DNA of 64,000 bases, taken from contig CAWFLK010000021.1 in the NCBI GenBank assembly GCA_963816635.1, positions 154,443 to 218,442 on the forward strand, in the 5' to 3' direction. A program made the position numbers and the translations under genes. Positions 1 through 64,000 of this stretch are shown piece by piece. This stretch comes from Ilumatobacteraceae bacterium (GTDB lineage Bacteria; Actinomycetota; Acidimicrobiia; Acidimicrobiales; Ilumatobacteraceae). The notes below the pieces were generated by a model. That model was not told where the DNA came from. It worked only from the letters and a program-made list of their open reading frames with translations, and did not search any database. How positions within the stretch are numbered: the stretch's first letter is position 1; the number at the start of each line of letters is the position of its first letter.

Positions 1-457
1 GATGGCGAACTCCGGCGTGGCCCGACGGACCGATACCGACCCGCCGATCTCGTCGAGGGACACCGGGAACATCGGCGGTTGGATCACCCCGGCCAGCACG
101 TCGCCGGGATGTCGGCCGTCGGCCTGCAGCGGGGCGAAGATCGTCAGCTCGGCGCCGCTCTGCAGCAGCGGCGTGAAGAACGGGAGCCCCTGCACGTGGT
201 CCCAGTGGAGGTGCCCGAGCAGGCACGTGCCGACGAACGGCTCGTCGGGCGCCAGTGTGTTGCCGAAGAATCGCAACCCCGTGCCGAGGTCGAACAGGAG
301 CGGCTGCTGACCCTCGACGCGCACCGACACGCAGGCGGTGTTGCCGCCGTAGCGGGCGACATCGTCGCTCTGCACAGGGGTCGAGCCGCGGACACCGTGG
401 AACGTGACGATCACGTCCGCCGTCCGCCGGTCAGCTGCCTCATGCACCTCGAACGGT
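1..457 (-). CDS. MBL-fold metallo-hydrolase (RNase Z/PhnP-like), partial: the 3' end lies beyond the window start
   Basis: The minus-strand frame reads VHEAADRRTADVIVTFHGVRGSTP ... CLLGHLHWDH. That contains the HxHxDH zinc motif of the metallo-beta-lactamase fold with high GC3. The start is GTG at 457. The ATG-started plus-strand ORFs 2..310 and 79..459 are Arg/Pro-rich antisense artefacts. Confidence 0.6.
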
Positions 458-508
458 AACCGGGCGGCCGCAGATCGTCCCCAAATCGCGTGCGTCGCAA
501 CGGTCGAT

Positions 509-550
509 CTGGTCACCCACATTCTCGATATCGAGAACCTGGGTGACCAG
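509..550. repeat. 42-bp interrupted palindrome, a possible operator or terminator
   Basis: CTGGTCACCCAcaTTCTCGATATCGAGAAccTGGGTGACCAG has 11-bp outer arms and a 16-bp perfect palindromic core, with two central mismatches. It lies between the citE-like stop (559) and the MBL gene start (457). Confidence 0.5.
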
Positions 551-558
551 ATCGAGCC

Positions 559-1435
559 TCAGGGAGCCAGGCGGGCGATGGCGTCGGCGAGGGCCAGCGT
601 GCGGCGGGCGTTGTCGACGTGCAGGGCCTCGACCATGCGACCGCCGACCGTCACGACGCCGCGGCCTTCGGCGGCCGCGGCCGTGAACGCCTCGATGACC
701 TCGCGGGCGGCCGCGACCTCGTCGTCGGTGGGCGACCAGGCGTCGTTGGCCGGGCCGACCTGGCCGGGGTGCACGAGCGTCTTGCCGTCGAAGCCCATCT
801 CCACGCCCTGGCGGCACTCGGCGGCGAAGCCCTCGTCGTCGCGGATGTCGTTGAACACCCCATCGAGGATCGCCACACCCGCCTCGCGCGCCGCCAGGAC
901 CGCGGTCGCCAGGTACGGCGTGAGGTTGGCGCGGCCCGGCACGCCGAGCGGCGCGCGAAGCTCACGGGCGAGGTCGTTGGTGCCGATCACGAGCACGCTG
1001 ACGCGCGGGTGGGCGGCGATGGCGCGGGCTTCGAAGATCGCGGTCGGCGTCTCGACCATGGCCCACACGGTGGTCGACGTCGCCCCGCCCGCGTCGAGCC
1101 GGGTGACGATGTCGTCGACGTGCGCCGCGCCGGCGACCTTGGGGACCACCACCGACGGCGCCCCGGCACCGGCGGCGGCGGCGATGTCGTCCGTGCCCCA
1201 GGGCGTGGCGAGGCCGTTGCACCGCAGCGCCAGCTGTCGCGAGCCGTAGTTGCCCGACGTCAGCGCGGCGACGGCCTGCTCGCGGGCGAGCTCCTTGGCG
1301 TCGGGGGCCACCGAGTCCTCGAGGTCGAGGATGATGCCGTCGCACGCGATCGTGGTCGCCTTCTCCAGCGCCCGGGCGTTGGCCGCCGGCATGTACAGCA
1401 CCGAACGCAGCGGTCGGACGTCATCGGTCATCACG
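559..1435 (-). CDS. citE: HpcH/HpaI aldolase / citrate lyase beta subunit-like (CitE family) lyase
   Basis: The C-terminal 292 aa of ORF 559..2253 start with [25 protein letters not shown] ... [10 protein letters not shown] and match the CitE/HpcH fold. The ATG at 1435 overlaps the stop of the upstream paralog (ATGA). The Arg-rich N-terminal extension of the listed ORF is an artefact. Confidence 0.8.
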
Positions 1436-2408
1436 AGTCCCCGACGGTCGCGTAGCGGGCGGCCAGTTCGGGATCGCGTCGCGCCAGCTGCTCGGCGAGC
1501 TCGACGATCACCGTGCACTGCTTCACCGACGCATCGTCCTCCATCCGCCCGTCGAGCAGGACCGCTCCGGTGCCGTCTCCCATCGCGGCGATCACCCTGC
1601 GGGCGTGGGCGACGTCGGCCGGGTCGGGGCTGAACACCCGCCGGGCGATGTCGATCTGCGCCGGGTGCAGGCTCCACGCCCCGACGCACCCGAGGAGGTA
1701 GGCGTTGCGGAACTGGTCCTCGCACGCCACCACGTCGGCGATGTCGCCGAACGGCCCGTAGTAGGCGAGCACGCCGGCCGCCACGCAGGCGTCGACCATG
1801 CGGGCGAGCGTGTAGTGCCACAGGTCCTGCTGGTAGGTGGGCCGTGGCGCATCGGGGTGCCCGGGATCGGGGTCGGCGCGCACGAGGTAGCCGGGGTGGC
1901 CGCCCCCGACGCGCGTGGTCTTCATCCGTCGGTTGGCCGCCAGGTCGGCCGGCCCGAGCGACAGGCCCTGGACGCGGGGCGACGCGGTGCAGATGTCCTC
2001 CACGTTGGCCACGCCACGGGCCGTCTCGAGGATGGCGTGGAGCAGGATCGGCCGGGTGAGCCCGGCGCGGGCCTCGAGCTGGGCGACGAGGCGGTCGACG
2101 TAGTGGATGTCCTCGGGGCCTTCGACCTTCGGGATCATGATCACGTCGAGGCGGTCGCCGATCTCGGTCACGGCCGTGACGAGGTCGTCCAACGCCCACG
2201 GCGAGTCGAGCGAGTTGACCCGCGTCCACAGCTGCGTGTCGGGGTGGTCCCACGCCCGACCGATGGCGACGAGCCCGGCGCGGGCGGCCTCCTTGTCGCT
2301 CGCCGGGATGCCGTCTTCGAGGTTGGCCAGCAGCACGTCGACGGTCGGGGCGATCGACGCGACCTTGGCGACCATCTTGGGGTTGGACGGCGGGAGGAAG
2401 TGGATCAT
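1431..2408 (-). CDS. HpcH/HpaI family lyase (malyl-CoA / citramalyl-CoA lyase-like)
   Basis: ORF 1431..2492 reads ...[22 protein letters not shown] ... [17 protein letters not shown] ... [28 protein letters not shown]. This is the malyl-CoA lyase/CitE-like family. The likely start is MIHF at 2408. Confidence 0.7.
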
Positions 2409-2552
2409 CCGCGACGGGCGGAAGGGGATCTCGCGCACCGGTGCGGGCGCGCCGACCGCGAGCGGCCGGAAGAAGTCTCGCGGTGGACGCACGGCAGCGA
2501 GCGTACGGTGCCCGCGACCGACGGGCGAAGGCGTGACCGAGCTACCGGTGCG

Positions 2553-3251
2553 CTACCCGGTGCGCAGGTGCACGACGTCGGCGACCGCCAAGCGGTGGGT
2601 CGCACCGCCGTCGTCGAGCACCACCAGACGGCCGTCGACGGTGACGTCGGTCGCCGTCCCGGTGAGCGCCCCGCCCGAGGGCAGCTCGACGCGCACCCTC
2701 CGACCGAGCGTGGAGAGCTCGGTGCGGTAGCGCACCTCGACGTCGGCACCGACGGCGTCGTAGGCGCCGAGCAGGGCGGCGAGGAGGTCGGCCGGATCGA
2801 CGTCAGCACCGAGGCGGGCGGCGCCGTCGGGGCACCACCGCACGTTGACGCCGATCCCCACGACGAGCGGCCCGTCGGCGTGACGTTGGGCCAGCACGCC
2901 GGCGAGCTTGGCCCCACCGGCGAGCACGTCGTTGGGCCACTTGAGGGCGACGTCGTCGGCGCCGCCGAGCTCGCGGCACGCGTCGACGGCGGCAACGCTG
3001 ACCCGTCGCGCCACGGCGCCGGGGTCGGGCGGCACGCGGTGGAACAGCAGCGACACCAGCAGGTTCGCGTCGGGGGGCGCGTCCCACCGACGGTCGAGCC
3101 GGCCGCGCCCCTGCGTCTGGTGGCCGGCGGCGAGCACCGAACGGTCGGAGCGGCGATCGGCATCGGCCAGCAGCACCGCGTTGGTGCTGGTGGTGACCGC
3201 GACGTGCTCGACGTGCCACCCGGGGGGCCAAGTGCGGTCCCAGCCGGTCAC
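2553..3251 (-). CDS. birA: biotin--[acetyl-CoA-carboxylase] ligase, group I (no DNA-binding domain)
   Basis: GHQTQGRGRLDRRW and KWPNDVLAGGAKLAGVL are the BirA signature motifs. The protein is collinear with mycobacterial BirA. The GTG start lies about 19 bp from the divergent accA start. Confidence 0.85.
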   Translation of the reverse strand: MTGWDRTWPPGWHVEHVAVTTSTNAVLLADADRRSDRSVLAAGHQTQGRGRLDRRWDAPPDANLLVSLLFHRVPPDPGAVARRVSVAAVDACRELGGADDVALKWPNDVLAGGAKLAGVLAQRHADGPLVVGIGVNVRWCPDGAARLGADVDPADLLAALLGAYDAVGADVEVRYRTELSTLGRRVRVELPSGGALTGTATDVTVDGRLVVLDDGGATHRLAVADVVHLRTG

Positions 3252-3270
3252 GACCCCTACTCTGGCAGCC

Positions 3271-5052
3271 GTGCTGACGAAGATCCTGATCGCCAACCGC
3301 GGTGAGATCGCGGTGAGGGTCATCCGCGGCGCCCGCGAGATGGGCATCGCCACGGTGGCGGTCTACTCCGACCTCGACCGCGACGCGCTGCACGTGCGCC
3401 TCGCCGACGAGGCGTATGCCCTCGGCGGCCGCACCGCGGCCGAGAGCTACCTCGACACCGAAGCGATCCTCGCCGCCGTCGGGCGCAGCGGTGCCGACGG
3501 CGTGCACCCGGGCTACGGGTTCTTCTCCGAGAACGCCGACTTCGCCCGGGCGATCACCGAGATGGGCGTGACGTTCATCGGGCCGCCGCCCGCGGCAATC
3601 GAGGAGATGGGCGACAAGGTGTCGAGCCGACGGGCGGCGCTGCGGGGCGGCGCGCCGATCGTGCCCGGCACCATGGAGTTCGCCGGCGGACCCGACGACA
3701 TCCGCGCCTTCGGCGTCGAGCACGGCTGGCCGGTCGCCATCAAGGCGGCGTTCGGTGGTGGCGGCCGCGGCATGAAGGTGGTGCAGGGCCCGGGCGAGGT
3801 CGACGAGGCGATGGCGTCGGCGCAGCGCGAGGCCAAGGCGTTCTTCGGACGCGACGAGGTGTACGTCGAGCGCTACCTCACGTGGCCGCGCCATGTCGAG
3901 GTGCAGGTGGTGGGCGATCAGCACGGCAACGTCGTGTGGGTGTCGACGCGTGACTGCTCGGCGCAGCGCCGTCACCAGAAGCTGATCGAGGAGGCGCCGG
4001 CGCCGGGGCTGCCCGACGGCGTCGAGGAGGCGATGGGAGCGGCTGCGGTGAAGGCGGCGGCGGCCGTCGGCTACACCAACGCCGGCACGGTGGAGTTCAT
4101 CTACCAGGACGGCGAGTTCTTCTTCCTGGAGATGAACACGCGACTGCAGGTCGAGCACCCGGTGACCGAGGCGATCACCGGCATCGACCTCGTCGAGTGG
4201 CAGCTCCGCGTGGCGTCCGGCGAACCGCTGCCGATGACCCAGGAGGAGGTCCTGGCGCAGCGCCGCGGTCACGCCATCGAGGTGCGCATCAACGCCGAGG
4301 ACCCGCGCGGCGGGGCCTTCCTGCCGTCACCGGGGACGATCACCTCGCTCGTGGCCCCCGACGGCTTCGGCGTCCGGTTCGACGCCGGGTACGCGGCCGG
4401 CGACACGGTGTCGCAGTTCTACGACAACCTGATCGGCAAGCTCGTGGTGTGGGGCCGCGACCGGCCGTCGGCGATCAGCCGGACGATCTGCGCCCTCGAG
4501 GAGATGGTGGTCACGGGCGTCGCCACCACGATCCCCGCCGATCTGGCGATCCTGCGCCACCCCGACTTCGCCGCCGTCGAGCACTCCACCAAGTGGGTGG
4601 AGGAGCGCCTCGACCTCAGCGGCGTGCCGGCGACGCCCGCCGTCGTCGACGACGGGGACGACGAGTCGGCAACCGTGCCCCGGCGCAGCACCGTCGAGGT
4701 CAACGGCAAGCGCTTCGACGTCACCGTGTGGGTCCCCGAGTCGGACGCACCCGCCGACGGTGGTGGTTCGCGGCGGGCCCCGGCGCGCAAGCGCAGCCGG
4801 GCGGCGACGAGTGCCGGCGCGGGTGCAGGAGGCGGCAGCGGCGACGTGACCGCACCGATGCAGGGCACGATCGTCAAGGTGCTCGTCGAGCCCGGCCAGG
4901 CCATCGGCGCCGGCGACGCCGTGGTGGTGCTGGAGGCGATGAAGATGGAGAACCAGATCTCGGCCGAGCGCGCCGGCACGGTGCGCGAGGTCAAGGTGGC
5001 CGCCGGCGACACCGTCGGTCAAGGCGACGTGCTCGCCGTCATCGGCGACTGA
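3271..5052 (+). CDS. accA: acyl-CoA carboxylase alpha chain (biotin carboxylase with fused biotin carboxyl carrier domain)
   Basis: KILIANRGEIAVRVIRGAREMGIATVAVYS is the biotin carboxylase N-terminus. ATP-grasp and BC C-terminal regions follow. The C-terminal EAMKMENQI is the biotinyl-lysine motif. The 593-aa frame is intact. Confidence 0.9.
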   Translation: MLTKILIANRGEIAVRVIRGAREMGIATVAVYSDLDRDALHVRLADEAYALGGRTAAESYLDTEAILAAVGRSGADGVHPGYGFFSENADFARAITEMGVTFIGPPPAAIEEMGDKVSSRRAALRGGAPIVPGTMEFAGGPDDIRAFGVEHGWPVAIKAAFGGGGRGMKVVQGPGEVDEAMASAQREAKAFFGRDEVYVERYLTWPRHVEVQVVGDQHGNVVWVSTRDCSAQRRHQKLIEEAPAPGLPDGVEEAMGAAAVKAAAAVGYTNAGTVEFIYQDGEFFFLEMNTRLQVEHPVTEAITGIDLVEWQLRVASGEPLPMTQEEVLAQRRGHAIEVRINAEDPRGGAFLPSPGTITSLVAPDGFGVRFDAGYAAGDTVSQFYDNLIGKLVVWGRDRPSAISRTICALEEMVVTGVATTIPADLAILRHPDFAAVEHSTKWVEERLDLSGVPATPAVVDDGDDESATVPRRSTVEVNGKRFDVTVWVPESDAPADGGGSRRAPARKRSRAATSAGAGAGGGSGDVTAPMQGTIVKVLVEPGQAIGAGDAVVVLEAMKMENQISAERAGTVREVKVAAGDTVGQGDVLAVIGD

Positions 5053-5071
5053 AACCGGTATTCGGGGCGCG

Positions 5072-5893
5072 GTGCTCGTCGCCACGGTCCTGGCCCTCAC
5101 CGCGGCCCTGCTGCACGCCGGCTGGAACCTGCGCGCCAAGCGCAGCCCCGATCGCCTCATCTCGCTGTGGGGTCAGTTCTTCGTCGCCGGTGTCGTCAGC
5201 GTCCCGGTGGTCGTCGCCACCCACGACCTGCCGGCGGCGGCGTGGGGCTTCGCCGCGCTGACCGCGGTGACGCACGTCCCCTACGCCGCGTTCCTCGCCG
5301 CCGCGTACGACCACGGCGACTTCTCGGTCGCCTATCCCATCGCCCGCGGCAGCGGCGCTGCGCTGGCCGGGCTGGGCGGGGTTCTGTTGCTCGGCGACGA
5401 CCTCGGGGTGCTCGGCGGGGTGGGCCTGCTGACGGTTGCCGCCGGAATGGTCGTGCTGGCGGCCGGCGCCGACCGCGTGCACGTGCTGCTCGCCCTCGGC
5501 GTCGGAGTCACCATCGGCGTGTACACCGTCAACGACAGCCACGCCTCACGCACGTTCGGCGTCACCTACGCCTTCGCCGCGTTCGCCCTCGCCGCGATCG
5601 CCGTGACGTCGTACGGCATCCTGCACCGCGGGGCACCGGCTCTGGTCGCCTCGATGCGCACCGACTGGCGCCGCCACGTGGTGAGCGGGGCGATGACCGC
5701 CGCCGCCTACGTGATGGTGCTCATCGCGGTGCGGCGAGCGCCGGTGGGGTACGTGGCATCGCTGCGCGAGTCGAGCGTGCTCGCCGCGGCGTTCCTCGGG
5801 ACCCGTTACCTGTCGGAAGGCCAGTCGCGCCGACGCACCGCGGCCGCCGTCGTGATCCTCACCGGCCTCGTCCTCCTCGTCGTGTCCGGATGA
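5072..5893 (+). CDS. EamA/DMT-family membrane transporter
   Basis: The 273-aa protein is polytopic and hydrophobic with two EamA-like halves, and has high GC3. Confidence 0.7.
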   Translation: MLVATVLALTAALLHAGWNLRAKRSPDRLISLWGQFFVAGVVSVPVVVATHDLPAAAWGFAALTAVTHVPYAAFLAAAYDHGDFSVAYPIARGSGAALAGLGGVLLLGDDLGVLGGVGLLTVAAGMVVLAAGADRVHVLLALGVGVTIGVYTVNDSHASRTFGVTYAFAAFALAAIAVTSYGILHRGAPALVASMRTDWRRHVVSGAMTAAAYVMVLIAVRRAPVGYVASLRESSVLAAAFLGTRYLSEGQSRRRTAAAVVILTGLVLLVVSG

Positions 5894-5933
5894 CCGAACG
5901 GAGCGAGCGCAGCGAGCGAGTGAGGTCGAAACC

Positions 5934-7303
5934 CTATTCGGCCGCTTCCGCCAGCGCTTCGGCGAGGGCGGGGTGCACGAGCAGGCTCTCGACGATGTCG
6001 GTGACCTTGAGGTGGGCGGTGACGGCGAGGGCGATCACCGAGATCAGCTCGGCGGCGTGGCGTCCGACGATCGACCCGCCGAGCACCACACCCGTGGCCG
6101 GGTCGGAGACGATCTTGACGAACCCCTGGGTGTTGTTGTTGATCAAGGCCTTGGGGGTGGCCGAGAACGGCACCTTGGTGACGCGGATCTTGCGGCCCGA
6201 CGCGAACGCCTCGGTCTCGGCGAGGCCGACGTCGGCGATCTCGGGTTCGGTGAAGATGGCCGACGCCGCCTTGTCGTAGTCGAGGTGACGGTGCTGGCGG
6301 CTGTGCAGCCCCATGATCCGCTCGGCCACCTTGCGGCCCTGCATCGCCGCCACCGACGACAGCGGCAGCTTGCCGCTGACGTCTCCGGCGGCATAGATGT
6401 GGCCGACGTTGGTGACGCAGTTGTGGTCGATCGGCACGTACCCGCCGGCATCGACGGCCACCCCGGCACGCTCGAGGGCGAGATCGGCCGAGTTGGGCAC
6501 CGATCCGATGGCGAGCACGGCGTGGCTCGATCGCACGACGCGACCGTCGTCGCAGCGCACCACGACGTCGTCCTGTTCGTGGTCGCGGTCGATGGCGATC
6601 GCACGCGCTCCCTTCAGCAGCTTGACGCCGCGGTTGAGGAAGTCGTCCTCGAGCACCGCCGCCACCTCCGGGTCCTTGGCCGGCAGCACCTGCTGGCGCG
6701 ACACGACGAGGGTCACCGCGGCGCCGAACGAGGAGAACATGTGCACGAACTCCACGCCCGTGACGCCCGACCCGACCACCGTGATGCTTCGTGGGAATTC
6801 CTTGGGCGGGTAGCAGTCGCGGGTGGTGAGGATGCGGTCACCGTCGGGGTGGCACCACTCGGGGATGCGCGGGCGCGAGCCGGTCGCGATGAGCGCCACG
6901 TCGAAGCCGACCACTTCGAGCCCGTCGACCGTCTCGATCTCGGCGGTGTTGGGCGAGGCGAACCGCGCCGTGCCGGTGATCATGCGCACGCCCTGGCTCT
7001 CCAGCAGCTGCGTGGTGCCGGCCTGCAGGTGTGACTTGATGCCCTCGATCCGCGCCGTCGAGCGCGTCGGTGTCGACCTCGGGCGTGGTCTCCTCGAGGC
7101 CCATCCCGGTGGAACGGCGCAGGAAGGTCATCGCCCCGCCGGTGGCGATCATCGTCTTCGACGGGATGCAGTCGAGGAGGTGGGCGGCGCCGCCGATCAG
7201 GTCGCGCTCGACCATCGTCACCTCGGCGCCGTACCGGGCGGCGTACGTGGCGGCGTTGTTGCCGGCGGGGCCGCCGCCGATGATCAGCAGGTGCGTTGCC
7301 ATC
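5934..7303 (-). CDS. lpdA: LpdA-like flavoprotein disulfide reductase / NAD(P)H quinone reductase (Rv3303c type), apparent single-base frameshift near 7050
   Basis: The N-terminal part MATHLLIIGGGPAGNNAA ... GGAAHLLDCIPSKT (FAD site, single Cys) is in the frame of ORF 6838..8733. The C-terminal 351 aa are in ORF 5934..6989 (IYAAGDVSGKLPL, dimerisation domain). Restoring one base at GACGGCGCG|GATCGAG joins the two frames. Confidence 0.75.
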
Positions 7304-7404
7304 GCTGTCGAGCGTAAGGCACCCAGCGCGGACACGCGCCGCCGGCGCATCGGAGGCCCCGGCTGCGATGCCCAGCCGGTACCGTCGGACGACGATGACG
7401 GAGC

Positions 7405-8934
7405 GTGACCGACGACGACGCGGCGCCCGCCGAGTTCGCCGAACTGACGGGCAGCGGGCTGGCGGCCGAACGGGCGCGCCGGCAGCACCGCGTCGACGAC
7501 CTGCGGGCCGCCGGCGTCGAGCCGTATCCCTACCGCTTCGACCGCACGCACTCGGCGGCCGAGGTGCGCGAGTTGGCAGCCGCGCTGGCCCCGGGCAGCG
7601 AGACCGACGTGGAGGTGAGCGTCGCCGGCCGCGTGCTCCGCCTGCGCGACTCGGGCAAGCTGATCTTCGCCACCCTGGCCGACCGTGGCGCCGACGTGCA
7701 GCTGTTCGTGTCCAAGGGCGACGTGGGCGACACCGCCTTCGCCGACATCAAGTCGCTCGACCGCGGCGACTGGGTCGGCGCCCGCGGGCGGGTGATGACG
7801 ACGCGCGCCGGTGAGATCTCGGTGCGGGTGAGCGAGCTGCGCCTGCTCGCCAAGTCGATCCGCCCGCTGCCCGACAAGTGGCACGGGCTGTCCGACACCG
7901 ACACCCGCTACCGCCAGCGCTACGTCGACCTCGTGGTCAACGCCCCGGCGCGCCGGGTGTTCGAGGTGCGTCACGCGGTGATCGCCAGCTTCCGGCGCAC
8001 GCTCACCGAGCGTGGCTTCATCGAGGTGGAGACGCCGGTGCTGCACGTCGAGGCCGGTGGCGCCACGGCGCGCCCGTTCGTCACCCACCACAACACCCTC
8101 GACATGCCGATGTACCTGCGCATCGCCCTCGAGCTGCACCTCAAGCGGCTGCTCGTCGGCGGCATGGACCGGGTGTTCGAGATCGGGCGGATCTTCCGCA
8201 ACGAGGGGATGAACACCACCCACAACCCGGAGTTCACGATGATGGAGAGCTACGAGGCCTTCGCCGACGTGTCCGACGTGATGGCGCTGACCGAGGCGCT
8301 GGTGACCAACGCCGCCCGCGACGCGCTCGGCACGACGGTCGTCGAGATCCGCGGGGAAGCGGTCGAGCTCACCGCGCCGTGGCCGCGGGCGCGGATGGTC
8401 GACCTCGTGTCGGCGGCCGCCGGTGAGCCCGTCCACCCGGCGCGTCCGCTCGAGGAGATGCGCTCGCTCGCCGACCGCCACCGCGTGCGCTGGGACGCGG
8501 CGTGGGGGTCGGGCAAGATCGTCGAAGAGCTCTTCGAGGCACTGTGCGAGCACGACATCGTGCGCCCCACGTTCGTGACCGGCCACCCGGTGGAGGTGTC
8601 GCCCCTGTCGCGCCTCGATCCCGACGACCCGCTGCTGACCGACCGCTTCGAGTTGTTCATCGACGGCCACGAGTACGCCAACGGCTACAGCGAGCTCAAC
8701 GACCCCGTCGAGCAGCGGGTGCGCTTCGAGCACGAGGCCAAGGCCAAGGCGGCCGGCGACGACGAGCGCGGCGGGGTCGACGAGGACTACCTCCGCGCCC
8801 TCGAGTACGGCATGCCGCCCGCCGGCGGTCTGGGCGTGGGGATCGACCGGCTGGTGATGCTGCTGGCCGGCGTCGACACGATCCGTGACGTCATCCTCTT
8901 CCCGACCCTGCGACCCGAACCGGAGGGCCGGTGA
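7405..8934 (+). CDS. lysS: lysine--tRNA ligase, class II
   Basis: The 509-aa protein has an OB-fold anticodon domain and class II motifs ([33 protein letters not shown]). The start is GTG. The stop overlaps the dapD start (GTGA). Confidence 0.95.
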
Positions 8935-9869
8935 CCGCGCGGCCGGCGTGGGGGGCCGGCTTCGAGACGCTCGACCGCCGCGGCGCCACGCTCGACGTCT
9001 GGTTCCGCTGGGTCGGCTGGGGCGACTACGGCGAGTCGGCGCCCGAGGAGACCGACGCCGCGCTGGCCGGCGGCGACCGCAGCGACGCGGTGCGGCGGGT
9101 CGTGGTCCGCCCGATCCGCTCGACGATCGACGTCGACGCGCCGCCTTCGTCGGCCGCCGACGTGTACCTCCGCCTGCACCTGCTGTCGCACCGGTTGGCC
9201 GCCCCCAACACGATCAACCTCGACGGCATCTTCGGGCTGCTCAACAACGTGGCGTGGACCGAGCTCGGACCGGTCGCCGTCGCCGACCTGCCCGAGGTGG
9301 CGTTCGCCCGACGGGCGGCCGGGGCGGCGCTCGCCGTCCGCGCCGTCGACAAGTTCCCGCCGATGCTCGACTACGTCGTGCCGAGCGGCGTGCGCATCGC
9401 CGACGGCTCACGAGTGCGCCTCGGCGCCCACCTCGCCGAGGGAACCACCGTGATGCACGAGGGCTTCTGCAACTTCAACGGCGGCACGCTGGGTGCGTCG
9501 ATGGTGGAGGGACGGATCTCGCAGGGCGTGGTGGTCGGCGACCACAGCGACGTCGGTGGCGGGGCCTCGATCATGGGCACCCTGTCGGGCGGCGGGACCG
9601 AGCGGGTTTCGATCGGGCAGCGCTGTCTGCTCGGCGCCAACTCCGGTCTCGGCATCAGCCTCGGCGACGACTGCGTGGTCGAGGCCGGGCTGTACGTCAC
9701 CGCCGGCACGCTCGTGAAGCTGCCCGACGGCGCGGTCGTGAAGGCCCGTGAGCTGTCGGGGGCGTCGAACCTGCTGTTCCGCCGGCACAGCCAGACGGGC
9801 GCGGTCGAGGTGACCCCTCGCAGCGGCGCCAGCTGGACCGGACTCAACGACATCCTCCACGCCAACTGA
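8931..9869 (+). CDS. dapD: 2,3,4,5-tetrahydropyridine-2,6-dicarboxylate N-succinyltransferase (actinobacterial type)
   Basis: The 312-aa protein has left-handed beta-helix hexapeptide repeats ([24 protein letters not shown]...). It is collinear with mycobacterial DapD. Confidence 0.8.
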
Positions 9870-9961
9870 CAGCCCGTCTCTCATCGGAGTGTTGAACCGC
9901 GTCCGAGTGTGGGGCGTCGCGACGGGGGTCGCCCGACCCTCCGATGGTGCGTCGTGCTCGG

Positions 9962-10615
9962 TCAGCGCAGCTTCGTGGCGAACCCGATCGGCGGCGAGGT
10001 GACCCAGGTGACGGCGAGATCGGGTCGGGCGGCGAGCGCCTCGGCGTAGGCGAGCGTGTCCGCGGCCCATGCGGCGCCCGCGAAACGCACCCAGTCGTTG
10101 CGCGGCCGGCCGGTGAGCGCGTCGACGAGCAGGAACCAGTTCGCCATCGTCAGGACGCCGCCGGGCCGTAGACGCTCGACCATCACGTCGAGGTGGTCGG
10201 GCGCTCGGGCGAACCAGGCGTCGTCGTGGACGAGGTCGAAGGTCCCGCTGAGCGCGGCCAACACGTCGGCGACGCGGCCGGTCTCGTACGCCACGGAGGC
10301 GGCGACACCCGCATCCTCGGCGATGGCGCGCGCCTCGGCGATGTGGGTCGGGTCGTCGTCGACGCCGAGGACGCTCCCGCCATCGGCCACGGCACTCGCC
10401 AGCCACAGCGTGGAGTAGCCGAGCCCGCAACCGAGGTCGAGCACGCGGCGGGCGCCGCTGGCGCGGGCGATCGACGCGACGAGTTGCATCGCCGGCCCGC
10501 CGGCGTGGTGCAGCCCACAGCCGTGCCGGCGCTGGTGCGCCTCACTGCGTTCCGCCACCCATGCGAAGGGGTCGCCACCGGCGAGCTCGAGCAGTCGACG
10601 GGCGACGTCGTCCAC
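9962..10615 (-). CDS. class I SAM-dependent O-methyltransferase (family 3, caffeoyl-CoA OMT-like)
   Basis: VLDLGCGLGYSTLWLA is the SAM-binding motif I. The protein is 217 aa. Confidence 0.7.
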   Translation of the reverse strand: MDDVARRLLELAGGDPFAWVAERSEAHQRRHGCGLHHAGGPAMQLVASIARASGARRVLDLGCGLGYSTLWLASAVADGGSVLGVDDDPTHIAEARAIAEDAGVAASVAYETGRVADVLAALSGTFDLVHDDAWFARAPDHLDVMVERLRPGGVLTMANWFLLVDALTGRPRNDWVRFAGAAWAADTLAYAEALAARPDLAVTWVTSPPIGFATKLR

Positions 10616-10728
10616 CGGCCCAGGATGGCACGACGCACGTGCCGTTCACTGCGGACGGCGCGCGGACGTGGACCGAACCGACGCTTTCGGGGCCATCCGG
10701 GTGGCCGCGCCGCGCGAGGCTGGGAACG

Positions 10729-11754
10729 ATGGCCAAGCGGGACGAGCACGGCGCGCCGGTCGAACTCGCGGCGGCCGGGCGGGTGGTCGCCATCACCAGC
10801 CCCGACAAGATGATGTTCCCCGAGCCCGGCCTCACCAAGCTCGACCTCGCCCGCTACTACCTCGCCGTCGAGGAGTCGATCATGCGCACGGTGCGGGACC
10901 GCCCGACGCTGCTGCAGCGGTTCCCGAACGGGGTGGCCGGCTCGTCGTTCTTCCAGAAGCGGATCCCCGACTCGGCGCCGCGGTGGCTGCAGACCACCAT
11001 CGTCAGCACCCCGAACGGCACGACGTCGCGGGCGATCGTGATGGCCGACATCGCCCACGTGCTGTGGGCCGCCAACATCGGATGCCTCGGGTTCCACCCG
11101 TGGCCGTGTCGGGCCGGCGATCCGGAGAACACCGACGAGCTGCGCATCGACCTCGACCCCGGTCCCGGCGTCACCTACGCGATGGTGCAGGAGGCCGCAG
11201 CCGAGACGTTCGATCTGCTGGCGACGCACGGCATCCGCTCGTACATCAAGACGACCGGCAACCGCGGCCTGCACGTGTACGTGCGCGTGGAGTCGGGGTG
11301 GACGTCGATCGGTACGCGTCAGGCGGCCGTCGCCGTCGCCCGCGAGCTCGCCGAGCGGCGGCCGGAGCTGATCACCGCGAACTGGTGGAAGGAGGAGCGC
11401 GGGCCGCGGGTGTTCGTCGACTTCAACCAGAACGCGCCGCACAAGACCGTGTTCGGGGCGTGGTGCGTGCGGGCCCGCCCGGGCGCCCAGGTGTCGACGC
11501 CGTTCGCATGGGACGAGCTGGCCCACATCCGGCCCGACGAGCTGACGATGGTGACCGTGCCGCCGCGCCTCGAGGCGCGCGGCGACCCGTGGGCGACGAT
11601 CGACGACGAGCCGCAGTCGATCGCTCCGCTGGTCGAGCGCTACGAGCGCGACCTCGCCGCCGGCATCCCCGACGCCCCGTGGCCGCCGGTGTACCCGAAG
11701 ATGCCCGACGAGGCACCCCGCGTCCAGCCGAGCCGCGCCCGCAAACCGGACTAG
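10729..11754 (+). CDS. NHEJ DNA polymerase/primase (LigD polymerase domain, stand-alone)
   Basis: VAITSPDKMMFPE ... SSFFQKRIP ... LGFHPWPCRAGDPENTDELRIDLDPGPG ... GNRGLHVYVRV ... FVDFNQNAPHKTVFGAWCVRARPGAQVSTP matches the LigD Pol/PrimPol motifs. There is no ligase or phosphoesterase domain attached. The start is MAKRDEH at 10729. Confidence 0.8.
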   Translation: MAKRDEHGAPVELAAAGRVVAITSPDKMMFPEPGLTKLDLARYYLAVEESIMRTVRDRPTLLQRFPNGVAGSSFFQKRIPDSAPRWLQTTIVSTPNGTTSRAIVMADIAHVLWAANIGCLGFHPWPCRAGDPENTDELRIDLDPGPGVTYAMVQEAAAETFDLLATHGIRSYIKTTGNRGLHVYVRVESGWTSIGTRQAAVAVARELAERRPELITANWWKEERGPRVFVDFNQNAPHKTVFGAWCVRARPGAQVSTPFAWDELAHIRPDELTMVTVPPRLEARGDPWATIDDEPQSIAPLVERYERDLAAGIPDAPWPPVYPKMPDEAPRVQPSRARKPD

Positions 11755-11770
11755 CGCCGCGCCTTCAGGC

Positions 11771-11819
11771 TTCTGTGTCAGGAAACACGACGCCCGACGT
11801 CGTGTTTCCTGACACAGAA
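11771..11819. terminator. bidirectional intrinsic-terminator-like hairpin (22-bp perfect stem, 5-nt loop)
   Basis: TTCTGTGTCAGGAAACACGACG-cccga-CGTCGTGTTTCCTGACACAGAA lies between the convergent ligD-pol stop (11754) and the eamA stop (11831). There is no U-tract, as is usual in high-GC genomes. Confidence 0.6.
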
Positions 11820-11830
11820 CCGGGTCGGCG

Positions 11831-12763
11831 TCACGCGGGGACGAGCGGGGCCTCGGGCTCGGCGCGGGCGATCAGGGCCAGGCCGGCCAGCACGATCGCC
11901 GCGCCGAGCCAGCCGGCGGGGTCGAGGCGCTCGTCGAGCACCACCATGGCGGCGATGGCGGCGGTGACCGGCTCGGCGAGCGTGAGCGTGACGGCCGTCG
12001 AGGTCGCCAGCGTGCGCAGGCCGTAGCCGTAGAGCAGGTAGGCGACGGTGGTGGCGACGATCCCGAGGTGCAGCACCATCAGCAGGCCCGACCAGGTGGC
12101 GAGCCAGGCGAGCGGCTCGACGAACAGGAACGGGGCCAGGCCGAGCGCACCGAGCGTGAAGATCCACGCCATGACGGTTCCCGAGTCGGCGCCGGCCTCG
12201 ACGAGCGACTTGGCCGCGGTGGCGAACAGGGCGTAGCCGAGCCCGGCGAGCAGCGAGCAGAGCACCCCGAACGCCCCCACCGGCGCGTCCCCGGTGCGCT
12301 GCGACAGCACCAGCACCGCCCCGCCCAGCACGGCCAGCGCCGTGGCGGCCGCCCAGCGGTTGCTCGGCCGCCGATGCAACACCACCAGCTCCCACGCGCC
12401 GACGAACACCGGGCCACTGCCCAGCGCCACCAGCGTGCCGACGGCGACGCCGTTGTGATCGGTGCCGGCGAAGAACGCCGGCTGGTAGATCGCCACGCCG
12501 AGGGCGCCGATCAGCACGGCCGGCAGCTGACGGCGGCGCGGCACGAGCGGTGTCGTCGCGCGGCCGGTCGTGCGGTGGCGCCGGCTGACGACGACGGCGA
12601 CGAGCACCAACCCGGCGGCACCGATCAGGATGCGCATCGCCCCGACGCCGAGCGCCGTCGCGTCGTCGGGTCCGAGGGCCTTGGCGGTGCCGGTGGTGCC
12701 GAACGCGACGGCGGCGCCGAGCACGGCGAGGCGGTCGAGCGGCCAGCGGCGCGCGGCGGTCAT
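11831..12763 (-). CDS. EamA/DMT-family membrane transporter
   Basis: The protein has ten-TM-like hydrophobic segments. The start is probably MTAARRW at 12763, overlapping the RidA stop. Confidence 0.7.
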   Translation of the reverse strand: MTAARRWPLDRLAVLGAAVAFGTTGTAKALGPDDATALGVGAMRILIGAAGLVLVAVVVSRRHRTTGRATTPLVPRRRQLPAVLIGALGVAIYQPAFFAGTDHNGVAVGTLVALGSGPVFVGAWELVVLHRRPSNRWAAATALAVLGGAVLVLSQRTGDAPVGAFGVLCSLLAGLGYALFATAAKSLVEAGADSGTVMAWIFTLGALGLAPFLFVEPLAWLATWSGLLMVLHLGIVATTVAYLLYGYGLRTLATSTAVTLTLAEPVTAAIAAMVVLDERLDPAGWLGAAIVLAGLALIARAEPEAPLVPA

Positions 12764-13152
12764 CGGGCGGCGATGACGGCGATCTCGAGCAACCACTCGG
12801 GACGCACCAGGCGCGGCACCGTCACCAGCGTCGATGCCGCGAGCCGGCCGCCGAGGAAGCGATCACGGGCCGCCATCACCAGACCGAGCGATGCCAACTC
12901 GTCGACCACGACGTAGGTCGTCACCGACACGACGTCGGCCGGGCCCATGCCCGCCTCGTCGAGGAGGGTGGCGATGTTCGACCACACCACCGCCGCCTGC
13001 GCCTCGACGCCGTCCGGCACCGTGCCGTCGGGCGCCACCGGCACCACCCCCGACGTGTGCAGCAGGTGCGCCGACCCGTCGCTCACCACGGCGTGGGCGT
13101 AGTTGGCCGCCGGCGGCGCCAACCCGACCCCCGACACCACCCGGTTCACCAC
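12760..13152 (-). CDS. RidA/YjgF family (reactive intermediate deaminase-like) protein
   Basis: The 130-aa protein reads ANYAHAVVSDGSAHLLHTSGVVP ... DVVSVTTYVVVDELA ... ASTLVTVPRLVRPEWLLEIAVIAA, which is the YjgF fold. Confidence 0.8.
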   Translation of the reverse strand: MVNRVVSGVGLAPPAANYAHAVVSDGSAHLLHTSGVVPVAPDGTVPDGVEAQAAVVWSNIATLLDEAGMGPADVVSVTTYVVVDELASLGLVMAARDRFLGGRLAASTLVTVPRLVRPEWLLEIAVIAAR

Positions 13153-13187
13153 CCCCCGATCCTTCCACCCCCCGCCCCCAGGAAAAT

Positions 13188-13239
13188 GATTTCCACAAGC
13201 AGAATCGTGCAGATCTGCACGATTCCGCGCCCCAGAATC
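13188..13239 (+). repeat. copy A of the novel palindrome-containing element (family 1)
   Basis: GATTTCCACAAGCAg-AATCGTGCAGATCTGCACGATT-cCGCGCCCCAGAATC. The 22-bp core is a perfect palindrome. A C-rich tract (CCACCCCCCGCCCCC) lies just upstream. The copy sits 38 bp upstream of the secreted-protein gene. Confidence 0.7.
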
Positions 13240-13277
13240 CGCGGAACCGATGGCCCGCCGGCAGCGTCGAACCGATC

Positions 13278-14082
13278 ATGCACGCACCGCTCCTCGCGCT
13301 GACGCTCGTCGCCGGCCTCGCCACGACGTCATCGCCACCGGACGACGCCGCCGACGCCATCGCCTTCGAGACGATCGCGGTCATGTCCGACACCACCGGC
13401 ATCAACCTCGTGCCCCACGTGCCGATCGCCGTCCGCAACGCCGACGACCTTGCCGACCTGGAGGGGATCATGAGCGACGGCTTCTCCGGCGACCTGCCTG
13501 ACCGCGTGATGGCCGCGGTCGAACAGGTGCCCACCGGCATGATGCCGCTCGTCGGGATCATCGACACCAGCTGCAGTCCGCCGTCGACCCCCGGCTTGTC
13601 GATCGACGCCGACGGCAACGTCGCGATGTACGCCCTCGACCCGGTGCCGAACCAGCCGGAGTGCTTCGTGGCCGTCGACACGGTCGCCGTGCTCGCCGTC
13701 GATCCGGCCGACGTCCCGATCGGCGCCGCCGGCCCCGCCGAGCTGCTCGCCTTCGAACGCCTCTCCGGCTCGGTGACCGGCGCTCCCCCGGCCGTCGAGC
13801 TCGGGCCCGACGCCACCGCGGCCCTGTCGGCGATGGTCGGCGCCGACGGCGACGTGCCGAACCTCCCGCCGCTCGTCAAGGGGACGCGCCGGTTCGCGTT
13901 CGTCACCGCCGGCTGCCAGGACGCCACGGCCGAGCTGCTGGTCACCCGCCGCTTCCTCGCAGCCACGCCTCTACACCGATCCGGTCGACCTCGGCATCGC
14001 CTGCGCCCAGGCCGAGTTCTTCCTCACGGTGTTCGACGTCCCCGATTCGGTCGTGTGGCCGAACGCCGCCCTCGGCCGCTGA
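13278..14082 (+). CDS. hypothetical exported protein (signal-peptide-like N-terminus), apparent frameshift near 13968
   Basis: The protein starts MHAPLLALTLVAGLATTSSPP and the ORF is Asp/Ala-rich with high GC3. GC3 collapses after ...QDATAELLV. The adjacent frame continues protein-like (LYTDPVDLGIACAQAEFFLTVFDVPDSVVWPNAALGR) to a TGA at 14080. The listed 720-aa ORF 12834..14996 is a read-through artefact that fuses this gene, repeat B and the aldolase. Confidence 0.45.
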
Positions 14083-14086
14083 TCGC

Positions 14087-14138
14087 GATTCTGGGGCGCG
14101 AAATCGTGCAGATCTGCACGATTTTGCTTGTGGAAATC
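14087..14138 (-). repeat. copy B of the family 1 element, inverted relative to copy A
   Basis: The reverse complement is GATTTCCACAAGCAa-AATCGTGCAGATCTGCACGATT-tCGCGCCCCAGAATC, which is 50 of 52 identical to copy A. It lies 4 bp after the exported-protein stop and 30 bp before the aldolase start. Confidence 0.7.
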
Positions 14139-14168
14139 ATCGACCGGGCGGGAAGTACCCTTGGACGC

Positions 14169-14996
14169 ATGGCTGTGATCGAGACCGGGGCCGGGGTCGG
14201 GGTGCGGACGATCGACGGGCGACCGCTGGTGCCACAGGAGACGACGCTCGACCTCCCGCCCACGTTCGCCACCGTCGACGACGAGCGCGCCCACCGCAAG
14301 GCCAAGCTGGCCGGGGCGCTGCGCATCTTCGGCAAGTTCGGCTTCTCCGAGGGCGTGGCGGGGCACATCACCGCGCGCGACCCCGAGTTCCCCGAGCTGT
14401 TCTGGGTCAACCCGTTCGGGATGAACTTCCGCCACATCCGCTCCAGCGACCTCATCCTCGTCGACCACGACGGCAACGTCGTCTACGGCACCCGCGCCGT
14501 CAACCGGGCGGCGTTCGTGATCCACTCGGCGATCCACGAAGCCCGCCCCGACGTCACCGCCGCCGCCCACTCGCACTCGCTCCACGGCAAGGCGTTCAGC
14601 TCGCTCGGCATCCCGCTGGCCCCGTTGACCCAGGACGCCTGCGTGTTCTTCGAGGACCACACGGTGATCGCCACCCAGGGCGGCGCCGTGGTCTACGACA
14701 TCGAGGCCGGCAAGGAGCTCGCCGCCGAGTTCACCACCGGCAAGGCGGCGATCCACCAGAACCACGGGCTGTTCACCGTCGGCGAGACCGTCGACGCCGC
14801 CGCCTACTGGTTCATCACGATGGAGCGCTCGTGCCAGGCCCAGCTCATCGCCATGGCCGCCGGCACGCCGCACGAGATCAACCGCGAGTACGCCACGTAC
14901 ACGCGCGACCAGACCGGCTACCCGCTCGCCGGGTGGTTCCAGTTCCAGCCGCTCTGGCACGAGATCTGCCGCACCGACCCTGACCTCTTCGACTGA
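14169..14996 (+). CDS. class II aldolase/adducin-family protein (fuculose-phosphate aldolase-like)
   Basis: MAVIETGAGV ... FGFSEGVAGHITARDPEFPELFWVNPFG ... AAHSHSLHGKAFSS. The His-rich zinc-site region is typical of class II aldolases. Confidence 0.75.
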   Translation: MAVIETGAGVGVRTIDGRPLVPQETTLDLPPTFATVDDERAHRKAKLAGALRIFGKFGFSEGVAGHITARDPEFPELFWVNPFGMNFRHIRSSDLILVDHDGNVVYGTRAVNRAAFVIHSAIHEARPDVTAAAHSHSLHGKAFSSLGIPLAPLTQDACVFFEDHTVIATQGGAVVYDIEAGKELAAEFTTGKAAIHQNHGLFTVGETVDAAAYWFITMERSCQAQLIAMAAGTPHEINREYATYTRDQTGYPLAGWFQFQPLWHEICRTDPDLFD

Positions 14997-15000
14997 CCCG

Positions 15001-15912
15001 CGGCCGACGCCGCGGGCGCCGGCCGCGGCCCGCCCCGGCCGCGTCGCCCGCCACCTCGACACCGCGTCGCCCGAAGCGCTGTTCGCGCTCTCGGCGATCG
15101 CCCAGTACACGGGCACGTCGATCGCCGCGCTCCTCTTCGACGAGGTCGCCCCGCAGACCGTCGCCTGGCTGCGCGTCACCGGCGCGGCGATCGTGCTGCT
15201 GTTGGTGTCCCGCCACCCGTTCCGCGGCTGGACCCGCAGTCAGTTCGGCGCGGCTGCCCTGTTCGGCACGATCACCGCCCTGATGAACACGTGCTTCTAC
15301 ATGGCGCTCGCCCGCACCGATCTCGGCACGAGCGTCGCCATCGAGTTCATCGGCCCGATCATCGTCGCCGCGGCGATGACGCGCACCGCCCGCAACGCCT
15401 TCGCCCTCGGTCTCGCCGCCATCGGCGTGCTCGTGCTCGGCGGGCTGGAGGTCGGCGACAACACGATCGGCCTCCTGTGGCTGCTCGCCGCCTCGGCGAT
15501 GTGGGCGGCGTACATCGTGCTCGGCTCACGCGTCGCCCGCCTCGACCGCGGCGTGTCGGGCCTCGGCGTGGGCATGGCCGTCGGCGCCGTCGTGCTCCTG
15601 CCGATCGGCGCGCCCGGCAGCGCCCACGTGTTCACCACCCCGCGGCTGCTGATCGCCTGCCTCGTCGTCGGGGTGTGCTCCAACGCCATCGGCTACGGCA
15701 TCGACCAGCACGTCCTGCGTCGCATCCCGGTGCGCCGGTTCTCGCTGCTGCTCGCCCTGTTGCCGGTCACCGCCGTCGCCTTCGGCTGGGTCGTCCTCGG
15801 CCAGCGCCCGTCGGTCGTCGAGGCGATGGGGATCGGCCTCGTGCTCGCCGGCGTCGTCATCCAGGAGCGCGACGAGCTGCCACGCGACACGATGATGCTC
15901 GAGCCGTCCTGA
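15001..15912 (+). CDS. EamA/RarD-like DMT transporter (5' end uncertain)
   Basis: ORF 15193..15912 (GTG start) encodes the C-terminal TM helices. The same frame is open and TM-like upstream to about 15001 (ALFALSAIAQYTGTSIAALLFDEV...). No ATG, GTG or TTG start is present before 15193. Confidence 0.6.
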   Translation, partial: RPTPRAPAAARPGRVARHLDTASPEALFALSAIAQYTGTSIAALLFDEVAPQTVAWLRVTGAAIVLLLVSRHPFRGWTRSQFGAAALFGTITALMNTCFYMALARTDLGTSVAIEFIGPIIVAAAMTRTARNAFALGLAAIGVLVLGGLEVGDNTIGLLWLLAASAMWAAYIVLGSRVARLDRGVSGLGVGMAVGAVVLLPIGAPGSAHVFTTPRLLIACLVVGVCSNAIGYGIDQHVLRRIPVRRFSLLLALLPVTAVAFGWVVLGQRPSVVEAMGIGLVLAGVVIQERDELPRDTMMLEPS

Positions 15913-15932
15913 GCGTGTCGAGCACCTCGATG

Positions 15933-15975
15933 TGCCGACAGAATCGACTGCGAATCGGCGCGCAGTCGTCGGCAC
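15933..15975. terminator. nested inverted repeat between convergent genes
   Basis: GTGCCGAC...GTCGGCAC with an inner GACTGCG...CGCAGTC. It lies between the EamA stop (15912) and the iolG stop (16003). Confidence 0.3.
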
Positions 15976-16002
15976 TTCGGCGCCTGTCGGTCCCCTGCCG
16001 AC

Positions 16003-17006
16003 CTACGCGGGGACGGCCGGGCGACCGGTGCGCCGGGACTCCTCGGCGGCGATCGCCACCGACAGCGCCGCCCGCCCGTCGGCCCCCGTCACCGGCGCCG
16101 GACCCCCGGCCGCCACCGCCTCGACGAACGCCAGCCACTGGTCGCGGTAGCTCACCTCGTAGCGGTCGAGGAAGAACGCGCCGATCGGCGGCCGGTGCGA
16201 CCCGCTGGCGTCGTGGCGCGTCGTGGAGTGCACCGGCGGGTTGTCGGAGGCCGCCATGCCGCCGCTGCCGAACGCCTCGACGCGCTGGTCGTAGCCGTAC
16301 ACCGCCTGCCGGCTGTTGTCGATCACCGTCAGGCACCCCGAGTCGTGACGCAGCGTGACGATCGCCGTGTCGATGTCGCCGGCGGCGCCGATCGCCGGGT
16401 CGACGCGCACGGCGCCGACCGCCTGCACCTCGACGACCTCGCTGCCGGCCACGTAGCGGGCCATGTCGAAGTCGTGGATCGTCATGTCCTTGAACAACCC
16501 GCCCGAGCGGACCAGGTAGGCGACCGGCGGCGGGGCCGGGTCGCGGCTGGTGATCTTCACGAGGTGCAACTCGCCGAGCTCGCCGCTCGCCGCCGCCGCC
16601 TGCACGGCGCGGTGGGCCGGGTCGAAGCGCCGGTTGAAGCCGACGTGCAGCAGGGTGCCGGACGCCTCGACCGCGGCGAGCGCGGCGTCGACCTCGGCGA
16701 GGTCGAGCGACACCGGCTTCTCGCAGAACGCCGGCAGCCCGGCCGCGGCGACGCGGGCGATCAGCTCGGCGTGGGTGTCGGTGCTGGTGCAGATCGCCAC
16801 CGCGTCGACGTCGCCGGAGAGTGCCTCGTCGACCGACGCTGCCGCCGGGACGCCGAACGGGACACCGAGGGCCGACGCCGCGCTGGGGACGACGTCGAAC
16901 ACGGTGGCCAGCGACGCACCGGGGATGCGGCGGGCGAGGAGCTCGGCGTGCAACCGCCCGATCCGCCCGCACCCGAGAACCGCCACCCGCACCGGCCGTG
17001 TCACAC
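16003..17006 (-). CDS. iolG: inositol 2-dehydrogenase (Gfo/Idh/MocA family)
   Basis: VRVAVLGCGRIGRLHAELL is the N-terminal Rossmann fold, followed by FCEKP and the GFNRRFDP motif. The GTG start at 17006 overlaps the iolD stop (GTGA). Confidence 0.8.
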
Positions 17007-18861
17007 CCCCTTGCGCTGGTCGGCCTTGGCCTCGTCGAGGGCGGCCCGCGCCGCCCGGATCGACGGCCGATCGGACACCTCGGGCACGCCGACCTCCCAC
17101 CACGCGCCGCCCTCGGTCCACGCATGCGGGTCGACGTCGATGACGATGACCGCGGTGCGATCCGCCGCCCGCGCCCACTCGACCGCATCGGCGAGCTCGG
17201 CGATGTCGGCGACGCGGCGAACGGCGCAACCCATCGAGGCGGCGTGAGCGGCGAAGTCGACCGGCGCCCACTCCCCCGCGACCCGCACGTCGGCGAACAG
17301 GTTGTTGAACGACGCCCCGCCCTGGTTGACCTGCAGCCGGTCGATGACGGCGAAGCCGCCGTTGTCGCACAGGATCACGATCATCTTGTGCCCGGACAGC
17401 ACCGACGAGTACAGGTCGCTGTTCATCATCAGGTACGAGCCGTCGCCGACGAACACGAACGTCTCACCGTCGGGGGCCAGCTGCGAACGGGCCATCGCCG
17501 CTCCCCACCCGCCGGAGATCTCGTAGCCCATGCACGAGAACCCGTACTCGCAGTCGAACGTCGCCACCCCGCGCGACCGCCACCCGGCGTTCACCTCGCC
17601 GGGGAAGCCGCCCGACGCCGTCAGCGCGTAGTCGTGCCCGCTGGCCGCGGCGTTGACGGCGGCCACGACCTGGGCGTAGGTCACCGCGCCGTCGTGCTGC
17701 GGTGCGCCGATGCGGTCGAGGTACTCCCAGAGCGTGGCCACCTCCGGCGCGACCCGCGCCGTCCACGCCGCCGGCGCCCGCCAGTCGGCGAGGGCCGCGT
17801 CGAGCTCGACGATCGTCTCGCGGGCATCGCCGACCACCGCCACGGCGCGGTGCTTGCCGGCGTCGAAGCGGGCGACGTTGACACCGATGATCCGCACCGA
17901 GTCGTTGCGGAACACCGACCACGACCCGGTGGCGAAGTCGGCCAGGCGGGTGCCCACCGCCACCACGACGTCGGCCTCGGCGGCGAGACGGTTGGCGCCC
18001 TCGGCGCCGATCACACCGATCGGGCCGGCGTAGCACGGGTGGTCGGCGGCGACCGTGGACTTGCCGGCGACCGTCTCGACGATCGGGATGCCGTGGCGCT
18101 CGGCGAACGCCGCCACCTCGGCCTCGGCGAGGGAGTAGTGGGCGCCGCCGCCGACGACCATCAGCGGCCGCTCGGCGGCGCGCAGCGACGTCGATGGCGT
18201 CGGCCACCTGGCCGCGATCGGGCCGCGGTCGGGCGATGGTGTGCACCGTCTCGTCGAAGAACACGGTCGGGAAGTCGAACGCCTCGGCCTGCACGTCCTG
18301 GGGCAGGGCGATGAACGCCGGCCCGCAGTCCGCCGGGTCGAGCAGCGTCGACACCGCCAGTGGCAACGACGCCAGCACCTGCTCGGGCCGGGTGATGCGG
18401 TCCCAGTAGCGCACGACGGCGCGGAACGCGTCGTTGGCCGTCGTCGAGGGGGCACCGAAGTGCTCGACCTGCTGCAGCACGGGGTCGGGCAGACGGCTCT
18501 GGAACGTGTCGCCGGACAGCATCAGCACCGGCAGGCGGTTGGCCATCGCCACGCCGGCGGCGGTGACCATGTTCAGCGCGCCGGGGCCGATCGACGTGGT
18601 GGCCACCATGAACTGGCGGCGGCGCATCGCCTTGGCGTAGGCGACGGCGGCCAGCGCCATCCCCTGCTCGTTCTGGCCGCGCCACGTCGGCAGGGCGTCA
18701 CCGGCGGCGTGCAACGCCGGACCGAGGCACGTGACGTTGCCGTGGCCGAAGATGGCGAACACGCCGGGCACCAGCGGCGCCTCGACGCCGTCGATCACGG
18801 TTCGTTGGGCGACGAGGTAGCGCACGACGGCGTCGGCGGTGGTGAGGCGGACGGTCTTCAC
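17003..18861 (-). CDS. iolD: 3D-(3,5/4)-trihydroxycyclohexane-1,2-dione acylhydrolase (TPP-dependent), apparent frameshift near 18190
   Basis: KTVRLTTADAVVRYLVAQ ... FGHGNVTCLG ... WRGQNEQGMALAAVAYAKA ... LPQDVQAEAFDFP is collinear with B. subtilis IolD. The protein continues in ORF 17001..18455 (LMVVGGGAHYS ... GDGSYLMMNSDLY, the TPP motif). The two halves are in different frames. Confidence 0.85.
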
Positions 18862-20043
18862 GCGGCGGCCCCCTCGGCGATGTCGCTCCACCGGCGTCCA
18901 CGAGCGCGTCTCCCACGAGGTGAGCAGGGCGGCCTGCACGCGGGCGTAGGCGAGGGCGGCCCCGAAGCCGGGGTCGAACGGCCGACCCTCGGCGACGGCG
19001 GTGAGGAAGTGGTGGTCTTCGATCGTCACCAGGTCCTCGAAACCGATCGGGTTGGCTCGGCCCGGGACGAACGCGCCGTGGTCGCCGAAGCGTTCGCCGC
19101 CGAACACCGTGGTGTAGCCGGCCAGCGGGTCATCGGCCGCGGTGACGTGCACCTGCAGCTCGTTCATCCGCTCGAAGTTCCACGACAGCGAGCCGAGCGT
19201 GCCGTGCACGTCGAAGGCGTTCTGGCTCTCGGGCCCGACCATCGTGCGCGACGACTCGAACGTCCCGATCGCCCCGCCGGCGAAGCGGACGATGGCGGCG
19301 GCGTAGTCCTCGTTGGTGACGGCGCCGCTCGGACCACCGGCGGCGCCGCGGTCGTAGTGGGTGCCGCCGGGCGCCGGCAGCGGCCGCTCGGTGATGAACG
19401 TGGCACCGACACCGACGACCTCGGTGATGTCGCCGACGAGGAAGTGGGCGAGGTCGACGCTGTGGCTGAGCAGGTCGCTCGTGACGCCGTAGCCGCCCTC
19501 GTCGACCAGGTACCGCCAACTCAGCGCCCCGAGCGGGTCGTTGCCGTAGCAGGACAGGAACCGCCCGCGGTAGTTGGTGATGGTGCCCAGCCGGCCGTCG
19601 GCGATGAGCGAACGGGCGCACTGCACGAGCGGCGCCCAGCGGTAGTTGTAGCCAACGCCGGTGGTGACGTGGCGGGCGGCGCGCTCGGCGGCGGCGATCT
19701 GGGCCGGCGTGCCGCCGACCGGCTTCTCGCAGAACACCGCCTTGCCGGCGGCGGCGGCGGCCGACGAGATCTCGACGTGCAGCATGTTGGGCGCGGTCAC
19801 CACCACCACGTCGACGGCCGGGTCGTCGACGACGCGCCGCCAGTCGTCGGTGGCCGTGCCGAACCCGAAGTCGGCGACGGCCGACTCGCGCCGCTGCGGC
19901 ACGGCGTCGGCGCACACCACGAGCTCGGGATCGGCCGCACGGTCGGGGAACAACGCGGGGATGCGACGGTAGCTGCGGCTGTGGGCCTGGCCCATCCAAC
20001 CGAGCCCGACGACCCCGATCCCGATCGTTCGGCGCCCGGTCAT
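18858..20043 (-). CDS. Gfo/Idh/MocA-family oxidoreductase (inositol/inosose dehydrogenase paralog)
   Basis: MTGRRTIGIGVVGLGWMGQAHSRSY ... FCEKPVGGTPAQ. It is about 395 aa. The listed ORF does not terminate before iolD. The adjacent frame ends in TGA overlapping the iolD GTG, so a C-terminal frameshift is possible. Confidence 0.7.
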
Positions 20044-20935
20044 CGGGGGCCGGCCGCCGTCGTCATGCGGGCAGCGCGGGTCGACCGGCATCGTCGCCCA
20101 GGTGTCGCGCACCCAGTGGTGGGCCGGGTCGTCGCAGAACGCCATCGAGCGCTCCTCGCCGGGGCCGGCCATCACGTTGAGGTAGTACAGCGGGTAGCCG
20201 GGCGCGGCCACGCACGGCCCGTGGTAGCCGCGGGGGATCACGAACACGTCGCCGTCGGTCACGGCGATGTCGATCTCGACCGGCTCCCATTCGGCCGGAT
20301 CGTCGCCCCGCGTGTACGTGCGGTGCATGGCGAAACCCTCCGGCGCGTAGTCGGTGCCGGAGGTCCGCCCGACGCGGAAGTAGTAGATCTCCTCGTTGTT
20401 CGCCGGGCACTCGGGGCTGTCGTCGTGCTTGTGCGGCGGGTAGCTCGACCAGTTGCCGTCGGGCGTGAGCACCTCGACGGAGATCAGCTTGTCGGCGCCG
20501 TCGAACGCCTCCGGCGACATGAAGTTGTTCACCTGGCGGGTCGACGGACCGGCACCGCGCAGCTCGACGCGCACGTCGCCGGCGGCCACGTAGGCCGGGT
20601 CGAAGCGCCGCTGCGCCCGGGCCGACGCCAGCGCCAGCACCGCACCGTCTCGGCTGGCCAGGCGCACCTCGGCGTCGATCGGCAGGTAGCACCAGTCGGT
20701 GACCCGGGCGAACACCGACGACCGCCCGACGAGGTCGAAGTGCCGCCCCTCGACGTCGACCGTGCTCGCCGCCCCGGCGAGCGGGCACGACGGCCAACTC
20801 CTCCGAGCCGGTGGCCAGCTCGAGCTCGGCGCCGGCGGCCAGCGAGACGATCCGCAGCCCGCAGTAGGTCCATCCGACCTGTTCCGGCGTGACCGAGTGC
20901 ACCGGCCCCAGGTGCCACGGATGGGTGGCAGCCAT
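20040..20935 (-). CDS. iolB: 5-deoxy-glucuronate isomerase, apparent frameshift near 20785
   Basis: MAATHPWHLGPVHSVTPEQVGWTYCGLRIVSLAAG... lies in one frame and ...VFARVTDWCYLPID ... NWSSYPPHKHD ... YYLNVMAGP ... DPAHHW in another. Both are collinear with IolB. One extra C at GTGCCCGCTCGCC separates the frames. Confidence 0.8.
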
Positions 20936-22793
20936 CAGGGCGTCGCGCCCCGCCTCGACACCGCCGTCCGCACGATGTCGGCGGCGCGCGCCACGGCGCC
21001 CTCCACGTCGCCGTCGGCCGGGTAGAGCAACGACCGGCCGACCACGAGCCCGCGCACCGACGGCATCGCCAGCGCCCGCTCCCACGATGCGAACGATGCC
21101 TCGGGGTCGGGCCCGGGGGCGCCGCCGAGGATCAGCAGCGGCTGGGTGGTCATCGCCGCGACCTCGTCGACGTTCGCCGTCGCCTGGATCTTGAGCCACG
21201 TGTACGCCGACGAGTGCGCCGAGCGCGGCGCACACGCCGACGGCCTTCAAGAGGGCGTCGGGATCGTCGTCCCACACCGCCTTGCCCGACGCGTCCTTGG
21301 TGTACGGGATCGGCTCGACCATGGCCAGCATGCGCCGGTCGTTGAGCTCGCCCACCGCGGCGGCGCACGCGGCGAGGGTCGGCACGGTGCCGGCGTCGCT
21401 CGGGTCGATCCGCAGCAGCATCTTGCCGGCGTCGAGGCCGGTGGCGACGAGGTGGTCGGCGTCGTAGGCGGTGAACCGGTCGTCCAGCTCCCATGCCGCG
21501 CCGGCGAGGCCGCCGCGGTTCATCGTCCCCACCGCCACCCGCTCGTCGAGGGCGCCGAGCAGCACGAGGTCCTCGAGGATGTCGGCGCTCGCCAGCACCC
21601 CGTCGACGCGCGGGTTGGCGAGGGCCAGCAACAGACGGTCGAGCATCGTGCGGCGGTCGATCATCGCCCGCGGCTGGCCGCCGACACCGATCATCGCCCG
21701 CGCCGTGTGGTCGGCGGCGACGATGAACAGATGGCCGTCGGGCGCCACGGTCGACCGGCGCGGCCGCCGCGCCAACGCCTCGGCGATCGTGGCCGGCTGG
21801 CGGACGCGGGCGTCGATCAGGCCCTGGTACTGCTCGTCGGTGAGCGTCGGTCACGAACGTCGGTGTCCTCATCAAGCCGAGCACCTCGGCATCGGTCGGC
21901 ATGGCGTCCGCGCACAGTAGACGGCCGGCCACGATCGCTCCAGCCGCGTTGGCGTACTCGACGGTGCGCTGCGGCTCCCACCCGGCGAGCAGCCCGTGCA
22001 CGAGCGCCCCGCCGAATGCGTCACCGGCGCCGAGGCCGCACACCACCTCCACCCGGCGGGCGGCGACGGTGCTGCGGCCGTCGGGGGTGGCGACGAGCAC
22101 CCCGGCGGCGCCGAGCTTGACGATCGCCACCTCCGCGCCACGCGCCAGCAGCTCGTCCGCAGCCGCGTCGGGGTCGTCGGTGCCCACGGCGACCCGGCAT
22201 TCGGCCCGGTTGCCGACGGCCACGGTTGCCGCCCCGACCGCCGCCCCGATGACCCGAGCCGCGGTCGCCTCGTCCGGCCAGAGCGGGGCGCGGTAGTCGA
22301 GGTCGAGCACGGTGTGACGCCGCCGGGCGCGCGTGGCGAGCGCCGTCGTGACCGCCGTGCGTGCCGGCTCCTCCGCCATCGCCGACCCGGCGACCCACAG
22401 CACCGGGACCTCCGTGAGCGTGACGTCGTCGACCTCGCCCACCGCGAGCTGCATGTCCGGCGCGTGCGGCTGGCGGTAGAACAGCAGCTCCGGATCCTCC
22501 GGCGGCGTCATCGCGGCGAACGCCAGCGGCGTGCGCAGGACCGGGTCACGACCAACGAACGAGGTGTCGACGCCGAACGCGGTCAGCTTGGCGACGACGT
22601 AGTCGCCGAACGGGTCGGCGCCCACCTTGGTCCACACCGCGCTGGGGTGGCCGAGCCGCGCCGCCGCCACGGCCACGTTGGTCGCCGTGCCGCCGATCGA
22701 CTTCTCGAAGCGCTGCGGATCGGTGAAGGCGGCGCCGGGTGCGTCGGCGTAGAGGTCGACCGAGATCCTTCCGACCGTCAGTAGCTGGAGCAT
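20933..22793 (-). CDS. iolC: 5-dehydro-2-deoxygluconokinase fused to a DUF2090 domain (putative 5-dehydro-2-deoxyphosphogluconate aldolase), with at least two apparent frameshifts
   Basis: The N-terminus is PfkB kinase (MLQLLTVGRISVDLYAD ... GAGDAFGGALVHGLLAG). The protein then switches frame at ...TFVTDA|LTDEQYQGLIDARVRQP into the DUF2090 region (HLFIVAADHTARAMIGV ... MLAMVEPIPYTKD). The C-terminus is in a third frame (RGLVVGRSLLYPADGDVEGAV). The stop overlaps the iolB ATG (TGATG). Confidence 0.7.
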
Positions 22794-22816
22794 CTCACCG
22801 AACGTGCGCCGTGCTA

Positions 22817-23664
22817 CTAGGTCACGTCTTCGGGGCGGGCGACCGATTCGATCTCGTGCGCCAGCGCCTCCAACTCCGCCCCGCCGGCCATCAGCTGGAT
22901 CAACTCTTCGCGGCTGATCTCGCTCTTGGCGTAGTTGCCGAGGCTCTGGCCGCGCTTCAGGATCAGGAAGCGCTCACCGACCGGGTAGGCGTGGTGCGGG
23001 TTGTGGGTGATGAAGACCACGCCGAGTCCGCGGTCGCGAGCGGCGACGATGTACCGCAGCACGACGCCCGACTGGCGCACACCGAGCGCCGCCGTCGGCT
23101 CGTCGAGGATCAGCACCTTGGCGCCGAAGTAGACGGCGCGGGCGATGGCGACGCACTGGCGCTCGCCGCCCGACAAGCGTGCCCACCGGCTGGTCGGGGT
23201 CGCGCACGTCGATGCCCATCTTGGCCATCTCCTCGACGGCGACGCGCTTGGCCTTCGGGATGTCGATCGCGCCGAGGGCCGCGGGTGGGCTCGGAGCCGA
23301 GGAAGAAGTTGCGCCAGATCGACATCAGCGGCGCCATCGCCAGGTCCTGGTAGACGGTCGCGATGCCGGCGGCCTTGGCGTCGCGCGGGGAGTGGAAGTG
23401 GACGTCGCGGCCCTCCATGAGGAAGTTGCCGCTGTCGTGCGGGTGCACCCCGGCCAGGATCTTGATGAACGTCGACTTGCCGGCGCCGTTGTCGCCGAGC
23501 ACGCACGTGACCTCGTTGGCGTGCACGCTGGTCGTGATGTTCTGCAGGGCGAGCACGTTGCCGAACGACTTCGACACGCGCTGCAGTTCGATCAGGGCGT
23601 GGCCACTCGCCTCGAACGTGTCGCGTCCCGCCGGCTGGCGTTCTCCGGCCTCGATCAGGGTCAT
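22817..23664 (-). CDS. sugar ABC transporter ATP-binding protein (single NBD), two apparent frameshifts
   Basis: Walker A ([16 protein letters not shown]) lies in ORF 23110..23688. The Q-loop and signature region ([24 protein letters not shown]) lie in the frame of ORF 22974..23228. Walker B and the H-loop ([10 protein letters not shown] ... FITHNP) lie in ORF 22817..24547. Confidence 0.75.
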
Positions 23665-24777
23665 GTCGGTGCTCCCTTCGACGGCCACGGCGCGGCGTGC
23701 CCGGCGGCGCCGGTGGCCGGGCCGGTCGCGACGCGGTGCGCGCCCAGCGCCGGATCGCCTCGTTGGAGAACGCGGCGACCAGCAGGATCACGCCGAGGAA
23801 CAGGTAGTACAGGTTGTTGTCCCAGCCGGCGAGGGGGATGCCGCTCTGGGTCATGCCGAGGATGAGGCAGCCGAGGGCGGCGCCGACCACCGATCCGAAG
23901 CCGCCGGTGAGCAGGCAGCCGCCGAGCACGGCGGCGATGATGAAGTAGAACTCCTGGCCGACGCCCTCGATCACGTTGGAGCGGCTGGTCTGGAAGAGCA
24001 CCACCATGCCGTGCACCCAGCCGCACACGGCGACGGTGATGAACAGCCCGATCTTGGTGGCGTTGGCCGGCACGCCGACCATCCGCGCCGCCTCCTTGTT
24101 GCCGCCGACGGCGAAGATCCAGTTGCCCACCTTGCTGCGCGACAGCACCCACGCACCGATGATCGTCATGACGACGAACCACAGGATCGCCACGCTGAAC
24201 CCGGCCCGTCCGATGTGGAACATGTTCGCGGCGAACACCTTGCGGCCGAACTCGTAGCCCGGCGCGTCCTCGATGCCGGTGACCTGGGTCTGGCCGGTGA
24301 CCCGCTGGGTCAGCCACAGGTTGAACCCGCGCAGCGTGAAGAACGTGCCCAGCGTGATGATGAAGCTGGGCAGCCCCGAGCGCACGACCATGAACCCGTT
24401 GAGGAAGCCGATCCCCATGGCGATGATCAGCGACAGCACCAGCGAGACGATCACGTTGAACCCGCTGTGCACGGAGAACAGCGCGCAGAACATCCCGGTC
24501 GTGCCGACCATCACGCCGGTCGAGAGGTCGAACTCGCCACCGATCATCAGCAGGGCGACTCCGAGCGCGCTGAGCCCGTACAGCGCCGACGTCTCGACGT
24601 AGGTCGAGGTGCCGAGCCAGCGACAGCCACACCGTCGCGCGCCTGGCTGGCGAACAGCAGCCAGACGACGATGGCGCCGGCGAGCGCCCCGAACTCGGGG
24701 CGGATGAGCAGCTTGCGCGTCAGCGACGTGCGGGCCAGCCGCTCGTCGCTGGAGGGGGTGGCGGTCGCGGTGGTCAT
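23665..24777 (-). CDS. sugar ABC transporter permease, apparent frameshifts
   Basis: The N-terminus [10 protein letters not shown] ... [20 protein letters not shown] is in ORF 24547..24777. The main body ([13 protein letters not shown] ... [17 protein letters not shown] ...) is in a second frame. Confidence 0.65.
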
Positions 24778-24866
24778 CGGAACCTCGCCTGCTCAGGCGG
24801 CGGCTGCCGGGGCGACCTCGCGGTCGCCGCCGGCGGCCATCCGTCGTGTCGGTGATGGGCGTGTCG

Positions 24867-25866
24867 TCAGCGGGAACCCTGGCCGGTCAGGTCGAGGACC
24901 TGTTGGGCGTTGTCGGCCGTGACGAAGCCGGGCCCGGTGAGCACCGGCTGGCCGCCACCCACCGTGTTGAGGTTGTTGTGGTACAGGGTGAGGAACACGA
25001 TCGGCAGGTACCCCTGGAGGTACTGCTGCTGATCGACGGCGAACAGCATGTTGCCGTCGATGATCGCCTGGATCACGTCCTGGCTGAGGTCGAACGTGCC
25101 GATGAGGATGTCGCCGGTCTTGCCGACCTCGTCGATCGCGGCCAGCGCCGGCGAGGCACCGGTGGGGCCGAGGGCGAGCACGGCGTCGATGGTGTCGTCG
25201 GACTGCAGCGCCGACGCTGATGGTGCTCTGCGCACCGGCGGCGTCGTTGAGGTCGACCTGGACCACGTCGAGCGTGCCTCCGGCCGCTTCGATCGACGTC
25301 TTGGCGCCGGCACAACGGGCGTCGAGGCCGGCGTTGCCGACCTCCTGGTTGATGCACATCACGTGGGTCGCCCCGGCGTCGGCGAGGTGCTGGCCGGCGG
25401 CCTCGCCGGCGATCGTCTCGTCCTGGCCGACGTGGGTGATCGCGCCGATCTCCTGGTACACGTCGGAACCGGAGTTGACCGTGATGATCGGGATGCCGGC
25501 GTCGTGGGCGGCGGCGAGCGAGTCCTTGAGGGCGTCGTAGTCGGGGACCGACACGACGAGACCGGTCGGGTTCTTGGCGACCGCGGCGTCGATGAGCTGT
25601 GACATCGCGACCATGTCGAAGGTGGCCGGCGCCGAGTAGTTGACGCTCACACCCATCTGCGCCGCGGCGTCGTCGACACCACGCTTGAACACCGACCAGA
25701 ACGGGTCCGAGGCCTGGCCGTGGGTGACGACCTCGATGTTGATGTCGCCGTTGGACGGCGGCGCCGATGCGGCTCGGCCACCTGCCGAGGCGGTGCTGTA
25801 GGCGGTGGCGCTGGCGCCGACGAGCGCGACGGCGGCGAGCACTCCATAACGGAGCCTGCGTGACAT
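24867..25866 (-). CDS. periplasmic sugar-binding protein of the ABC transporter (probable inositol-binding), apparent frameshift near 25215
   Basis: The protein has a signal peptide ([22 protein letters not shown]) and a periplasmic binding fold ([16 protein letters not shown] ... ITVNSG). The C-terminal 110 aa are in the frame of ORF 24867..25313. One extra G at GTCGGCGCT separates the frames. Confidence 0.75.
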
Positions 25867-26020
25867 GTGTCCCCCTGGGGTGGTGCGGATTGGACGCGAA
25901 GCCGGTGGGACCGGCAGCCAGGCGACGGTAGCACCCCGGCGCGCCGGCCCTTTCCGATGGTCGTCCCGGCGTGACCGGAGGGCACCACATGGACCGTACG
26001 GTCCAGCTGGTGCCCTCCGG

Positions 26021-26914
26021 TTACGGGATCGACAGCGTCTGGAGGTACTCGATGCTGGCGCGGGCGTCGTCGACCGGACCGGTGCCGGGACGAGGTGCAG
26101 TGTCGCCGAGGTCGGTGTCCTGCTCGAGCACGTACCAGCCGGTGTAGCCGGCGCGTTCGAGGGCGACGACGGTGTCGCCGACCGGCACGTCGCCGCGGCC
26201 GAGCGGGCAGAACAGCCCCTCGAGCACGCCGTCGCGCAGCGTCGTGCGGCCGCTGTTGACCTCGCGGGCGACGCCTTCGCGCACGTCCTTGAGGTGCGCA
26301 TGGACCACGCGCTCGGCCGCCTCGCGTGCGAACGTCACCGGGTCGTAGCCGCCGATGAACAGGTGACCGGTGTCGAGGCACCAACGCACGTCGGACGAGT
26401 CGAGCACGCGCTTGCAGTCGTCGGCGGTCTCGACCAGCGTGCCGACGTGAGGATGCAGCGCCTGGCGGAGGCCGTACTCGTGGCACAGCTCGTCGAGCTC
26501 TTCGAGCATCCCGAACAGGTGGTCCCACTCGGCGAGCGAGAGGGTGCGCCGCGGCGCCCACCCCGCGTCGAGGACCACGGCGGTGACGAACATCGTGGCC
26601 CGCGCGGCGGCGAAGCGCCGGGCCACGGTGCGCGCCTCGGCGAGTGTGGCCTCGCGTGCCCCGCGGTCGTGGAGCACGAGGGGCACGAACCCGCCGATGA
26701 GGGTCATCCCCGTGTCGGCCAACGCCGCGATCAGCTCCTGATCGCCGTCGGGTAGGAACCCGGGCGCGCCGAGCTCGGTGGCGGTGATGCCGAGGCCGTG
26801 CATCTCGTCGAGCACGCGGCTGGCCGGCAGCATCACGCCCCAGCCCGGTACCTCGCACACGCCCCACGAGATCGGGGCCCCGCCGAGTCGTTCCGTCGCG
26901 ATCACGACGAGCAC
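26021..26914 (-). CDS. iolE: sugar phosphate isomerase/epimerase, xylose-isomerase-like TIM barrel (inosose dehydratase IolE or IolI-like)
   Basis: The 297-aa protein reads ...CLDTGHLFIGGYDPV ... VHAHLKDV... and is typical of the AP-endonuclease 2 / IolE family. It lies just upstream of the iol transporter genes. Confidence 0.65.
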   Translation of the reverse strand: MLVVIATERLGGAPISWGVCEVPGWGVMLPASRVLDEMHGLGITATELGAPGFLPDGDQELIAALADTGMTLIGGFVPLVLHDRGAREATLAEARTVARRFAAARATMFVTAVVLDAGWAPRRTLSLAEWDHLFGMLEELDELCHEYGLRQALHPHVGTLVETADDCKRVLDSSDVRWCLDTGHLFIGGYDPVTFAREAAERVVHAHLKDVREGVAREVNSGRTTLRDGVLEGLFCPLGRGDVPVGDTVVALERAGYTGWYVLEQDTDLGDTAPRPGTGPVDDARASIEYLQTLSIP

Positions 26915-26989
26915 GCTAGCGAGGGCCCGCGGGCCGGACTCCCGCCGCCGAACGATCGCGGCGCGACGCTCGCCCGAGTGCTACGAAGG

Positions 26990-27179
26990 CACTCGCACCC
27001 AGCACGCGTGGGTAGAGGGAGCCGCCGCCCTGCTGACGCCGGTGGCGACTCCGGTGAACCTGATGATCATGCGCCCGGCCGGCTACCGCTTCGGCGACTA
27101 CTGGAAGCTGGGCCTGCCGCTGCTCGGCCTCTACTTCGTCGTCGCCGTGTTCCTCGTGCCGGCCATCTGGTCGTTCTAG
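26990..27179 (+). pseudogene. C-terminal remnant of an anion permease (DASS/ArsB-NhaD-like)
   Basis: Only the last roughly 55 codons are present (LLTPVATPVNLMIMRPAGYRFGDYWKLGLPLLGLYFVVAVFLVPAIWSF*). The upstream region is occupied by iolE on the opposite strand, so the gene body is missing. Confidence 0.4.
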
Positions 27180-27238
27180 GACGTGGGCCGCGTGCCAACC
27201 TGGCCCCACCCGGCAACCCGGCGGCGAAGAGGAGAGCG

Positions 27239-27907
27239 ATGAACGACGTGCTGGTGGGTCTGGCGGCGATCGCGGTCGGCGGGTTGTTCTGCTGGCGCGG
27301 GTACGTCGCCATGCGCCTGATCATCCCGATCTGGGGCGCCTTCGCCGGGTTCATGCTCGGCGCCGGCATCGTCGCGGGCGTCGAGGACGCCGGCTTCCTG
27401 CGCACCACCGCGTCGTGGGTGGTGGGCCTGCTGTTCGCCGTGGTCTTCGGTGCCCTCGCCTATCTGTACTTCGAGGTGTCGATCGCGCTGGCGATGGCGA
27501 CGGTCGGCTTCGCCCTCGGCGCCAGCGTGATGGCGGCGCTCGGCGTCGAGTGGTCCTGGCTCGTCGTGTCGGTCGGCGTGGTCGTCGGCGCCCTGCTCGC
27601 CTGGCTGGCGATCGTCGCCGACCTGCCGGCGGTGCTGCTGGTGGGACTGACGGCGTTCGGCGGGGCGAGCGTGATCGTCTTCGGCGTGATGCTGCTCGTC
27701 GACACGGTCAACACCTCGGACCTCGAGTCGTCGCAGACCACCGAGCACATCGCCGACGACTGGTGGTGGTACGCCATCTACTTCGTCCTCGCGATCGTCG
27801 GCACGGTGGTGCAGGTCCGCCACCTCGCCAGCCTGCGCCAGTCCGCCCGCCAGCAGTGGGCGACGAGCACGAGCATCGCCGGCACGACGGCCCCGCCGGT
27901 GCGATGA
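27239..27907 (+). CDS. hypothetical polytopic membrane protein
   Basis: The 222-aa protein has six or more hydrophobic helices and a GAGGAGAG RBS 7 nt upstream of the ATG. The family is not recognised with confidence. Confidence 0.5.
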   Translation: MNDVLVGLAAIAVGGLFCWRGYVAMRLIIPIWGAFAGFMLGAGIVAGVEDAGFLRTTASWVVGLLFAVVFGALAYLYFEVSIALAMATVGFALGASVMAALGVEWSWLVVSVGVVVGALLAWLAIVADLPAVLLVGLTAFGGASVIVFGVMLLVDTVNTSDLESSQTTEHIADDWWWYAIYFVLAIVGTVVQVRHLASLRQSARQQWATSTSIAGTTAPPVR

Positions 27908-27997
27908 AGCCCGCTCGAGCCGCCGCGGGTCGTCGATGAGCCGATACGCGTGTCGGCGCACCGCCGGGCGCGAGAATGCGCGGCGAGAGGAGGCTCG

Positions 27998-28372
27998 ACG
28001 GTGATCGCGGAGTTCGGTACCGGTCAGGTGCTGTGGTCGCTCCTGTGGTTCTTCCTGTTCCTCATCTGGGTGATGCTCGTGTTCCGCGTCTTCGGCGAAC
28101 TGCTGCGCAACGACGAGATGAGCGGCACGGCGAAGATGCTGTGGACCGTCGCCGTCGTCACCCTGCCGTACATCGGCGCGTTCGCGTATCTCGCCGTGCA
28201 CGGCGGTCGGCACGAAGCGTCGACGCCGGCGACGACCGCCGCGCCGTCGGCGGCGTTCCCGATCGGGCCGGTCAGCGCCGTCGACGAGCTCGAGCGGCTG
28301 GCGCGCCTGCACACCGACGGCAAGATCGACGACGACGAGTACACCCGGCTGAAGGCGCGGGTGATCGGGTGA
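27998..28372 (+). CDS. small membrane protein with PLDc_N-like TM domain and C-terminal SHOCT motif
   Basis: VLWSLLWFFLFLIWVMLVFRVFGELLRNDEMSGTAKMLWTVAVVTLPYIGAFAYL is the cardiolipin-synthase N-terminal-like TM pair. DELERLARLHTDGKIDDDEYTRLKARVIG is SHOCT. The stop overlaps the mscS GTG (GTGA). Confidence 0.55.
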   Translation, partial: TVIAEFGTGQVLWSLLWFFLFLIWVMLVFRVFGELLRNDEMSGTAKMLWTVAVVTLPYIGAFAYLAVHGGRHEASTPATTAAPSAAFPIGPVSAVDELERLARLHTDGKIDDDEYTRLKARVIG

Positions 28373-29274
28373 TCGTGCCGACGTCCTCCCCGATCACCGG
28401 AGCTGCGGCGATCAACTCGTTCGACGGCTGGCTGCGCAACCACCTCCTGCCGGCGCTGATCCTCGTGGTCGGCTCGGTGCTCCTCGTGCGCCTGATCCAC
28501 TGGGGTGCGCACCTCTGGGAGGCCGACGTCGACCGGCGCATCCACGAGGCCGTCGATCGTGACGACGTCGCTTCGGAGCAGCTCAAGCGGACGCGGGCGA
28601 TGGTGCAGGCGACGAGCTGGGCGCTCACGGCACTGGTGGTCGTCGTCGTTGCCTCGCTCAGCATCACGGTCCTCGGCATCCCCCTGACGACGTTGATCGC
28701 ACCGGCCACGGTGGCCGGCGTCGCCGTCGGGTTCGGTGCCCAGCAGGTGGTCGGCGACCTCCTAGCCGGGTTCTTCCTGCTCGCCGAGCACCAGTTCGGC
28801 TACGGCGACGTGATCCGCTACGGCCCGCCCGGCGAGGAGGGCGGCGTCCGCGGGACCGTGGAGGAGATGACGCTGCGAGTGACCAAGCTGCGCACCGTGC
28901 AGGGCGAGCTGGTCATCATCCCGAACGGCTCGCTGCGCCAGGTGACCAACCTCTCCAAGGAGTGGTCGCGTGCGGTCGTCGACCTGCCGATCGCCACCAA
29001 CGCCGACATCGAGCGAGCGACCGCCGTGCTGCGCGAGGCGGCGGACGAGATGGCCGGCGACGAGCGGTGGTCGACGCTGTTGCTCGGGGCGATCACCGTG
29101 TCGGGCATCGAGAGCTTCGAACGGGGCTTCGTGCGCGTCCGGGTGACGGCTCGAACGCTGCCCGGGCGCCAGTTCGAGGTGGCACGCGAACTGCGGTTCC
29201 GGCTGGGGCGGGCGCTCAACGCGGGCGGCATCGCCACCCACACCGCCCTGATGAACGAACCGGCGCCGCCGTGA
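28369..29274 (+). CDS. mscS: mechanosensitive ion channel, MscS family
   Basis: TM helices are followed by ...GVAVGFGAQQVVGDLLAGFFLLAEHQFGYGDVI ... GTVEEMTLRVTKLRTVQGELVIIPNGSL, the MscS beta-domain signature. Confidence 0.8.
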   Translation: MIVPTSSPITGAAAINSFDGWLRNHLLPALILVVGSVLLVRLIHWGAHLWEADVDRRIHEAVDRDDVASEQLKRTRAMVQATSWALTALVVVVVASLSITVLGIPLTTLIAPATVAGVAVGFGAQQVVGDLLAGFFLLAEHQFGYGDVIRYGPPGEEGGVRGTVEEMTLRVTKLRTVQGELVIIPNGSLRQVTNLSKEWSRAVVDLPIATNADIERATAVLREAADEMAGDERWSTLLLGAITVSGIESFERGFVRVRVTARTLPGRQFEVARELRFRLGRALNAGGIATHTALMNEPAPP

Positions 29275-29325
29275 CCCACGGATTCGTGTCGTGGGCGCGC
29301 GGGCCGGTCGCGCGCGCGCCTGCCG

Positions 29326-29556
29326 GTGCGCCGCTCGACGGTGCTGCTCGTCGTGGTGTTCGTCGGGCTGGTCGTCCTCTACTTCTCGGTACGCACCGAG
29401 AAGATCGACTACCGGGGCGAACTGTTCGACGTCACCGAGGAGACCACCGCGTCAGGCCCTCCGGTGCGCCCGCTCGAGGGCTACGCGACGTGGTCGAGCC
29501 AGGGCGCGCAGAGCCCGTCGACGTCGCGGATCTGGATCCGGTCGCGATTGGCGTAG
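29326..29556 (+). CDS. small hypothetical membrane protein (76 aa)
   Basis: The ORF has a GTG start, one TM helix (VLLVVVFVGLVVLYF) and high GC3. It overlaps the convergent moeZ-like 3' end by about 75 bp. Confidence 0.25.
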   Translation: MRRSTVLLVVVFVGLVVLYFSVRTEKIDYRGELFDVTEETTASGPPVRPLEGYATWSSQGAQSPSTSRIWIRSRLA

Positions 29557-30649
29557 GTGACCTCGTTGGCCGGGTCGACCTGCAGCTTGAACGTGCGCAG
29601 CGTCATGTCGGTCGTGTCGATGGCGAGGATCCGCCCGATCAGCGGCTCGCCGATGCCGAGCAGCACCTTGATCGCCTCCAGTGCCTGGATCGAGCCGACG
29701 ATCCCGGGCAGCACGCCCAGCACGCCCGCCTCGGCACAGCTCGGCGCCAGCTCGGCCGGGGGCGGCTCGGGCACCATGTCGCGGTAGGTCGGCCCGACCA
29801 GCGGGTGGAAGACGCTGACCATCCCCTCGAAGCGGAAGATCGAGCCGTGGACCACCGGGATGCCGAGCTTCACGCTGGCGTCGTTCAACAGGTAGCGCGA
29901 GGGGAAGTTGTCGGCCCCGTCGACGATGACGTCGTAGCCGCTGATGATGTCGATGATGTTCTCGGCCGAGAGGCGGGTGTCGTACGTGACGACGTCGACG
30001 TCGGGGTTGAGCGCCACGAGCGTCTTCTTCGCCGAGTCGACCTTGCGATCGCCGATCCGGTCGATGTTGTGGAGGATCTGACGTTGCAGGTTGGAGGCGT
30101 CGACCTCGTCCATGTCGACGATGCCGAGCGTGCCGACGCCGGCCGCGGCGAGGTACAGCGCGGCGGGCGAGCCGAGTCCGCCGGCGCCGAGCAGTAGCAC
30201 CTTCGAGGCGAGCAGCTTGGACTGGCCCTCGACGCCGACCTCGGGCAGCAGCAGGTGGCGCATGTAGCGCACCTTCTGCTCGGGGGTGAGCGTCACCGGC
30301 GTCGTCCAGTCGCGGCCCTCGTCCTTCCAGCGCCCGAAGCCGCCGGCCATCGACACGACGTCGGCGTAGCCGAGCTCCTGCAGCGTGCGGGCGGCGAACG
30401 CCGAGCGGACGCCGGCGGCGCAGTACACGACGACGGGCGCGCCCTTGTCGACGAGGCGGCCCTCGACCTGGGCTTCGAGGTGCCCGCGGGGGATGTGCAC
30501 GGCGCCGGGAAGGGCGCCCTGGTCGTATTCGTCGGGTTCACGGACGTCGAGCACCACGGCGCCGGCGGCGATGCGCTCGGCGGCGTCGGCGGTGCCGACC
30601 TCGGTGATCTCGGCTTTCGCCGCCGACAGGAGATCGCGGAACGTAGCCA
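29483..30649 (-). CDS. rhodanese-ThiF/MoeB fusion (MoeZ-like adenylyltransferase/sulfurtransferase) with rhodanese N-terminal
   Basis: The N-terminal rhodanese domain has the active-site motif (VVVYCAAGVRSAFAART). The ThiF domain follows (KVLLLGAGGLGSPAALYLAAAGVGTLGIVDMDEVDASNLQRQILH). The start is MATFRDLL at 30649. Sequence upstream in the listed ORF is the antisense of the repeat. Confidence 0.8.
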
Positions 30650-30714
30650 TCACCCAAAGCCTACCCATCCGGTCGGGAATCGCTCCCCGCCCCTCCACCG
30701 GCCCGGAGGACGAA

Positions 30715-30838
30715 GATTTCCACAAGCATTTTCGAGCGTTTCTGCACGATTTCGCGACCAAGAATCGCGAGCACCGCGCTTGCAAAGATTCTGGGGCGCG
30801 AAATCGTGCGTTCCCGCACGATTTTGCTTGTGGAAATC
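30715..30838. repeat. head-to-head pair of family 1 elements (C1 30715-30766 forward, C2 30787-30838 reverse) forming a 124-bp composite palindrome
   Basis: The reverse complement of C2 is GATTTCCACAAGCAaAATCGTGCGggaaCGCACGATTtCGCGCCCCAGAATC, with 10-bp hairpin arms. C1 has the same flanks but a degenerate hairpin. C-rich and G-rich tracts flank both sides. It lies between the moeZ-like start (30649) and the flotillin start (30963). Confidence 0.7.
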
Positions 30839-30885
30839 TTCGGTCCTGGCGGGCGGGAGGCGGCGGGGGCGGGGGTTTCTCTTGA

Positions 30886-30945
30886 CCGGGGGCGGGGAGG
30901 GGCGTAGACCCGTAGGTAGACAGGTACAATACAAATCGCTCCGGA
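30886..30945 (+). promoter_or_regulatory. AT-richer island with TTGACC and TACAAT hexamers upstream of flotillin
   Basis: TTGACC lies at about 30887 and ...GTAGACAGGTACAATACAAATCG at about 30925-30945. The spacing between the two hexamers is not canonical, so this is only a candidate promoter. Confidence 0.25.
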
Positions 30946-30962
30946 AGGCGGCGTCCAACCAC

Positions 30963-33038
30963 ATGCTCCCCCTGATCCTCGGGATCGCCGCGATCGTGCT
31001 CGTCGCGATCGTGCTGTTCCAATCGTTCCACAACATCGGACCGGCCCAGGTCGGCCTGGTCACGAAGAAGATCGCCCGCAAGAGCCTCGCCCAGGGCAAC
31101 CCCGTCGCCCGCCACGGCGAGGCCGGCTACCAGGAGCGCCTGCTGATGCCCGGGCTGCGCGTCCGTCTCTGGCCCGTCTACGGCGTCAGCAAGCAGCCCT
31201 GGGTCCAGGTGCCCGCCGGCGAGATCGGCGTGGTCATCGCCCAGGTCGGCAACCCGATCAAGATCGGCGCCAAGAGCGCTGACTTCCGCCCGGAGTTCGG
31301 CAACTTCTCCAACCTCGGCGCGTTCATCGACAACGGCGGCCAGAAGGGCGTGCAGCGCCCGGTGCTGCCGCCGGGCACCCTGGTGCCGATCCACCCGGCG
31401 GCGTTCCTCGTGATCACCGCCAGCCGCGTGTACGGCGTGCCGGTGTCACGCACGGTCGCCGGCACGCCGGTCCCCGCCGGTCAGACGCTGCAGCCGTCGT
31501 CGTTCGGCCTCTCCGACGAGCAGCTGCGGGTCACGATCATCGGCCCGGTCGACGAGACCGACATGGTGGGCGTCATCACCGCCCTCGAGGGCGAACCGCT
31601 ACCCGCCGGTGACATCGCCAGCCGACTCGGCGGCTTCGAGGACGTGGTGGTGATGGAGCAGGCCGGCGCGTCGGATGCCGAGATCATCGATGTGCTGCTC
31701 GGGCGCAAGAACGAGCTGCACAACAACTACCAGGACTTCCAAGCCTTCATGGATCACGGCGGGCGCATCGGGCTGCAGCACGACACCCTGCTGTACGGCG
31801 CCTACCTGCTCAACCCGTTCCTCGTCGCCGTGGAGATGGTGCCGATGCTCGTGGTGCGCCAGGGCGAGGTGGCCGTGATGAAGAGCTTCGTCGGCCTGCC
31901 GACGCTCGACACCAGCGGCGTCGACTTCAAGTTCGGCTCGATCGTGCACCCCGGCCGGCGCGGGATCTGGCAGGAGCCGCTGCGCACGGGCAAGTACCCG
32001 CTCAACCCGCGCATCTACGCCACCGAGATCGTGCCCACGTCGATCCTGACCCTGAACTGGTCGAGCATCGTGAGCCAGGCCCACAACCTCGACGCCTCGC
32101 TCAGCCCGATCGAGGGCAAGAGCCGCGAGGGTTTCGTGTTCCGGATCGACCTGCAGGTGCAGATCCACGTGAGCGACACCAAGGCGCCGAAGGTCATCTC
32201 GATGGTCGGCACGATGCAGAACCTCGTCAACGAGGTGCTCCAGTCGGCGGTCGGCAACCACTTCCGCAACACGCTGCAGCGGCTCGAAGCGGTGCGCTTC
32301 ATCGAGACGCGCGACCAGGTGCAGGCGTCAGCGATGGAAGCGGTGACCCACTACCTCACCTCGTACGAGGTGGAGACGCGTGGTGTCTACATCCAGGACG
32401 TGGTCTTCCCCGAGCAGCTGGTGGAGGTGCTGACCCAGCGCGAGATCGCCAAGCAGGAGAAGGCGACGTTCCACGAGCAGCGCGAGGCGCAGAACGCCCG
32501 CATCGAGGTGGAGAAGGCCCGCGGCACCGCCGACATGCAGGGCCAGCTGGCGACGTCCCAGGTGTCGATCGAGATCAACTCGAACGCCGCCGAGGCGCGT
32601 GCCGCCCAGGCGCGAGGCGAGGCGGCCTACATCGAGACCACGGCTCGCGCCGAGGCGACGCGCATCGAGGCGATCGGACGCGCCGAGGCCACCAAGGTCG
32701 AAGCGGTCGGCCTGGCGGAGGCGACGGCGACCGAGGCGGTCGGCCTCGCCGAGGCCCGGGCGTACCAAGCTCAGGCCGACGCCCTCGGCCCGCAGGCGAC
32801 AGCGCTGGTGGCGGCGGTGAACGCCGTCGCCGAGGGACGCGTCAACGTCGTGCCGGAGGTTCTGGTGACCGGTGGTGGCAGCAGCATCGAGGGGCTCGCG
32901 GCGTCGCTCATCGGCCGCTTCGCCCCGCGTCCGCCGAACCGCAACGGCGGCAACGGGGATTCGCTGCCCCCGCCCCCGCCGGCGCCCGAGCTCGAGCTCG
33001 AGCTCGAGGTGGAGCCCGACCAGGCGTCGGCCGGCTGA
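30963..33038 (+). CDS. flotillin-like SPFH/band-7 protein with long C-terminal Ala/Glu-rich coiled coil
   Basis: The protein has an N-terminal TM helix (MLPLILGIAAIVLVAIVLF) and an SPFH domain. It ends with ...EAQNARIEVEKARGTADMQ ... EARAAQARGEAAYIETTARAEATRIEAIGRAEATKVEAVGLAEATATEAVGLAEA. The 691-aa frame is intact. Confidence 0.8.
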   Translation: MLPLILGIAAIVLVAIVLFQSFHNIGPAQVGLVTKKIARKSLAQGNPVARHGEAGYQERLLMPGLRVRLWPVYGVSKQPWVQVPAGEIGVVIAQVGNPIKIGAKSADFRPEFGNFSNLGAFIDNGGQKGVQRPVLPPGTLVPIHPAAFLVITASRVYGVPVSRTVAGTPVPAGQTLQPSSFGLSDEQLRVTIIGPVDETDMVGVITALEGEPLPAGDIASRLGGFEDVVVMEQAGASDAEIIDVLLGRKNELHNNYQDFQAFMDHGGRIGLQHDTLLYGAYLLNPFLVAVEMVPMLVVRQGEVAVMKSFVGLPTLDTSGVDFKFGSIVHPGRRGIWQEPLRTGKYPLNPRIYATEIVPTSILTLNWSSIVSQAHNLDASLSPIEGKSREGFVFRIDLQVQIHVSDTKAPKVISMVGTMQNLVNEVLQSAVGNHFRNTLQRLEAVRFIETRDQVQASAMEAVTHYLTSYEVETRGVYIQDVVFPEQLVEVLTQREIAKQEKATFHEQREAQNARIEVEKARGTADMQGQLATSQVSIEINSNAAEARAAQARGEAAYIETTARAEATRIEAIGRAEATKVEAVGLAEATATEAVGLAEARAYQAQADALGPQATALVAAVNAVAEGRVNVVPEVLVTGGGSSIEGLAASLIGRFAPRPPNRNGGNGDSLPPPPPAPELELELEVEPDQASAG

Positions 33039-33215
33039 GTCCGGCACTCATCGCGCGCCTCGCCGCGGCCGAACCGCCAGCGGCATGGCGGCACCCACCG
33101 GGGCGAGGGTCCTCATCGCACGAGGCGCGACGCATTAACGTCCGATGGTCGTGGCGCCGAACGCGCTCGGCGCCACCACGATCGCGCAAGGCTCACCGTC
33201 GACCCCCGCCGAGGA

Positions 33216-34043
33216 GTGCCCATGACGACCACAGATGAAACGCTCGATTCCGTCGCCGATGCCGGGCCCGGCTACGTGAAGATCGTTGCCGCCGAGCTGA
33301 TCGGCACGCTCATCCTGATGCTCGTCGGTCCGGGCAGCGCCATCCTCGCCCTCAATGCAGTCGGCACGTTCGGCGTCGCATTCGCGTTCGGTCTCGCCCT
33401 GCTGGCGATGGCCTACAGCATCGGCCACGTGTCCGGCTGCCACATCAACCCGGCCGTCACGCTGTCGTTCTGGTTGGTCCGAAAGGTGACGTTCGCACAG
33501 GCGATCGCCTACTGGGTCGCCCAGTGTGTCGGGGCGATCCTCGGCGCGTGGATCATCTACATCATCTCCGACGGCGGCGACCTCGACAACACGGGCGTGT
33601 TCGCGGCGAACGGATGGGGAAGCAAGCTCGGTAGCCCGTTCGGGATGTCCGCCGCCATCATCGTCGAGATCGTGTTCACCGCGCTGTTCGTCTTCGTGGT
33701 GTTGTCGACCACCACGAAGGGCTATCTGCTCGGCTTCGGCGGCCTCGCAGCTGGGCTGACGCTGGCGATGATCCACCTCGCGACCATCCCCGTCGACAAC
33801 ACCTCGGTGAACCCGGCCCGCAGCCTCGGCACCGCCGTGTTCGCCGGGACCGACGCGATGAGCCAGCTCTGGGTGTTCATCGTCTTCCCGCTCGTCGGCA
33901 CGCTCGTCGGCGTGCTGATCTGGCTCCTCGTCCACGAGGACGACTTGGAGTCGACCATCCTCGGCCAGCAGAGGGCGCTCGTGGCGGCGCGGAACCGAGC
34001 CGCCGCCATCGCACGCGGTCCGCAGCAGAAACCTTCTGCGTAG
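33216..34043 (+). CDS. aqpZ: aquaporin Z-like MIP-family water channel
   Basis: The two NPA boxes (SGCHINPAVT and NPARSLG) and six TM helices are present. Confidence 0.85.
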   Translation: MPMTTTDETLDSVADAGPGYVKIVAAELIGTLILMLVGPGSAILALNAVGTFGVAFAFGLALLAMAYSIGHVSGCHINPAVTLSFWLVRKVTFAQAIAYWVAQCVGAILGAWIIYIISDGGDLDNTGVFAANGWGSKLGSPFGMSAAIIVEIVFTALFVFVVLSTTTKGYLLGFGGLAAGLTLAMIHLATIPVDNTSVNPARSLGTAVFAGTDAMSQLWVFIVFPLVGTLVGVLIWLLVHEDDLESTILGQQRALVAARNRAAAIARGPQQKPSA

Positions 34044-34078
34044 CGCGCCGACGACCACGAACGCGCGTTGACCGCCGC

Positions 34079-34431
34079 TCAGCCGGGTGGGAACACCCAC
34101 CCGGCGGCGCCGCGACGCCACGGCGTGGCCGACACGACGGCAGCGAGCGGGATCGGGCCGTAGATGTGCGGGAACCGGTCGTCGGCCGGGTCGCCGGTGG
34201 GCGACTCCTCGACCACCGGCGCGCCGAGGGCGTCGGGGTCGATCGCCAACAGCACCACCTCGTCGACGTCGGCGTAGAAGCGGTTGGCCACGGCGGCCAC
34301 CTGGCAGCGCGTGCGAAGCGTGGATGAACCCCTCCTCGTCGAGGGATCGCCCGCGGGTGGAGATGCGATAGCTCCCCGCCGCCTCGGCCGCCCGCCAGTC
34401 GTCGGGGAGGGCGGCGTGGTAGATCGTCACG
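34079..34431 (-). CDS. DUF952-family protein, apparent frameshift near 34300
   Basis: The N-terminus TIYHAALPDDWRAAEAAGSYRISTRGRSLDEEGFIHASHA is in the cobB frame tail. The C-terminus VANRFYADVDEVVLLAIDPDALGAPVVEE ... RFPHIYGPIPLAAV is in ORF 34079..34300. The GTG start overlaps the cobB stop (GTGA). Confidence 0.55.
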
Positions 34432-35202
34432 GTTCGACCACCAACGCCGGGAGGACGTCGGAGATCGAGCCGCGCACCACCACGTCGGCGAGCTGGTCCA
34501 TCTCGGTCGGTGAGCCGTTGACGATCACGACCCGGGCACCGCTGCGCACGGCGATCGGTACGCAGTTCGCCACCGGGTAGACCGCGAGCGTCGAGCCCAC
34601 GGCGAGCAGCAGGTCGCACTCGGCGCTCACCCGCAGCGCCCGGTCGATCACCGCCGGCACGAGCGGCTGGCCGAACGAGATCGTGTCGCTCTTCAGGATC
34701 CCGTCGCCGCACGCGAGGCACCGCAGGTCGTCCTCGCCCACGGCGACCCGCTCCAGCGCCTCGGCCATCGGCCGGCGATCGCCGCACGTCCAGCACCGCG
34801 TCCACCACGCGGTGCCGTGCACCTCGACCACCAGGTCCGGGTCGCTGCCGGCGCGCTGGTGCAGCTCGTCGGTGTTCTGTGTCACGAGGGCGCGCAGCCG
34901 CCCGTCGCGTTCGAGCTCGACGATCACGCGGTGGCCGGCGTTCGGCTCGGCGCTCCACACCGGCGCTCGCACACGGGCCTGCCACGACGCTCGACGGACA
35001 TCGACGTCACCCAGGTAGTGCTGCAGCGAGGACGCCTTCTCGGCGCCGGGGTTGGTGGTCCACAGCCCGTTCGGCCCGCGGAAGTCGGGAATGCCCGAAT
35101 CGGTGCTGATGCCGGCACCGGTCACCACCACGATGCGTTCGGCCGCCTGCACCAGGGCACGCGCTTGGTCGACCGCCGTCGGTGGCTCGGGCGTGGCGAC
35201 CA
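34427..35202 (-). CDS. cobB: NAD-dependent protein deacylase, Sir2 family
   Basis: GAGISTDSGIPDFRG ... TQNTDELHQRAG ... zinc ribbon CWTCGD...CLACGDG ... GSTLAVYPVA. The start is MVATPEPP at about 35202. Confidence 0.85.
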
Positions 35203-35588
35203 TTCGCACCACTCTGGCAGACGCCCTTCCGTTCGGCGTCCGCGGCGACACCCCGGAGGAGCGATGGCGCCGACCGCTCCCTCCCCATGTTCGCCCCGCT
35301 GGAGGATCCCGCCGCCATGGCCCTCGCACTGTCCGCCCCCGACCCCGCCGACGAGCTCCGCGCCTCGTCGCCATCACACCGTGGATCGACCCGGTCGTCG
35401 ACACCCGCGGGTACGACCCGCGCTCGCGCTACGTCGAGCTGTTCTGGCTCGGCACCCTCGGCCGACGGGCACGTGGTTGCTGCGCCGGCTGGTGTCCGGC
35501 CTCGACGAGCACCCGGACGGCTACCGCGTCGACCTGGGAGCGACCGCCCGGGCGATGGGGGAGACGCCACGCCGGCACCGGCGGCGGG
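35194..35588 (+). repeat. tandem duplication copy 1 (degenerate, about 90% identity with indels)
   Basis: GCGACCATTCGCACCACTCTGGCAGACGCCCTTCCGTTCGGCGTCCGCGGCGACACCCCGGAGG... recurs at 35589. Copy 1 carries several indels and begins on the cobB start codon. Confidence 0.7.
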
Positions 35589-35985
35589 GGTGCGGCGACC
35601 ATTCGCACCACTCTGGCAGACGCCCTTCCGTTCGGCGTCCGCGGCGACACCCCGGAGGTGCGATGGCGCCGACCGCTCCCTCCCGCACATCGCACCGACG
35701 GAGGATCCCGCCACCATGACCATTGCCGAGTCCACGTCCGCCCCTGACCCCGCCGACGAGCTCCCGCGCCTCGTCGCCATCACACCGTGGATCGACCCGG
35801 TCGTCGACACCCGCGGTTACGACCCTCGCTCGCGCTACGTCGAGCTGTTCTGGCTCGGCACCCTCGGGCCGACGGCCACGTGGTTGCTGCGCCGGCTCGT
35901 CGCCGGCCTCGACGAGCACCCGGACGGCTACCGCCTCGATCTCGCGGCGACCGCCCGGGCGATGGGGCTGAGCTACCACACCGGC
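35589..35985 (+). repeat. tandem duplication copy 2 (contains the intact 5' end of the downstream gene)
   Basis: See copy 1. This copy provides the start codon and first roughly 90 codons of the 35716..36301 gene. Confidence 0.7.
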
Positions 35986-36301
35986 ACCGCCGGACCGTTC
36001 GGCCGAGCACTCGCCCGCTGCGTGATGTTCGGCATCGCCCACCAGCACAGCGACGGCTTCGCCGTGCGCCGACGCCTGCCCGAGGTGGCGCGCCGCCACC
36101 TGGCCCGGCTCCCACCGGAGGTGCAGGCGGCCCACGACGCGGTGGCTCGCCACCGTCCCGACGCTCGACGACCTGCAGCGGGGCCGGCTGCTCGCCGACG
36201 CCATGGTCGCCGCCGGCGACGACCGCGAACTGGTCGAGTCGCAGCTCGTGCGCCTCGGCGTCCCGGCGGCGACCGCCGCCGACCTCGCCCGCGCCAGCTG
36301 A
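35716..36301 (+). CDS. conserved hypothetical protein, apparent frameshift near 36140
   Basis: MTIAESTSAPDPADELPRLVAITPWIDPVVDTRGYDPRSRYVELFWLGTLGPTATWLLRRLV... The C-terminal LATVPTLDDLQRGRLLADAMVAAGDDRELVESQLVRLGVPAATAADLARAS is in the adjacent frame. The family is not recognised. Confidence 0.45.
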
Positions 36302-36333
36302 CCGACGATTCCGCGACGGCGAGCGGCGGCGCG

Positions 36334-37883
36334 TCAGGCAGGCTTGGCGTAGGTGGTCGCCAGGTCGATGAGCAGACGGGTGCCGAAGCCGGTGGCGCCC
36401 TTGGAGCGCCACGCGTCGTCGGTGTCGGACTTCATCGTGCTGGCCATGTCGATGTGCGCCCACGGCGTGTCGCCGACGAACTCGGAGAGGAAGACGGCGG
36501 CGGTGATCGCACCCCCGTAGGGCCCGCCGACGTTCTTGATGTCGGCGACGTCGGAATCGAGCAGCTTGCGGTAGCCCCGTTCGAGCGGCAGCTGCCACGT
36601 CTTCTCGTCGACGCGCCGTCGACGCGGCGACCACCCGGTCGACGAGCGCCTGGTCGTTGCCGAGCACGCCGGCGTAGCCGAGGCCGAGCGCCACCATGCA
36701 CGGCCCCGGTCAGCGTGGCGATGTCGACGATGGCGTCGGGCTGCTCCTCGACGGCGAGCGACAGCCCGTCGGCGAGCACGAGACGACCCTCGGCGTCGGT
36801 GTTGTGGATCTCGACGGTCTTGCCACCGTGGATGTGCAGCACGTCGCCGAGCTTCATCGCCGACCCCGAGGGCATGTTGTCGGTGCACATCAGGTAGCCG
36901 ATCACCTCGTTGGGGCATCCCAGCGCGGGCAGCGCCGAGAGCGCCGACAGGACCGCCGCGGCGCCGGACATGTCCATCTTCATCGAGGCATGGCTCGGAT
37001 CGCTCGGCTTCAGGCTGATCCCGCCCGAGTCGTACATGATCCCCTTGCCGACGAAGGCCAGCTTCGCAGCGCGACGACTTCTTGCGCTTGGGCCGGTACG
37101 TCAGCTTCACGAGCTGAGGCGCCTCCGTGCTCCCGGCGTTGACGCCGAGCAGACCACCGCACCCGAGCTCGCGCAGTCGCTCGGCACCGAACAGCTCGAT
37201 CTCCAGCCCGGCCTCGCTCGCCACGGCGGTCGCCAGCTCGGCGAGGCGGGTGGCCGTGAGGTGGCTGGGCGGTGAGTTGGCCAGGTCGCGTGCGAGCGCC
37301 GCGGCAGCCGCAGTGGTGGTGCCCCGCGTCGCGCCGGTGCTCACCGGCGCGGTCTGCGCCGACGGTGCGATCAGTACCAGCGACTGCAGGGCGGTGTCGC
37401 GCGCGTGTGCTTCAGCGTGCCGTAGCGGTAGCGGGCGAGGAGCACGCCCTCCACCACCGCTTGCGCCGACGCGGCGACCCCGGCGGCGCCGGCGTCGTGG
37501 AGGTTCGTCGCCAGCACCCCGTGGTTCGACGCCGCCCGGGCGAACGCCGCGGCCGCGTCGCGCAGGGCGGCCGGCGTCAGCGCGCCGTCGCCCACCCCGA
37601 CGGCGATGTGCACCGCGGTGCCCTTGGCCGGCACGACGACGGTCTGACCCACCTTGCCCTCGAAGCCGAGCGCGACGAGCGCGGCGCGGTCGGCGCCGAG
37701 CGAGCGGGCCACTGGCCCCTTCTCCCCCACCGGCACGCCGACGGCGGCCCCGGCCGGCGCCGTTCGCGCCACGTTGACCGACGGCCGCTCGCCGCTGCGT
37801 GACGGCGCAGGGTCGAAGGTCCGGCGGTCGTAGGCCAGCGCGTCCAGCGTCGCCGTGTGAGCGGGATCGTTCTTGAGCGTCAT
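36334..37883 (-). pseudogene. pepA: leucyl aminopeptidase (M17), at least four apparent frameshifts
   Basis: The M17 N-terminal domain (MTLKNDPAHTATLDALAYD...) and the catalytic core (KGIMYDSGGISLKP ... NTDAEGRLVLAD ... ATLTGA ... RRVDEKTWQLPLERGY ... GATGFGTRLL) are spread over ORFs 37371..37883, 36334..39465, 36432..37037 and 35780..36697 in three frames. Confidence 0.7.
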
Positions 37884-37968
37884 CGTCCGTCAGTCTGGCC
37901 GAGCGGGGGGCGGATGCGCACCCACCCCGGGCAGGCGTGGCGAGGCCACCGATAGCCTGGACGGCCGC

Positions 37969-40900
37969 ATGGAACAGCGCTCGTACCTCGATGCCGTCGC
38001 CGAACGGGTGGTCGTCTTCGACGGCGCGTTCGGCACCTACATACAGGATCTCGAGCTCGGCCCGGACGACTTCGGCGGTCCGGCGCTCGAGGGGTGCAAC
38101 GAGATGCTCTGTCTCACCCGCCCCGACGCCATCCGCGACATGCACCGGGCGTTCTTCGACGTCGGCGTCGACGTCGTCGAGACCGCCAGCTTCGGCAGCT
38201 TCTCGGTGGTCCTCAACGAGTACGGCATCGCCGACAAGGCGTACGAGCTCAACGTCGCCGCCGGTCGTCTCGCCCGCGAGGTGGCCGACGAGCTGATCGC
38301 CGCCGACGGGCGCGAGCGCTGGGTCGCCGGCTCGATCGGTCCCGGCACCAAGTTGCCGAGCCTCGGCCACATCGGCTTCGCCGCCCTGCGCGACGCCTAC
38401 GAGGAGCAGGCGGCCGGGCTGCTCGAGGGCGGCGTCGACCTGTTCCTGATCGAGACCTGCTACGACCTGCTGCAGGCGAAGGCGGCGATGATCGCCTGCC
38501 GGCGGGCGATGCGCGCCGCCGGGCGCAGCGTCCCGCTGCAGGTGCAGGTGTCGATGGAGACCACCGGGCGGATGTTGCTCGGCAGCGAGATCGGCGCCGC
38601 CCTGGTGTCGGTCGCGGCGATGGGCGCCGACGTCATCGGCGTCAACTGCTCCACCGGCCCGGCGGAGATGCAGGAGCACCTGCGCTACCTGTCGCAGCAC
38701 TCGCCGGTGCCGATCTCGGTGCTCCCCAACGCCGGCCTGCCGAGCGTGGTCGACGGCCGCACCCACTACGACCTGACGCCCGAGCAGCTCGCCGAGTACC
38801 ACCGACGCCACGTGGCCGAGCTCGGCGTGCGCGTCGTCGGCGGCTGTTGTGGCACGACGCCCGAGCATCTCCGTCAGGTGGTCGAGGCGGTCCGCAGCGT
38901 CGAGCCGGCACGACGCACCCCGGAGCTCGAAGCCAGCGTGACGTCGATCTACAGCCCGACGACGCTCGCCCAGGAGCTGAGTGTGCTGCTCATCGGCGAG
39001 CGCACCAACGCCAACGGCTCGAAGGCGTTTCGTGACGCGATGCTCGCCGGCGACTGGGACAGCTGCGTGAAGATGGCCAACGAGCAGATCAAGGAGGGCG
39101 CCCACGTCCTCGACGTGTGCGTCGACTACGTCGGCCGCGACGGCGCCCACGACATGGACGAGGTGGCCCGCCGATTCGCCACGCAGGCGAGCGTGCCGCT
39201 CGTGCTCGACTCCACCGAGCCACCGGTGCTCGAGGCCGCGCTGCAGCACGTGGGCGGGCGGGCGATCCTCAACTCGGCCAACCTGGAGGACGGCGAGCTC
39301 CCCGGCAGCCGCATGGACCGGGTGTTCTCCCTCGCCCGCGAATACGGCGCAGCGGTGATCTGCCTGCTGATCGACGAGCGCGGTCAGGCACGCGACGTCG
39401 AGTGGAAGATGGAGATCGCCCACCGCATCGCCCAGATCGCCACCGAGCGCTACGGGCTGTCGCACGGCGACCTGATCTTCGACGCCCTCACGTTCCCCTT
39501 GTCCACCGGCGACGACGACCTTCGGCGCGACGCCATGGAGACGATGGAGGCGATCCGACGGATCAAGGCGGAGATCCCGGCGCGTTCACGGTGCTCGGAC
39601 TGAGCAACGTCAGCTTCGGCCTGTCGCCGGCGGCACGCCACGCGCTGAACAGCGTGTTCCTGCACGAGTGCGCCGAGGCCGGGCTCGACTCGGCCATCGT
39701 CCACGCCGGCAAGATCGTGCCCCTGAACCGCATCCCCGACGAGCAGCGCGAAGTCTGCCTCGACCTGATCTACGACCGCCGCCGGGCCGCCTCCGCGGCC
39801 GACGGGACGACCGCCTACGACCCGCTGCAGAGCCTGCTCGAGGTGTTCGCCGACGTCAAGACGCTCGCCGCCGAGAAGCCCGACCGCAGCGGGCTGCCGG
39901 TGGAGGAGCGCCTGCGCCTGCGCATCATCGACGGCGACCGCGACGGCCTCGCCGCCGATCTCGACGAGGCGATGGCGGGTGGCATCGCCCCGCTGTCGAT
40001 CGTCAACGACGTGCTGCTCGAGGGGATGAAGGTGGTCGGCGAACTGTTCGGCTCCGGCCAGATGCAGCTGCCGTTCGTGCTGCAGTCAGCCGAGACGATG
40101 AAGGCCTCCGTCGCCTACCTCGAGCCGCACATGGATCGCATCGGCGGCTCGTCGGCGAAGGGCCGCCTCGTCATCGCCACCGTCAAGGGCGACGTGCACG
40201 ACATCGGCAAGAACCTCGTCGACATCATCGCCACGAACAACGGCTACGAGGTGCACAACCTCGGCATCAAGGTGCCGATCGGCGACATGCTCGCGAAGGT
40301 CAAGGAGGTCGACGCCGACGCCCTCGGGATGAGTGGCCTGCTCGTGAAGTCGACGCTGGTGATGCGCGAGAACCTCGAGGAGATCAACTCGCTCGGGCTG
40401 ACCGACCTGCCGATCCTGCTCGGCGGGGCCGCGCTCACCCGTCGCTACGTCGAGCGCGACCTGCGCGAGGTGTACGAGGGGCGGCTGTTCTACGGCCGCG
40501 ACACGTTCGAGGGTCTGTCGACGCTGGACTCGCTGATGGCGATGAAGCGCAGCGGCGAGTGGGATCCCGACTTCGGTCGGGTGCCGACGGGCCGGGTGCT
40601 GCCCGAGCGCCAGGTCGACGACGACGTCGCTGTCGCGGTCCCGGCGCGATCGCCGGAGGTGGCTACCGACAACCCGGTGTTCGTCCCGCCGTTCCTCGGC
40701 ACCCGGGTGGTCAAGGGGCTGTCGCTCGACGACATCGCCGAGTTCGTCAACGAGACGGCGCTGTACCGCAACCAGTGGCAGTTCCGACCCGAACCGGTGC
40801 CCGGGGCCGACCGGCCGGAGACCGACGACGAGTTCGAGTCGCGGGTGCGGTCGACGTTCCGCGAGCAGCTCGCCGCCGCCAAGGCGTCCGGCGTGCTCGT

Positions 40901-41504
40901 GCCGCAACTGGTGTACGGCTACTTCGCCGCCAACGGCGACGGCGACGACCTCGTCGTGTGGACCGACGAGTCGCGCACCGTCGAGGCGGCCCGGTTCCAC
41001 TACCCACGCCAGCGCGTCGAGCCGTTCCTGTGCATCGCCGACTTCTTCCGTCCGTGGCACGGGCCCGACGGCGAGCCCGGTGAGCTCGACTACGCCGCGT
41101 TCCACATCGTCACGATGGGTTCGGCGGTGAGCGAGCAGACCGCCCGCCTGTTCGCGGCCAACGAGTACCAGCGCTACCTCCTGTTGCACGGGCTCGGCGT
41201 CGAGATGGCCGAAGCGCTCGCCGAGTACTGGCACAAGCGGATCCGCACCGAGTGGGGCTTCGTCGACGAGGACGGGCCGAGCATCGGCGGGCTGTTCCGC
41301 CAGCAGTACCGCGGTGGGCGCTACTCCGCCGGCTACCCGGCCTGTCCGGACCTCGAGGACAACGCCACCGTGGCCCGCCTGCTCGGCGCCGAGCGCCTCG
41401 GCATCGAGGTGGGCGAGGAGACCGGCTGGCAGTACCAGCCGGAGCAGACCACGTCGGCGATCATCTGCCACCACCCGCGGGCCAAGTACTTCGTCGCCCG
41501 CTGA
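37969..41504 (+). CDS. metH: cobalamin-dependent methionine synthase, apparent single-base frameshift near 39580
   Basis: The homocysteine-binding domain (VVVFDGAFGTYIQ), pterin-binding domain, B12-binding domain (...GDVHDIGKNLV...) and AdoMet activation domain (end ...AIICHHPRAKYFVAR) are all present and collinear. They are split between ORF 37873..39603 and ORF 39117..41504 at AEIP|GAFTVLGLSNVSFGL. Confidence 0.9.
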
Positions 41505-41636
41505 GTTGCACGCGTCAAGAACCGCGGCACGCGGTGCGGGCGTACTGACGACCATGAGGGACGATCCAACGGTTCACAGCGAGTTCACAGACGGTGCCCC
41601 GCTGACCCACGGCGACCGTCCGTAGATTCCATCGCC

Positions 41637-42542
41637 ATGGTCTGGTGGATGCTTCTCGTGTTCGTGCTCGCCGTCGTCGTCGTGGCGGCGGTGATCGCCC
41701 TGCTGCGTGGCGCCGGGCGGGTGCACTGGCCGCTCTCGCGACGCGTGCGTACCGTCGCCGTTGCACTGCCGTTGCTCGCCGTGCTCGGCGTGTACGGCGG
41801 GATCCTCGTCTACACGAAGGTGATCAACGACCCGGCTGACGCTCTGACGACCGAGGATCTCGGCAACGTGTTCACGGACGACTCGACGGTGACCACGGTC
41901 GCCCCGACGACCACCGTCGCAAGTGATCCCACGACCACGGCGGCCGGCGATCCGACCACCACCGCGATCGCACCGGCCACCAGCGCCGCTTCCTCTGCCG
42001 ACGCCGGCGCTCTCGACGGCGTGTGGAACGTCGACCCCACCGACGCCAGCACCACCTTCGGCTACCGCGTGCAAGAGGTGCTCGGCGGCGTCGACACCAC
42101 CGCGACCGGTCGCGGCAACGAGATCGAGGGCTCGATCACCGTGGCCGGCACCACCGTGACCGAGGGGTCGTTCACGGTGCAGGTGGCGAGCATCACCTCC
42201 GACCGCAGCCAACGCGACGGTCAGTTCACCGGCCGGATCATGCAGACGTCCCAGTTCCCGACGGCGACGTTCACGATCACCCAGCCGGTCGACCTCGGCA
42301 CCATCCCCGCCGACGGCGAGCAGGTCACGGCCAGCGTCACGGGCGACCTCACGCTGCACGGCGTGACCAATTCGGTCACCTTCGACGTGACCGCACAGAC
42401 CGACGGCGCGACCATCGGCGTGCTCGGCGAGATCCCGATCGTGTTCGCCGACTACGGCATCGACAACCCGTCGACCGGCTTCGTCACCACCGAGGACAAC
42501 GGTCTGCTCGAGTTCATCCTGGTGTTCACCCCGGCGGGCTGA
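41637..42542 (+). CDS. YceI-like domain protein with N-terminal membrane anchor and Thr/Ala-rich linker
   Basis: TM helix (WWMLLVFVLAVVVVAAVIALL), then a low-complexity TTVAPTTT linker, then a beta-rich domain with SQRDGQFTGRIMQTSQFPTATFTI ... DLTLHGVTNSVTF. The match to the YceI family is a moderate-confidence, by-eye call. Confidence 0.55.
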   Translation: MVWWMLLVFVLAVVVVAAVIALLRGAGRVHWPLSRRVRTVAVALPLLAVLGVYGGILVYTKVINDPADALTTEDLGNVFTDDSTVTTVAPTTTVASDPTTTAAGDPTTTAIAPATSAASSADAGALDGVWNVDPTDASTTFGYRVQEVLGGVDTTATGRGNEIEGSITVAGTTVTEGSFTVQVASITSDRSQRDGQFTGRIMQTSQFPTATFTITQPVDLGTIPADGEQVTASVTGDLTLHGVTNSVTFDVTAQTDGATIGVLGEIPIVFADYGIDNPSTGFVTTEDNGLLEFILVFTPAG

Positions 42543-42566
42543 GGCGGCCGCCTCGAGCGCTCGCGA

Positions 42567-42929
42567 TCAGGCGCTGAAGAAGGCGGCAACCCGTTCGGTG
42601 GGCCGGCCGATGAAGGCGCGGTCGGCGGTGACGAGCAGCGGACGCTCCATCAGCTCGGGGTGGGCGACGAGCACGGCGACGATGCCGTCGGTCGTCGCGA
42701 CGTCGGCCGCCCTCACGCCGAGCTCCGCCCAGCGCTCCCGGCGCACCAGTGCGGCGGGTTCGTCGTCGAGCTTGGCGAGCACGGCACGCAGCTCGTCGGC
42801 CGTCAGCGGCTCGTCGAGATAGCGCACCACCTCGACGCTCGGGGCCCCGTCGTCGGCGGCGTCGGCGAGGGCGAGTGCCTGACGGGACTTCGTGCAGCGC
42901 GGGTTGTGGTACAGGGTCACGTCGGCCAT
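42567..42929 (-). CDS. ArsC/Spx-family (YffB-like) thioredoxin-fold protein
   Basis: MADVTLYHNPRCTKSRQAL has the catalytic Cys in the typical CxxS context. The protein is 120 aa. Confidence 0.7.
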   Translation of the reverse strand: MADVTLYHNPRCTKSRQALALADAADDGAPSVEVVRYLDEPLTADELRAVLAKLDDEPAALVRRERWAELGVRAADVATTDGIVAVLVAHPELMERPLLVTADRAFIGRPTERVAAFFSA

Positions 42930-42979
42930 CTGCGTCTACTGTAGGGAAGCGACGACGCACGGCGCTCGCCGCCCCACCG

Positions 42980-44236
42980 ATGCAGCACTCCACCACACCC
43001 GCCGCCCGTCGCGCGACGGCGGTGGCGATCGGTGCGATGTTCTTCGTCAACGGGGCGTCGGCGGCGTCGTGGTTCCCGCGCCTACCCGAGATCCGCGACC
43101 GCCTCGGGGTGTCGGAGGCCGGGCTCGGCCTGACGCTCGTCGGGATCGGCCTCGGCGGGCTGCTCGCCAGCATCTTCTCCGGTGCGTTCGTCGACCGCTT
43201 CGGGAGCCGGCGGATGTGCGTCACGACCTCGGTGATGCTGTCGGCGCTGCTGCCCCTGGTGGCCCTCGCCGGCCGCCCGCTCGTGCTGTTCCCGGTGCTG
43301 ATCTTGATCGGCGCCTTCGACGGCCTCACCGACGTGGCGATGAACAGCCAGGCGATCGACGCCCAGCGGGCGCGCACCCGGCCGATCATGTCGCGGTTCC
43401 ACGGCATGTGGTCGGTCGGCGCGGTCACCGGCGGGTTGATCAGCGCCCGCACCGCGGCGGCCGGCATCTCGCTGACCGACCAACTCCTGGTGACGTCGGT
43501 GGTCCTGGTCGTGGCGACCCTGGTGACCCGGGTGTGGCTGATCCCCACCAGCGGCCGGCGGCATCAGACCACCACCGTGATCGAGGGGCCCTTCGGCGAT
43601 GCCGGCGTGGTCGAGTCGTCGACCGAGGCCGAGGCGCCGGCGACGTTCGCCCGCTACAAGCAGGTCTTCCGGCGGCTCGCCCTCGTCGGGATTGCGGTGG
43701 CGCTGACCGAGGCGCCGCCCAACGACTGGGCGACGCTCATGTGGACCGATCGTTTCCACCTGGCCGGTGGACGGGCCGCGCTCGGCTACGTGGCGATCGC
43801 GGCCGGCATGGTGGTCGGCCGATTCGGCGGCGACCTGGTGACGCATCGGTTCGGCCGGGAGGCCACCCGGCGCGGCGGAGCGCTCCTCGCCGCGATCGGA
43901 GTGGTCATCGCCACGACGGCGACGTCGGCGTGGCCGATGTCGGGAGTCGGCCTGTTCGCCGCCGGCCTCGGGATCTCGGTGCTCTTCCCCCTCATGTTCG
44001 CCGCCGCCGAGGAGATGACGCCCGGTACGACGCACGGAATGGCGGCGTTCTCGACCGGAGCCCGCGGCGGTTTCCTCGTGGCCTCGCCGCTCGTGGGCGT
44101 GCTCGCCGGCGTCTGGAGCGTCGCCGTCGCCGTGCTGCTGATCTCGGCCACCGCCGGGCTGACCGTCGCGGCGTCGTCGCTCCGCCCGGCGGCGCAACGG
44201 CGCCGGGCGGCACAGGCGCGCCCGGCCACCCGGTGA
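42980..44236 (+). CDS. MFS transporter
   Basis: The protein has twelve hydrophobic helices and the MFS motif GxLaDrfGrRr-like (FVDRFGSRRM). The start is MQHSTTPAA at 42980, divergent from the arsC-like gene. Confidence 0.75.
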   Translation: MQHSTTPAARRATAVAIGAMFFVNGASAASWFPRLPEIRDRLGVSEAGLGLTLVGIGLGGLLASIFSGAFVDRFGSRRMCVTTSVMLSALLPLVALAGRPLVLFPVLILIGAFDGLTDVAMNSQAIDAQRARTRPIMSRFHGMWSVGAVTGGLISARTAAAGISLTDQLLVTSVVLVVATLVTRVWLIPTSGRRHQTTTVIEGPFGDAGVVESSTEAEAPATFARYKQVFRRLALVGIAVALTEAPPNDWATLMWTDRFHLAGGRAALGYVAIAAGMVVGRFGGDLVTHRFGREATRRGGALLAAIGVVIATTATSAWPMSGVGLFAAGLGISVLFPLMFAAAEEMTPGTTHGMAAFSTGARGGFLVASPLVGVLAGVWSVAVAVLLISATAGLTVAASSLRPAAQRRRAAQARPATR

Positions 44237-44321
44237 CACCCCTTCACTACCGTTCGAGTCGCCGACATCTTCCTCGCCCGCCGACCGCCGCCGGCCGCCC
44301 TCTGCCCGTCGAGGAACCCAC

Positions 44322-44774
44322 ATGTCATCCCATCCATATCCCGCCGGCTACTGCCGGCGCGCCTCACGCCACGAGCACCTGCTCGGCGTCCCCACCCTGC
44401 TCACCTCGGCCGCCGACGCACTCGAGGTGGTGGCGGCGGCGCTGCACGTGCCCGAGCGCGTCGAGACGATCGCCCTGTTGCTCGACGACGACCGGCGCGG
44501 ACGCACGGTGGTCGTCGTCGATGGCACCGAACCCGCCGACTCGCTGATCGAGGTCGTCGAATGCCTGTGCGATGCGATGAGCGACGAGGGCGGTCAGCTG
44601 GTCGTCGCCAGTGTGCGACCGTCGCTTGGTCTCGTCCCCGGTGACACCGATCGCTGGCTCGAGGCCAGCGCCATCGCCGACGACCGTGGCTGCACCCTGC
44701 TCGACTGGTTCGTGGTCCGCGACCGGATCGCCTGCCGCGTGGCCGATCTGATCGCCGAGCCGTCGCGATGGTGA
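44322..44774 (+). CDS. hypothetical protein (150 aa)
   Basis: The ORF is intact with high GC3. No family was recognised. Confidence 0.4.
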   Translation: MSSHPYPAGYCRRASRHEHLLGVPTLLTSAADALEVVAAALHVPERVETIALLLDDDRRGRTVVVVDGTEPADSLIEVVECLCDAMSDEGGQLVVASVRPSLGLVPGDTDRWLEASAIADDRGCTLLDWFVVRDRIACRVADLIAEPSRW

Positions 44775-44791
44775 CGCCGACACGCCGAGCG

Positions 44792-45082
44792 TCACCCGCC
44801 GTTGGCCGACTTCCACGCGCGCCGCTCGTGCGGGCCCAGCCGCAACCCGGCGGCACGCAGGCGGGCGAGCAGTTCGCGGCTCGGAACCTCGATCGCGCCG
44901 GCGTCCACCACACCCGCCCGGCGCTCCTCGGGGATGTCGTAGTGGTCCCCCTGGAAGGCGCGCCGCGGGATGCCGACGCCATCGGCGAACGCGTGCAGCT
45001 CGTCGTACGACGCGTCCGACACCAGGTGGCACCACCGCCGTCCCCGCCACCACCACAGCGGATCGTCCACCAGCACGGCCAC
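44792..45082 (-). CDS. DUF4031-family protein
   Basis: MAVLVDDPLWWWRGRRWCHLVSDASYDELHAFADGVGIPRRAFQGDHYDIPEERR matches the conserved DUF4031 N-terminus. Confidence 0.55.
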   Translation of the reverse strand: MAVLVDDPLWWWRGRRWCHLVSDASYDELHAFADGVGIPRRAFQGDHYDIPEERRAGVVDAGAIEVPSRELLARLRAAGLRLGPHERRAWKSANGG

Positions 45083-45253
45083 GACGCCCAGCGTGGCACG
45101 CCGGCGAGGGCACCGCCGGTGCGGGCGGCGCGCTGCAAGACTGGGATCGGTGAGCGAGCGAGTCTTCGAGCGAGCGAACCAGCAAGCACGGTCCTCGGCT
45201 CATGGGTGCACCAGCGCCGACTTCGGCTCGTCGCACGGATCGATGGTGCACCC

Positions 45254-45934
45254 ATGAGCGACGAGGTCGAGCTCCGCGCGGCGTGGGCCGAGGTCGTCGC
45301 GCCGGGACGGCGGTCCGACGAGTGGTTCGACGAGGTGGTCGGTCGCCACCGCCAGGCGCACCGTCGGTACCACGGCGTCCGCCACGTCGTGTGGGTGCTG
45401 CGCCACGTCCGCGAGCTCGAAGCGGCGGTGGTCGACTGCGCCGGGCCCGAGTACGACGGCGGCGCCGTGACCGTCGCCGCGTTCTTCCACGACGCCGTCT
45501 ACGACCCGACGGCCAACGACAACGAGGAGCGCAGCGCGGTCCTCGCCGACCGGGCGCTGCGGGTGCTGGGGTGGGCGACGCAGCGCCGGGATCGCGTCGT
45601 CGCGCTGGTCCGCGCCACGGCCGGTCACTTCGGACCGGTCACCCCGACCGCTGACGCCACGGCGACCGAGCGCGCCGTCCTCGTCGACGCCGATCTCGCC
45701 GTGCTCGGCAGCGACTCGGCGTCGTACACGGCATACGCCACCGGCGTTCGCGCCGAGTACGGCCACCTCCCCGACGAGGCGTGGGTGCGCGGGCGCGGCG
45801 ACGTGCTGCGCCGGCTGCTCGGCCGGGCGACGCTCTTCGAGACGGCGCCGGCACAGCAGTGGTGGGAACCCGCAGCGCGGGCCAACCTGACGGCCGAACT
45901 GGCCGGGTTGGACGCCGTCAGTCGCGGCGGGTGA
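45254..45934 (+). CDS. predicted HD-superfamily metal-dependent phosphohydrolase (COG4339-like)
   Basis: YHGVRHVVWVLRHV ... AAFFHDAVYDP. The His-Asp residues sit in the expected spacing. Confidence 0.5.
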   Translation: MSDEVELRAAWAEVVAPGRRSDEWFDEVVGRHRQAHRRYHGVRHVVWVLRHVRELEAAVVDCAGPEYDGGAVTVAAFFHDAVYDPTANDNEERSAVLADRALRVLGWATQRRDRVVALVRATAGHFGPVTPTADATATERAVLVDADLAVLGSDSASYTAYATGVRAEYGHLPDEAWVRGRGDVLRRLLGRATLFETAPAQQWWEPAARANLTAELAGLDAVSRGG

Positions 45935-46107
45935 TGCGGCGGGGACGGCTGCGGACCGGGATCGGCAGCGGTCGGGGGCGCGGACGGTTGCCGAGCACGA
46001 CGCCGGCGACAGCCGTAGCCGTGGCAACAGCGGTGATGACCGCGACCAGCACGAGCGCCAGTCTAGGCGCAGGTCGGGACGTGTGCGACTGTGATTGACT
46101 GGAAGCC

Positions 46108-46395
46108 GTGCCCGAGCTCGTCACGATGCCCGTCGAGACGCGGCCCGACGTCGACACCACGCCGGACACCGACGAGCCACACCACGCTCACATCGTGAAG
46201 GTCGCGCCGGGCGAGTCGGCGGTGGCCAAGGTGATGGAGGCGCGCATCTACGGCACACCGGTCGAGGCGCTGTGCGGACACGTGTGGGTGCCGTCGCGCG
46301 ATCCGAAGCAGCTACCGATGTGCCAGGAGTGCAAGTCGATCTACGAGCTGTACCGCTCGTTCAACGACGGGCTGCGCGACACGCCGGATGACTGA
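46108..46395 (+). CDS. DUF3039-family protein
   Basis: HAHIVKVAPGESAVAKVMEARIYGTPVEALCGHVWVPSRDPKQLPMCQECKSIYE. The CGxxW...CxxC pattern is typical of actinobacterial DUF3039. Confidence 0.6.
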   Translation: MPELVTMPVETRPDVDTTPDTDEPHHAHIVKVAPGESAVAKVMEARIYGTPVEALCGHVWVPSRDPKQLPMCQECKSIYELYRSFNDGLRDTPDD

Positions 46396-46897
46396 CCGCG
46401 AACTGCGGATCCGTCAGGCCGCCCGGGCCATCGTGCTCGACCCCGACGACCGGATCCTGCTGGTGCGGTGGGAGTTCCCGCGCGACGGGCCGACGGTGCA
46501 CGTGTGGGGCACTCCCGGCGGCGGGATCGAGCCCGACGAGGAGCTCGAGGCCGCCCTGCGCCGGGAGATCGACGAGGAGCTCGGCCTCGAGGCCGTCACG
46601 ATCGGGCCGCTGGTGTGGGTGCGCACCCACGTCATCCCGTTCATCGACGGGCGGTGGGACGGCCAGCACGACCGCTTCTTCCTGGTGCGCACCCCGGCGT
46701 TCGAGCCGTCGCCGCGATTGAGTCGCGCGCAGCTCGCCGCCGAGCACCTGATGGAGCTGCGCTGGTGGACCCAGGACGAGCTCGCCGCGTTCGCCCCGAC
46801 CGACCTCGAGTACTTCGCCCCCCGCCGTCTCGTCCCCCTCCTCGCCGACCTCCTGCGCGACGGCCCACCAGCGACCCCCGTCGACACCGGCCGCTGA
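46388..46897 (+). CDS. NUDIX hydrolase
   Basis: The Nudix box is GGGIEPDEELEAALRREIDEELGL. The start overlaps the DUF3039 stop by 8 nt. Confidence 0.8.
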   Translation: MTDRELRIRQAARAIVLDPDDRILLVRWEFPRDGPTVHVWGTPGGGIEPDEELEAALRREIDEELGLEAVTIGPLVWVRTHVIPFIDGRWDGQHDRFFLVRTPAFEPSPRLSRAQLAAEHLMELRWWTQDELAAFAPTDLEYFAPRRLVPLLADLLRDGPPATPVDTGR

Positions 46898-46900
46898 CCG

Positions 46901-46952
46901 GCGAAGTGTGAGCCACGCGTACGGATTTCCGTACGCGTGGCTCACACTTCGC
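46901..46952. repeat. copy 1 of the family 2 near-perfect palindrome (46-bp core 46904-46949)
   Basis: gcgAAGTGTGAGCCACGCGTACGGAtttCCGTACGCGTGGCTCACACTTcgc has a 22-bp stem and a 2-nt loop. It begins 4 bp after the nudix stop. Confidence 0.75.
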
Positions 46953-47040
46953 CTCGATCCTCGTCACGGGACTTCACCGGTCGCGCCCGGTGAGCCTGGC
47001 GGTGAGCCCACCGGTGAGGGCAGGAGTGCACCGTGCCCAC

Positions 47041-47990
47041 ATGGACGAGCGCGCCCGGCGGACGTTGATCAGACGAGCGATGGCCCAGCACGGTGTCATC
47101 ACCCGCCACGACGCCACCGCCCTCAACTTCGACCGGCGCCGCATCACGACAGCGCTGCGGGCCGGGTGGCTCGCCGAGCCTCTGCCGGGAGTGCTGGTGC
47201 TCACCGACACACCCGCGACCTGGCACCAACGCCTGGCCACCGTCGTCCACTCTGCGGGCGGGCGCGGCGTGGCCTCCCACCGATCGGCCGCGCGCCTGCA
47301 TGGCTTCGATGGTCTCGAGTCGGCGGGCGACGCGGTGATCGAGGTCAGCGTCACCCGGCGCTTCCGCCTCGACCCGGCCGCGGCCACCGTCACGCACCAC
47401 GTCACGCCGCTCGATGCCGTCGACGTCACCAGCGTGTCGGGCATCGCGTGCACGACCCGAAGCCGCACGTTGTGCGACCTGGGCGCGGTGTGCGATCGGC
47501 GGATGGTCGGTCGGGCGCTGACCTCCGCTCGACGCTCGGGCATCGACCTCCGGGCCGTCCGCGCCGCGGCCGAACGCCTCCACCGGCCAGGGCAATCGGG
47601 CACCGGCGTGATCATGCGTCTGCTCGACGGCATCCCGTGCGAGGGACGGTTGCCGGCGACCTGGTTCGAGGAGTTGCTCCACCTGTGCCTCACCGATCGC
47701 GGCTCCCGCCGGTTCTGCCCCAGTATCCGATCCGTGACGGGCAGGGACGGATCGTCGCCCGCACCGATCTTGGAATCCCATCGGTGAAGCTCGGCTCGAG
47801 GCACACAGCCGGCGCTTCCACTTCGGGCCGGACGCCGAGCGACTCGACGAGGACCGCGACCTCGCCGTCGCGAGGTGCGGGTGGGAGCTCATCTACCTCG
47901 GGTGGTACGCCACGCGGCGTCCCGCCGACGTCCTGCGGGTGGTGAAGGAGGTGACCGCGCTCGGACGCACGCGCTCGCCGCGCCCGGCGG
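47041..47990 (+). pseudogene. AbiEi-antitoxin-like N-terminal domain + DUF559 (Vsr-like endonuclease fold) protein, two apparent frameshifts
   Basis: The N-terminal MDERARRTLIRRAMAQHGVITRHDATALNFDRRRITTALRAGWL ... lies in frame A. ...LPPVLPQYPIRDGQGRIVARTDLGIP is in frame B. ...LEAHSRRFHFGPDAERLDEDRDLAVARCGWELIYLGWYATRRPADVLRVVKEV is in frame C. This three-part arrangement is the typical architecture of the multi-copy actinobacterial DUF559 proteins. Confidence 0.6.
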
Positions 47991-47992
47991 CG

Positions 47993-48038
47993 AACTGTGA
48001 GCCACGTGTACGGAAATCCGTACGCGTGGCTCACACTT
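47993..48038. repeat. copy 2 of the family 2 palindrome, inverted relative to copy 1
   Basis: AACTGTGAGCCACGTGTACGGaaaTCCGTACGCGTGGCTCACACTT. Its reverse complement differs from copy 1 at two positions, and the asymmetric centre (AAA versus TTT) shows the inversion. It ends 36 bp before the ybaK start. Confidence 0.75.
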
Positions 48039-48074
48039 GGCCAAATGCTCGGCGGGGGCGGCAAGGATGGCGCG

Positions 48075-48596
48075 ATGAGTGATGCCGAGGTGGAAGCGAA
48101 CGTGCGGGCGATCGTGGCCGGGCTGGCCACGCCCGGCGTCGAGGTGGTGGACTGCGACCCGGCGCTCGCCGACACGGCGGCGTTCTGCGCGGCGTATGGG
48201 TACGCCCCCGAGGACTCCGCCAACGCCATCGTGGTGGTCGGGCGCAGCGAGCCCCCGGTGTACGTGATGTGCCTGGTGCTCGCAACCACCCGGCTCGACG
48301 TCAACGGCGCCGTGCGGGCGCGGCTGCGTGCCGCGCATCCAGGCGTGAAGAAGGCGTCGTTCGCCCCCGGCGACGTCACCGCGGCGATCACCGGGATGGC
48401 GATCGGCGGTGTCACGCCGTTCGGCGCCGCGTCGCTGCCGATCTGGGTCGACGACACGGTGATGCAACGCCAGCGCATCGTCGTCGGCGGCGGCAGCCGC
48501 GGCTGCAAGGTCGTCGGCCCGCCGGCGATGCTCCTCGAACTGCCGCGGGTCGAGGTGGTCGTCGGCCTGGCCCAGCCGGTCACGACGCCCTCCTGA
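48075..48596 (+). CDS. ybaK: YbaK/ProX-family aminoacyl-tRNA deacylase
   Basis: MSDAEVEANVRAIVAGL ... ITGMAIGGVTPFG, the YbaK fold signature GxxxGxxxPxG. Confidence 0.7.
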   Translation: MSDAEVEANVRAIVAGLATPGVEVVDCDPALADTAAFCAAYGYAPEDSANAIVVVGRSEPPVYVMCLVLATTRLDVNGAVRARLRAAHPGVKKASFAPGDVTAAITGMAIGGVTPFGAASLPIWVDDTVMQRQRIVVGGGSRGCKVVGPPAMLLELPRVEVVVGLAQPVTTPS

Positions 48597-48711
48597 CCCC
48601 CGCACGCAGCATCGTCGACGGCAGTTCGCGGCATGCCAGCGACCATGGGCGTAACCTGGCACCGTTCGACGTCGCCCGGGACCCCCGGGCCAACCTCGGA
48701 GGGAGTCCCAT

Positions 48712-49398
48712 GCGCAAGAAGCCCACGCTCATCGTTGCCGGCCTCGTCGTCGCCGGCATCGGCGGCGCGTCGGCGGTGCCAGCACCGTCGGCGCTTCGGC
48801 GCCCGTCGCGTCCGCTCCGGCCGGTGGCGAGATCGACTGTGCCGCCATCGCCTCGTCGTTCGGCGGGGAGGTGCCCGAGAGCCTGGCCACGTTCTACAGC
48901 GCGGTCAGCGCGGCGAACAGCAGCCAGATCACCAGTGCCGAGGCCCCGCTCACGTTGTTCATCCCGGCCAACTCGGCGTTCGACAAGATCCCGTCGAACG
49001 TGCTCGACTCGATCGTGGCCGACGCCGACCTGCTGACCTCGATCCTCGACTACCACCTGATCCTCGACCAGGCGCTCAGCTCGGTCCGACCTGGCCGCCG
49101 CCGGCACCGAGACCTCGGCCGAGGGTGACCCCCTCACGTTCGCTACTCCGGGCCAACATGCTCACTATCAACCGGCGGCGCGGCCGCCGTCGTGTGCCCC
49201 GACCTCGAGGTGCAGGGCGCGATCATTCACATCATCGACGGTGTGCTCCAGCCCCCGAGCCTCTCCACGGCCGGTTCCGGCTGTGAGACCGGCAGCTCCG
49301 GGCCCTCCAGCTCGACGCCGTCGAGCGCCGCGCCCGGCTCGTCGGTGCCCTGCAGCTCCACGCCCGGCTCGGCGGCGCCGAGCTCGTCGACGCCCTGA
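48712..49398 (+). CDS. secreted fasciclin (FAS1)-domain protein with Ser/Pro-rich C-terminal tail, several apparent frameshifts
   Basis: GGAGGGAG RBS, then a signal peptide (MRKKPTLIVAGLVVAGIGGA). The FAS1 core (LTLFIPANSAFDKIPSNVLDSIVADADLLTSILDYHLI, ...VQGAIIHIIDGVLQP) is spread over ORFs 48871..49128 and 49192..49398 in different frames. Confidence 0.55.
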
Positions 49399-49415
49399 GC
49401 GACACGCTCCGAACG

Positions 49416-51750
49416 GTGGCCGCTCGCCCCGGCGAGCGGCCACCGGACGCCGGGGCGATCCGCGCCGCCCGGCTCGCCCTGATCGGCGACACGGCGCTCA
49501 CCGGCGAGTCGTTGGCCAGCGTGGCTCGCCCATCAGGCCGACGGGTGGTTCGCCGCGCTCGGCGCGGTGCTGCCCGCGGGTGGGCGCTGATCGCCACCGG
49601 CGGCTACGCCCGGGTCGCTGTGCCCGGGCAGCGATCTCGACGTCATGCTGCTGCACCCCACCCGCGCCCGCGCGGTGTCAGGGGGGTGGCCGAGGCGATC
49701 TGGTACCCGGTGTGGGACTCGGCGCTCAAGCTGAGCCCGGCCGTCCAGTCGCCCAGGAGTCGCTGCGCGCTGGCCTCCGACGACCTCGTCACCGCCACGA
49801 CGCTTGCTCGGCGTCCGCCGCCTGGCCGGCGACGAGGCGATCGTCGACGCCGTCGCGTCACGCAAGGCCCTGCGCAGTGGCGCAAGAAGCCGCTGCCCTG
49901 GCTGCGCCGGCTCCGGAGGCCGCGTTCGCCCGGTGGCGCCAGGCCGGCGAGGTGAGCTCGCTGCTCGAACCCAACCTCAAGGACGGCCGCGGGGGCCTGC
50001 GCGATCGCGACGCCCTGCACTGGGCGATCGCCACCGACCGCGACGACGTGATCGCCTCGCTCGAGTCGCCGCTCGTGGAGCTCGACCGGCACGCCGACAC
50101 GCTCCTCGCGGCCCGTTGCGAGCTGCACCGGATCACCAAGCGGGCTCGGCGACGTCCTGCTGCTCCAGGACCAGGACGCGGTTGCCGCCGCGCTCGCAGG
50201 TCGACGACGCCGACGTGCTGATGCGGCAGCTGTCGGCGGCGGCCCGCGCGATCGACTGGGCCAGCGGCCGGTTCTGGCACCGCGTCGACCGCATCACGAC
50301 CGGTCGCACTGTCACCCGCCCCGCCGCCTCGTCGACCCGATCACGGGTGCGGCTCGACGACGACGAGCTCGACGTCGTCGACGAGGCCGCATCCGGTTCG
50401 CCCGCGATGAGCCGTTCTCCGAGGTCGCCGGTGTCGCAGCCCGCAACGACATCCCGATCAGCCGTGGGCGCCCTGCGTGCTGGCCGAGGACGCCGCCCGC
50501 CGGAGCCACCGACGCCGTGGTCGGAGCAGACACGGCGGGCCTTCGTCAGCCTGCTCGGCTCCGGCCTTTCGATGGTGACCGCGGTCGAGGCGCTCGAGCA
50601 CTACGGCCTGTTCAGCCGGTTCCTGCCGGACTGGACGTACGTGCGCAGCCTCCCGCAGCGCAACGCGTTCCACATCTACAACGTCGACCGCCACCTCCTG
50701 CGCACGGTCGCCAACGCGTCGGAACTGGTGCGCACGGTCAGCCGACCCGACCTGCTGCTCGTCGGCCGCCCTGCTGCACGACATCGGCAAGGGCCGCACG
50801 CGCGACCACACCGAGCTCGGCGTCAAGATGGTCGGACGGATCGTGCCGGCGATGGGGTTCTCGGCCGACGACACGGCGGACGGTGCCGCGCTCGTCGAGT
50901 ACCACCTGCTGCTGCCCGAGACGGCGACCCGACGCGACCTCGCTGACCCCCGCACCGCGGCCAACGTGGCCGACGGCTCCCAGACCGTCGAGCGGCTCGA
51001 GCTGTTGCGGGCCCTGACCGAGGCCGACAGCCTCGCCACCGGCCCGTCGGCGTGGTCGAAGTGGAAGGAGTCGCTGATCGACCGGCTGTCCACGCCGTCG
51101 CCGAGGTGCTACGCGGCCGCGACCTCCCCGCCGGCGACGTCGAGGGGAGGTGCGCTTGGCCGTCGCTACTCGGCGGGTGCGCCGACGGGCGGTGTGGTCG
51201 GTCGAGCACGACGCTCGGGCGAGTTCCACGGGCTGCGGGTCGCTTCGAGTGACCGTCCTGGGCTGTTCGTCAGGTGACCGGCACGCTCGTGCTGCATCGC
51301 ATCGATGTCACCGCGGCCGACGCGTGGACGAGCAGCGACGGGATCGCGGTCGAACAGTTCCACGTCCTGCCGGGCCGGCGGGCCGCTGCCGTTCGAGCGC
51401 TTCGAGCGCGACCTCGTGGACGCATTGGGCGGCCGGCTCGACGTCGCCGCCAAGCTCGACCAGCGGATCCACGGCGCCCGCCGCAGCGCACCAGCGGGCG
51501 GTGGCGGCGGCGCCGCCGCGGACCGAGGTGTACGTGAGCAACGCGGCGAGCGACTCGTCGACGATGATCGACATCCGGGTTGCCGACGGGCCGGCCGTGC
51601 TGTACCGGTGTCGGGGTCCACGCTGACGTCCGAGGGCCTCGACATCCGCTCGGCCAAGGTCGCCACGCTCGGCCACGAGGTGGTCGACGTCTTCTACGTG
51701 CGGGCCAATCCGTGGACGGGCCCCGGCCCCCGTAGGCCGACCGAGGGCGA
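49416..51750 (+). pseudogene. glnD: [protein-PII] uridylyltransferase, ten or more apparent frameshifts
   Basis: The nucleotidyltransferase region (LIATGGYAR ... GSDLDVMLLH ... AIWYPVWDSALKLS), the HD domain (LLHDIGKGRTRDHTELG) and the C-terminal ACT domains (SAKVATLGHEVVDVFYV) are all recognisable. They are fragmented over ORFs 49416..49955, 49241..50221, 49804..50946, 50517..51017, 50828..51277 and 51305..51976. Confidence 0.7.
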
Positions 51751-51789
51751 CCCGGCGCGGGCGGCGCGGTCGACGCCGCCGTCGCGCGG

Positions 51790-52020
51790 CTCGGCGGGTG
51801 ACACGATGGAGTTGAAGTTCCCGCGGCGAGGGGTTCACCTGGCGGGGGCCGGCCCGTTTCTCTTTCGGGGGGTCCCCGACCAAGGAGGGGGCCAGAATCA
51901 GGACCCAAGGTTCCAAGGCCACCCATGCGGGGGGGGTGAGCTCGCGGGCGCCCCCCATCGGGGGCGGCCCGTTTGAGAGGTGGAGGTTTTCCCCGGGGGC
52001 GGCTCCAGGTGAGCGGCGCC
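51790..52020. other. low-complexity G/C-homopolymer-rich block
   Basis: ...CGTTTCTCTTTCGGGGGGTCCCC ... CATGCGGGGGGGGTGAGC ... GCCCCCCATCGGGGGCGGCCCGTTTGAGAGG ... TTTTCCCCGGGGG. This composition is unlike anything else in the window. It lies between the convergent glnD and glnB ends. Confidence 0.5.
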
Positions 52021-52023
52021 GAG

Positions 52024-53762
<1,739 letters not shown>

Positions 53763-54038
53763 CTCGCCGGCGAGGTAGGTGACGAAGAACTTCTGACGGT
53801 CCCGGTCGCGGAGCCGGTCGCGCGAACGGCGGTCTCACGCCGCGGTGGTCCAGCCCGAGGGCCATCGTCTGCATCTCGTCGCTCCTTGTCCCGGCGCGCC
53901 CGTTGCGCGACGACGATGCGAACGTAGAGACGGTTGGTGTCGGCACTGTCTCGGGGATGTGAACGGCGCGTTTCCAAACCTCGGCGAGCGGCCCTGACCA
54001 GGCGCGGCCCCGAGCGCCAGCACGTACGCTCCCGGCGC

Positions 54039-54747
54039 ATGGTTGCGCACGCGATCACGCACCTCGTGGCGATCGCCGGCGCCCGACGCGACCACGTACC
54101 CGAACTGGTCGTCATGCTCGGCGTCAGCCACCTGCGGGTGGTAGCGGTGAGCATCGGGCGCCACCTGGTGCCCACGCTCGACCGCCATCGTCCCGACGCC
54201 GTCGTGATCGACCACACCGGTGGCCACTTCGATGTCGGTCGGGTGTGTCGTGACCTCCACGAGTCGATCGACGCCCTGGTCGTCGTGGTCGGCACTCCCG
54301 AGGACGTGGCGAGTGACGAGTGGGTCGCCGACGTGCTGAAGTCCGGCGCCCACGACGTGGTGGACCCGACGATGTCGGTACGCGTGCTGCGCGCCCGTCT
54401 GCGCGCCGCCCTGCGCAGCGCCGGGCCGCGGGCGCGGCGGATCGAGTGCATCGCCCTCGGTGACGTCGACATCGACGTGGCGGCACGGGCCGTGCGGGCG
54501 GCGGGGACACCGGTCGGCCTGCCGCCGCGGCAGTTCGACCTGCTGGTGGCGCTCGCCCGCAACCCGAACGTCGTGGTGTCCCACGGCGAGCTGCTGGAGG
54601 CTGTGTGGCGGTTGCCACCCGATGCGGGATCGCGTCCGTGTGCGGGTGGCGGCGAGCGGGCTGCGCCGTTTGCTCGGGCGGGCCCCGCGCCGGCCCCGGG
54701 TCGAGGCGGTCGCCGGGATCGGGTACCGACTGAGCGTCCCGGCCTAG
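54039..54747 (+). CDS. orphan OmpR/PhoB-type winged-helix regulator with atypical receiver-like N-terminal domain (GlnR-like), apparent frameshift near 54640
   Basis: The C-terminal ...GLPPRQFDLLVALARNPNVVVSHGELLEAVW and (next frame) RVRVAASGLRRLLGR ... GIGYRLSVPA form a trans_reg_C-like wing. There is no adjacent kinase. The gene is divergent from amtB. The GlnR assignment is an inference from the genomic context. Confidence 0.5.
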
Positions 54748-55562
54748 GGCAGGCGCACGGAATCACCGTCGAGCGTCACCAGACGGTCGGCCACGAGCCC
54801 GGCGACGATCCGCGGCTCGAACGACGCCCGCGGGGCGGGCCCGCGCGGAGCGTCGCCAGGACCCGGCCACGCGCCTGGCGGTCGCTCCCCTCGAAGCGGC
54901 CCTGCGCCGTGCTCACGCCGGCCGACCCGTGCGCCGGGTCGGGCAGGGCGTTGCCGCCCAGGCGCCACCGACACCCGGCTCCGACCGGGCAGGCGTCGCA
55001 CCGCGGCGCCGGCCGGCACACCGTGGCGCCGAGGTCCATCAGCGTCTGGTTCCACGCCCAGCCGGCACCGGCGGGCACGAGCCGATCGGCGGCGTCCTGG
55101 GCGTCCGCCGCGGTGAGCCGTCGCCCAACGCTGCGGGCGAGCACGCGGGCGATGTTGGTGTCGACCACCGCGACGTCGCGCTCGTAGGCGAACGCCAGCA
55201 CGGCGCGGGCGGTGTACGGACCGATGCCGGGGAGGGCGACGAGCGCGGCCAGATCGTCGGGCACGCGGCCGCCGTGGCGTTCGATCATCACGGACGCCGC
55301 GTCGTGGAGGTTGCGGGCGCGGCAGCGGGTAGCCGAGGTCGTGCCAGACCCTGAGCACGTCACCGAGAGGGGCGCCGGCGCACGCCCCGGGCGACGGGTA
55401 CGCCGACAGGAAGGCCTCCCATTTCGGCACGACGCGCTCCACCTGCGTCTGCTGCAGCATCACCTCCGCGACCAGCACCCGCCACGGATCGCGGGTTCGG
55501 CGCCACGGCAGGTCGCGCAGCCGCGGCACGCCCCAGGCGAGGACGGCGGCGGGATCGATCAC
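54744..55562 (-). CDS. HhH-GPD DNA glycosylase with 4Fe-4S cluster (MutY / endonuclease III-like), two apparent frameshifts
   Basis: PWRRTRDPWRVLVAEVMLQQTQVERV ... is in one frame. LPGIGPYTARAVLAFAYERDVAVVDTNIARV ... CRPAPRCDACPV..C (the HhH-GPD and Cys4 cluster loop) is in ORF 54776..55363. Confidence 0.75.
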   Translation of the reverse strand: MIDPAAVLAWGVPRLRDLPWRRTRDPWRVLVAEVMLQQTQVERVVPKWEAFLSAYPSPGACAGAPLGDVLRVWHDLGYPLPRPQPPRRGVRDDRTPRRPRARRSGRARRPPRHRSVHRPRRAGVRLRARRRGGRHQHRPRARPQRWATAHRGGRPGRRRSARARRCRLGVEPDADGPRRHGVPAGAAVRRLPGRSRVSVAPGRQRPARPGARVGRREHGAGPLRGERPPGAWPGPGDAPRGPAPRASFEPRIVAGLVADRLVTLDGDSVRLP

Positions 55563-55576
55563 GATCGTCGGTCGTC

Positions 55577-56089
55577 TACTCCCACGCCGCGTCGACGTCG
55601 TAGGGGCGGGGCCGGCCCGGGGCGGCGTCGCGCTTCCACACCATCACCCGGCGACGGAAGTAGCACACCTCCTCGCCGTCCTGGTTGAAGCCCTTCGACT
55701 CCACCGTCACCACGCCGCGGTCGGGACGAGACGCCGACTCCTCTGACGTCGAGCACGCGCGTCTCGGCGTGGATGGTGTCGCCGTGGAACGTCGGCGACT
55801 TGTGCTGCAACGTCTCCACCTCGAGGTTGGCGATCGCCGATCCGCTCACGTCGGGCACGCTCATCCCGAGCACGACGGAGTAGACGAGGTTGCCGACCAC
55901 CACGTTGCGCCCCTGCACGCTTTGCGCCGCGAACCAGTCGTTGGTGTGCAGCGGGTGATGGTTCATCGTGATCATGCAGAACAGGTGGTCGTCGTACTCG
56001 GTGATCGTCTTGCCCGGCCAGTGCCGGTAGACGTCGCCGACGACGAAGTCCTCGCAGGTATCGGCCGAACGGCCGCTCGTGCACGGTCA
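55577..56089 (-). CDS. MaoC-like (R)-specific enoyl-CoA hydratase, hot-dog fold, two apparent frameshifts
   Basis: MTVHERPFGRY... then (frame 2) ITMNHHPLHTNDWFAAQSVQGRNVVVGNLVYSVVLGMSV ... TFHGDTIHAETRVLDV, then the C-terminus in a third frame. Confidence 0.65.
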
Positions 56090-56124
56090 TCCTCGAACCC
56101 TAGGTCTGTGCCCGCGAGCTCGCC

Positions 56125-57456
56125 TCACTGTCGCCGGCGAGCGGCCCGCGGCGGGTCATCCTGGCCGTCGCCGTTGGACGAGGTGGCGTCGGATCCGTCG
56201 GTCGGCGCGGCGTCGTCGCCCGCCGCGGCGCCGCGTCCGCTGGTCTGCTCGCTCGGCGGCTTCGGCCACGCCCGCATGAGGAAGTCGACCTTCGACTCGC
56301 CGTCCTCGCGGTAGCCCTGGGCGAGGACGCGCAGCCGCGTCAGGCGATCGCGCCGCTCGATGCTCCACGGGCCGAAGCGCAGCGATGTGTAGAAGCAGGC
56401 GCCGACGAGGATCGGCAGGAACACCTGCATCAGTCGGTACGAGGCGACGCCGAGCGTGGCGTTCGAGCGCGTCAGGCCGAAGCCGACGAGCAACGGGATG
56501 TAGACGGCGTCGACGATGCCGAGGCCGCTCGGCGTGATCGGGATCACCGCCGTCACGTTCGCCAGGCCGAACGTGACGAGCAGCGCCACCGGCTCGAGCG
56601 GATGACCCTCGTGCGGAACGCCTCCAACATCACCCAGAGCGACGCCGCGTCGAGCAGCCAGTTCACCGTCGCCCACAGCACCACCTTCTTCAGCATCTGC
56701 TTGTCGTCGATCAGCTCCTCCATGCGCACGCCGACCTGGCGCAGCGCGGCGGCACACCCCGCCGCCGTCGAAGTGGAGCTTGACGGCGAACCACTGCACG
56801 ATGCGCTCGGCGCGCCCCTGCCCGTGCACCAGCCCGGCGACCAGGGCCACGGCGAAGAGCATCACGACGACACCGGCGAGGGCGCCGATCGTGTAGGCCG
56901 CGTTCACCCCGTAGATCGGGATCGACACCATCAGCGCGAACCAGAAGATCAGGTTGAGCACCACCGCCGAGCCGATGCCGGCGGTGCCGAGGGCGAAGCC
57001 GGCGTCGGCCCCTTTGATCCCCGACAGCGTCATCAGGCGGTACCCGAGCGCCGAGCCGGCGGCGCTGCCGCCGGGCACCACGTTCGACAGCGCCTTGGTG
57101 CTCATCTGGATGCGGAACATGCGCATCCGCGAGATCGTCTGGCCCGCCTCGCCCAGCGCCGAGCGGGTGAGCAGCGAGTAGGCCCACCACGCCCCGACCT
57201 GGAGTGCGAGCCCGCTGACGAGCAGGAGCGGGTTCACGGTGACGAGGTCGCCGGCGGCCTTGCGGTACCCGGGGATCAGCGGCAGGACGAAGAAGTAGAG
57301 GCCGAGCGCCAACAGGAGCGTCTTGACGCCGAGGCGCACCGGCTTGAACGGCTTGCGGTTGATCGGCCGCGACGGGTCGCGCACGATCGGCGGCAGCTCG
57401 CCGGGCTCGAAGCGCGGGCTCGGGTCGAGGTACTGCCGCGCCGGCTCCGAGCTCAC
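56125..57456 (-). CDS. lysylphosphatidylglycerol-synthase-TM-like (YbhN/UPF0104) integral membrane protein, apparent internal frameshifts
   Basis: The protein is polytopic with a cytoplasmic Arg/Pro-rich N-terminus. The central roughly 60 codons of the listed ORF are an Arg/Gly-rich off-frame segment. Confidence 0.5.
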   Translation of the reverse strand: MSSEPARQYLDPSPRFEPGELPPIVRDPSRPINRKPFKPVRLGVKTLLLALGLYFFVLPLIPGYRKAAGDLVTVNPLLLVSGLALQVGAWWAYSLLTRSALGEAGQTISRMRMFRIQMSTKALSNVVPGGSAAGSALGYRLMTLSGIKGADAGFALGTAGIGSAVVLNLIFWFALMVSIPIYGVNAAYTIGALAGVVVMLFAVALVAGLVHGQGRAERIVQWFAVKLHFDGGGVCRRAAPGRRAHGGADRRQADAEEGGAVGDGELAARRGVALGDVGGVPHEGHPLEPVALLVTFGLANVTAVIPITPSGLGIVDAVYIPLLVGFGLTRSNATLGVASYRLMQVFLPILVGACFYTSLRFGPWSIERRDRLTRLRVLAQGYREDGESKVDFLMRAWPKPPSEQTSGRGAAAGDDAAPTDGSDATSSNGDGQDDPPRAARRRQ

Positions 57457-57517
57457 CCTTCCTTGCTACACGATCCGGCCGAACCGAGCGAGCCACGGCC
57501 GGGCGGCGGAGGTGGGG

Positions 57518-58153
57518 TCAGGCGCGGTCGCGATCGAGCCACTTCGGGGCGGTCGGCGGCGCCGGGTCGCCGACGAGGCGCACGGCCTCGTCCACCGAGC
57601 CGGCCGTCTGCGCCATGGCGCGATGGGCCGGGCGCAGCAGCCCGGACTCGGCCGCCCGGTCGAGGAACGCGAACAGGTCGCGGTAGAGTCGCCGACGTCG
57701 AGGAACACCACCGGTACGGCCACGATGCCGAGCTGGTTCCACGTGAGCACCTCGAACGCCTCGTCGAGCGTGCCGAAGCCACCGGGGAGCACCACCACGG
57801 CGTCGGCCAGCTCGGTCATGCGCGCCTTGCGCTCGTGCATCGAGGCGACGACCTCGAGCGTGGTCGAGACGAGGGTGGGCGATCTCCGAGGCCACGAGTT
57901 GATCGGTGATCACGCCGGTGACCGAGCCGCCCGCCGCCAGGGCGGCGTCGGCGACCGCACCCATCAACCCGACGTGCCCGCCGCCGTACACGACCTCGTG
58001 GCCGGCGCCGGCGAGGGCCGTGCCGAGGGCGGTGGCGGCGGCCAGGAAGCGCTCGTCGTGCCCGGGGTTGGAGCCGCAGTAGACGGCGACGCGGGTCGGA
58101 TGGTCCGGCACGGCGGCGAACTGTACGCACGGCGGGCCAGTTCGCCGACGCAT
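57518..58153 (-). CDS. LOG-family cytokinin riboside 5'-monophosphate phosphoribohydrolase-like (TIGR00730) protein, two apparent frameshifts
   Basis: [16 protein letters not shown] ... [17 protein letters not shown] ... then in ORF 57466..57840 ...[27 protein letters not shown] (PGGxGTxxE motif). Confidence 0.65.
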
Positions 58154-58182
58154 CCGCGGCCCGTCGCGCGGCCACGACTACG

Positions 58183-60540
58183 TTGGCTCCGACATGCAGA
58201 CGCGGCACCCTGCGCCACCGCGTCCCGCCGCGCCGGAGCACCCGCAGCGTCCGTCGCCCCTCCAGCGGCGACCCCTCGAGCGCCGTCCGCCGGGCGCACC
58301 GCGGTCGGCCCCTCGCCGACGCGGCCGACGCCGAATGGTCCGCCGCGCCCTCGCCGGCCACGCCGCCACCGACTTCCGGCCCGACATCGAGGGCCTGCGC
58401 GGCGATCGCCGTGCTCGCCGTGGTGCTCTACCACGTCCGCCTACCGGGCGTGCGGGGCGGGTTCGTCGGCGTCGACGTGTTCTTCGTCGTGTCCGGCTTC
58501 CTGATCACGCGCCTGCTGCTCGCCGAGCTGGCGACGACGGGCACGGTCTCGCTGGCAGCGGTTCTGGGCCCGCCGGGCTCGCCGCATCCTGCCCGCCGCC
58601 ACGCTGACCGTGGTCGTCACCGTGGTGCTCGCGCAGCAGCGTGCTGGCACCGCTGCCGCTGCCGGCGCTCGCCGCCGACGCCATCGGCGCCGGCACGTTC
58701 ACCATCAACTTCGTGTTCGCCCACCGCCTCGGCGACTACTTCGGCGCCCAGCTCGGCGCCACCGACCCGTCGCCGCTGCTGCACTACTGGTCGCTGGCGG
58801 TCGAGGAGCAGTTCTACCTGTGCTGGCCGCGCTGCTCGTGCTGCTCACCCGCCGGCCGCGCGCAGTACCGCCGGCTGCTCGCCGTCACCGTGTCGCGTGC
58901 TCGCCGCGATCGGCTTCGTCGTCGGGATGTGGCTCACCGACCACCGCCCGTCGTGGGCGTTCTTCCTGCTGCCGGCGCGGATGGGCGAGCTGCTCGCCGG
59001 CGCCGCGCTGGCCGTCGCCGCCGGCGCGCGTGCTCCGGCTGGCCGCACCGTGGCGCGCCGCGCTCGGGTGGGCCGGCCTCGCCGGCATCGTGGTCGCCTG
59101 CTCGATGCTCGACGAGTCGGTGCCGTGGCCGGGGCGGGCCGTGCTGCTGCCGGTGCTCGCCACGATGGCCGTGATCGTGTCGGGCACGGCGCCGATGACC
59201 GTGCCGTGGGCACCCCTGGCGCGTCCTGCGGCGTCCCGTCGCTGCAGTGGCTCGGCCGCCACTCGTACGCCCTGTACCTCTGGCACTGGCCGGCTGCTCG
59301 TGCTGGCGCAAGCCGCGCTGGGGTCCGCTCACGTGGCCGGAACGGATCGTGCTGGTCGGCTGTCGCCGTGGCACTGTCGGCCGCGTCGGTGCGCCTCGTC
59401 GAGGACCCGGTGCGCCACTCCCGCTACGCTGTCGGCCCGCCCGGCGCGTCTCGCTGGCGCTCGGCGCGGCGCTGTGCGCGGTCACCGTCGGCGTCGGCGT
59501 GCAGACCTGCGCTCGTCGGTCGGCGCCCTCGACGGCGGTGTCACGGCGGCCGCGCCCGATCTCGCCGCTGGCGCGGCCGTCGTCGCCGCGCGGCACCGAC
59601 CACCACGGTCGCCGCCACCACCGACCACGATCGGCAGTGCCACCACGATCGCCACGACCGGGGCGATCGGCCGACGACGCTGGCCACGCCCGACCCGCCG
59701 AGCGGTCGACTCGCCGGCTCGTGGCGTCGACGCAACGGGCGCTGCAGTCGTCGTCGGGCCCGGCGGCGGTGCCGACCAACCTCGATCCGTCGCTCGCTGC
59801 CGCCCGCGACCGCTCGGCGCCGTACGACGACGGCTGCGTGAACGTCGGCGTCAACCCCCGCCTGCAGCCGTGCGAGTACGGCGTGACAGGACTCCGCCCG
59901 CACGATCCTGCTGTACGGCGACTCCCACGCCGTGCAGTGGTTCGAGCCGCTGCAGCAGATCGCCGCTCGCAGCGCGGCTATCGGCTCGTGGTCCTGATCA
60001 AGGGCGGGTGCCCGGTCGCCGCCGTCGACGTGCCGACGCCGAACCTGCACTTCACCTGCCCGCCGTACCGCGACCGGGCGATCGACTGGATCGCCGAGCA
60101 CCAGCCGGACCTCGTCGTGGTGGCGAACTCCTACACGCAGTACCCCGCCGACGCCGACGAGTGGGCCGCCGGCACCGACGAGACGATCGGGCGGCTCGCC
60201 GACGCGTCGACCGCACGTGGTGGTGATCGGCGACAACCCGGCGAGCACGGTCGACCCGCCGGCCTGCCTGTCCGGGCACCTCGACGACACCTCGGCCTGC
60301 GCCACGGCGCGCGACGACGCGATCCGGCCCGACCGGATCTCGGCCGAGGTCGCCGCGGCCCGCGCCCACGGGGTGCGCTTCGTCGACACCACCGACTGGT
60401 TCTGCACCGGCCACCACGTGTCCCAGCCGTCGTCGGCAACGTGCTCGGTGATGCGCGACGAGACGCACGTCACCGTCGCCATGGCCGAGCTGCTCGAGCC
60501 CCTCCTCGACGCCGCCCTGGCGCCGTCGTTGTCGTAGCGG
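58183..60540 (+). pseudogene. acyltransferase-3 family (OatA-like) membrane O-acyltransferase with C-terminal SGNH domain, many apparent frameshifts
   Basis: AAIAVLAVVLYHVRLPGVRGGFVGVDVFFVVSGFLITRLL is the AT3 N-terminus. ...LLYGDSHAVQWFEP... is the SGNH block I. ...VVVIGDNPASTVDPPACL ... ETHVTVAMAELL is the C-terminus. The pieces are scattered over at least five listed ORFs. Confidence 0.55.
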
Positions 60541-60581
60541 TCGGACCGCGCTGCGGCGGCGAACGCCTGCACACTGGGGCG

Positions 60582-61180
60582 ATGCCGGACCTCGACCCCA
60601 AGGCCACCTGCATCGCTACCTGCAGTCGTCGCGCGACGCGCTGCTGTGGAAGCTCGACGGGCTGTCGGAGTACGACGTCCGCCGGCCCCTGGTGCCGACC
60701 GGCACCAACCTGCTCGGGATCGTCAAGCACGTCGCGAGCGTCGAAGCCGGGTACTTCGGCGACACCTTCGGCCGCCCGTTCCCCGACCGTTGCCGTGGTT
60801 CGACGAGGACGCCGAGCCCAACGCCGACATGTCCGCCACGCCGGACGAGTCCCGTGAGGACATCGTCGGGCTGTACCACCGGGCCTGGGCCCACTCCGAC
60901 GCCACGATCGACGCCCTCGGCCTCGATGCCGCCGGGCGGGTGCCGTGGTGGCCCGAGGACGTGCGCGACGTGACGCTGCACCGCATCCTCGTGCACATGA
61001 CCACCGAGACCGCCCGTCACGCCGGGCAGGCCGACATCGTGCGCGAGCTGATCGACGGCACCGTCGGGCTTGCGCGTCGGCAACGACAACATGGCGCCGC
61101 TCGACGCCGACCGATGGCGCCAGTACCACGACCGGGTCGAGCAGGCCGCCCGTGCGGCCGGCGGGGTTACCCACGAGTAG
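60582..61180 (+). CDS. DinB/YfiT-like (DUF664) four-helix-bundle metal-binding protein, apparent frameshifts
   Basis: ...LLWKLDGLSEYDVRRPLVPTGTNLLGIVKHVASVEAGYFGDTFGRPFP ... WAHSDATIDAL ... LHRILVHMTTETARHAGQADIVRELIDG. Confidence 0.5.
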
Positions 61181-61190
61181 CTTCGACTCG

Positions 61191-62800
61191 ATGTCGCCGG
61201 CTCCCACCGACCTCGCCGCCGTCACCGCCCTCGTCGACGCCAGCGACGCGGCGATCGGTCGCGCCACGGCGCGACTCGCCGAGCTCGGCGGCCCCGACGC
61301 CGGTCAGTCCCTGGCCTACGACCTCGCCCACGCCGCGTCGGCCGCCACGATGGCCCGGGTGCTGCTGCGCGTACGGCGCCCGCTGGCGAGACCGAGGGCG
61401 AGATCGCCGCGGCGTTCGCCGCCGATTGCGCCCACGACCTGATCGCCCGCCGCACCGGGCGCGAGCACCTGCTGGGGTGACGACACCTTCACCGCGGCCG
61501 ATCGCGAGACCCTGGCCCGCCACCGTGACCCGGCCCGACTCGCCGCGCTCGCCGAGTCGCCCGGAGCCCGCCATCTCGACGACGACATGGAGATGGTGCA
61601 GGACACCTTCCGTGCCTTCGCCACCAACGTCGTGCGACCGCACGCCGAGCACGTGCACCGCACGAACGGCGACGTGCCCGAGGAGATCATCCGCGGCGTC
61701 GCCGATCTCGGCGCCTTCGGCCTGTCGGTGCCCTCGGCCTACGGCGGGTTCTCCGAGGGCGGCGACGACGAGTACCTGGCGATGGTCGTCGCCACCGAAG
61801 AGCTCAGCCGCGCCAGTCTCGGCATCGGCGGCTCGCTGATCACCCGGCCCGAGATCCTCACCCGCGCCCTCGTGAAGGGCGGCACGGAAGAGCAGAAGCA
61901 GCACTGGCTGCCCAAGCTGGCGTCGGCCGAGGCGATGGTGGCGGTGGCCGTCACCGAGCCGGACTTCGGCAGCGACGTCGCCGGCCTCACCGTCACGGCC
62001 ACGCCGGCGCCGGGTCCGGGCGGCGCCGCCGGGTGGGCGATCAACGGGGTGAAGACGTGGTGCACGTTCGCCGCCCGAGCCGATGTGCTGATGCTGCTCG
62101 CCCGCACCGACCCCGACCGCTCGAAGGCGCACCGTGGCCTGAGCCTGTTCGTCGTGCCCAAGCCCCAGGGTGACGGCCACGGGTTCGAGTTCACGCAGGA
62201 GGCCGTCGACGGCCGGATCGGGCGCATCTCGGGACGGCCCATCGACACGATCGGGTACCGCGGCATGCACAGCTACGAGGTGGCGCTGGAGGACTGGTGG
62301 GTGCCCGCCGACCACCTCATCGGCGGCGACGCCGGCCTCGGCCGCGGCTTCTACCTGCAGATGGAGGGCTTCGAGAACGGACGGCTGCAGACCGCGGCGC
62401 GCGCCGTCGGGGTGATGCAGGCGGCGTACGACGCGGCCCTCGACTACGCCCGCGAGCGCACGGTGTTCGGCGCCCGCGTCGTCGACTACGAGCTCACCCG
62501 CGCCAAGCTCGGACGGATGGTCGTGCTCGTGCAGGCCTCACGCCAGAGCGCCTACCACGTCGCCCGCCTGATGGCCGCCGGCGGCGGCGCCACCGAGGCG
62601 AGCATGGTCAAGGCGTACGCCTGCCGCGCCGCCGAGTGGGTGACCCGCGAGGCGATGCAGATCCACGGCGGCTTCGGCTACGCCGAGGAGTACCCCGCCA
62701 GTCGCCTGTTCGTCGACGCCCGCGTGCTGTCGATCTTCGAGGGCGCCGACGAGACGCTGTGCCTGCGCGTGATCGCGAAACGGCTCCTCGACCGCGCGAG
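61191..62800 (+). CDS. acyl-CoA dehydrogenase family protein with N-terminal extension, two or three apparent frameshifts
   Basis: An open frame from about 61474 to beyond 62800 (absent from the supplied ORF list) encodes MEMVQDTFRAFATNVVRPHAEHV ... AVTEPDFGSDVAGL ... GVKTWCTFAARADV ... QIHGGFGYAEEYPASRLFVDARVLSIFEGADE. These are ACAD signatures. The N-terminal roughly 90 codons are in other frames. Confidence 0.75.
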
Positions 62801-62966
62801 CTGCGACGGTGCCGGATCCGGTCGGCGCCATCTGGTGCGACTCTCCGTCGGGGGTCCGGAGGGCGGTAGCTGGTGCGGCGGCACAGGCGAGCTTGCTCGC
62901 CGCCGCCAGCAGCTGGTGCGGCGCAGCCGCTCGACGAGCTCGCCGAGCGGAGCGAAGGTCGAAACG

Positions 62967-64000
62967 CTACTTGGCGCGGGCCTTCTTGACGCCGTCCTCG
63001 AGGTGGCGGGGCAGCACGTCGTAGTGGTCGTGGACCGCTTCGAAGCGCCCGCGTCCACCGGTCATCGAGCGCAGGATGATCGCGTAGCGCTGGATCTCGG
63101 CGGACGGTGCGGTGGCCACGATCTCGTGCATCCCGTCGCCGGTCGAGGTGCTCGACACGACGCGCCCGCGCCGGGCGTTGAGGTCGCCGAGGACCTCGCC
63201 CTGGTAGCCGTCGGGCACCGTGATCGTCAACTGCGACACCGGCTCGAGGATCACCGGGTCGGCCTTGGCGAGCGCTTCGCGCAGGCCGCTCGCCGCGGCG
63301 GTGCGGAACGCCATCTCGGACGAGTCGACGGAGTGGAACTTGCCGTCGAAGCACACCACCTTGACGTCGACCACGGGGAAGCCGAACGCCCCGCCCGACG
63401 ACATCGCTTCGTCGACACCGCGCTCCACGGCCGGGATGAACTGGCGCGGGATCGATCCGCCCACGATCGAGTCGACGAAGCTGCTGCCCTCGCCGCGAGC
63501 GACCGGCTCGACGCGGAGGTTGGCCACCGCGTACTGGCCGTGCCCGCCGCTCTGCTTCTTCACCTTGCCCTCGGCCTCGGCGCGGCTGGCGATGGTCTCG
63601 CGGTAGGCGACGGCGACATCGCTCGTGTCGACGTGGACGCCGAACTTGCGCGCCAACCGCTCGAGGGCGACGGCGAGGTGCATGTCGCCGAGCCCGCGCA
63701 GCACGGTCTGGTGGGTCTCCTCCGAGCGGTCGACCGCCAGCGTCGGATCCTCGCTGCACAGGCGGGTCAGCGCCGCCGACAGCTTGTCGTCGTCGGACTG
63801 CGTGACCGGCTCGAGGGCCAAGCCGTAGTTGGGCACGAACGACGGGGCGGCGGCGACGTGAACGGGGCGGCCGGGCGCGGACAGCGTCGTGCCGGTCGGC
63901 GTGTTGGTGAGCTTGGCCACGCCGCCGATGTCACCGGCGACGATGCGGTTGACGGTGACGTGGTCGCGCCCGCGCACGTGGAACAACGAGTGCAAGCGCT
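62967..64000 (-). CDS. fusA: elongation factor G paralog, C-terminal domains III-V (partial: the 5' end lies beyond the window end)
   Basis: ...GDMHLAVALERLARKFGVHVDTS ... KKQSGGHGQYAVANLRVEP ... MAFRTAAASGLREALAKADPVILEPV ... are collinear with EF-G domains III-V. No str-operon neighbours are present. Confidence 0.85.
   Translation of the reverse strand, partial: RLHSLFHVRGRDHVTVNRIVAGDIGGVAKLTNTPTGTTLSAPGRPVHVAAAPSFVPNYGLALEPVTQSDDDKLSAALTRLCSEDPTLAVDRSEETHQTVLRGLGDMHLAVALERLARKFGVHVDTSDVAVAYRETIASRAEAEGKVKKQSGGHGQYAVANLRVEPVARGEGSSFVDSIVGGSIPRQFIPAVERGVDEAMSSGGAFGFPVVDVKVVCFDGKFHSVDSSEMAFRTAAASGLREALAKADPVILEPVSQLTITVPDGYQGEVLGDLNARRGRVVSSTSTGDGMHEIVATAPSAEIQRYAIILRSMTGGRGRFEAVHDHYDVLPRHLEDGVKKARAK

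Follow-up and report, generated by a model that had tools for sequence, protein, structure and literature searches.

The window, a 64,000-nucleotide stretch of Ilumatobacteraceae DNA (contig CAWFLK010000021.1), holds two inverted copies of a 52-bp repeat on either side of a single gene between ridA and an aldolase gene, and a further pair of copies between a moeZ-like and a flotillin-like gene. The features of both sites are as follows.

12760-13152, minus strand: RidA gene, divergent from the enclosed gene
13188..13239, plus strand: repeat unit c1, solitary (profile match, nhmmer E 2.9e-15)
13188-13201: module A of c1, GATTTCCACAAGCA
13202-13225: module H of c1 (hairpin/palindrome)
13203..13224, no strand: perfect 22-bp palindrome AATCGTGCAGATCTGCACGATT in c1, with the identical 22-mer in c2 at 14102-14123
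13226-13239: module B of c1, CGCGCCCCAGAATC
13278..14082, plus strand: enclosed gene, encoding a conserved hypothetical protein that has four conserved cysteines and a signal-peptide-like N-terminus
14087..14138, minus strand: repeat unit c2, solitary, inverted relative to c1 (nhmmer E 7.8e-17)
14169-14996, plus strand: class II aldolase gene
29484-30650, minus strand: moeZ-like gene, divergent, on one side of the dimer
30715..30838, no strand: head-to-head dimer of a plus-strand unit (30715-30766) and a minus-strand unit (30787-30838)
30767-30786: dimer spacer of 20 nt, GCGAGCACCGCGCTTGCAAA
30963-33038, plus strand: flotillin-like gene, divergent, on the other side of the dimer

A profile search of the window returned four units in total: c1, c2, and the pair at 30715-30838. 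The sequence-only reading had described c1 and c2 as 52-bp inverted copies, each centred on a perfect 22-bp palindrome, and both statements hold. The c2 unit is the reverse complement of c1 (in full, GATTTCCACAAGCAGAATCGTGCAGATCTGCACGATTCCGCGCCCCAGAATC) at 50 of 52 positions, with substitutions at unit positions 15 and 38, and the shared 22-mer occurs exactly twice in the window, where 0 occurrences were expected from 100 dinucleotide-preserving shuffles. The BglII site noted at its centre is indeed present in c1 and c2, but it is only one among many centres across the family. At lower identity, the inverted repeat continues over 13175-13239 and 14087-14151 (65 nt, 89%). The c1 unit has the same orientation as the exported-protein gene downstream, lying 35 nt from the ridA start codon and 38 nt from the ATG of the enclosed gene, while c2 begins 4 nt past the stop codon of that gene and ends 30 nt short of the aldolase ATG. 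Read on the plus strand, c2 presents a hairpin followed by TTTTGCTTGTGG, and its RNA fold was computed at −23.4 kcal/mol (z −5.0). Neither a sigma-70 promoter nor a canonical terminator was found around c1 and c2 in a scan for consensus promoters and terminators.

As had been reported from inspection of the letters, exactly one gene lies between c1 and c2, and it encodes a hypothetical protein with a signal-peptide-like N-terminus. A +1 frameshift near 13960 is needed for the reading frame to reach its stop, which gives a product of 268 amino acids after correction, compared to 267 for the homologue P0001. No Pfam family matched the protein, which is acidic and lacks an HUH motif, and a structure model based on an alignment of five sequences only was of low confidence (mean pLDDT 58). 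The enclosed gene is not a member of the repeat family.

The genome scan was conducted as a pattern search across one genome per species. Strict matches numbered 29 and fell on 17 contigs of a single Ilumatobacteraceae MAG, CAVRBV01, which is ~95% identical to the window. Because the pattern demanded GCACGAT, units with GCTCGA arms were missed, and the restriction to one species therefore underestimates the range of the family. Looser searches of CAVRBV01 yielded 44 units, which together with the dimer at L039 make at least 46 units at no fewer than 28 intergenic sites, and a soil metagenome scan added 72 units on 53 contigs. No family copies were found in viral contigs or plasmids. Rfam returned no match at gathering thresholds over the whole window, and at E <= 1 none that overlaps a unit in 30600-30960 or 13100-14220. 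The suggestion of an undescribed repeat family is thus borne out beyond chance, as the element is multi-copy, non-coding, hairpin-forming, and occasionally gained or lost. Overall, we conclude that it constitutes a family of dispersed, structured, non-coding intergenic repeats of Ilumatobacteraceae (class Acidimicrobiia, phylum Actinomycetota).

Each 52-bp unit consists of an invariant 14-mer (A), a palindrome of 22 to 24 bp whose centre varies (H), and a second 14-mer (B); the hairpin, with its hypervariable 6-nt centre, is followed by CGCGNNNNRGAATC. In more than 100 copies, neither the A 14-mer (100% conserved) nor the outer half-sites ATCG...CGAT show any variation. The stem, too, is invariant at positions 18-20/33-35 and 22-23/30-31, and the inner pairs 24-29 and 25-28 covary: their score of 0.141 compares with 0.097 for shuffled data and was attained by none of 500 shuffles. 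Selection for base pairing at stem position 21/32 was ruled out, as this position is mismatched in 20 of 38 units; the hairpin is therefore not uniformly maintained. Solitary units carry mostly perfect 22-bp palindromes. The commonest of the many centres are AGATCT and GCGCGC, and the 6-nt centre switches within a limited set of variants, also between orthologous copies, which alternate between two palindrome cores, CGTGCAGATCTGCACG and CGAGCGCGCGCGCTCG. Across 20 orthologous pairs whose flanks are 92-99% identical, the centre differs at 43 of 120 positions and the rest of the unit at 17 of 836, a turnover of the centre ~15 times that of the remainder.

The common form of the element is a head-to-head dimer of ~123 bp with a spacer of ~20 bp, and the dimers fall into two spacer subfamilies. 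Dimers or a trimer, of which there is one, account for 16 of the 27 sites at MAG loci and solitary units for 11, and 52-bp A-H-A' mini forms also occur. The 14-bp A modules are the termini of every dimer, where the inverted repeat is often lengthened by AA/TT. Predicted folds of dimers range from −68 to −80 kcal/mol (z −9 to −14) and those of solitary units from −17 to −23 kcal/mol (z −5 to −6). A conserved outer extension of the element was rejected: the flanks are C-rich and follow a loose CCCGGRG..AA pattern, but they are non-homologous.

Copies are exclusively intergenic. The outer flank is the 3' end of a gene for ~24 arms, with the stop codon 0-32 nt away and some arms between convergent genes, and a gene start for ~20 arms. 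Genes beside the units (acyltransferase, GlgP, AcpS, DNA ligase, and others) are unrelated in function. Between tandem genes, dimers displayed no orientation bias in a hand tally made as a terminator test (5 vs 3). Solitary units have the same orientation as the downstream gene at roughly 15 of 18 informative loci and sit 17-110 nt upstream of the next gene; solitary units other than c1 and c2 have unrelated genes alongside. At L017, a unit at 4723(+) and a dimer at 7336-7458 bracket glgP, and at L001, a dimer at 1474-1595 has an inverted partner unit at 4064(−) across the downstream transcription unit; in neither bracketing pair are the centres shared.

Within the window, the head-to-head pair at 30715-30838 is present as the sequence-only reading had it, but it represents the normal dimeric form of the element and not an emptied carrier. 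It folds as a single long hairpin (−72.5/−68.5 kcal/mol, z −10.3/−8.7). L039 and L040 carry it at the orthologous position, and a copy in L016, where the site is non-homologous, matches it at 98% identity. The adjacent moeZ gene has its own promoter-like TAnnnT-N7-ATG motif, which is conserved in relatives without the element.

Most sites are stable across relatives, and the unit is nearly unchanged while neighbouring proteins diverge to ~50% identity. A single case of gain or loss, readable in either direction, was seen, in which the dimer of L048 is lacking from the orthologous convergent intergenic region of L007. A trimer in L015 corresponds to a dimer in L054, near-identical dimers occur at non-homologous sites, and in the soil contig L069, possibly a chimera of the assembly, flanks belonging to two different MAG copies are joined. 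Target-site duplications, which had been proposed as a check on mobility, were found neither beside 49 arms, where no direct repeat is present and the flanks are mutually inverted and C-rich, nor at the filled and empty sites of L048 and L007. No HUH-Y1 motif turned up when 141 ORFs from the ~200 kb surrounding MAG copies were put through a crude motif screen, and no transposase, Y1_Tnp, or recombinase appears in the Pfam lists of six relatives' loci (L037-L042), among which are orthologues of ~3-41 kb of the window. Likewise, no autonomous insertion sequence with matching termini was found in 97 fetched loci, viral contigs, or plasmids. The family appears to be inherited mostly vertically, with sequence exchange apparently homogenising its copies.

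At the ridA/aldolase locus itself, the order EamA-RidA, gene, aldolase-EamA is the same in all six assemblies that have the gene, down to 46-49% protein identity, as is the orientation of the segment relative to RidA. Both units are present in the window, L011, L037 (protein 90% identical), L038 (65%), and L096 (49%). In L097 (protein 46% identical), RidA and the gene are adjacent and neither unit is present; gene and units are therefore separable. In L042, a more distant relative, both the gene and the units are absent from the interval between aldolase and TauD-RidA. No homologue of the enclosed gene was found in another context, all six lying either in the RidA/aldolase context or on contigs too short to tell. 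The centres of c1 and c2 are matched within genomes (AGATCT in both for the window, AGACCC in both for L011, and GCGCGC in both for L038 and L096) and are identical in four of five genomes, yet they differ between genomes. Together, these data indicate that the exported-protein gene is a long-term resident and that c1 and c2 are two family members on either side of it.

The sequence-only reading had interpreted the 950-bp segment as a MITE-like non-autonomous transposon, in which the units serve as terminal inverted repeats, the gene was inserted as cargo between ridA and the aldolase gene, and 30715-30838 is an empty version. Inverted ends identical at 50 of 52 positions, the multi-copy nature of the family with its one filled/empty polymorphism, the inverted partners that solitary units of L017 and L001 have where the downstream transcription unit ends, and the absence of both gene and units from L042 would all suit such an element. 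Comparison of orthologous loci, which had been suggested as a way to decide, showed that L097 lacks the units and L042 lacks units and gene, and that in L097 the gene is kept in place, adjoining RidA, with neither unit. This arrangement, the constant syntenic position of the gene in six assemblies, the finding of every homologue in that context or on too-short contigs, the lack of target-site duplications, the lack of a transposase in the Pfam lists of relatives' loci, and the standing of the dimer as the most frequent form with its own conserved spacer subfamilies argue against a transposon with cargo, and we consider it highly improbable. A panhandle at the RNA level, in which both units are transcribed and pair over 52 nt such that the stability or RNase III processing of the mRNA is controlled, would account for the covariation of the c1 and c2 centres and for the 3 of ~7 informative solitary units whose downstream transcription unit ends with an inverted partner no more than 3 kb away, where ~6% would be expected as estimated from element density. 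However, only 35 nt lie between the ridA start and c1 and 38 nt between c1 and the ATG; judging from the sequence, the enclosed gene is probably transcribed from a promoter that overlaps c1 or lies downstream of it, which would leave c1 outside the mRNA. Most solitary units are partnerless and bracketing partners elsewhere have unlike centres, and the chance that this model is correct appears very slim.

Protein binding is a small but real possibility. In its narrow form, which the sequence-only reading had offered as a palindromic operator of a dimeric regulator with a small regulon, it is disfavoured by the position of about half of the arms after stop codons (~24 arms), some between convergent genes, by the unrelated neighbours, by the free variation of the core and of one stem position, with orthologous copies swapping cores, and by the retention of the moeZ promoter-like motif in relatives without the element. 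To our knowledge, the palindrome also matches no described operator, including LexA (TCGAAC-N4-GTTCGA), DasR, Rex, CRP/GlxR, IdeR, Zur, McbR, and others. In its broad form, the units would be sites of a putative abundant DNA-binding protein, for example, one that is nucleoid-associated, insulator-like, or DnaA-titrating, as the 14-mer contains aTTTCCACA; this string matches 8 of 9 positions of TTWTNCACA, the DnaA-box consensus, and serves as a lead only. The complete conservation of the 14-mer and outer half-sites, the mostly perfect palindromes of co-oriented solitary units upstream of genes, and the conservation of units at orthologous positions far beyond neutral flanks are consistent with binding, whereas a candidate protein did not emerge. 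Site-specific recombination at a lox/dif-type tyrosine-recombinase core, which would render the 950-bp segment invertible or exchangeable in the manner of pdif modules, draws on arms of ~9-10 bp inverted around a 6-bp variable centre and a gene between two inverted sites, as in pdif, lox, and dif systems, on the combination of hypervariable centres with fixed arms, on the matched c1/c2 centres that differ between genomes, and on L069, whose joined flanks are as expected from exchange between copies. Unlike pdif and dif sites, the units are chromosomal, number at least 50, and have no nearby recombinase gene (none in the Pfam lists of L037-L042), no orientation polymorphism among the six assemblies, and no sequence similarity to dif; that many sites across a chromosome would be hazardous, the bracketing pairs of L017 and L001 do not share centres, and L069 may be a chimera. 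Because no variants are commoner than AGATCT and GCGCGC, chance alone is expected to produce some of the agreement between centres, and we judge recombination of this kind to be most improbable. We assign a slight chance to a related proposal, that the units serve the host as cis-elements acting at the level of DNA, such as boundary or recombination sites, and not selfish or neutral repeats. Recognition would then proceed through the invariant 14-mer and the lox/dif-like core, transcription units would be bracketed by a unit upstream and an inverted unit or dimer at the 3' end, the arrangement of 3 of ~7 informative loci, and the 6-bp centre would act as a crossover or exchange region, which would explain its hypervariability together with the c1/c2 match within a genome. 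Were this the case, Acidimicrobiia would possess a counterpart to pdif-type gene modules that is chromosomal and has many sites.

We consider it probable that the family is a REP/BIME (REPIN)- or ERIC-like one and that c1 and c2 are two solitary members beside a resident gene. Like REP, BIME, and REPIN elements, which RAYT transposases mobilise, the units are short palindromes with variable centres, strictly extragenic and present in tens of copies per genome; they mostly form inverted doublets that have a short spacer and fold as a single long hairpin, alongside singlets and small clusters; and they are inherited mostly vertically, persist for long, duplicate rarely, and lack a target-site duplication. 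Unlike REP and BIME sequences, the unit is longer (52 bp) and modular, and its most conserved part is the 14-mer outside the palindrome. Described REP superfamilies are defined by a GTAG (GT[AG]G) or CGTC tag at the foot of the palindrome, and tagged REPs are listed in eight phyla, Actinomycetota not among them (PMC3733652). Such a tag is missing from both strands of the consensus, where the sole GTGG is a reverse-strand one, 7 nt past the 3' foot. The sequence covered (141 ORFs and six loci) yielded no RAYT, and solitary units are conserved as well as dimers, in contrast to REP singlets, which are described as decaying remnants. TIRtrons, terminal inverted repeat families that flank RAYT-like genes and are defined by the flanking tyrosine-transposase gene (Di Nocera et al. 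2013, PMC3733652), resemble the family in that they are moderately abundant, lack the GTAG tag, are in some cases doubly palindromic, and occur singly, as dimers, or in groups (PMC3733652). Here, unlike in TIRtrons, the product of the sole gene seen between two solitary units is an acidic exported protein without an HUH motif.

Comparison with other repeat classes gave partial likenesses. The ERIC/IRU and Correia (NEMIS) elements of enterobacteria and Neisseria are palindromic, MITE-like intergenic repeats of ~100-160 bp that duplicate a TA target. The ~123-bp dimer is of similar size, is likewise an imperfect palindrome that would form a long hairpin if transcribed, and lies near gene ends and starts in all gene-orientation contexts; it differs in the lack of a duplication, the internal hairpin of each arm, the existence of free-standing half elements, and the lack of sequence similarity. 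Of the features that define MITEs, terminal inverted repeats on a small non-coding element are present and a target-site duplication is absent. Integron attC sites carry RYYYAAC ... GTTRRRY cores and follow each cassette ORF in the same orientation, whereas the consensus contains no such cores and the copies are inverted, dispersed, and often paired. Literature searches with the 14-mer returned chance primer matches only, and those on REPIN/RAYT in Actinobacteria and on Ilumatobacter repeats returned nothing relevant to the lineage.

Under the REP- or ERIC-like interpretation, the family would spread rarely and in a hairpin-dependent manner, with machinery supplied in trans; candidate routes are a single-stranded DNA type of transposition, as in RAYT or IS200/IS605, or recombination. 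Selection, exchange between copies by template switching at the palindrome or by ectopic gene conversion, or both may maintain uniformity. Two units would have become fixed on either side of a pre-existing gene, with the similarity of c1 and c2 possibly maintained by gene conversion between the arms, and c2 probably provides a putative 3' hairpin, as a terminator or stabiliser, of the enclosed gene's mRNA. As a point against it, the conservation of solitary units at deep divergence exceeds the expectation for decaying selfish remnants and points to a host function or a putative binding protein.

Dispersed palindromic repeats have been much studied in Proteobacteria and hardly in Actinomycetota, and no description of this family was found in Rfam or in the searchable literature. 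For annotation, the segment 13188-14138 should not be called a mobile element. Inverted copies such as c1 and c2, as well as long-hairpin dimers, can break or mis-join assemblies, of which L069 may be an example, and the invariant 14-mer may serve as a lineage marker in soil metagenomes. Because the tag is absent, the 14-mer is the most conserved part, solitary units persist to ~50% protein identity, and the centre evolves fast, the family lends itself to the question of whether such repeats survive as selfish replicators or as structures of use to the host.

Inspection of the window located two solitary 52-bp units, c1 and c2, inverted on either side of a single gene for an exported protein, as well as a head-to-head pair of units farther along.

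13188-13239, + strand: unit c1
13278-14082, + strand: exported-protein gene, its stop codon reached only via a +1 frameshift near 13960; neighbours RidA (- strand) and class II aldolase (+ strand)
14087-14138, - strand: unit c2
30715-30838: head-to-head pair of units with a 20-nt spacer, between MoeZ-like and Band 7/flotillin-like genes

The two inverted copies, the single gene between them, and the head-to-head pair had been described in the sequence-only reading and were confirmed. Units c1 and c2 are identical at 50 of 52 positions, and both contain the perfect 22-bp palindrome AATCGTGCAGATCTGCACGATT, which has exactly two matches in the window (72% G+C) and none in 100 shuffles. The inverted repeat reaches 65 nt, its outer part being weak. 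The c1/c2 repeat is real and far above chance. A family profile search of the 64 kb found no further copies.

When one genome per species was scanned with the pattern TTTCCACAAGCA-N15-GCACGAT, 36 loci matched. Twenty-four of them, together holding 29 matches and spread over 17 contigs, come from one metagenome-assembled genome, Ilumatobacteraceae bacterium MFD04944.bin.2.195 (CAVRBV01, hereafter the MAG), and one comes from an Acidimicrobiales MAG; each of the other 11 is from an unrelated taxon and has one match, without the remainder of the unit. Because the pattern left out units with GCTCGA arms, the species range of the family is underestimated. Looser searches yielded 44 units in MAG loci plus one extra dimer (locus L039), and a second pattern run against metagenomes yielded 72 units on 53 short soil contigs; no copies were found in viral contigs or plasmids. 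The repeat extends well beyond the four window copies; it forms a genuine family, undescribed to the extent that Rfam and literature searches show. The MAG includes an orthologue of window 6.4-15.2 kb at ~95% identity (L011), which makes the source of the window a close relative of this MAG within the Ilumatobacteraceae (class Acidimicrobiia). From L011, ~780 bp of the window, just upstream of a LigD primase-polymerase gene, are missing (window 9882-10726 versus L011 3516-3582).

In the aligned units, an invariant 14-mer, GATTTCCACAAGCA (module A), is joined to a palindrome, (A/T)3-TCG-W-GC-N6-GC-W-CGA-TTT (module H), and to a 3' end of the form CGCG-NNNN-RGAATC (module B). Module H is highly variable in its six central bases; the two commonest centres in the metagenome set, AGATCT and GCGCGC, each render the 22-mer perfectly palindromic. 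The BglII centre (AGATCT) noted previously is present in both c1 and c2 but is one of many across the family. Among 38 distinct units, five stem pairs are invariant, the two innermost pairs covary (24-29 as GC/GU/AU, 25-28 as UA/GC/CG), and position 21/32 is mismatched in 20. The overall covariation score exceeded all 500 shuffles, a comparison to be read in light of the kinship among copies. Most units sit in head-to-head dimers of ~123 bp, whose spacers define two subfamilies (GCGAGCACCGCGCTTGCAAA, or the palindromic AGAGATGGCGCCATCTCT); other forms are 11 solitary units in MAG loci, one trimer (L015), and 52-bp A-H-A' mini forms (L009 and L077). Dimers folded as a single long hairpin gave -68 to -80 kcal/mol (z, -9 to -14), and solitary units gave -17 to -23 kcal/mol (z, -5 to -6).

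Every copy is intergenic. The outer flank is a gene 3' end for ~24 arms, the stop codon being at a distance of 0-32 nt and, in a few, made up in part of the unit's own first bases; for ~20 arms it is a gene start. Dimers were found between convergent, tandem, and divergent gene pairs. Solitary units are polar, the next gene reading away from the B end in 8 MAG or window loci and 8 metagenome loci, with the opposite polarity in three (c2, L045, and L067). This bias fits either selection against the T-tailed orientation within co-directional gene pairs or strand-biased insertion. At three of ~7 informative solitary units (c1/c2, L017 around glgP, and L001), an inverted partner lies where the downstream transcription unit ends. 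The proposal that the palindrome is an operator defining a small regulon is contradicted by the many arms bordering gene 3' ends, by a palindrome core that switches between orthologous copies, and by downstream genes that are functionally unrelated (acyltransferase, glucan phosphorylase, holo-ACP synthase, ATP-dependent DNA ligase, a large regulator, and the exported protein). A broader role may fall to the invariant 14-mer as a candidate protein-binding site; it resembles a DnaA box at 8 of 9 positions.

A search of 5.8 billion proteins returned six homologues of the enclosed protein, and the gene was never seen in another context among them. The informative loci are as follows.

Enclosed gene and repeat units in relatives (identity to the window protein)
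L037: 90%; EamA - RidA / gene / aldolase - EamA; both units, same positions
L038: 65%; EamA - RidA / gene / aldolase - EamA; both units, same positions
L096: 49%; RidA upstream; both units, the downstream one cut by the contig end
L097: 46%; RidA upstream; neither unit
L042 (more distant): gene absent; TauD-RidA divergent from aldolase; no units

Gene and repeats are separable, as L097 retains the gene beside RidA with both units missing, and the gene is not found elsewhere. This rules out recent cargo transport and contradicts the view of the units as ends of a MITE-like element carrying the exported-protein gene. No target-site duplication is visible at element flanks, and paired outer flanks are C-rich and loosely inverted with no homology in common. 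The comparisons among relatives leave only the gain, or else the loss, of two units on either side of a resident gene, the direction being unpolarised. The supposed 950-bp cargo-bearing unit amounts to a resident gene that chances to sit between two copies.

The units are far better kept than their surroundings. Window units show 0-4 differences from those of L038 or L096 at 44 non-central positions and keep the 14-mer intact, while adjacent intergenic DNA is barely alignable. Except in L037, c1 and c2 have one and the same centre in each genome (AGATCT in the window, AGACCC in L011, GCGCGC in L038 and L096). The rare AGACCC in both L011 arms argues for exchange between arms; elsewhere such agreement is in part to be expected, AGATCT and GCGCGC being common variants. 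Matched centres and a lox/dif-like geometry would also suit site-specific recombination sites, a reading of low probability; the orientation of 13188-14138 is the same in all six assemblies, and no recombinase appears in the Pfam lists of neighbouring genes (L037-L042). Pairing of c1 with c2 as an mRNA panhandle is unlikely, as the DNA upstream of c1 could hardly accommodate a promoter. On the plus strand, c2 reads as a hairpin followed by TTTTGCTTGTGG, starting 4 nt past the stop codon, which makes it a plausible candidate 3' hairpin for the enclosed gene.

Without its frameshift, the enclosed ORF runs into the aldolase frame, and the homologue P0002 (464 aa) is such a fusion product. The MAG carries a different frameshift in this gene (L011, about 6130-6940); the frameshifts are either long-read assembly errors or gene decay. 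The motif GCGTCGAAC, identical to one half-site of the actinobacterial SOS box, lies at 13262-13270, just upstream of the exported-protein start codon, and is conserved in L096 and even in L097, which has no repeat units. Shortly past c2, the aldolase carries a TACCCT-N7-ATG of its own (14153-14171, + strand; conserved in L038), and moeZ has TAGGCT-N7-ATG (30651-30670, - strand; conserved in relatives without the element). The shared TAnnnT exactly 7 nt before both ATGs, conserved in L037-L042, suggests leaderless transcripts.

The 30715-30838 dimer is also found in orthologous position in both the MAG (L039) and L040 (MoeZ 94% identical); in L041 and L042 the genes there are ordered differently and the element is missing. 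Element sites mostly coincide between MAG loci and the 17 soil contigs orthologous to them (about 67-97% identity). At one filled/empty pair, a dimer plus 13 nt in L048 is matched by a 27-nt intergenic stretch between convergent genes in L007, again with no duplication, and at another site the L015 trimer corresponds to a dimer in L054. Soil contig L069 joins flanks of two dimers (L026 and L004) that both lie on MAG contig CAVRBV010000013.1, the result either of an inversion produced when copies recombined or of a chimeric assembly at the repeat. Dimers at non-homologous sites are in some cases 98% identical (e.g., window versus L016). Across 20 orthologous unit pairs, differences fell at 43 of 120 centre positions, 10 of 40 at 21/32, and 17 of 836 elsewhere. 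Centre changes are mostly switches among recurrent variants or reverse complements (GTCTAC/GTAGAC and AGAAAC/GTTTCT), as exchange between copies, or template switching at the palindrome, would be expected to produce.

Other repeats were noted in the window. A second, unrelated pair of near-perfect 54-nt palindromes (46900-46953 and 47989-48042; 94% mutual complementarity) lies on either side of a gene whose product has an AbiEi_4 N-terminal domain (46990-47787, + strand; apparent frameshift near its 3' end) between NUDIX and YbaK/tRNA-editing genes; none of the 97 loci fetched contains this palindrome. A ~400-bp unit is duplicated in tandem at 35173-35967 (copies 84-98% identical), and a 33-nt periodic repeat at 32649-32756 encodes repeated AEATxxEAxGxAEA peptide units in the C-terminal part of the flotillin-like gene.

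In population structure, location, pairing, and folding, the family is like REP/BIME (REPIN) or ERIC-type repeats, and we file it as working in their manner. The defining mark of described REPs is a GTAG/CGTC tag (PMC3733652). The present family is kept apart from REP-RAYT proper because it lacks this tag and because no tyrosine transposase was found in Pfam lists of six relatives' loci or in a crude motif screen near MAG copies. We propose that units would insert rarely, in a hairpin-dependent manner without duplication, catalysed in trans; copies would then be homogenised through ectopic exchange and/or selection, and may be tolerated, or put to use, at gene boundaries. Overall, we conclude that this family is an apparently undescribed variant within a well-known class of bacterial repeats.

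Follow-up and report, generated by a model that had tools for sequence, protein, structure and literature searches.

The single-base frameshifts in the window, the whole stretch of 64,000 nucleotides analysed here, are with high probability uncorrected consensus errors in a long-read metagenome assembly (very probably Nanopore-only) of a soil Ilumatobacteraceae population. Consensus error is preferred to gene decay, as sister assemblies of this population hold the genes intact and carry their own, different error patches. The initial annotation had also favoured an artefact over gene decay, and this view is strongly supported by the intact sister copies, the low dN/dS values and the insertion-rich private changes.

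Five other assemblies of this population, L004, L084, L087, L088 and L093, each cover part of the locus. L004 is the MAG MFD04944.bin.2.195, and its contig_29535 corresponds to ena:ERZ25039533:contig_29535 (Microflora Danica, MFD, Nanopore-only). L084 (ERZ25039556), L087 (ERZ25039464), L088 (ERZ25039560) and L093 (ERZ25039510) are taken to come from the same project, because their Flye-style contig names and the ENA accession range agree. For the MFD long-read assemblies, Flye (--meta --nano-hq) was followed by a single Medaka round and no polishing with short reads, and their authors described Nanopore-associated errors in the lower-coverage MAGs (PMC12313526). Near-finished quality with R10.4 requires about 40-fold coverage (PMC9262707). 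As synteny references, L001–L003 and most of L005–L083 reach the 3′ end only.

Frameshifts were detected by a reference-free Viterbi frame tracker based on codon usage. The raw count for the window was 69, and the curated count is 62. The calls at 12764, 14994, 20969, 23692, 23751, 52393 and 52461 are gene boundaries and not frameshifts. One more call, at 62766, is an end artefact; it is still inside the 62 sites used for the statistics, and 61 is the better figure. At the same time 62 is a lower bound, because the comparison with L087 reveals extra deletions at 35282–35687, 47701 and 47792. The tracker recovered the sites of the initial annotation at 7050, 13968, 18186, 20782, 21205, 21845, 23177, 23283, 24620, 25209, 34304, 36145, four sites in pepA, 39577 and about 45 sites at 47.5–61.5 kb. 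The repaired proteins give continuous Pfam matches spanning the junctions, as described below profile by profile. Thus, the claim that single-base frameshifts split conserved genes is confirmed. Stop-codon counts in tblastn HSPs are uninformative, because out-of-frame DNA stays open at 72% GC and the HSPs read through. GC3 in the dense zone is 0.92–0.97.

The 8-kb bins along the window contain 1, 1, 6, 2, 7, 1, 24 and 20 sites (chi-square 75.8, p = 1e-13, n = 62), and 44 of the 62 curated sites are located in the last 16 kb. A density that rises steadily towards the 3′ end, as had been described, was not found. The distribution is patchy, and the stretches at 25.2–34.3, 39.6–47.5 and 61.5–64.0 kb are free of frameshifts. 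A contig end as the cause is also unsupported, as no shifts lie in the last 2.5 kb and the comparable patches of the relatives sit in the middle of their contigs. The first clean stretch (25210–34303, 9.1 kb) contains an unnamed gene of 297 aa (26021–26914) and the MscS, MoeZ-like, flotillin and aquaporin genes, with zero tracker shifts. The second (39578–47490, 7.9 kb) shows 0.2–1.2% mismatch to L087. The third (61479–64000) contains most of the acyl-CoA dehydrogenase (ACAD) gene and an EF-G-like gene, and shows 0.2–1.2% mismatch to L093. The MscS protein of the window is identical to that of L084. A further contig, 0.2–1 Mb long, encodes the ArsC protein of the window and possibly its MscS protein too. 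The genes initially named as intact are intact.

The tracker gave 69 calls for the window, 22 for L004, 74 for L084, 4 for L087, 50 for L088 and 50 for L093. Hardly any frameshift positions coincide across the assemblies, and only 24620 is plausibly common. In pepA, four shifts are found in the window, ten in L084, none in L087 and six in L088; the corresponding numbers for metH are 1, 16, 0 and 30. The glnD gene has 12 shifts in the window, one in L087 and two in L088, and amtB has six in the window, one in L087, six in L088 and eight in L093, those of L088 and L093 being private. The AT3-SGNH gene has nine in the window, none in L093 and three in L004, and the EF-G-like gene has none in the window and two in L004. 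For each of the following genes, the tracker made no call in one or more assemblies: those of DUF952, the hypothetical protein at 35.3–36.3 kb, PepA, MetH, the AbiEi/DUF559-like protein, the fasciclin-domain protein, the regulator, MaoC, AT3-SGNH and ACAD. The HhH-GPD, LPG_synthase_TM, LOG and MST/DinB genes carry shifts in all covering assemblies. For the iol and ABC genes, the noisy L084 is the only covering assembly.

The sites at 7050, 13968 and 18186 lie outside the comparison with the relatives. The gene of an lpdA-like flavoprotein (5934–7302, reverse strand) has one frameshift at about 7050, and the Pyr_redox_2 match extends over residues 4–322 across the junction at residue 84. The gene of an exported protein of unassigned family (13278–14082, forward strand) has a possible frameshift at about 13968 according to codon statistics only; neither a Pfam match nor a close relative was found for the repaired protein. 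The inositol catabolism genes (17001–22793, reverse strand) comprise iolD (shift at 18186), a GFO/IDH oxidoreductase gene, iolB (20782) and iolC with Cgl0159/DUF2090 (21205 and 21845). The TPP_enzyme_M, KduI and Cgl0159 matches are unbroken over the junctions. ATGA and GTGA stop/start overlaps in these genes are out of frame with the upstream coding frame, and iolB and the GFO/IDH oxidoreductase gene probably contain further shifts near their 3′ ends that the tracker missed. In L084, these inositol genes contain 15 private shifts. In the sugar ABC transporter (22817–25842, reverse strand), shifts are located in the ATPase (23177 and 23283), the permease (24620) and the binding protein (25209), and the matches of ABC_tran (residues 409–560) and Peripla_BP_4 (residues 38–282) are unbroken over the junctions. 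The extra A at 23175 in the ATPase gene is not present in L084, and the permease junction 24620 is common to the window and L084. The DUF952 gene (34079–34430, reverse strand) has one extra A at 34306, which is not in L087, L088 or L084. Its DUF952 match is continuous over the junction, and it differs from L087 by one substitution in 114 codons.

The cleaner L087 and L093 were used as references for dN/dS in place of the noisy L004 and L084, against which dN/dS is ambiguous because errors in L004 and L084 themselves inflate dN. The window is about 99–99.8% identical to L087 (0.2–1.2% mismatch) over 38–49.4 kb, and at synonymous sites the flanking genes diverge from L087 by only 0.01–0.04. According to a three-way comparison with L087, L088 and L084, the hypothetical gene at 35287–36301 (forward strand; 210 aa in L087) has one C too many at 36140, and five deletions at 35282–35687 are private to the window. 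The pepA gene, encoding an M17 leucyl aminopeptidase (36334–37883, reverse strand), has single extra bases at 36613, 36702 and 37071, and two adjacent extra bases, CG, at about 37398. The repaired PepA matches Peptidase_M17 over profile positions 2–310 of 310, unbroken over three junctions. In L087 pepA is intact (514 aa), and dN/dS between the window and L087 is 0.11 despite the four shifts. The metH gene (37969–41504, forward strand) has one deletion at 39575, where C4 becomes C3, and its fragments match Pterin_bind positions 1–196 and 200–244; the L087 gene is intact (1196 aa), with ten substitutions in 1177 codons and dN/dS of 0.08. The AbiEi/DUF559-like gene (47035–47997, forward strand), the N-terminal part of which matches AbiEi_4, has shifts at about 47491, 47701 and 47792; its deletions occur in neither L087 nor L088. 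The fasciclin-domain gene (48710–49290, forward strand) has a missing base at 48769 and extra bases at 49085, 49155 and 49172, and the repaired protein matches profile positions 3–123 of 123, unbroken over three junctions. This gene is intact in L087 (228 aa) with only about ten mismatches in 800 nt, yet four to five shifts are present in the window.

At about 49.4 kb, the identity to L087 and L088 falls abruptly from at least 99% to about 80–85%, and L087 and L088 stay nearly identical to each other. The dense zone starts close to this haplotype switch. The glnD gene (49291–51801, forward strand), which belongs to the divergent haplotype from about 49.4 kb, has at least 12 frameshifts, and the matches to GlnD_UR_UTase and HD extend over the junctions. 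In L087, GlnD is a full-length gene call of 806 aa with one tracker call. The in-frame pieces of the window glnD are 80–93% identical to the JGI fragment P0200 and 59–61% identical to GlnD of L087, L088 and L004; the local identity of P0200 to the repaired GlnD is 86%. When repaired AmtB and GlnD were used as queries, no near-identical orthologue turned up for 49.4–54.9 kb, and the best GlnD matches are 54–61% identical over the full length. At 52024–53874 (reverse strand), glnB is intact and amtB has five to six frameshifts. The repaired AmtB matches Ammonium_transp over positions 1–399 of 399, unbroken over five junctions, and AmtB in L087 is a full-length gene call of 481 aa with one tracker call.

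Within 54039–58111, shifts are located in the genes of an OmpR-type regulator (54600), an HhH-GPD glycosylase (55322), a MaoC hydratase (55726 and 56054), an LPG_synthase_TM protein (56599 and 56754) and LOG (57689 and 57877). Pfam matches are unbroken over all of these junctions. The regulator and MaoC genes are intact in L093, and the inserted bases are missing from L004. The densest patch is the AT3-SGNH acyltransferase gene (58335–60537, forward strand), with at least nine tracked shifts and 22 window-private 1-nt insertions. Its Acyl_transf_3 match extends over five junctions and its SGNH match over three, and the gene is intact in L093 (726 aa), with dN/dS of 0.20 between the window and L093. 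Within 60582–62801 (forward strand), a mycothiol-S-transferase (MST)/DinB gene has shifts at 60615, 60788 and 61066 and matches the MST profile over positions 5–149 of 149, and an Mcd-like acyl-CoA dehydrogenase gene has a compensating pair of shifts at 61371 and 61478 with matches to the ACAD domains. ACAD is intact in L004 (P0241, 97% identity), and dN/dS of the ACAD/MST region is 0.17. Near 60788, the window and L004 carry different C-run deletions, 4 nt apart.

The frameshift sites had been described as usually lying in a G/C run. This was not observed: 21 of the 28 locatable frameshifting 1-nt insertions (about 75%) are unlike both neighbours, and clear homopolymer deletions are found only at 39575 and at the C-run site near 60788. 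The inserted base equals a neighbour in 20 of 82 cases in the window (24%) and in 30 of 165 cases in L084 (18%), compared with 52% at random (p = 6e-7 and 4e-19, respectively). The insertion context therefore rules out homopolymer miscalling as the cause. Thus, of the proposed homopolymer-indel artefact, the artefact is upheld by the intact sister assemblies, and the homopolymers give way to single-base insertions that are mostly outside such runs. Insertion-type shifts outnumber deletion-type shifts in the window by 47 to 15 (p = 6e-5), and a similar bias is seen in L004, L084 and L093. Most indel events are 1 nt in length, namely 54 of 68 in the comparison with L004 and 165 of 186 extra events in L084. 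Private changes at 58–60.5 kb were polarised with L093 and L004. The window has 61 private substitutions (13, 13 and 33 at the three codon positions), 22 one-base insertions and four deletions; L093 has 27 private substitutions and two indels. An excess of non-homopolymer insertions is not expected from typical error profiles of raw Nanopore reads. The excess is documented empirically, across these assemblies only.

A small minority of real lesions among the errors is unlikely. The candidates are the permease junction 24620 and perhaps the AbiEi/DUF559-like gene. At 24620 the window and L084 have the identical frame change, and the local sequences are equal but for two substitutions; at 47.1–47.2 kb three 1-nt sites of the window agree with L088 and differ from L087. 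However, the sharing at 24620 is also explicable by a systematic sequence-specific basecalling error, or by a common natural start or overlap misread by the tracker, and the site is covered by only two assemblies, both of which are noisy there.

We also considered a consensus of mixed strains, in which both alleles of a SNP are kept in series and appear as non-homopolymer insertions. The inserted bases, mostly unlike both neighbours, would agree with this, and so would the coincidence of the error patches with locally divergent segments. Insertions derived from SNPs should, however, avoid falling between codon positions 1 and 2. The observed insertions are evenly spread over the codon-phase boundaries (49, 41 and 37 in L084; 14, 13 and 11 in the window compared with L004). 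This uniform spread speaks against retention of both SNP alleles, and the model is rejected as very improbable.

Genuine pseudogenisation, with decay of the inositol operon and the glnD/amtB nitrogen-sensing locus, had been raised as the other possibility, and we considered it with the neighbouring genes included. It is disfavoured and, in our estimate, very improbable beside assembly error. In its favour, dN/dS is 0.25–0.36 in frameshift-dense genes versus 0–0.14 in intact genes when the noisy relatives are the reference, and 0.28–0.46 for glnD, amtB and the regulator (49.4–54.9 kb) against L087. In this divergent segment, where private substitutions reach about 150 per kb, noise inflates dN, and divergence and noise are not fully separable because a near-identical clean reference is lacking. 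Furthermore, no heavily hit gene is clearly essential, and lysS, accA and dapD are intact. Against it, the lesions are private: L087 or L093, at 95–99.8% identity, have intact copies of the affected genes. The dN/dS check that had been suggested gave 0.08–0.20 against intact near-identical orthologues (metH, pepA, ACAD/MST and AT3-SGNH), far from 1, and favours the artefact. With a synonymous divergence of 0.01–0.04, neutral decay in situ cannot yield the four to five indels of the fasciclin gene (580 nt) or the 22 insertions of AT3-SGNH. The natural ratio of indels to substitutions is roughly 0.1 in bacterial mutation spectra such as those of E. coli mutation-accumulation lines, and bacterial mutation is biased towards deletions. 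The window-private ratio is about 0.4 (about 0.8 for the excess over L093), and insertions exceed deletions by 3–5 to 1. As about 75% of the insertions duplicate no neighbouring base, they are not products of slippage. In the reading frames of L087 or L093, no in-frame stop codon is present except one in amtB. Large deletions are absent, and an unsystematic look at the affected genes showed no IS element. Pseudogenisation would also demand independent decay of different genes in each sister assembly.

A related reading is that the glnD–glnB–amtB–regulator cassette (49.4–54.9 kb) is a real recombinant import and that it and its downstream neighbours are truly being lost, with some of the lesions real; to this we likewise assign a very low probability. 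Programmed ribosomal frameshifting, transcriptional slippage or other recoding that restores the proteins is favoured by nothing other than the fact that +1 and −1 frame changes occur, and with at least 62 sites in unrelated genes, up to a dozen per gene, at positions unconserved among the relatives and in heterogeneous, non-repetitive contexts without a common motif, it has a negligible probability; the intact copies of these genes in L087 and L093 already all but refute it.

According to the consensus-error reading, the contig backbone in the dense patches would rest on very few reads, and polishing would leave it near raw-read accuracy; the error at 58–60.5 kb is estimated to be about 2% (about Q16). 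Well-covered stretches would be polished clean. From about 49.4 kb, the contig would quit the L087/L088 haplotype for a rarer divergent one, and low read support with an uneven density of errors may follow. A low-coverage region is a plausible cause and would fit the start of the dense zone near the departure from the common haplotype. The abrupt change of identity and the poorer consensus in the divergent segment resemble haplotype switching or chimeric paths in an assembly graph. The mosaic at about 49.4 kb may reflect either an artefact of the assembler or real recombination in the genome.

Pseudogenes of reductive evolution, as in Mycobacterium leprae and Leifsonia xyli, share with the window the frameshifting of many conserved, recognisable genes. 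Real pseudogenes have common ancestral lesions, dN/dS approaching 1, a deletion bias, varied indel sizes, nonsense codons and IS insertions, and these hallmarks are not seen in the window. Gene-fragmenting indels are known from Nanopore-only genome and metagenome assemblies, quantified with IDEEL-type tests of protein truncation (PMC9262707; PMC12313526; Kastor, PMC12007338; Homopolish, PMC8011154), and effects of microdiversity on metagenome assembly have been noted (PMC9262707). The window agrees with such errors in that single-base indels divide conserved genes between frames, and in that the lesions follow the assembly rather than the organism and are missing from better-supported assemblies of the population. 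Very probably, the window too stems from a MAG made by Flye and one Medaka round with no short reads used for polishing. It differs in two. The literature stresses homopolymers, whereas here about 75% of the inserted bases stand beside no identical base and insertions exceed deletions by about 3:1; and the errors are not genome-wide but form kilobase-scale patches with sharp edges.

The feature is thus almost certainly an assembly artefact and not biology, and its main value is caution. Nanopore-only soil MAGs of this population have kilobase-scale patches near raw-read accuracy that tend to fall in divergent segments, and checks focused on homopolymers would overlook such errors, as these are mostly non-homopolymer insertions. 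Polishing or cross-assembly checks are needed before pseudogene counts, presence/absence calls in pangenomes or dN/dS scans are made on such MAGs. Annotation at face value would falsely report that this uncultured soil organism has lost inositol catabolism, methionine synthase, PepA and the GlnD/AmtB nitrogen-sensing system.

Single-base frameshifts that split conserved genes are present in the window, as the initial annotation had claimed: two reference-free methods agree on them, and Pfam matches are continuous over the junctions. The methods were a GC3 frame plot and a codon-usage Viterbi frame tracker, which was trained on the long ORFs of the window and models start, stop, overlap and frameshift transitions. 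The sites of the initial annotation were recovered by both. The fragments were joined at the tracked junctions, and the repaired proteins were scanned against Pfam. One unbroken match was obtained for Pyr_redox_2 (junction at 7050), TPP_enzyme_M (18186), KduI (20782), Cgl0159 (21205), ABC_tran (23177 and 23283), Peripla_BP_4 (25209), DUF952 (34304), Peptidase_M17, Fasciclin and SGNH (three junctions each) and Acyl_transf_3 (five junctions). The Ammonium_transp match is unbroken over five junctions and covers profile positions 1–399 of 399. The matches of GlnD_UR_UTase and HD in GlnD, and those of Trans_reg_C, HhH-GPD, MaoC, LPG_synthase_TM, Lysine_decarbox and MST, are also unbroken over the junctions. 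In the metH fragments, the Pterin_bind match stops at position 196 in one and restarts at 200 in the other.

The curated set contains 62 frameshift sites, or 61 without the tracker call at 62766, which is an end artefact. Seven other tracker calls were rejected as ordinary gene boundaries. The set is a lower bound, and additional deletions are visible at 35282–35687, 47701 and 47792 against L087, an assembly from the same population. The iolB, GFO/IDH oxidoreductase and iolD genes read as a single stop-free ORF (17464–20715). GTGA and ATGA stop/start overlaps exist at 18860–18900 and 20030–20060, out of the upstream coding frame, and therefore further undetected 1-nt errors are expected towards the 3' ends of the iolB and oxidoreductase genes. 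One candidate is an extra G in GGTGGAGC at ~18.89 kb.

The sites per 8-kb bin are 1, 1, 6, 2, 7, 1, 24 and 20 (chi-square 75.8, p = 1e-13, with the call at 62766 still counted), and the dispersion index is 3.7 in 2-kb bins. The density is uneven, but the proposed rise towards the 3' end does not hold. The distribution is patchy, with frameshift-free stretches at 25.2–34.3, 39.6–47.5 and 61.5–64.0 kb, and a contig end as the cause of the errors is unsupported.

The window has a GC content of 72%, and the top matches of the repaired AmtB are metagenome proteins of Ilumatobacteraceae/Acidimicrobiia with ~82% identity. In a scan of species-representative genomes, the EF-G-like fragment from the 3' end of the window retrieved L004 (contig_29535 of the MAG MFD04944.bin.2.195, Ilumatobacteraceae bacterium, Microflora Danica), which shows 98% protein identity and 94–95% DNA identity across 54.7–64 kb. 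Four further same-population assemblies from other samples were added through exact-protein look-ups: L084 (ERZ25039556 contig_6635; window 18.5–40.7 kb), L087 (ERZ25039464 contig_73348; 33.9–54.9 kb), L088 (ERZ25039560 contig_20159; ~32.9–55.0 kb) and L093 (ERZ25039510 contig_6251; 52.3–64 kb and past the window end). The L004 contig is ena:ERZ25039533:contig_29535, and therefore the ERZ accession series is tied to the Microflora Danica long-read project. According to the contig naming and the accession range, we infer that the four further assemblies belong to the same project. Its long-read assemblies are Nanopore-only, produced using Flye --meta --nano-hq and one Medaka round without short-read polishing, and Nanopore-associated errors in the lower-coverage MAGs were reported by the project authors (PMC12313526). 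According to the same group, R10.4 assemblies require ~40-fold coverage to be near-finished, and Illumina polishing is needed for bins below it (PMC9262707).

The tracker called 22 shifts in L004 (21 kb), 74 in L084 (20.9 kb), 4 in L087 (20.5 kb) and 50 in each of L088 and L093. In window coordinates, there is nearly no overlap between the assemblies. The pepA gene has 4 shifts in the window, 10 in L084, 0 in L087 and 6 in L088, and metH has 1, 16, 0 and 30, respectively. For the window, L087 and L088, the counts are 4, 0 and 1 in the fasciclin gene and 12, 1 and 2 in glnD; amtB has 6, 1 and 6, and 8 in L093. For the window, L093 and L004, the counts are 9, 0 and 3 in the acyltransferase gene AT3-SGNH (58335–60537), 3, 3 and 0 in the Mcd-like acyl-CoA dehydrogenase (ACAD) gene, and 0, 0 and 2 in the EF-G-like gene. 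Full-length genes are called on L087 for PepA (514 aa), MetH (1196 aa), fasciclin (228 aa), GlnD (806 aa) and AmtB (481 aa), and the AT3-SGNH protein of L093 has 726 aa. The members of the 90%-identity ACAD cluster, on different long contigs, have lengths of 211, 405, 516, 528, 534–536, 600 and 738 aa; this scatter is the same fragmentation seen from the protein side.

A shift near 60788 seemed to be common to the window and L004, and was rejected: the deletions are distinct and lie in adjacent C-runs 4 nt apart. In the mycothiol-S-transferase (MST/DinB) gene at 60770–60795 (L004 reverse complement ~7781), CCC became CC in the window and CCCC became CCC in L004, so that independent homopolymer under-calls mimic a shared frameshift. 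The sole junction truly common to the window and L084 is in the permease gene at 24620. The frame changes in the N-terminus of this ABC permease, between TM1 and BPD_transp_2 (window 24600–24640, L084 ~6243), and the local sequences are nearly identical. Of all the lesions, this one alone may be genuine, or it may reflect a systematic basecalling error.

Gene decay would relax selection, and comparison of dN/dS with orthologues had been proposed as a check. Across 38–49.4 kb the window differs from L087 by 0.2–1.2%. Despite its four frameshifts, pepA shows 29 synonymous and 9 non-synonymous differences from L087 (dN/dS 0.11), and the densest gene, AT3-SGNH, gives 0.20 against the intact L093 copy; both values favour the artefact. 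Relative to L087, 10 substitutions were counted over 1177 metH codons, DUF952 shows a single substitution plus an inserted A, and the fasciclin gene has ~10 mismatches and 4–5 frameshifts. For the genes on either side, synonymous divergence amounts to 0.01–0.04, and therefore the number of indels is beyond neutral decay in place. In-frame stop codons are essentially absent, and GC3 in the dense zone is still 0.92–0.97.

The changes at 58–60.5 kb were polarized using L093 and L004. The changes private to the window are 61 substitutions (13, 13 and 33 at the three codon positions), 22 one-base insertions and 4 deletions, and those private to L093 are 27 substitutions and 2 indels. These counts give an excess of ~34 substitutions and 26 indels in the window, that is, roughly 2% error. 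In bacterial mutation spectra, indels occur at ~1/10 of the substitution rate, are mostly deletions and arise chiefly by slippage at repeats. The spectrum of the window, with indels about as many as substitutions and insertions exceeding deletions 5:1, is the opposite.

The initial annotation attributed the errors to homopolymers and placed the sites usually in G/C runs, and this mechanism is wrong. For 28 frameshifting insertions, the site could be placed by comparison with a relative, and in 21 of them the inserted base is unlike both neighbours. The inserted bases in the window include A at 34306, C at 36140, T at 49085 and 58553, C at 59029 and A at 59886. Among all 1-nt insertions, the base is the same as a neighbour in 24% of the cases in the window (20/82; p = 6e-7) and in 18% in L084 (30/165; p = 4e-19), whereas 52% is expected at random. 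Of the shifts in the window, 47 are of the insertion type and 15 of the deletion type (p = 6e-5), with a comparable ratio for L004, L084 and L093. The clear homopolymer events are deletions, at 39575 (C4 to C3) and in the C-run near 60788. SNP alleles kept in series were excluded as the source, because the insertions are evenly distributed over the codon-phase boundaries. Single-base insertions that shun neighbour identity (18–36% against 52% expected), at ~3 per deletion, are found in the window, L084, L004, L088 and L093. In contrast to the homopolymer errors that are the usual concern with Nanopore data, the signature of these assemblies is an excess of non-duplicative insertions.

The frameshift patches of all the assemblies hold surplus private substitutions as well. 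Across metH, L088 shows 30 shifts and a private substitution density of 104–115 per kb, precisely in DNA that is near-identical between the window and L087. Multi-kb patches of the sister assemblies, for example L088 3600–6750 (metH; window 38–41 kb) and L093 13300–19600 (6 kb past the window end), have private substitutions at ~10% and roughly one frameshift per 100 nt, and their flanks are near-identical to the other assemblies. The pepA patch of the window differs from L087 by 3.4%, and the adjoining DNA by 0.2–0.4%.

At ~49.4 kb the haplotype switches: the window is at least 99% identical to L087 before this point and 8–16% different after it. According to the comparison with L087 and L088, the divergent segment is 49300–54913 (glnD, glnB, amtB and the regulator), throughout which these two are near-identical to each other. 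The in-frame pieces of the window GlnD are 80–93% identical to P0200, an independent JGI fragment, and 59–61% to L087, L088 and L004. Therefore, 49.4–54.9 kb is a real, different haplotype, and it is either a true recombinant cassette or a chimera of the assembly path. Past ~49.4 kb the contig may follow a less common variant that few reads support. The segment would then be left near raw-read quality, and the well-covered stretches would be polished clean.

The frameshifts are almost certainly an artefact of assembly; such artefacts are known, and the error signature is unusual here. The small residual doubt concerns the read support of the indels and the divergent 49.4–54.9 kb segment, for which no clean near-identical reference was found. 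The initial annotation, which favoured an artefact over gene decay, was right in substance: the lesions are private, the genes are intact in L087 or L093, and dN/dS is low. Comparison of the window with the sister assemblies gave no evidence for decay of the inositol or nitrogen-sensing genes.

Other differences concern gene content. Between the genes for the MoeZ-like protein and flotillin, the window (30800–30835) has 33 nt that are not in L084. The aquaporin (MIP) gene (window 33276–34043) is present at the start of L087 and missing from L084, where flotillin is followed by DUF952 (window 33013–34021, L084 14617–14649); this is apparently a small indel polymorphism among strains. In L004, glnD and the sequence that follows the regulator are 119 nt apart, and the ~3-kb glnB–amtB–regulator block is missing (window 51700–54737, L004 19365–19484). 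The window, L087, L088 and L093 all carry the block. Judging from these gene orders, the ammonium transporter cassette appears to be a presence/absence polymorphism inside one species-level group.

Follow-up and report, generated by a model that had tools for sequence, protein, structure and literature searches.

A 124-bp palindrome lies between the start codons of two divergently transcribed genes, coding for a MoeZ/MoeB-like protein and a flotillin-like protein, in DNA of an Ilumatobacteraceae bacterium, and it raises the question of what kind of element has come to occupy this position. It might be a small mobile element, a regulatory site serving its two neighbors, or one copy of a dispersed repeat. 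The first-pass annotation of this DNA, a 64,000-nucleotide stretch which we refer to as the window, described the structure as a head-to-head pair of one element, likened it to an empty MITE and also considered a regulatory role. Our analyses indicate that the locus is probably one doublet copy of a clade-specific, non-autonomous repeat family of the REP/BIME/REPIN type.

A repeat finder applied to the 64-kb window returned two inverted arms of 56 nt each (30711-30766 and 30787-30842), which are 80% complementary and separated by a gap of 20 nt; the core delimited by GATTTCC...GGAAATC occupies positions 30715-30838. When 144 nt around it (30705-30848) were folded as single-stranded DNA, one long hairpin of -55.8 kcal/mol was obtained, compared with -23.4 +/- 3.4 kcal/mol for shuffles of the same sequence (z = -9.47). 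The composite palindrome, with its arms 20 nt apart as originally described, was thus borne out by both approaches. The flanks continue the inverted symmetry weakly (..CCGAA-element-TTCGG..). Within the long hairpin, the b-type arm C1 lies opposite an a-type arm, which gives small T-rich bubbles and leaves the palindrome imperfect. Bacteria tolerate long perfect palindromes poorly, and we infer from this that the imperfection favors stability.

The 13-mer GATTTCCACAAGC has four exact occurrences in the window (13188+, 14138-, 30715+ and 30838-), where 0.44 matches are expected by chance even with two mismatches allowed, and the hairpin motif AATCGTGC-N6-GCACGATT is present at the same four places. 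These matches confirm that both arms are copies of one element and that copy A, at 13188, belongs to the same family. The G+C content of the window is 72%, and the element is AT-rich relative to this genome. The features of the locus and of the related copies are listed in Table 1; the genes on both sides of the palindrome have the domains and the divergent arrangement that had been described.

Table 1. Coordinates of the palindrome, its neighbors and related units (window positions unless a locus is named)
Feature	Position	Strand	Remarks
Unit A, single a-type	13188..13239	+	perfect palindrome AATCGTGCAGATCTGCACGATT; C-rich tract before it, 13153-13187
Gene 1, between A and B	13278..14082	+	secreted-looking, no Pfam match; apparently resident gene, not cargo
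Unit B, inverted partner of A	14087..14138	-	hairpin identical to that of A; between gene 1 stop and aldolase start
MoeZ/MoeB-like adenylyltransferase-sulfurtransferase	29481..30650	-	ThiF + Rhodanese domains
Block just upstream of the moeZ-like start	30654..30680	-	CGATTCCCGACCGG..GGGTAGGCTTT..ATG; shared by L049, L050 and L129
C-rich tract and purine-rich junction, 5' of arm C1	30681..30714	+	tract CGCTCCCCGCCCCTCCACCGGCCC, junction GGAGGACGAA; family-wide C enrichment at -50..-11
Unit C1, b-type arm	30715..30766	+	GATTTCCACAAGC-ATTTTCGAGCGTTTCTGCACGATTT-CGCGACCAAGAATC; arm type common to 14 type-I doublets
Spacer, 20 nt	30767..30786		GCGAGCACCGCGCTTGCAAA; conserved in type-I doublets; tip of the long hairpin
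Unit C2, a-type arm	30787..30838	-	intact hairpin AAATCGTGCG-GGAA-CGCACGATTT at 30801-30824 (centre also read TTCC)
C-rich tract 5' of C2	30839..30877	-	plus strand G-rich: TTCGGTCCTGGCGGGCGGGAGGCGGCGGGGGCGGGGG
SPFH/Band_7 (flotillin-like) protein	30963..33038	+	Band_7/SPFH domain
Inverted pairs enclosing one gene	window 13188-14138; L004 6813-7611; L018 2285-3813; L032 4310-5868; L041 6203-7315; L044 3304-4408

Alignment of the four window copies defined a basic unit of ~52 nt, which consists of an invariant 5' arm (GATTTCCACAAGCA), a hairpin whose 9-11-bp stem carries a loop that varies freely, and the 3' arm TTTCGCGCCCCAGAATC. In these copies, the stem AAATCG(A/T)GC, the loop and the return stem GC(A/T)CGATTT are followed by CGCGCCCCAGAATC. 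In 65 of 67 units, the hairpin is preceded on its 5' side by GATTTCCACAAGCA. Pairing is somewhat enriched in the hairpin (82% of cells paired versus 78.2 +/- 0.9% in shuffles), and the covariation score was 0.152, compared with 0.099 in shuffles (reached by 0 of 500), most stem pairs being invariant. Units are found alone, in head-to-head doublets (~124 bp, with at least two types of fixed spacer) and in inverted pairs, 0.8-1.5 kb apart, around one gene. One further form was seen at L028:3004-3055, a 52-nt "mini" element with one hairpin and the terminal motif on both sides (GATTTCCACACGC-GAAATCGTGCCGATCGGCACGAAATT-GCGTGTGGAAATC); it is a near-perfect palindrome devoid of the CGCGCCCCAGAATC arm. 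Rfam 15 gave no match at the gathering score in the window and none at E <= 1 in 30600-30970, a promoter scan detected no promoter-like site inside the element, and BLAST of the doublet against plasmids gave no match. GATTTCCACA holds an 8/9 match to the relaxed DnaA box, TTWTNCACA, which is at most a lead.

A strict pattern, GATTTCCACA-N20-45-CGCGNCCNAGAATC, scanned against 185,579 species-representative genomes, gave 44 loci. One MAG, Ilumatobacteraceae bacterium MFD04944.bin.2.195, accounts for 42 of these (56 matches), spread over 19 of its contigs. The remaining two matches are in unrelated taxa, and by our own estimate ~2 chance matches are expected; with this pattern, no family members were detected beyond the one MAG among these genomes. 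Of 78 loci that a looser pattern retrieved from JGI metagenomes, ~52 are real: their G+C is 0.62-0.74, a profile made from the copies in the window confirmed them, and most come from soil. Two of the MAG loci, L012 and L023, are orthologues of the two window loci, with 94-96% nucleotide identity, so that the window must stem from a near relative of this MAG, and the exact MoeZ-like protein of the window is encoded on contigs from the ENA samples ERZ25039556 and ERZ25039464 and from a JGI metagenome. We estimate ~60-70 units per genome. It is unlikely that the MAG and metagenome copies are assembly artefacts, because long-read contigs from four samples agree. The repeat is restricted to a narrow Ilumatobacteraceae (Acidimicrobiia) clade of soil Actinobacteria.

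Two other repeated structures were noticed in the same data. A second, unrelated dispersed repeat, (CATTGC)GTTCCCCGGCCACGC(C)ATGAACTGCCTGCGCAG..GGCCGCTC.., has 13 copies in the MAG loci (e.g., L013:5285(-), L038:5628(-) and L042:7145(+)), none in the window and one in a more distant relative (L049:17136), with a stop codon shortly upstream of most copies. Between the convergent genes 10729-11754(+) and 11831-12796(-) of the window, positions 11776-11814 hold TGTCAGGAAACACGACG / CGTCGTGTTTCCTGACA, a perfect inverted pair whose centre is 5 nt long. This hairpin is also present at the orthologous MAG site (L012), with a variant in L015, and probably represents a separate small terminator or hairpin family.

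Among the fetched loci, we found 34 head-to-head doublets of 122-126 nt with two main spacer types. Type-I doublets (n=14), which have the same spacer as the window copy, were found at nine MAG loci, in the window and on four metagenome contigs, and all 14 show the same order: a b arm (GCATTTTCGAGCG..GCACGATTTCGCGACCAAGAATC), the spacer GCGAGCACCGCGCTTGCAAA and an inverted a arm (..CCCCAGAATC). Their mean pairwise identity is 91.5% within the element and ~50% in the 12-nt flanks; besides the locus studied here, a genome has this form at nine or more others. The second spacer type (..GAATCAGAGATGGGCCCTATCGCTGATTC..) characterizes ~11 further doublets, each 123 nt long. Arms occur alone ~2x as often as they do in doublets. 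The two-armed 124-bp form is, as these data show, a repeated unit in its own right. This also clarifies the status of the two arms at the locus under study: the hairpin of C2 is intact, in agreement with the first-pass annotation, and that of C1 (GCATTTTCGAGCG..GCACGATTTCGCGACCAAGAATCGCGA) does have mismatches. Their interpretation as decay has to be abandoned, because the same arm type is present in the 14 type-I doublets. C1 represents a second arm type that is conserved in nearly all doublets of this kind and is not a decayed copy.

Orthologous copies were compared in 18 cases, a set made up only of loci where both sides carry a unit; all 18 comparisons are filled on both sides, which by construction of the set cannot show an empty site. 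Identity between orthologues was 91% in the far flank, 88.5% in the C-rich tract that precedes the unit, 96% in the 5' arm (partly by ascertainment) and 76% in the hairpin interior. The C-rich tract diverges like flank, and sequence conservation spans ~52-62 nt, which does not support the proposed conserved unit of ~85 bp. Several orthologues whose flanks are 99-100% identical carry wholly different hairpin modules, the swapped modules match those of units elsewhere in the genome, and modules even switch between AAAAT and ATTTT arm types (L069/L045 and L113/L034). In C2, for example, the loop GGGAAC of the window corresponds to CGGAAC in L002 and to GTAGAC in both L023 and L048, and long-read contigs show the same exchange. 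With respect to the arms, a loop may lie either way round (GTCTAC/GTAGAC, GTTTCT/AGAAAC), the mismatched stem position included. From these sequence comparisons, we read the copies as old and positionally stable elements that were probably homogenised and shuffled by ectopic or local conversion, or more broadly by concerted evolution; an alternative to conversion is repeated replacement by some enzyme. The near-invariance of the arms could also reflect selection for function instead of selfish spread or homogenisation. The sole candidate for a filled/empty polymorphism is L058, which is filled, versus L011 5573-5660, which is empty and keeps both C-rich flanks; L058 combines flanking sequences that belong to two separate loci of the MAG, and this contig may be a chimera. 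Any recent mobility would therefore rest on one possible polymorphism.

Between the members of plus-minus pairs, which are 0.8-2.6 kb apart, lie ordinary genes (Table 1), among them a transporter-like and a LysM-like gene (both read by eye from the sequence) and gene 1 of the window. No transposase was seen enclosed by such inverted pairs. Partners flanking one gene are more similar to each other than random pairs are (interior identity 0.908 vs 0.751, resampling p < 5e-5), and the loops of A and B changed in step, being AGATCT/AGATCT in the window and AGACCC/AGACCC in the MAG. Elements are also clustered: by our own count, 10-11 of the 42 8-kb pieces contain at least two, and the Poisson expectation is ~2.7. 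Local copying and local gene conversion are candidates for the process behind similar partners and clustering. In the relative L129, a gene of similar size, again without a Pfam match, lies between RidA-like and aldolase genes and has no units around it. L129 and the window become homologous again directly behind AGAATC of unit A, and the homology continues into the first codons of gene 1, which are the only part of the two genes covered by the alignment. Because L129 keeps this counterpart without units and homology resumes after AGAATC, the units appear to have been added around a resident gene 1, and the 3' edge of unit A would be AGAATC. We also considered the window pair as a mobile unit-gene-unit cassette and rejected this, given the unit-free gene of similar size at the same position in L129. 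Judged by third-position G+C, gene 1 has a +1 frame change near 13925-13945, and its MAG orthologue is one continuous frame (..RRFLQPRLYTDPVDLG..); the frameshift reflects either a pseudogene or a long-read homopolymer error. Third-position G+C falls at the units themselves in the frame plots made, which cover the surroundings of A and B as well as L018.

Five strains carry the doublet at the moeZ-like/flotillin locus (the window, L001, L002, L023 from the MAG, and L048), and their MoeZ proteins are 94-99% identical (94% for L048). In L001, a 33-nt deletion in C2 (L001:9843-9866, corresponding to window 30787-30838) is bounded exactly by direct repeats of GATTTC, which fits erosion of the element by replication slippage in this strain. 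In three relatives with MoeZ 88-91% identical (L049, L050 and L129), both the doublet and the flotillin gene are absent. Comparison of orthologous moeZ-flotillin regions, which had been proposed as a check, thus established the doublet in five strains; it could not establish insertion, because the unit-free relatives also lack the flotillin gene, the whole interval differs and a clean empty site is unobtainable. The three relatives share with the window the block just upstream of the moeZ-like start, with the consensus CGA(T/A)TCCCGAC..GGTAGnnTTT..ATG, and this block is likely to be the core promoter of the moeZ-like gene, located outside the element.

Several other features of this region were noted. 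The flotillin-like and MIP-channel genes (window 30963-35000) are found between DUF952/SIR2 and moeZ only in the lineage of the window; in relatives with MoeZ 88-91% identical, moeZ directly adjoins SIR2/DUF952, and in L129 and L050 the aldolase/RidA cluster is only 1-2 kb away. Gene order thus shows a rearrangement of the moeZ-flotillin region. At the end of a JGI contig (L003:1-40, corresponding to window 30715-30750), whose flanks are 99% identical, the position of C1 is occupied by GATTTCCACAGAGCGTGCGCCAATTGGGCGCAGAGACG, which has the same terminal motif followed by a different palindrome. This variant is unique in all data and may be a rearrangement or, being at a contig end, an assembly artefact.

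With regard to genomic position, 43 of 67 classifiable units (of 70 in all) have a co-oriented gene on their GATTTCC side, and in 37 of those 43 the stop codon is 0-45 nt upstream of the unit (median ~18); four times it overlaps the unit as T-GATTTCC. Single units direct their 5' side toward a gene end in 26 cases and toward a gene start in 8, and between tandem genes they are sense in 14 cases and antisense in 3. A third of the units face gene starts, the window doublet included. The strand bias of single units suggests function, or at least selective constraint. The C-rich tract that had been noticed on the GATTTCC side is a family-wide property: in 65 units, C accounts for 54-60% and G for 18-23% of positions -30 to -11. 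That it is a general trait of gene 3' flanks was rejected by 221 unit-free gene ends (C 0.37, G 0.35). The tract is independent of neighbor orientation, with C at 0.54 where a gene ends there versus 0.48 in "opposite" contexts. Composition alone is shared, as we found no fixed motif at a fixed distance within the tract. Unit orientation did not correlate with local GC skew in the 8-kb pieces, which are noisy for such a test.

Machinery that could mobilise the units was sought in 607 kb of high-G+C sequence, that is, the fetched pieces around units, with a few units at the edges of 8-kb pieces. Queries of phmmer were E. coli RAYT (4ER8), IS608 TnpA (2A6M), ISDra2 TnpA and Sulfolobus TnpA, the RAYT and IS608 sequences being PDB-verified; against six-frame ORFs of the 607 kb, the best E was 0.3, the MAG being incomplete. 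A regular expression for the HUH motif returned only out-of-frame junk, no recurrent protein family was seen beside units except ABC-type ATPases (so read by eye), and no related autonomous IS with the same ends was seen within the 607 kb. Flanks compared by eye contained no direct repeat indicative of a target-site duplication at ten type-I doublet loci or at single units.

These data can be set against other explanations of the locus. A MITE would be an insertion sequence of the DDE type that has an internal deletion and depends on a full-length relative to move it in trans, and the palindrome resembles one in its terminal inverted repeats, in its size (~125-140 bp), in being non-coding and AT-rich and in its many copies. 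However, no direct repeats flank the doublets or single units compared, each "terminal inverted repeat" is itself a self-contained hairpin unit that occurs alone ~2x as often as in doublets, a doublet with one and the same spacer recurs at 14 loci, inverted pairs enclose ordinary genes without a transposase, and no protein recurs beside the units. We consider the MITE explanation, including the "empty MITE" suggested at first, very unlikely. Still less probable, to the point of being hardly tenable, is that the palindrome serves the divergent moeZ-like and flotillin genes as a dedicated operator or regulatory site. Such a function would fit both the location, between start codons that point away from each other, and the presence of the doublet here in five strains, but each genome has more than 60 copies, most of them at gene 3' ends; orthologues differ most in the palindromic core; L001 has lost 33 nt of arm C2; and relatives without the element keep the upstream block of moeZ, which lies outside the element. 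Conservation at the site says nothing specific about this locus, because the 18 comparisons for other units were also all filled. The regulatory role raised in the first-pass annotation thus finds no backing, and the copy at this locus is probably not a dedicated regulatory site; most likely it is a tolerated passenger between two divergent promoters. Integron attC sites were also considered and dismissed: the ends are GATTTCC/GGAAATC and not RYYYAAC / GTTRRRY, the units are dispersed over at least 19 contigs, and neighboring units are inverted, not direct. The end motifs of attC, dif and parS do not fit, and these readings were dropped.

A more serious, if still doubtful, possibility is that the units are functional 3'-end modules, in which C-rich leader and hairpin act in RNA as a terminator, an insulator or an mRNA-stabilising structure. 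In the sense direction, this would be a Rho-loading tract followed by a pause hairpin; in the antisense direction, an intrinsic terminator with the hairpin followed by UUUUGCUUGUGG, and doublets would be bidirectional. The 37 units with a co-oriented stop codon just upstream, the 26:8 and 14:3 biases of single units, the specificity of the C-rich, G-poor tract and an actinobacterial precedent, TRIT (PMC3152330), all point in this direction, and the explanation is compatible with a repeat-element origin. On the other hand, a terminator scan called no unit hairpin, its sole call being a weak 5-bp stem in the spacer; in the sense direction the stem is followed only by UUU, compared with UUUUGCUU after the stem in antisense; and the C-rich tract is kept where no gene ends, including both sides of the present doublet, which lies between two starts. 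Because the antisense strand has the better hairpin-plus-U tail, the orientation bias could also result from selection against the terminating orientation between co-transcribed genes.

We therefore favor a repeat family of the REP/BIME/REPIN type. REP families have been defined operationally by a tnpA-REP gene that lies no more than 1 kb from one or more of their copies (PMC6006769), and no such gene was found in the 607 kb, which derive in part from an incomplete MAG. Given that target-site duplications, a transposase and a RAYT-like gene were all lacking in these 607 kb, we call the family REPIN/BIME-like, not a MITE and not a proven REPIN. The family may have spread as DNA via hairpin-forming single-strand intermediates, with an enzyme acting in trans moving the units, as for REP/REPIN elements, and purifying selection would then have left copies mainly at gene 3' ends.

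The family is new and its kind is already known; its features do not as yet point to a new mechanism. There is a small chance that it represents something further, either a RAYT-free REPIN-like system, which places inverted hairpin pairs behind C-rich tracts and exchanges modules, or a mobile Rho-type terminator module. In the former case, some enzyme or process could set pairs 20 nt or about 1 kb apart; in the latter, a C-rich loading tract plus pause hairpin could colonise gene ends in a high-G+C host that may be poor in canonical terminators. Short interspersed palindromic repeats have been well studied in Proteobacteria, and the present family provides a clean, sizeable actinobacterial example. 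What makes it worth attention is the lack of a RAYT beside the copies, the link between C-rich tract and stop codon, the exchange of hairpin modules and the sister-like partners of inverted pairs that enclose one gene. Should a role in termination or an enzyme that mobilises the units be demonstrated, the family would inform on transcription punctuation in high-G+C actinobacteria and on the persistence of repeats. On the practical side, the repeat breaks short-read assemblies, with contigs that end or turn chimeric at units, and it could be used to type strains of this lineage, which lives in soil and is uncultured.

Our literature search retrieved no publication in which REP, RAYT and Actinobacteria are brought together, and nothing about intergenic repeats of Ilumatobacter. 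Among known systems, Correia elements (CREE) of Neisseria and ERIC/IRU of enterobacteria are likewise imperfect palindromes of ~105-160 bp that are dispersed between genes, sometimes beside promoters. Correia elements have TA target duplications, IHF sites and promoters, whereas neither a TA or other duplication nor a promoter-like site was found here. MITEs and mobile insertion cassettes share with the present family the inverted ends, small size and non-coding nature, as well as inverted pairs that in some cases enclose a gene; they differ from it in that here neither target-site duplications nor a parent IS were detected and gene 1 apparently has a counterpart in the unit-free L129. The TRIT (Tuberculosis Rho-independent terminator) motif of Mycobacterium, with 147 copies, has a conserved palindromic sequence and a narrow distribution of distances from stop codons (PMC3152330). 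The present family is similar in being a lineage-restricted actinobacterial palindrome conserved in sequence and structure, with on the order of 100 copies per genome and a narrow stop-codon distance. However, TRIT overlaps the stop codon (around -8), whereas the present units start ~0-45 nt after it; no sequence relationship was seen.

The closest comparison is with REP, BIME and REPIN sequences and their RAYT (TnpA-REP) partners in E. coli and Pseudomonas (PMC3116915, PMC3337134, PMC6006769). The units described here are longer than REPs (52 nt vs about 20-40) and have long invariant non-palindromic arms; the GT[AG]G head is absent, and GATTTCCACAAGCA occupies the 5' side of the hairpin. In contrast to REP/REPIN-RAYT systems, no RAYT/Y1-transposase gene was found beside any of the ~120 units examined, singlets outnumber doublets, a C-rich tract is present on the 5' side and the host is an actinobacterium of the class Acidimicrobiia. 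What the two have in common is a short extragenic imperfect palindrome in tens of copies or more per genome, which occurs both alone and in inverted doublets, the latter folding into a single long hairpin, with discrete classes of spacer length, no target-site duplication, vertically stable orthologous sites and a location near gene 3' ends.

What the first reader, a model, noticed from the sequence alone, without database searches (positions are those of the whole stretch)
35194..35985. Degenerate ~395-bp tandem duplication that starts on the cobB start codon and duplicates the 5' end of the downstream gene
Unit 1 (35194-35588) and unit 2 (35589-~35985) share about 90% identity. Both begin GCGACCATTCGCACCACTCTGGCAGACGCCCTTCCGTTCGGCGTCCGCGGCGACACCCCGGAGG. 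Unit 1 carries indels that destroy the duplicated N-terminal coding region (...PDPADELRASSPSH...). Unit 2 supplies the functional start (MTIAESTSAPDPADELPRLVAITPWIDPVVDTRGYDPRSRYVELFWLGTLGP...). The duplication places a second copy of the downstream gene's upstream region directly over the cobB 5' end (minus strand). This could alter expression of both genes, or it could be an assembly collapse or expansion artefact
Basis: seen in the sequence. Interest (0 to 1): 0.5.

Follow-up and report, generated by a model that had tools for sequence, protein, structure and literature searches.

The report
Hybrid 399-bp tandem duplication in MAG
A 399-base stretch covering the shared control region of two back-to-back genes and the first 92 codons of one of them is present twice in a row in this uncultured soil actinobacterium, whereas eleven close strains have it once; it is an ordinary, probably harmless strain-specific duplication or an assembly artefact, not a new kind of element.

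Summary
The repeat is real in the sequence. Unit 1 is 35195-35593 and unit 2 is 35594-35993, period 399 bp, 89-92% identity, self-BLAST E 5e-150. It is the only large repeat in the window. It contains the first 3 codons of a Sir2/CobB-like gene (minus strand), the 113-bp divergent intergenic region, and codons 1-92 of a conserved hypothetical gene 'X'.

Eleven close strains (80-99% identical, short- and long-read assemblies) are all single-copy.

The two units are not simple decaying twins. All 33 substitutions partition around one point. Unit 1's 5' 225 bp and unit 2's 3' 168 bp equal the nearest strain (L087). The 'inner' 400 bp (35420-35825, spanning the junction) is 6.6-8.5% diverged, carries alleles of another clade, and holds a decayed X fragment (8 nonsynonymous : 2 synonymous singletons, deletions only).

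The native upstream regions of both genes are intact, so little functional effect is expected.

Most likely (~0.55) this is a genuine, not-recent lineage-specific tandem duplication, now sitting in a recombinant or strain-mixed consensus. A false 'heterotype' duplication from co-assembled strains (~0.33) cannot be excluded without reads, because the surrounding 2 kb is rich in indel errors.

An independent microhomology-mediated duplication of the same locus exists in a distant relative (L078).

Interest is low.

The parts
34427..35203 (-). Sir2-family NAD-dependent deacylase gene (CobB-like), 258 aa, intact. Its first 3 codons lie inside unit 1.
   Evidence: Pfam PF02146 E 1.6e-36. NCBIfam CobB models score 216 bits, below the equivalog cut-offs. 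Relatives have the same 258-aa gene call.
35195..35593 (+). Repeat unit 1 (399 bp): cobB codons 1-3 (antisense), intergenic copy 1, truncated X' fragment, and the 9-nt junction filler.
35204..35316 (.). Intergenic copy 1, the native divergent cobB/X spacer. It matches nearest strain L087 except for a 1-bp C-run deletion at 35283.
35317..35584 (+). X' : a truncated copy (codons 1-92) of gene X. It keeps an SD and an ATG. Deletions are -1 at 35356, -1 at 35459, -2 at 35560 and -6 at 35584. The 3' 174 bp are 8.5% diverged.
   Evidence: Singletons are 8 nonsynonymous: 2 synonymous, against 2: 9 in functional X/pepA (Fisher P 0.009).
35585..35593 (.). Novel junction: 9 nt (CGGGGGTGC) that align convincingly with neither the X continuation nor cobB codons 4-6.
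   Evidence: A pattern spanning the junction was found in neither public collection.
35594..35993 (+). Repeat unit 2 (400 bp): a 9-nt remnant of the cobB start, intergenic copy 2, and codons 1-92 of the full-length X gene.
35420..35825 (.). The 'inner' divergent segment, one circularly permuted unit spanning the junction. It is 6.6-8.5% from every sampled strain, has 9 alleles shared with clade A (L084/L002/L091), and is flanked by sequence 0-1% from L087.
35685..35745 (+). Hyper-divergent patch in unit 2: the last 31 bp of the X leader plus codons 1-10. It has 11 window-specific substitutions (plus 4 alleles also seen in other strains) and an in-frame 6-bp insertion (MTIAESTS instead of MALALS). 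The SD GGAGGA is retained.
   Evidence: No other copy exists in the window, and the nearest matches are clade A. It forms a stronger leader hairpin only in this copy.
35716..36301 (+). Gene X, a conserved hypothetical protein of Acidimicrobiia (194 aa after removing one extra base near 36140). The predicted fold is a DnaD/DnaB(primosomal)-like winged helix.
36334..37883 (-). Leucyl aminopeptidase (M17) gene, convergent with X. In this sequence it is broken by +1/+2 insertions at 36613, 36702, 37071 and 37398. It is context for assembly quality, not part of the repeat.

Best explanation
This is a genuine, lineage-specific head-to-tail duplication of 399 bp in an uncultured Ilumatobacteraceae bacterium. 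The unit runs from codon 3 of the Sir2/CobB-like gene, through the 113-bp divergent intergenic region, to codon 92 of the DnaD/DnaB-like gene X.

It was probably made by one illegitimate joining event: the unit end was joined to the unit start with 9 nt of filler, which resembles end-joining more than slippage. The extra partial copy of X (X') has since decayed neutrally.

The duplication is not recent. The inner 400 bp that contains the junction belongs to a lineage 6.6-8.5% diverged from all sampled strains. The outer halves and flanks match the nearest strain. So the present sequence is a mosaic, produced either by homologous recombination with single-copy relatives or by consensus-building over co-occurring strains.

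Functionally it is close to neutral. cobB keeps its native upstream region. X keeps a complete copy of the spacer, an SD and a start codon. The only plausible effects are a second upstream X promoter reading through X' and an altered leader and N-terminus of X.

Shown: the repeat, the single-copy state of relatives, the reciprocal mosaic, and the decay pattern of X'.
Inferred: the formation mechanism, the age, the neutrality, and that reads support the junction.
For: 1. The repeat has E 5e-150 and is unique in the window.
2. Eleven close strains are single copy: L001, L002/L004, L003, L084-L091.
3. In the segment-by-segment comparison with L087, substitutions are 0.2-1.0% up to 35419, 8.5% in 35420-35593, 6.6% in 35594-35825, 0.0% in 35826-35993, 3.1-3.6% up to 37100, then 1.4% falling to 0.3%. 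This is one contiguous foreign-looking tract that contains the junction.
4. X' 3' window-specific substitutions are 8 nonsynonymous: 2 synonymous. Those in functional X and pepA are 2: 9 (Fisher P 0.009). Substitutions in this assembly are therefore reliable, and X' evolved without constraint.
5. Relative to L087 and the strain consensus, all 5 indel events in unit 1 are deletions. Outside the units, 9 of 10 indel events are insertions (hypergeometric 6/3003 = 0.002). This fits pseudogene decay rather than this assembly's usual error type.
6. The divergent N-terminal patch of X stays in frame and keeps its SD.
7. An independent duplication of the same locus exists in a short-read contig of a distant relative (L078). 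Its junction lies at a 10-11-bp microhomology that pre-exists at both sites in single-copy relatives. Such events therefore do occur naturally at this locus.
Against: 1. No reads are available. The junction pattern occurs in neither of the two public contig collections scanned with it, which do not hold the window's own contig either. No independent assembly of this strain was found.
2. The window is an error-prone assembly. Eleven of 14 indels relative to L087 cluster in 35283-37398 (Poisson P 0.004). This points to locally weak read support exactly where the duplication lies.
3. The two copies carry alleles of different lineages, and the reciprocal mosaic is also a stable outcome of polishing a false duplication with reads from two strains.
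4. The 18% divergence of the 61-bp patch in the functional copy exceeds the apparent neutral rate in X' and needs an extra event (an import tract).
5. None of the 11 sampled strains carries the supposedly old duplication.
Confidence: 0.55

Rival explanations
1. False 'heterotype' duplication. The source genome is single-copy. The assembler strung together the alleles of two co-occurring strains of the same species at a locally divergent, low-coverage spot. Polishing then sorted reads of the two strains between the two copies, giving the reciprocal mosaic.
For: The inner and outer parts carry alleles of different clades. Many strains of this species co-occur in the same sample series. Indel errors cluster around the repeat. 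The last ~40 bp of unit 1 plus the 9-nt filler look like unsupported consensus. This class of artefact is well documented for assemblies of heterozygous genomes (PMC9516828).
Against: Under this model unit 1's 3' part should be the functional X allele of the second strain. Instead its window-specific changes are 8 nonsynonymous: 2 synonymous, hit near-invariant residues (A54G) and come with deletions only. Substitution calls elsewhere in the same tract are selection-filtered, 9 synonymous: 2 nonsynonymous. There are no Ns or contig joins between the copies. The 87 bp right after the junction are clean. From my own knowledge, long reads normally span a 0.4-kb repeat, and a read chimera joining two molecules of the same 1-kb locus in direct register would be very unlikely in a soil metagenome.
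Confidence: 0.33
2. Recent in-situ tandem duplication followed by simple decay of the redundant copy.
For: The repeat is head-to-tail, unit 1 carries frameshifts, and unit 2 feeds the full gene.
Against: All 18 substitutions in the 5' 225 bp are changes in unit 2, the functional copy, while unit 1 there matches L087 at every one of those positions. All 15 substitutions in the 3' part are changes in unit 1. A random assignment would give this with probability of order 1e-8, by my own count. Nine odd alleles match another clade. Uniform decay of X' predicts about 5.6 changes in its first 103 bp, where 0-1 are seen (my calculation).
Confidence: 0.04
3. Selected regulatory or coding innovation. 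Duplication of the divergent promoter region and the N-terminal, oligomerisation-type part of the DnaD/DnaB-like protein X is recurrently favoured. The benefit would be raised or uncoupled X expression (two tandem promoters) or production of an N-terminal peptide.
For: Duplications touching the X 5' region were seen in 2 other lineages among about 90 loci retrieved by X homology alone: L078 (tandem) and L008 (140-bp upstream repeat around a DedA gene). These two are the only repeats of 140 bp or more at 85% identity or more found in about 0.9 Mb of flanking sequence. SD and ATG are retained in unit 1. No terminator lies between the units.
Against: X' is frameshifted and truncated inside the winged-helix domain. 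Its changes look neutral. The duplications have different boundaries and are each confined to one sampled lineage. No promoter could be identified. The numbers are small.
Confidence: 0.08

Closest known systems
Short-junction or microhomology-mediated tandem duplications in bacterial chromosomes (RecA-independent illegitimate recombination or end joining)
   Same: Two head-to-tail copies with nothing between them. The ancestral state is single-copy in relatives. One novel junction joins the unit end to the unit start. The partial gene copy decays. The L078 example has a textbook 10-11-bp microhomology junction.
   Different: The window's junction has 9 nt of filler and no clear microhomology. 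The two copies are not each other's closest relatives but form a reciprocal mosaic of two lineages.
Heterotype false duplications in genome assemblies (Ko et al. 2022, Genome Biol 23:205, PMC9516828)
   Same: Two adjacent copies carry different haplotype or strain alleles in a locally divergent region of an assembly made from a mixed population. Local consensus quality is low.
   Different: There is no gap between the copies. One copy-half shows neutral decay rather than a second functional allele. Read depth and k-mer criteria could not be tested.
Campbell-type (single-crossover) integration or homology-facilitated illegitimate recombination of incoming DNA
   Same: It would give hybrid direct repeats with a shared crossover point: recipient 5' plus donor 3', then donor 5' plus recipient 3'. 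That is the pattern seen.
   Different: No vector or foreign DNA lies between the repeats, only 9 nt. A 0.4-kb circle as donor is implausible. The crossover interval is only defined to within about 10-80 bp, depending on which sites are counted as informative.
DnaD / primosomal DnaB (Bacillus type) replication-initiation proteins (for gene X only)
   Different: There is no sequence-family match in Pfam, NCBIfam or PDB sequences. Function is untested. It is not needed to explain the repeat.

Membership tests
Tandem segmental duplication (illegitimate recombination) | Two direct copies, head to tail, with no intervening sequence | tested here: met
   Period 399. Only 9 unaligned nt lie between the homology blocks.
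Tandem segmental duplication (illegitimate recombination) | Single-copy ancestral arrangement in close relatives | tested here: met
   11 strains at 80-99% identity are all single copy.
Tandem segmental duplication (illegitimate recombination) | Junction at a microhomology shared by the two parental sites | tested here: inconclusive
   The window has a 9-nt filler and at best GGC/CGG matches. By contrast, the L078 junction lies in an 11-bp TCGAGCTCGAC present at both parental sites of L092/L093.
Tandem segmental duplication (illegitimate recombination) | The copies are each other's closest relatives (in-situ origin, no later exchange) | tested here: not met
   Unit 1's 5' part and unit 2's 3' part are 0-0.4% from L087 but 7-9% from the other unit. 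The inner segment shares 9 alleles with clade A.
Tandem segmental duplication (illegitimate recombination) | Sequencing reads or PCR products spanning both copies | not testable with these tools
   No reads are available. The junction pattern is absent from the two public contig collections scanned.
Heterotype false duplication (assembly artefact) | The two copies carry alleles of different haplotypes or strains | tested here: met
   The outer parts are L087-like. The inner segment has clade-A alleles plus singletons.
Heterotype false duplication (assembly artefact) | Each copy is a bona fide allele, so differences are filtered by selection | tested here: not met
   The X' 3' part has 8 nonsynonymous: 2 synonymous singletons and deletions only, against 2: 9 in functional genes. 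The N-terminal patch of unit 2 is in frame.
Heterotype false duplication (assembly artefact) | Gap or contig join between the copies | tested here: not met
   There are no Ns and the sequence is continuous.
Heterotype false duplication (assembly artefact) | Reduced read depth and single-copy k-mers over the copies | not testable with these tools
   This needs raw reads. The only indirect sign is an indel-error cluster, 11 of 14 in 35283-37398.
Campbell-type integration of circular homologous DNA | Hybrid repeats with one shared crossover point | tested here: inconclusive
   The switch lies between alignment columns 265 and 275 in both units if all sites are counted. It lies within about 70-80 bp if common polymorphisms are discounted.
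Campbell-type integration of circular homologous DNA | Donor (vector) DNA between the repeats | tested here: not met
   Only 9 nt lie between the units.
Sir2 / CobB protein deacylases (left-hand gene) | Match to the Sir2 catalytic domain model above threshold | tested here: met
   PF02146 126 bits against a cut-off of 24. The NCBIfam CobB equivalog scores 216 bits against a cut-off of 320, so the gene is called Sir2-family or CobB-like only.
DnaD/DnaB(primosomal) family (gene X) | Sequence match to family models | tested here: not met
   No Pfam or NCBIfam hit even at E 10, and no PDB sequence hit.
DnaD/DnaB(primosomal) family (gene X) | Fold similarity to solved members | tested here: met
   [not shown]

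The most novel reading that the evidence does not exclude
The divergent cobB-X control region plus the 5' end of X (a DnaD/DnaB-like winged-helix gene without a Pfam family) is a recurrent duplication hotspot in Acidimicrobiia. Under this reading the duplications persist because they change expression of X or yield an N-terminal fragment with a function of its own. The window, L078 and L008 would then be three independent instances of one selectable regulatory variant.
Probability: 0.07. Interest if true: 0.45.

Novelty: new member of a known kind. Interest (0 to 1): 0.17.

Why it matters
Mostly as a caution. In error-prone metagenome-assembled genomes a diverged tandem repeat can look like an evolving gene duplication, when it is a mosaic of strain alleles whose reality needs read-level proof.

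If genuine, it is a small, datable example of how illegitimate joining and later homologous exchange shape a promoter region in an uncultured, highly recombining soil actinobacterium.

The side observations would be worth a separate look: a second, microhomology-mediated duplication at the same locus in a distant relative, and gene X having a DnaD/DnaB-like fold in a phylum where, to my knowledge, such proteins are not described. They do not make this repeat itself remarkable.

Tried and rejected
1. Flank lineage switch as proof of a chimeric join. The left flank groups with L085/L086 and the right flank with L002/L084. I rejected this as evidence because the independent short-read contig L001 shows the same switch (82 of 96 informative sites agree with the window). 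It is natural haplotype structure.
2. Inner-segment divergence as raw-read noise. I rejected this because substitutions greatly outnumber indels. Nine odd alleles match existing polymorphisms. Substitution singletons elsewhere are 9 synonymous: 2 nonsynonymous.
3. A conserved RNA structure or Rfam family in the duplicated leader. The only hit is a sub-threshold Ms_AS-4 match (29 bits against 50). Leader folds of six alleles share only a small hairpin. Only unit 2 folds unusually well (z -2.7).
4. Promoter and terminator scans found nothing.
5. Finding the window's own contig or the same strain elsewhere by exact protein look-up or by the junction pattern found nothing.
6. Homology-facilitated illegitimate recombination of a single-copy donor. 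I rejected this because it predicts that unit 1 is entirely recipient-type, which it is not.
7. A paralogous source for the divergent patch within the window was not found.
8. The dN/dS argument that the L078 copies must be two functional alleles (5 of 5 differences synonymous). This is only weakly significant once selection on the functional copy is allowed for (my estimate, P about 0.02), so I did not rely on it.

Full report
**Observation.**
- GGCGACCAT starts at 35195 and again at 35594, so the period is 399.
- Homology runs to 35584 in unit 1 and to 35993 in unit 2.
- Nine bases (35585-35593, CGGGGGTGC) at the junction align with neither parental side.
- Self-blastn gives 35180-35584 against 35579-35993 at 88.9% including gaps, E 5e-150. 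No other repeat longer than 90 bp exists in the 64 kb. Ignoring gaps, identity is 91.6%.
- TRF missed the repeat.

**Gene context.**
- The sequence has about 72% G+C and comes from an Ilumatobacteraceae (Acidimicrobiia) genome. The closest public record is MAG MFD04944.bin.2.195.
- On the minus strand, 34427-35203 encodes an intact 258-aa Sir2-family deacylase. Pfam PF02146 gives E 1.6e-36. The NCBIfam CobB models match but score below their equivalog cut-offs.
- On the plus strand, 35716-36301 encodes 'X', a conserved hypothetical protein with more than 1300 homologues and no Pfam, NCBIfam or PDB sequence match.
- In this sequence X has one extra base near 36140.
- The M17 aminopeptidase gene downstream is broken by four insertions, and the DUF952 gene upstream by one.
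- The unit therefore contains cobB codons 1-3, the whole 113-bp divergent spacer and X codons 1-92.

**Relatives are single copy.** I recovered eleven close strains.
- L001, L003 and L089 are short-read metagenome contigs (JGI for L001 and L003).
- L002/L004, L084-L088, L090 and L091 have Flye-style contig names from one ENA series.
- Identity to the window is 80-99%.
- In every one the cobB start is followed by one spacer and one X gene.
- cobB and X are divergent neighbours in 21 of 82 more distant loci, and the aminopeptidase follows X in 46 of 82.
- The native arrangement already has the X upstream region abutting the cobB start, so the duplication does not place anything new over cobB.

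**The two units are a reciprocal mosaic.**
- In a 13-sequence alignment all 33 substitution differences between the units partition around one point, alignment columns 265-275. That corresponds to 35411-35420 in unit 1 and 35817-35826 in unit 2.
- Left of that point, unit 1 equals the nearest strain L087 and unit 2 is the odd one in all 18 columns. Unit 2 also has an in-frame 6-bp insertion there.
- Right of that point, unit 2 equals L087 (0 of 168 positions differ) and unit 1 is odd in all 15 columns. Unit 1 also has deletions of 1, 2 and 6 bp there.
- The odd 'inner' segment (35420-35825) is exactly one unit long and contains the junction. It is 6.6-8.5% from every sampled strain and shares 9 alleles with clade A (L084/L002/L091). 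The rest of its differences are singletons.
- Relative to L087 the window reads as follows:

| Segment | Substitutions vs L087 |
|---|---|
| up to 35419 | 0.2-1.0% |
| 35420-35593 | 8.5% |
| 35594-35825 | 6.6% |
| 35826-35993 | 0.0% |
| 35994-37100 | 3.1-3.6% |
| 37101-38000 | 1.4% |
| 38001-39300 | 0.3% |

- Within 35994-37100, the stretch 36341-36700 is identical to clade-A strain L084.
- Simple in-situ duplication followed by decay of unit 1 is therefore excluded.

**A test that failed to show chimerism.**
- The left flank groups with L085/L086 and the right flank with L002/L084.
- This looked like a join between strains. However, the independent short-read contig L001 shows the same switch (82 of 96 informative sites agree).
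- It is a natural haplotype structure of a recombining population, not evidence against the window.

**Real or artefact?**

*For a real, not-recent duplication:*
- Window-specific substitutions in functional X and pepA are 9 synonymous: 2 nonsynonymous, so substitution calls are reliable.
- In the 3' part of X' they are 2: 8 (Fisher P 0.009) and include a near-invariant residue (A54G).
- Relative to L087 and the strain consensus, all five indel events in unit 1 are deletions. Nine of ten indel events outside the units are insertions (hypergeometric 0.002 by my count). This is what pseudogene decay predicts.
- The diverged N-terminal patch of the functional copy stays in frame and keeps its Shine-Dalgarno sequence.
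- Neutral divergence of X' is about 6%. That exceeds the window lineage's own synonymous divergence, which I estimate at about 2%. The junction-bearing segment therefore belongs to an older or different lineage and reached its present context by recombination or by consensus mixing.

*For an artefact:*
- The assembly is error-prone. Eleven of 14 indels relative to the clean contig L087 cluster in 35283-37398 (Poisson P 0.004). Local read support is therefore weak.
- The copies carry different strains' alleles.
- I reasoned that the observed mosaic is also a stable end state when reads of two single-copy strains are used to polish a falsely duplicated draft.
- Such 'heterotype false duplications' are a documented assembly error class (PMC9516828).
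- The junction pattern occurs in neither public contig collection scanned with it. Those collections do not hold the window's own contig either, and no second assembly of this strain was found.

*Weights:* real about 0.55, artefact about 0.33.

**Function.**
- No sigma-70-like promoter or intrinsic terminator was detected.
- No Rfam family reached threshold.
- The leaders of six alleles share only a small hairpin.
- cobB retains about 225 bp of upstream sequence that is native apart from two 1-bp homopolymer deletions and one substitution relative to L087.
- X retains a full spacer copy.
- The expected phenotype is therefore nil or small. At most there is read-through from a second upstream X promoter, plus a changed X leader and N-terminus.

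**Related observations.**
- L078 is a short-read contig of a distant Acidimicrobiales lineage (X 49% identical). It has an independent 551-bp tandem duplication of cobB codons 1 to about 108, the spacer and X codons 1-66.
- Its junction lies in TCGAGCTCGAC, which is present at both parental sites in single-copy relatives L092 and L093. That is a textbook microhomology-mediated duplication.
- L008 has a 140-bp duplication of the X-upstream region around a DedA gene.
- These two are the only repeats of at least 140 bp and at least 85% identity in about 0.9 Mb of flanks surveyed. That hints at a hotspot, but the numbers are small.

**Verdict.** The feature is an ordinary, strain-specific tandem duplication or a strain-mixture artefact, with an unusual but explicable mosaic structure. 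Interest is low.

Noticed in passing
L078:1-1100 (DASTFY010000218.1): Independent 551-bp tandem duplication of the same locus in a distant relative: cobB 5' ~108 codons, the spacer and X codons 1-66. Copies 1-146 and 552-697 are 97% identical, and all 5 differences are synonymous. The junction lies at a 10-11-bp microhomology TCGAGCTCGAC that is present at both parental sites in single-copy relatives L092 and L093.
   Followed up: yes
L008:4754-4891 and 5735-5874: A 140-bp segment is duplicated at 89% identity, 981 bp apart, with a DedA-family gene in between. The segment is the upstream region of X plus the first 8 codons of the leftward methyltransferase gene. The layout resembles a single-crossover insertion.
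   Followed up: partly
[not shown]
   Followed up: partly
window 34306, 36140, 36613, 36702, 37071, 37398: Single- or two-base insertions, mostly G/C in CG-rich context, break the DUF952, X and M17 aminopeptidase genes. All three are intact in strain L087. Eleven of 14 indels relative to L087 cluster in 35283-37398. This looks like local low-coverage long-read consensus error rather than real pseudogenes.
   Followed up: partly
window 33039-34072: An aquaporin (MIP) gene cassette with lower G+C (about 65% against 72-76%) is present in the window, L086 and L087. It is absent or replaced by other short ORFs in L002, L084, L085 and L090. This is a variable slot 1.1 kb from the duplication.
   Followed up: partly
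window 36138-36143 (X codon ~142): The residue between AAHD and WLATV is hypervariable among strains at least 90% identical (V, G, E, A, H, Q). The window's frameshift falls exactly in this codon.
   Followed up: no
window 13186-13239, 14087-14140, 30708-30875: Copies of a palindromic element (core AATCGTGCAGATCTGCACGATT), two of them in inverted orientation about 0.9 kb apart. They look like REP-type elements or operator-like sites.
   Followed up: no
window 46900-46953 and 47989-48042: A 42-bp near-perfect palindrome (GTGTGAGCCACGCGTACGGA...TCCGTACGCGTGGCTCACAC) occurs twice, flanking about 1 kb. That stretch includes an ORF with a weak AbiEi_4 antitoxin-type N-terminal match (E 9e-5, below the Pfam cut-off).
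   Followed up: no
window 35871-35954 (+): Sub-threshold Rfam match to the actinobacterial antisense sRNA family Ms_AS-4 (29 bits, gathering score 50, E 0.035) inside the conserved core of X. It is probably chance or coding-sequence conservation.
   Followed up: no
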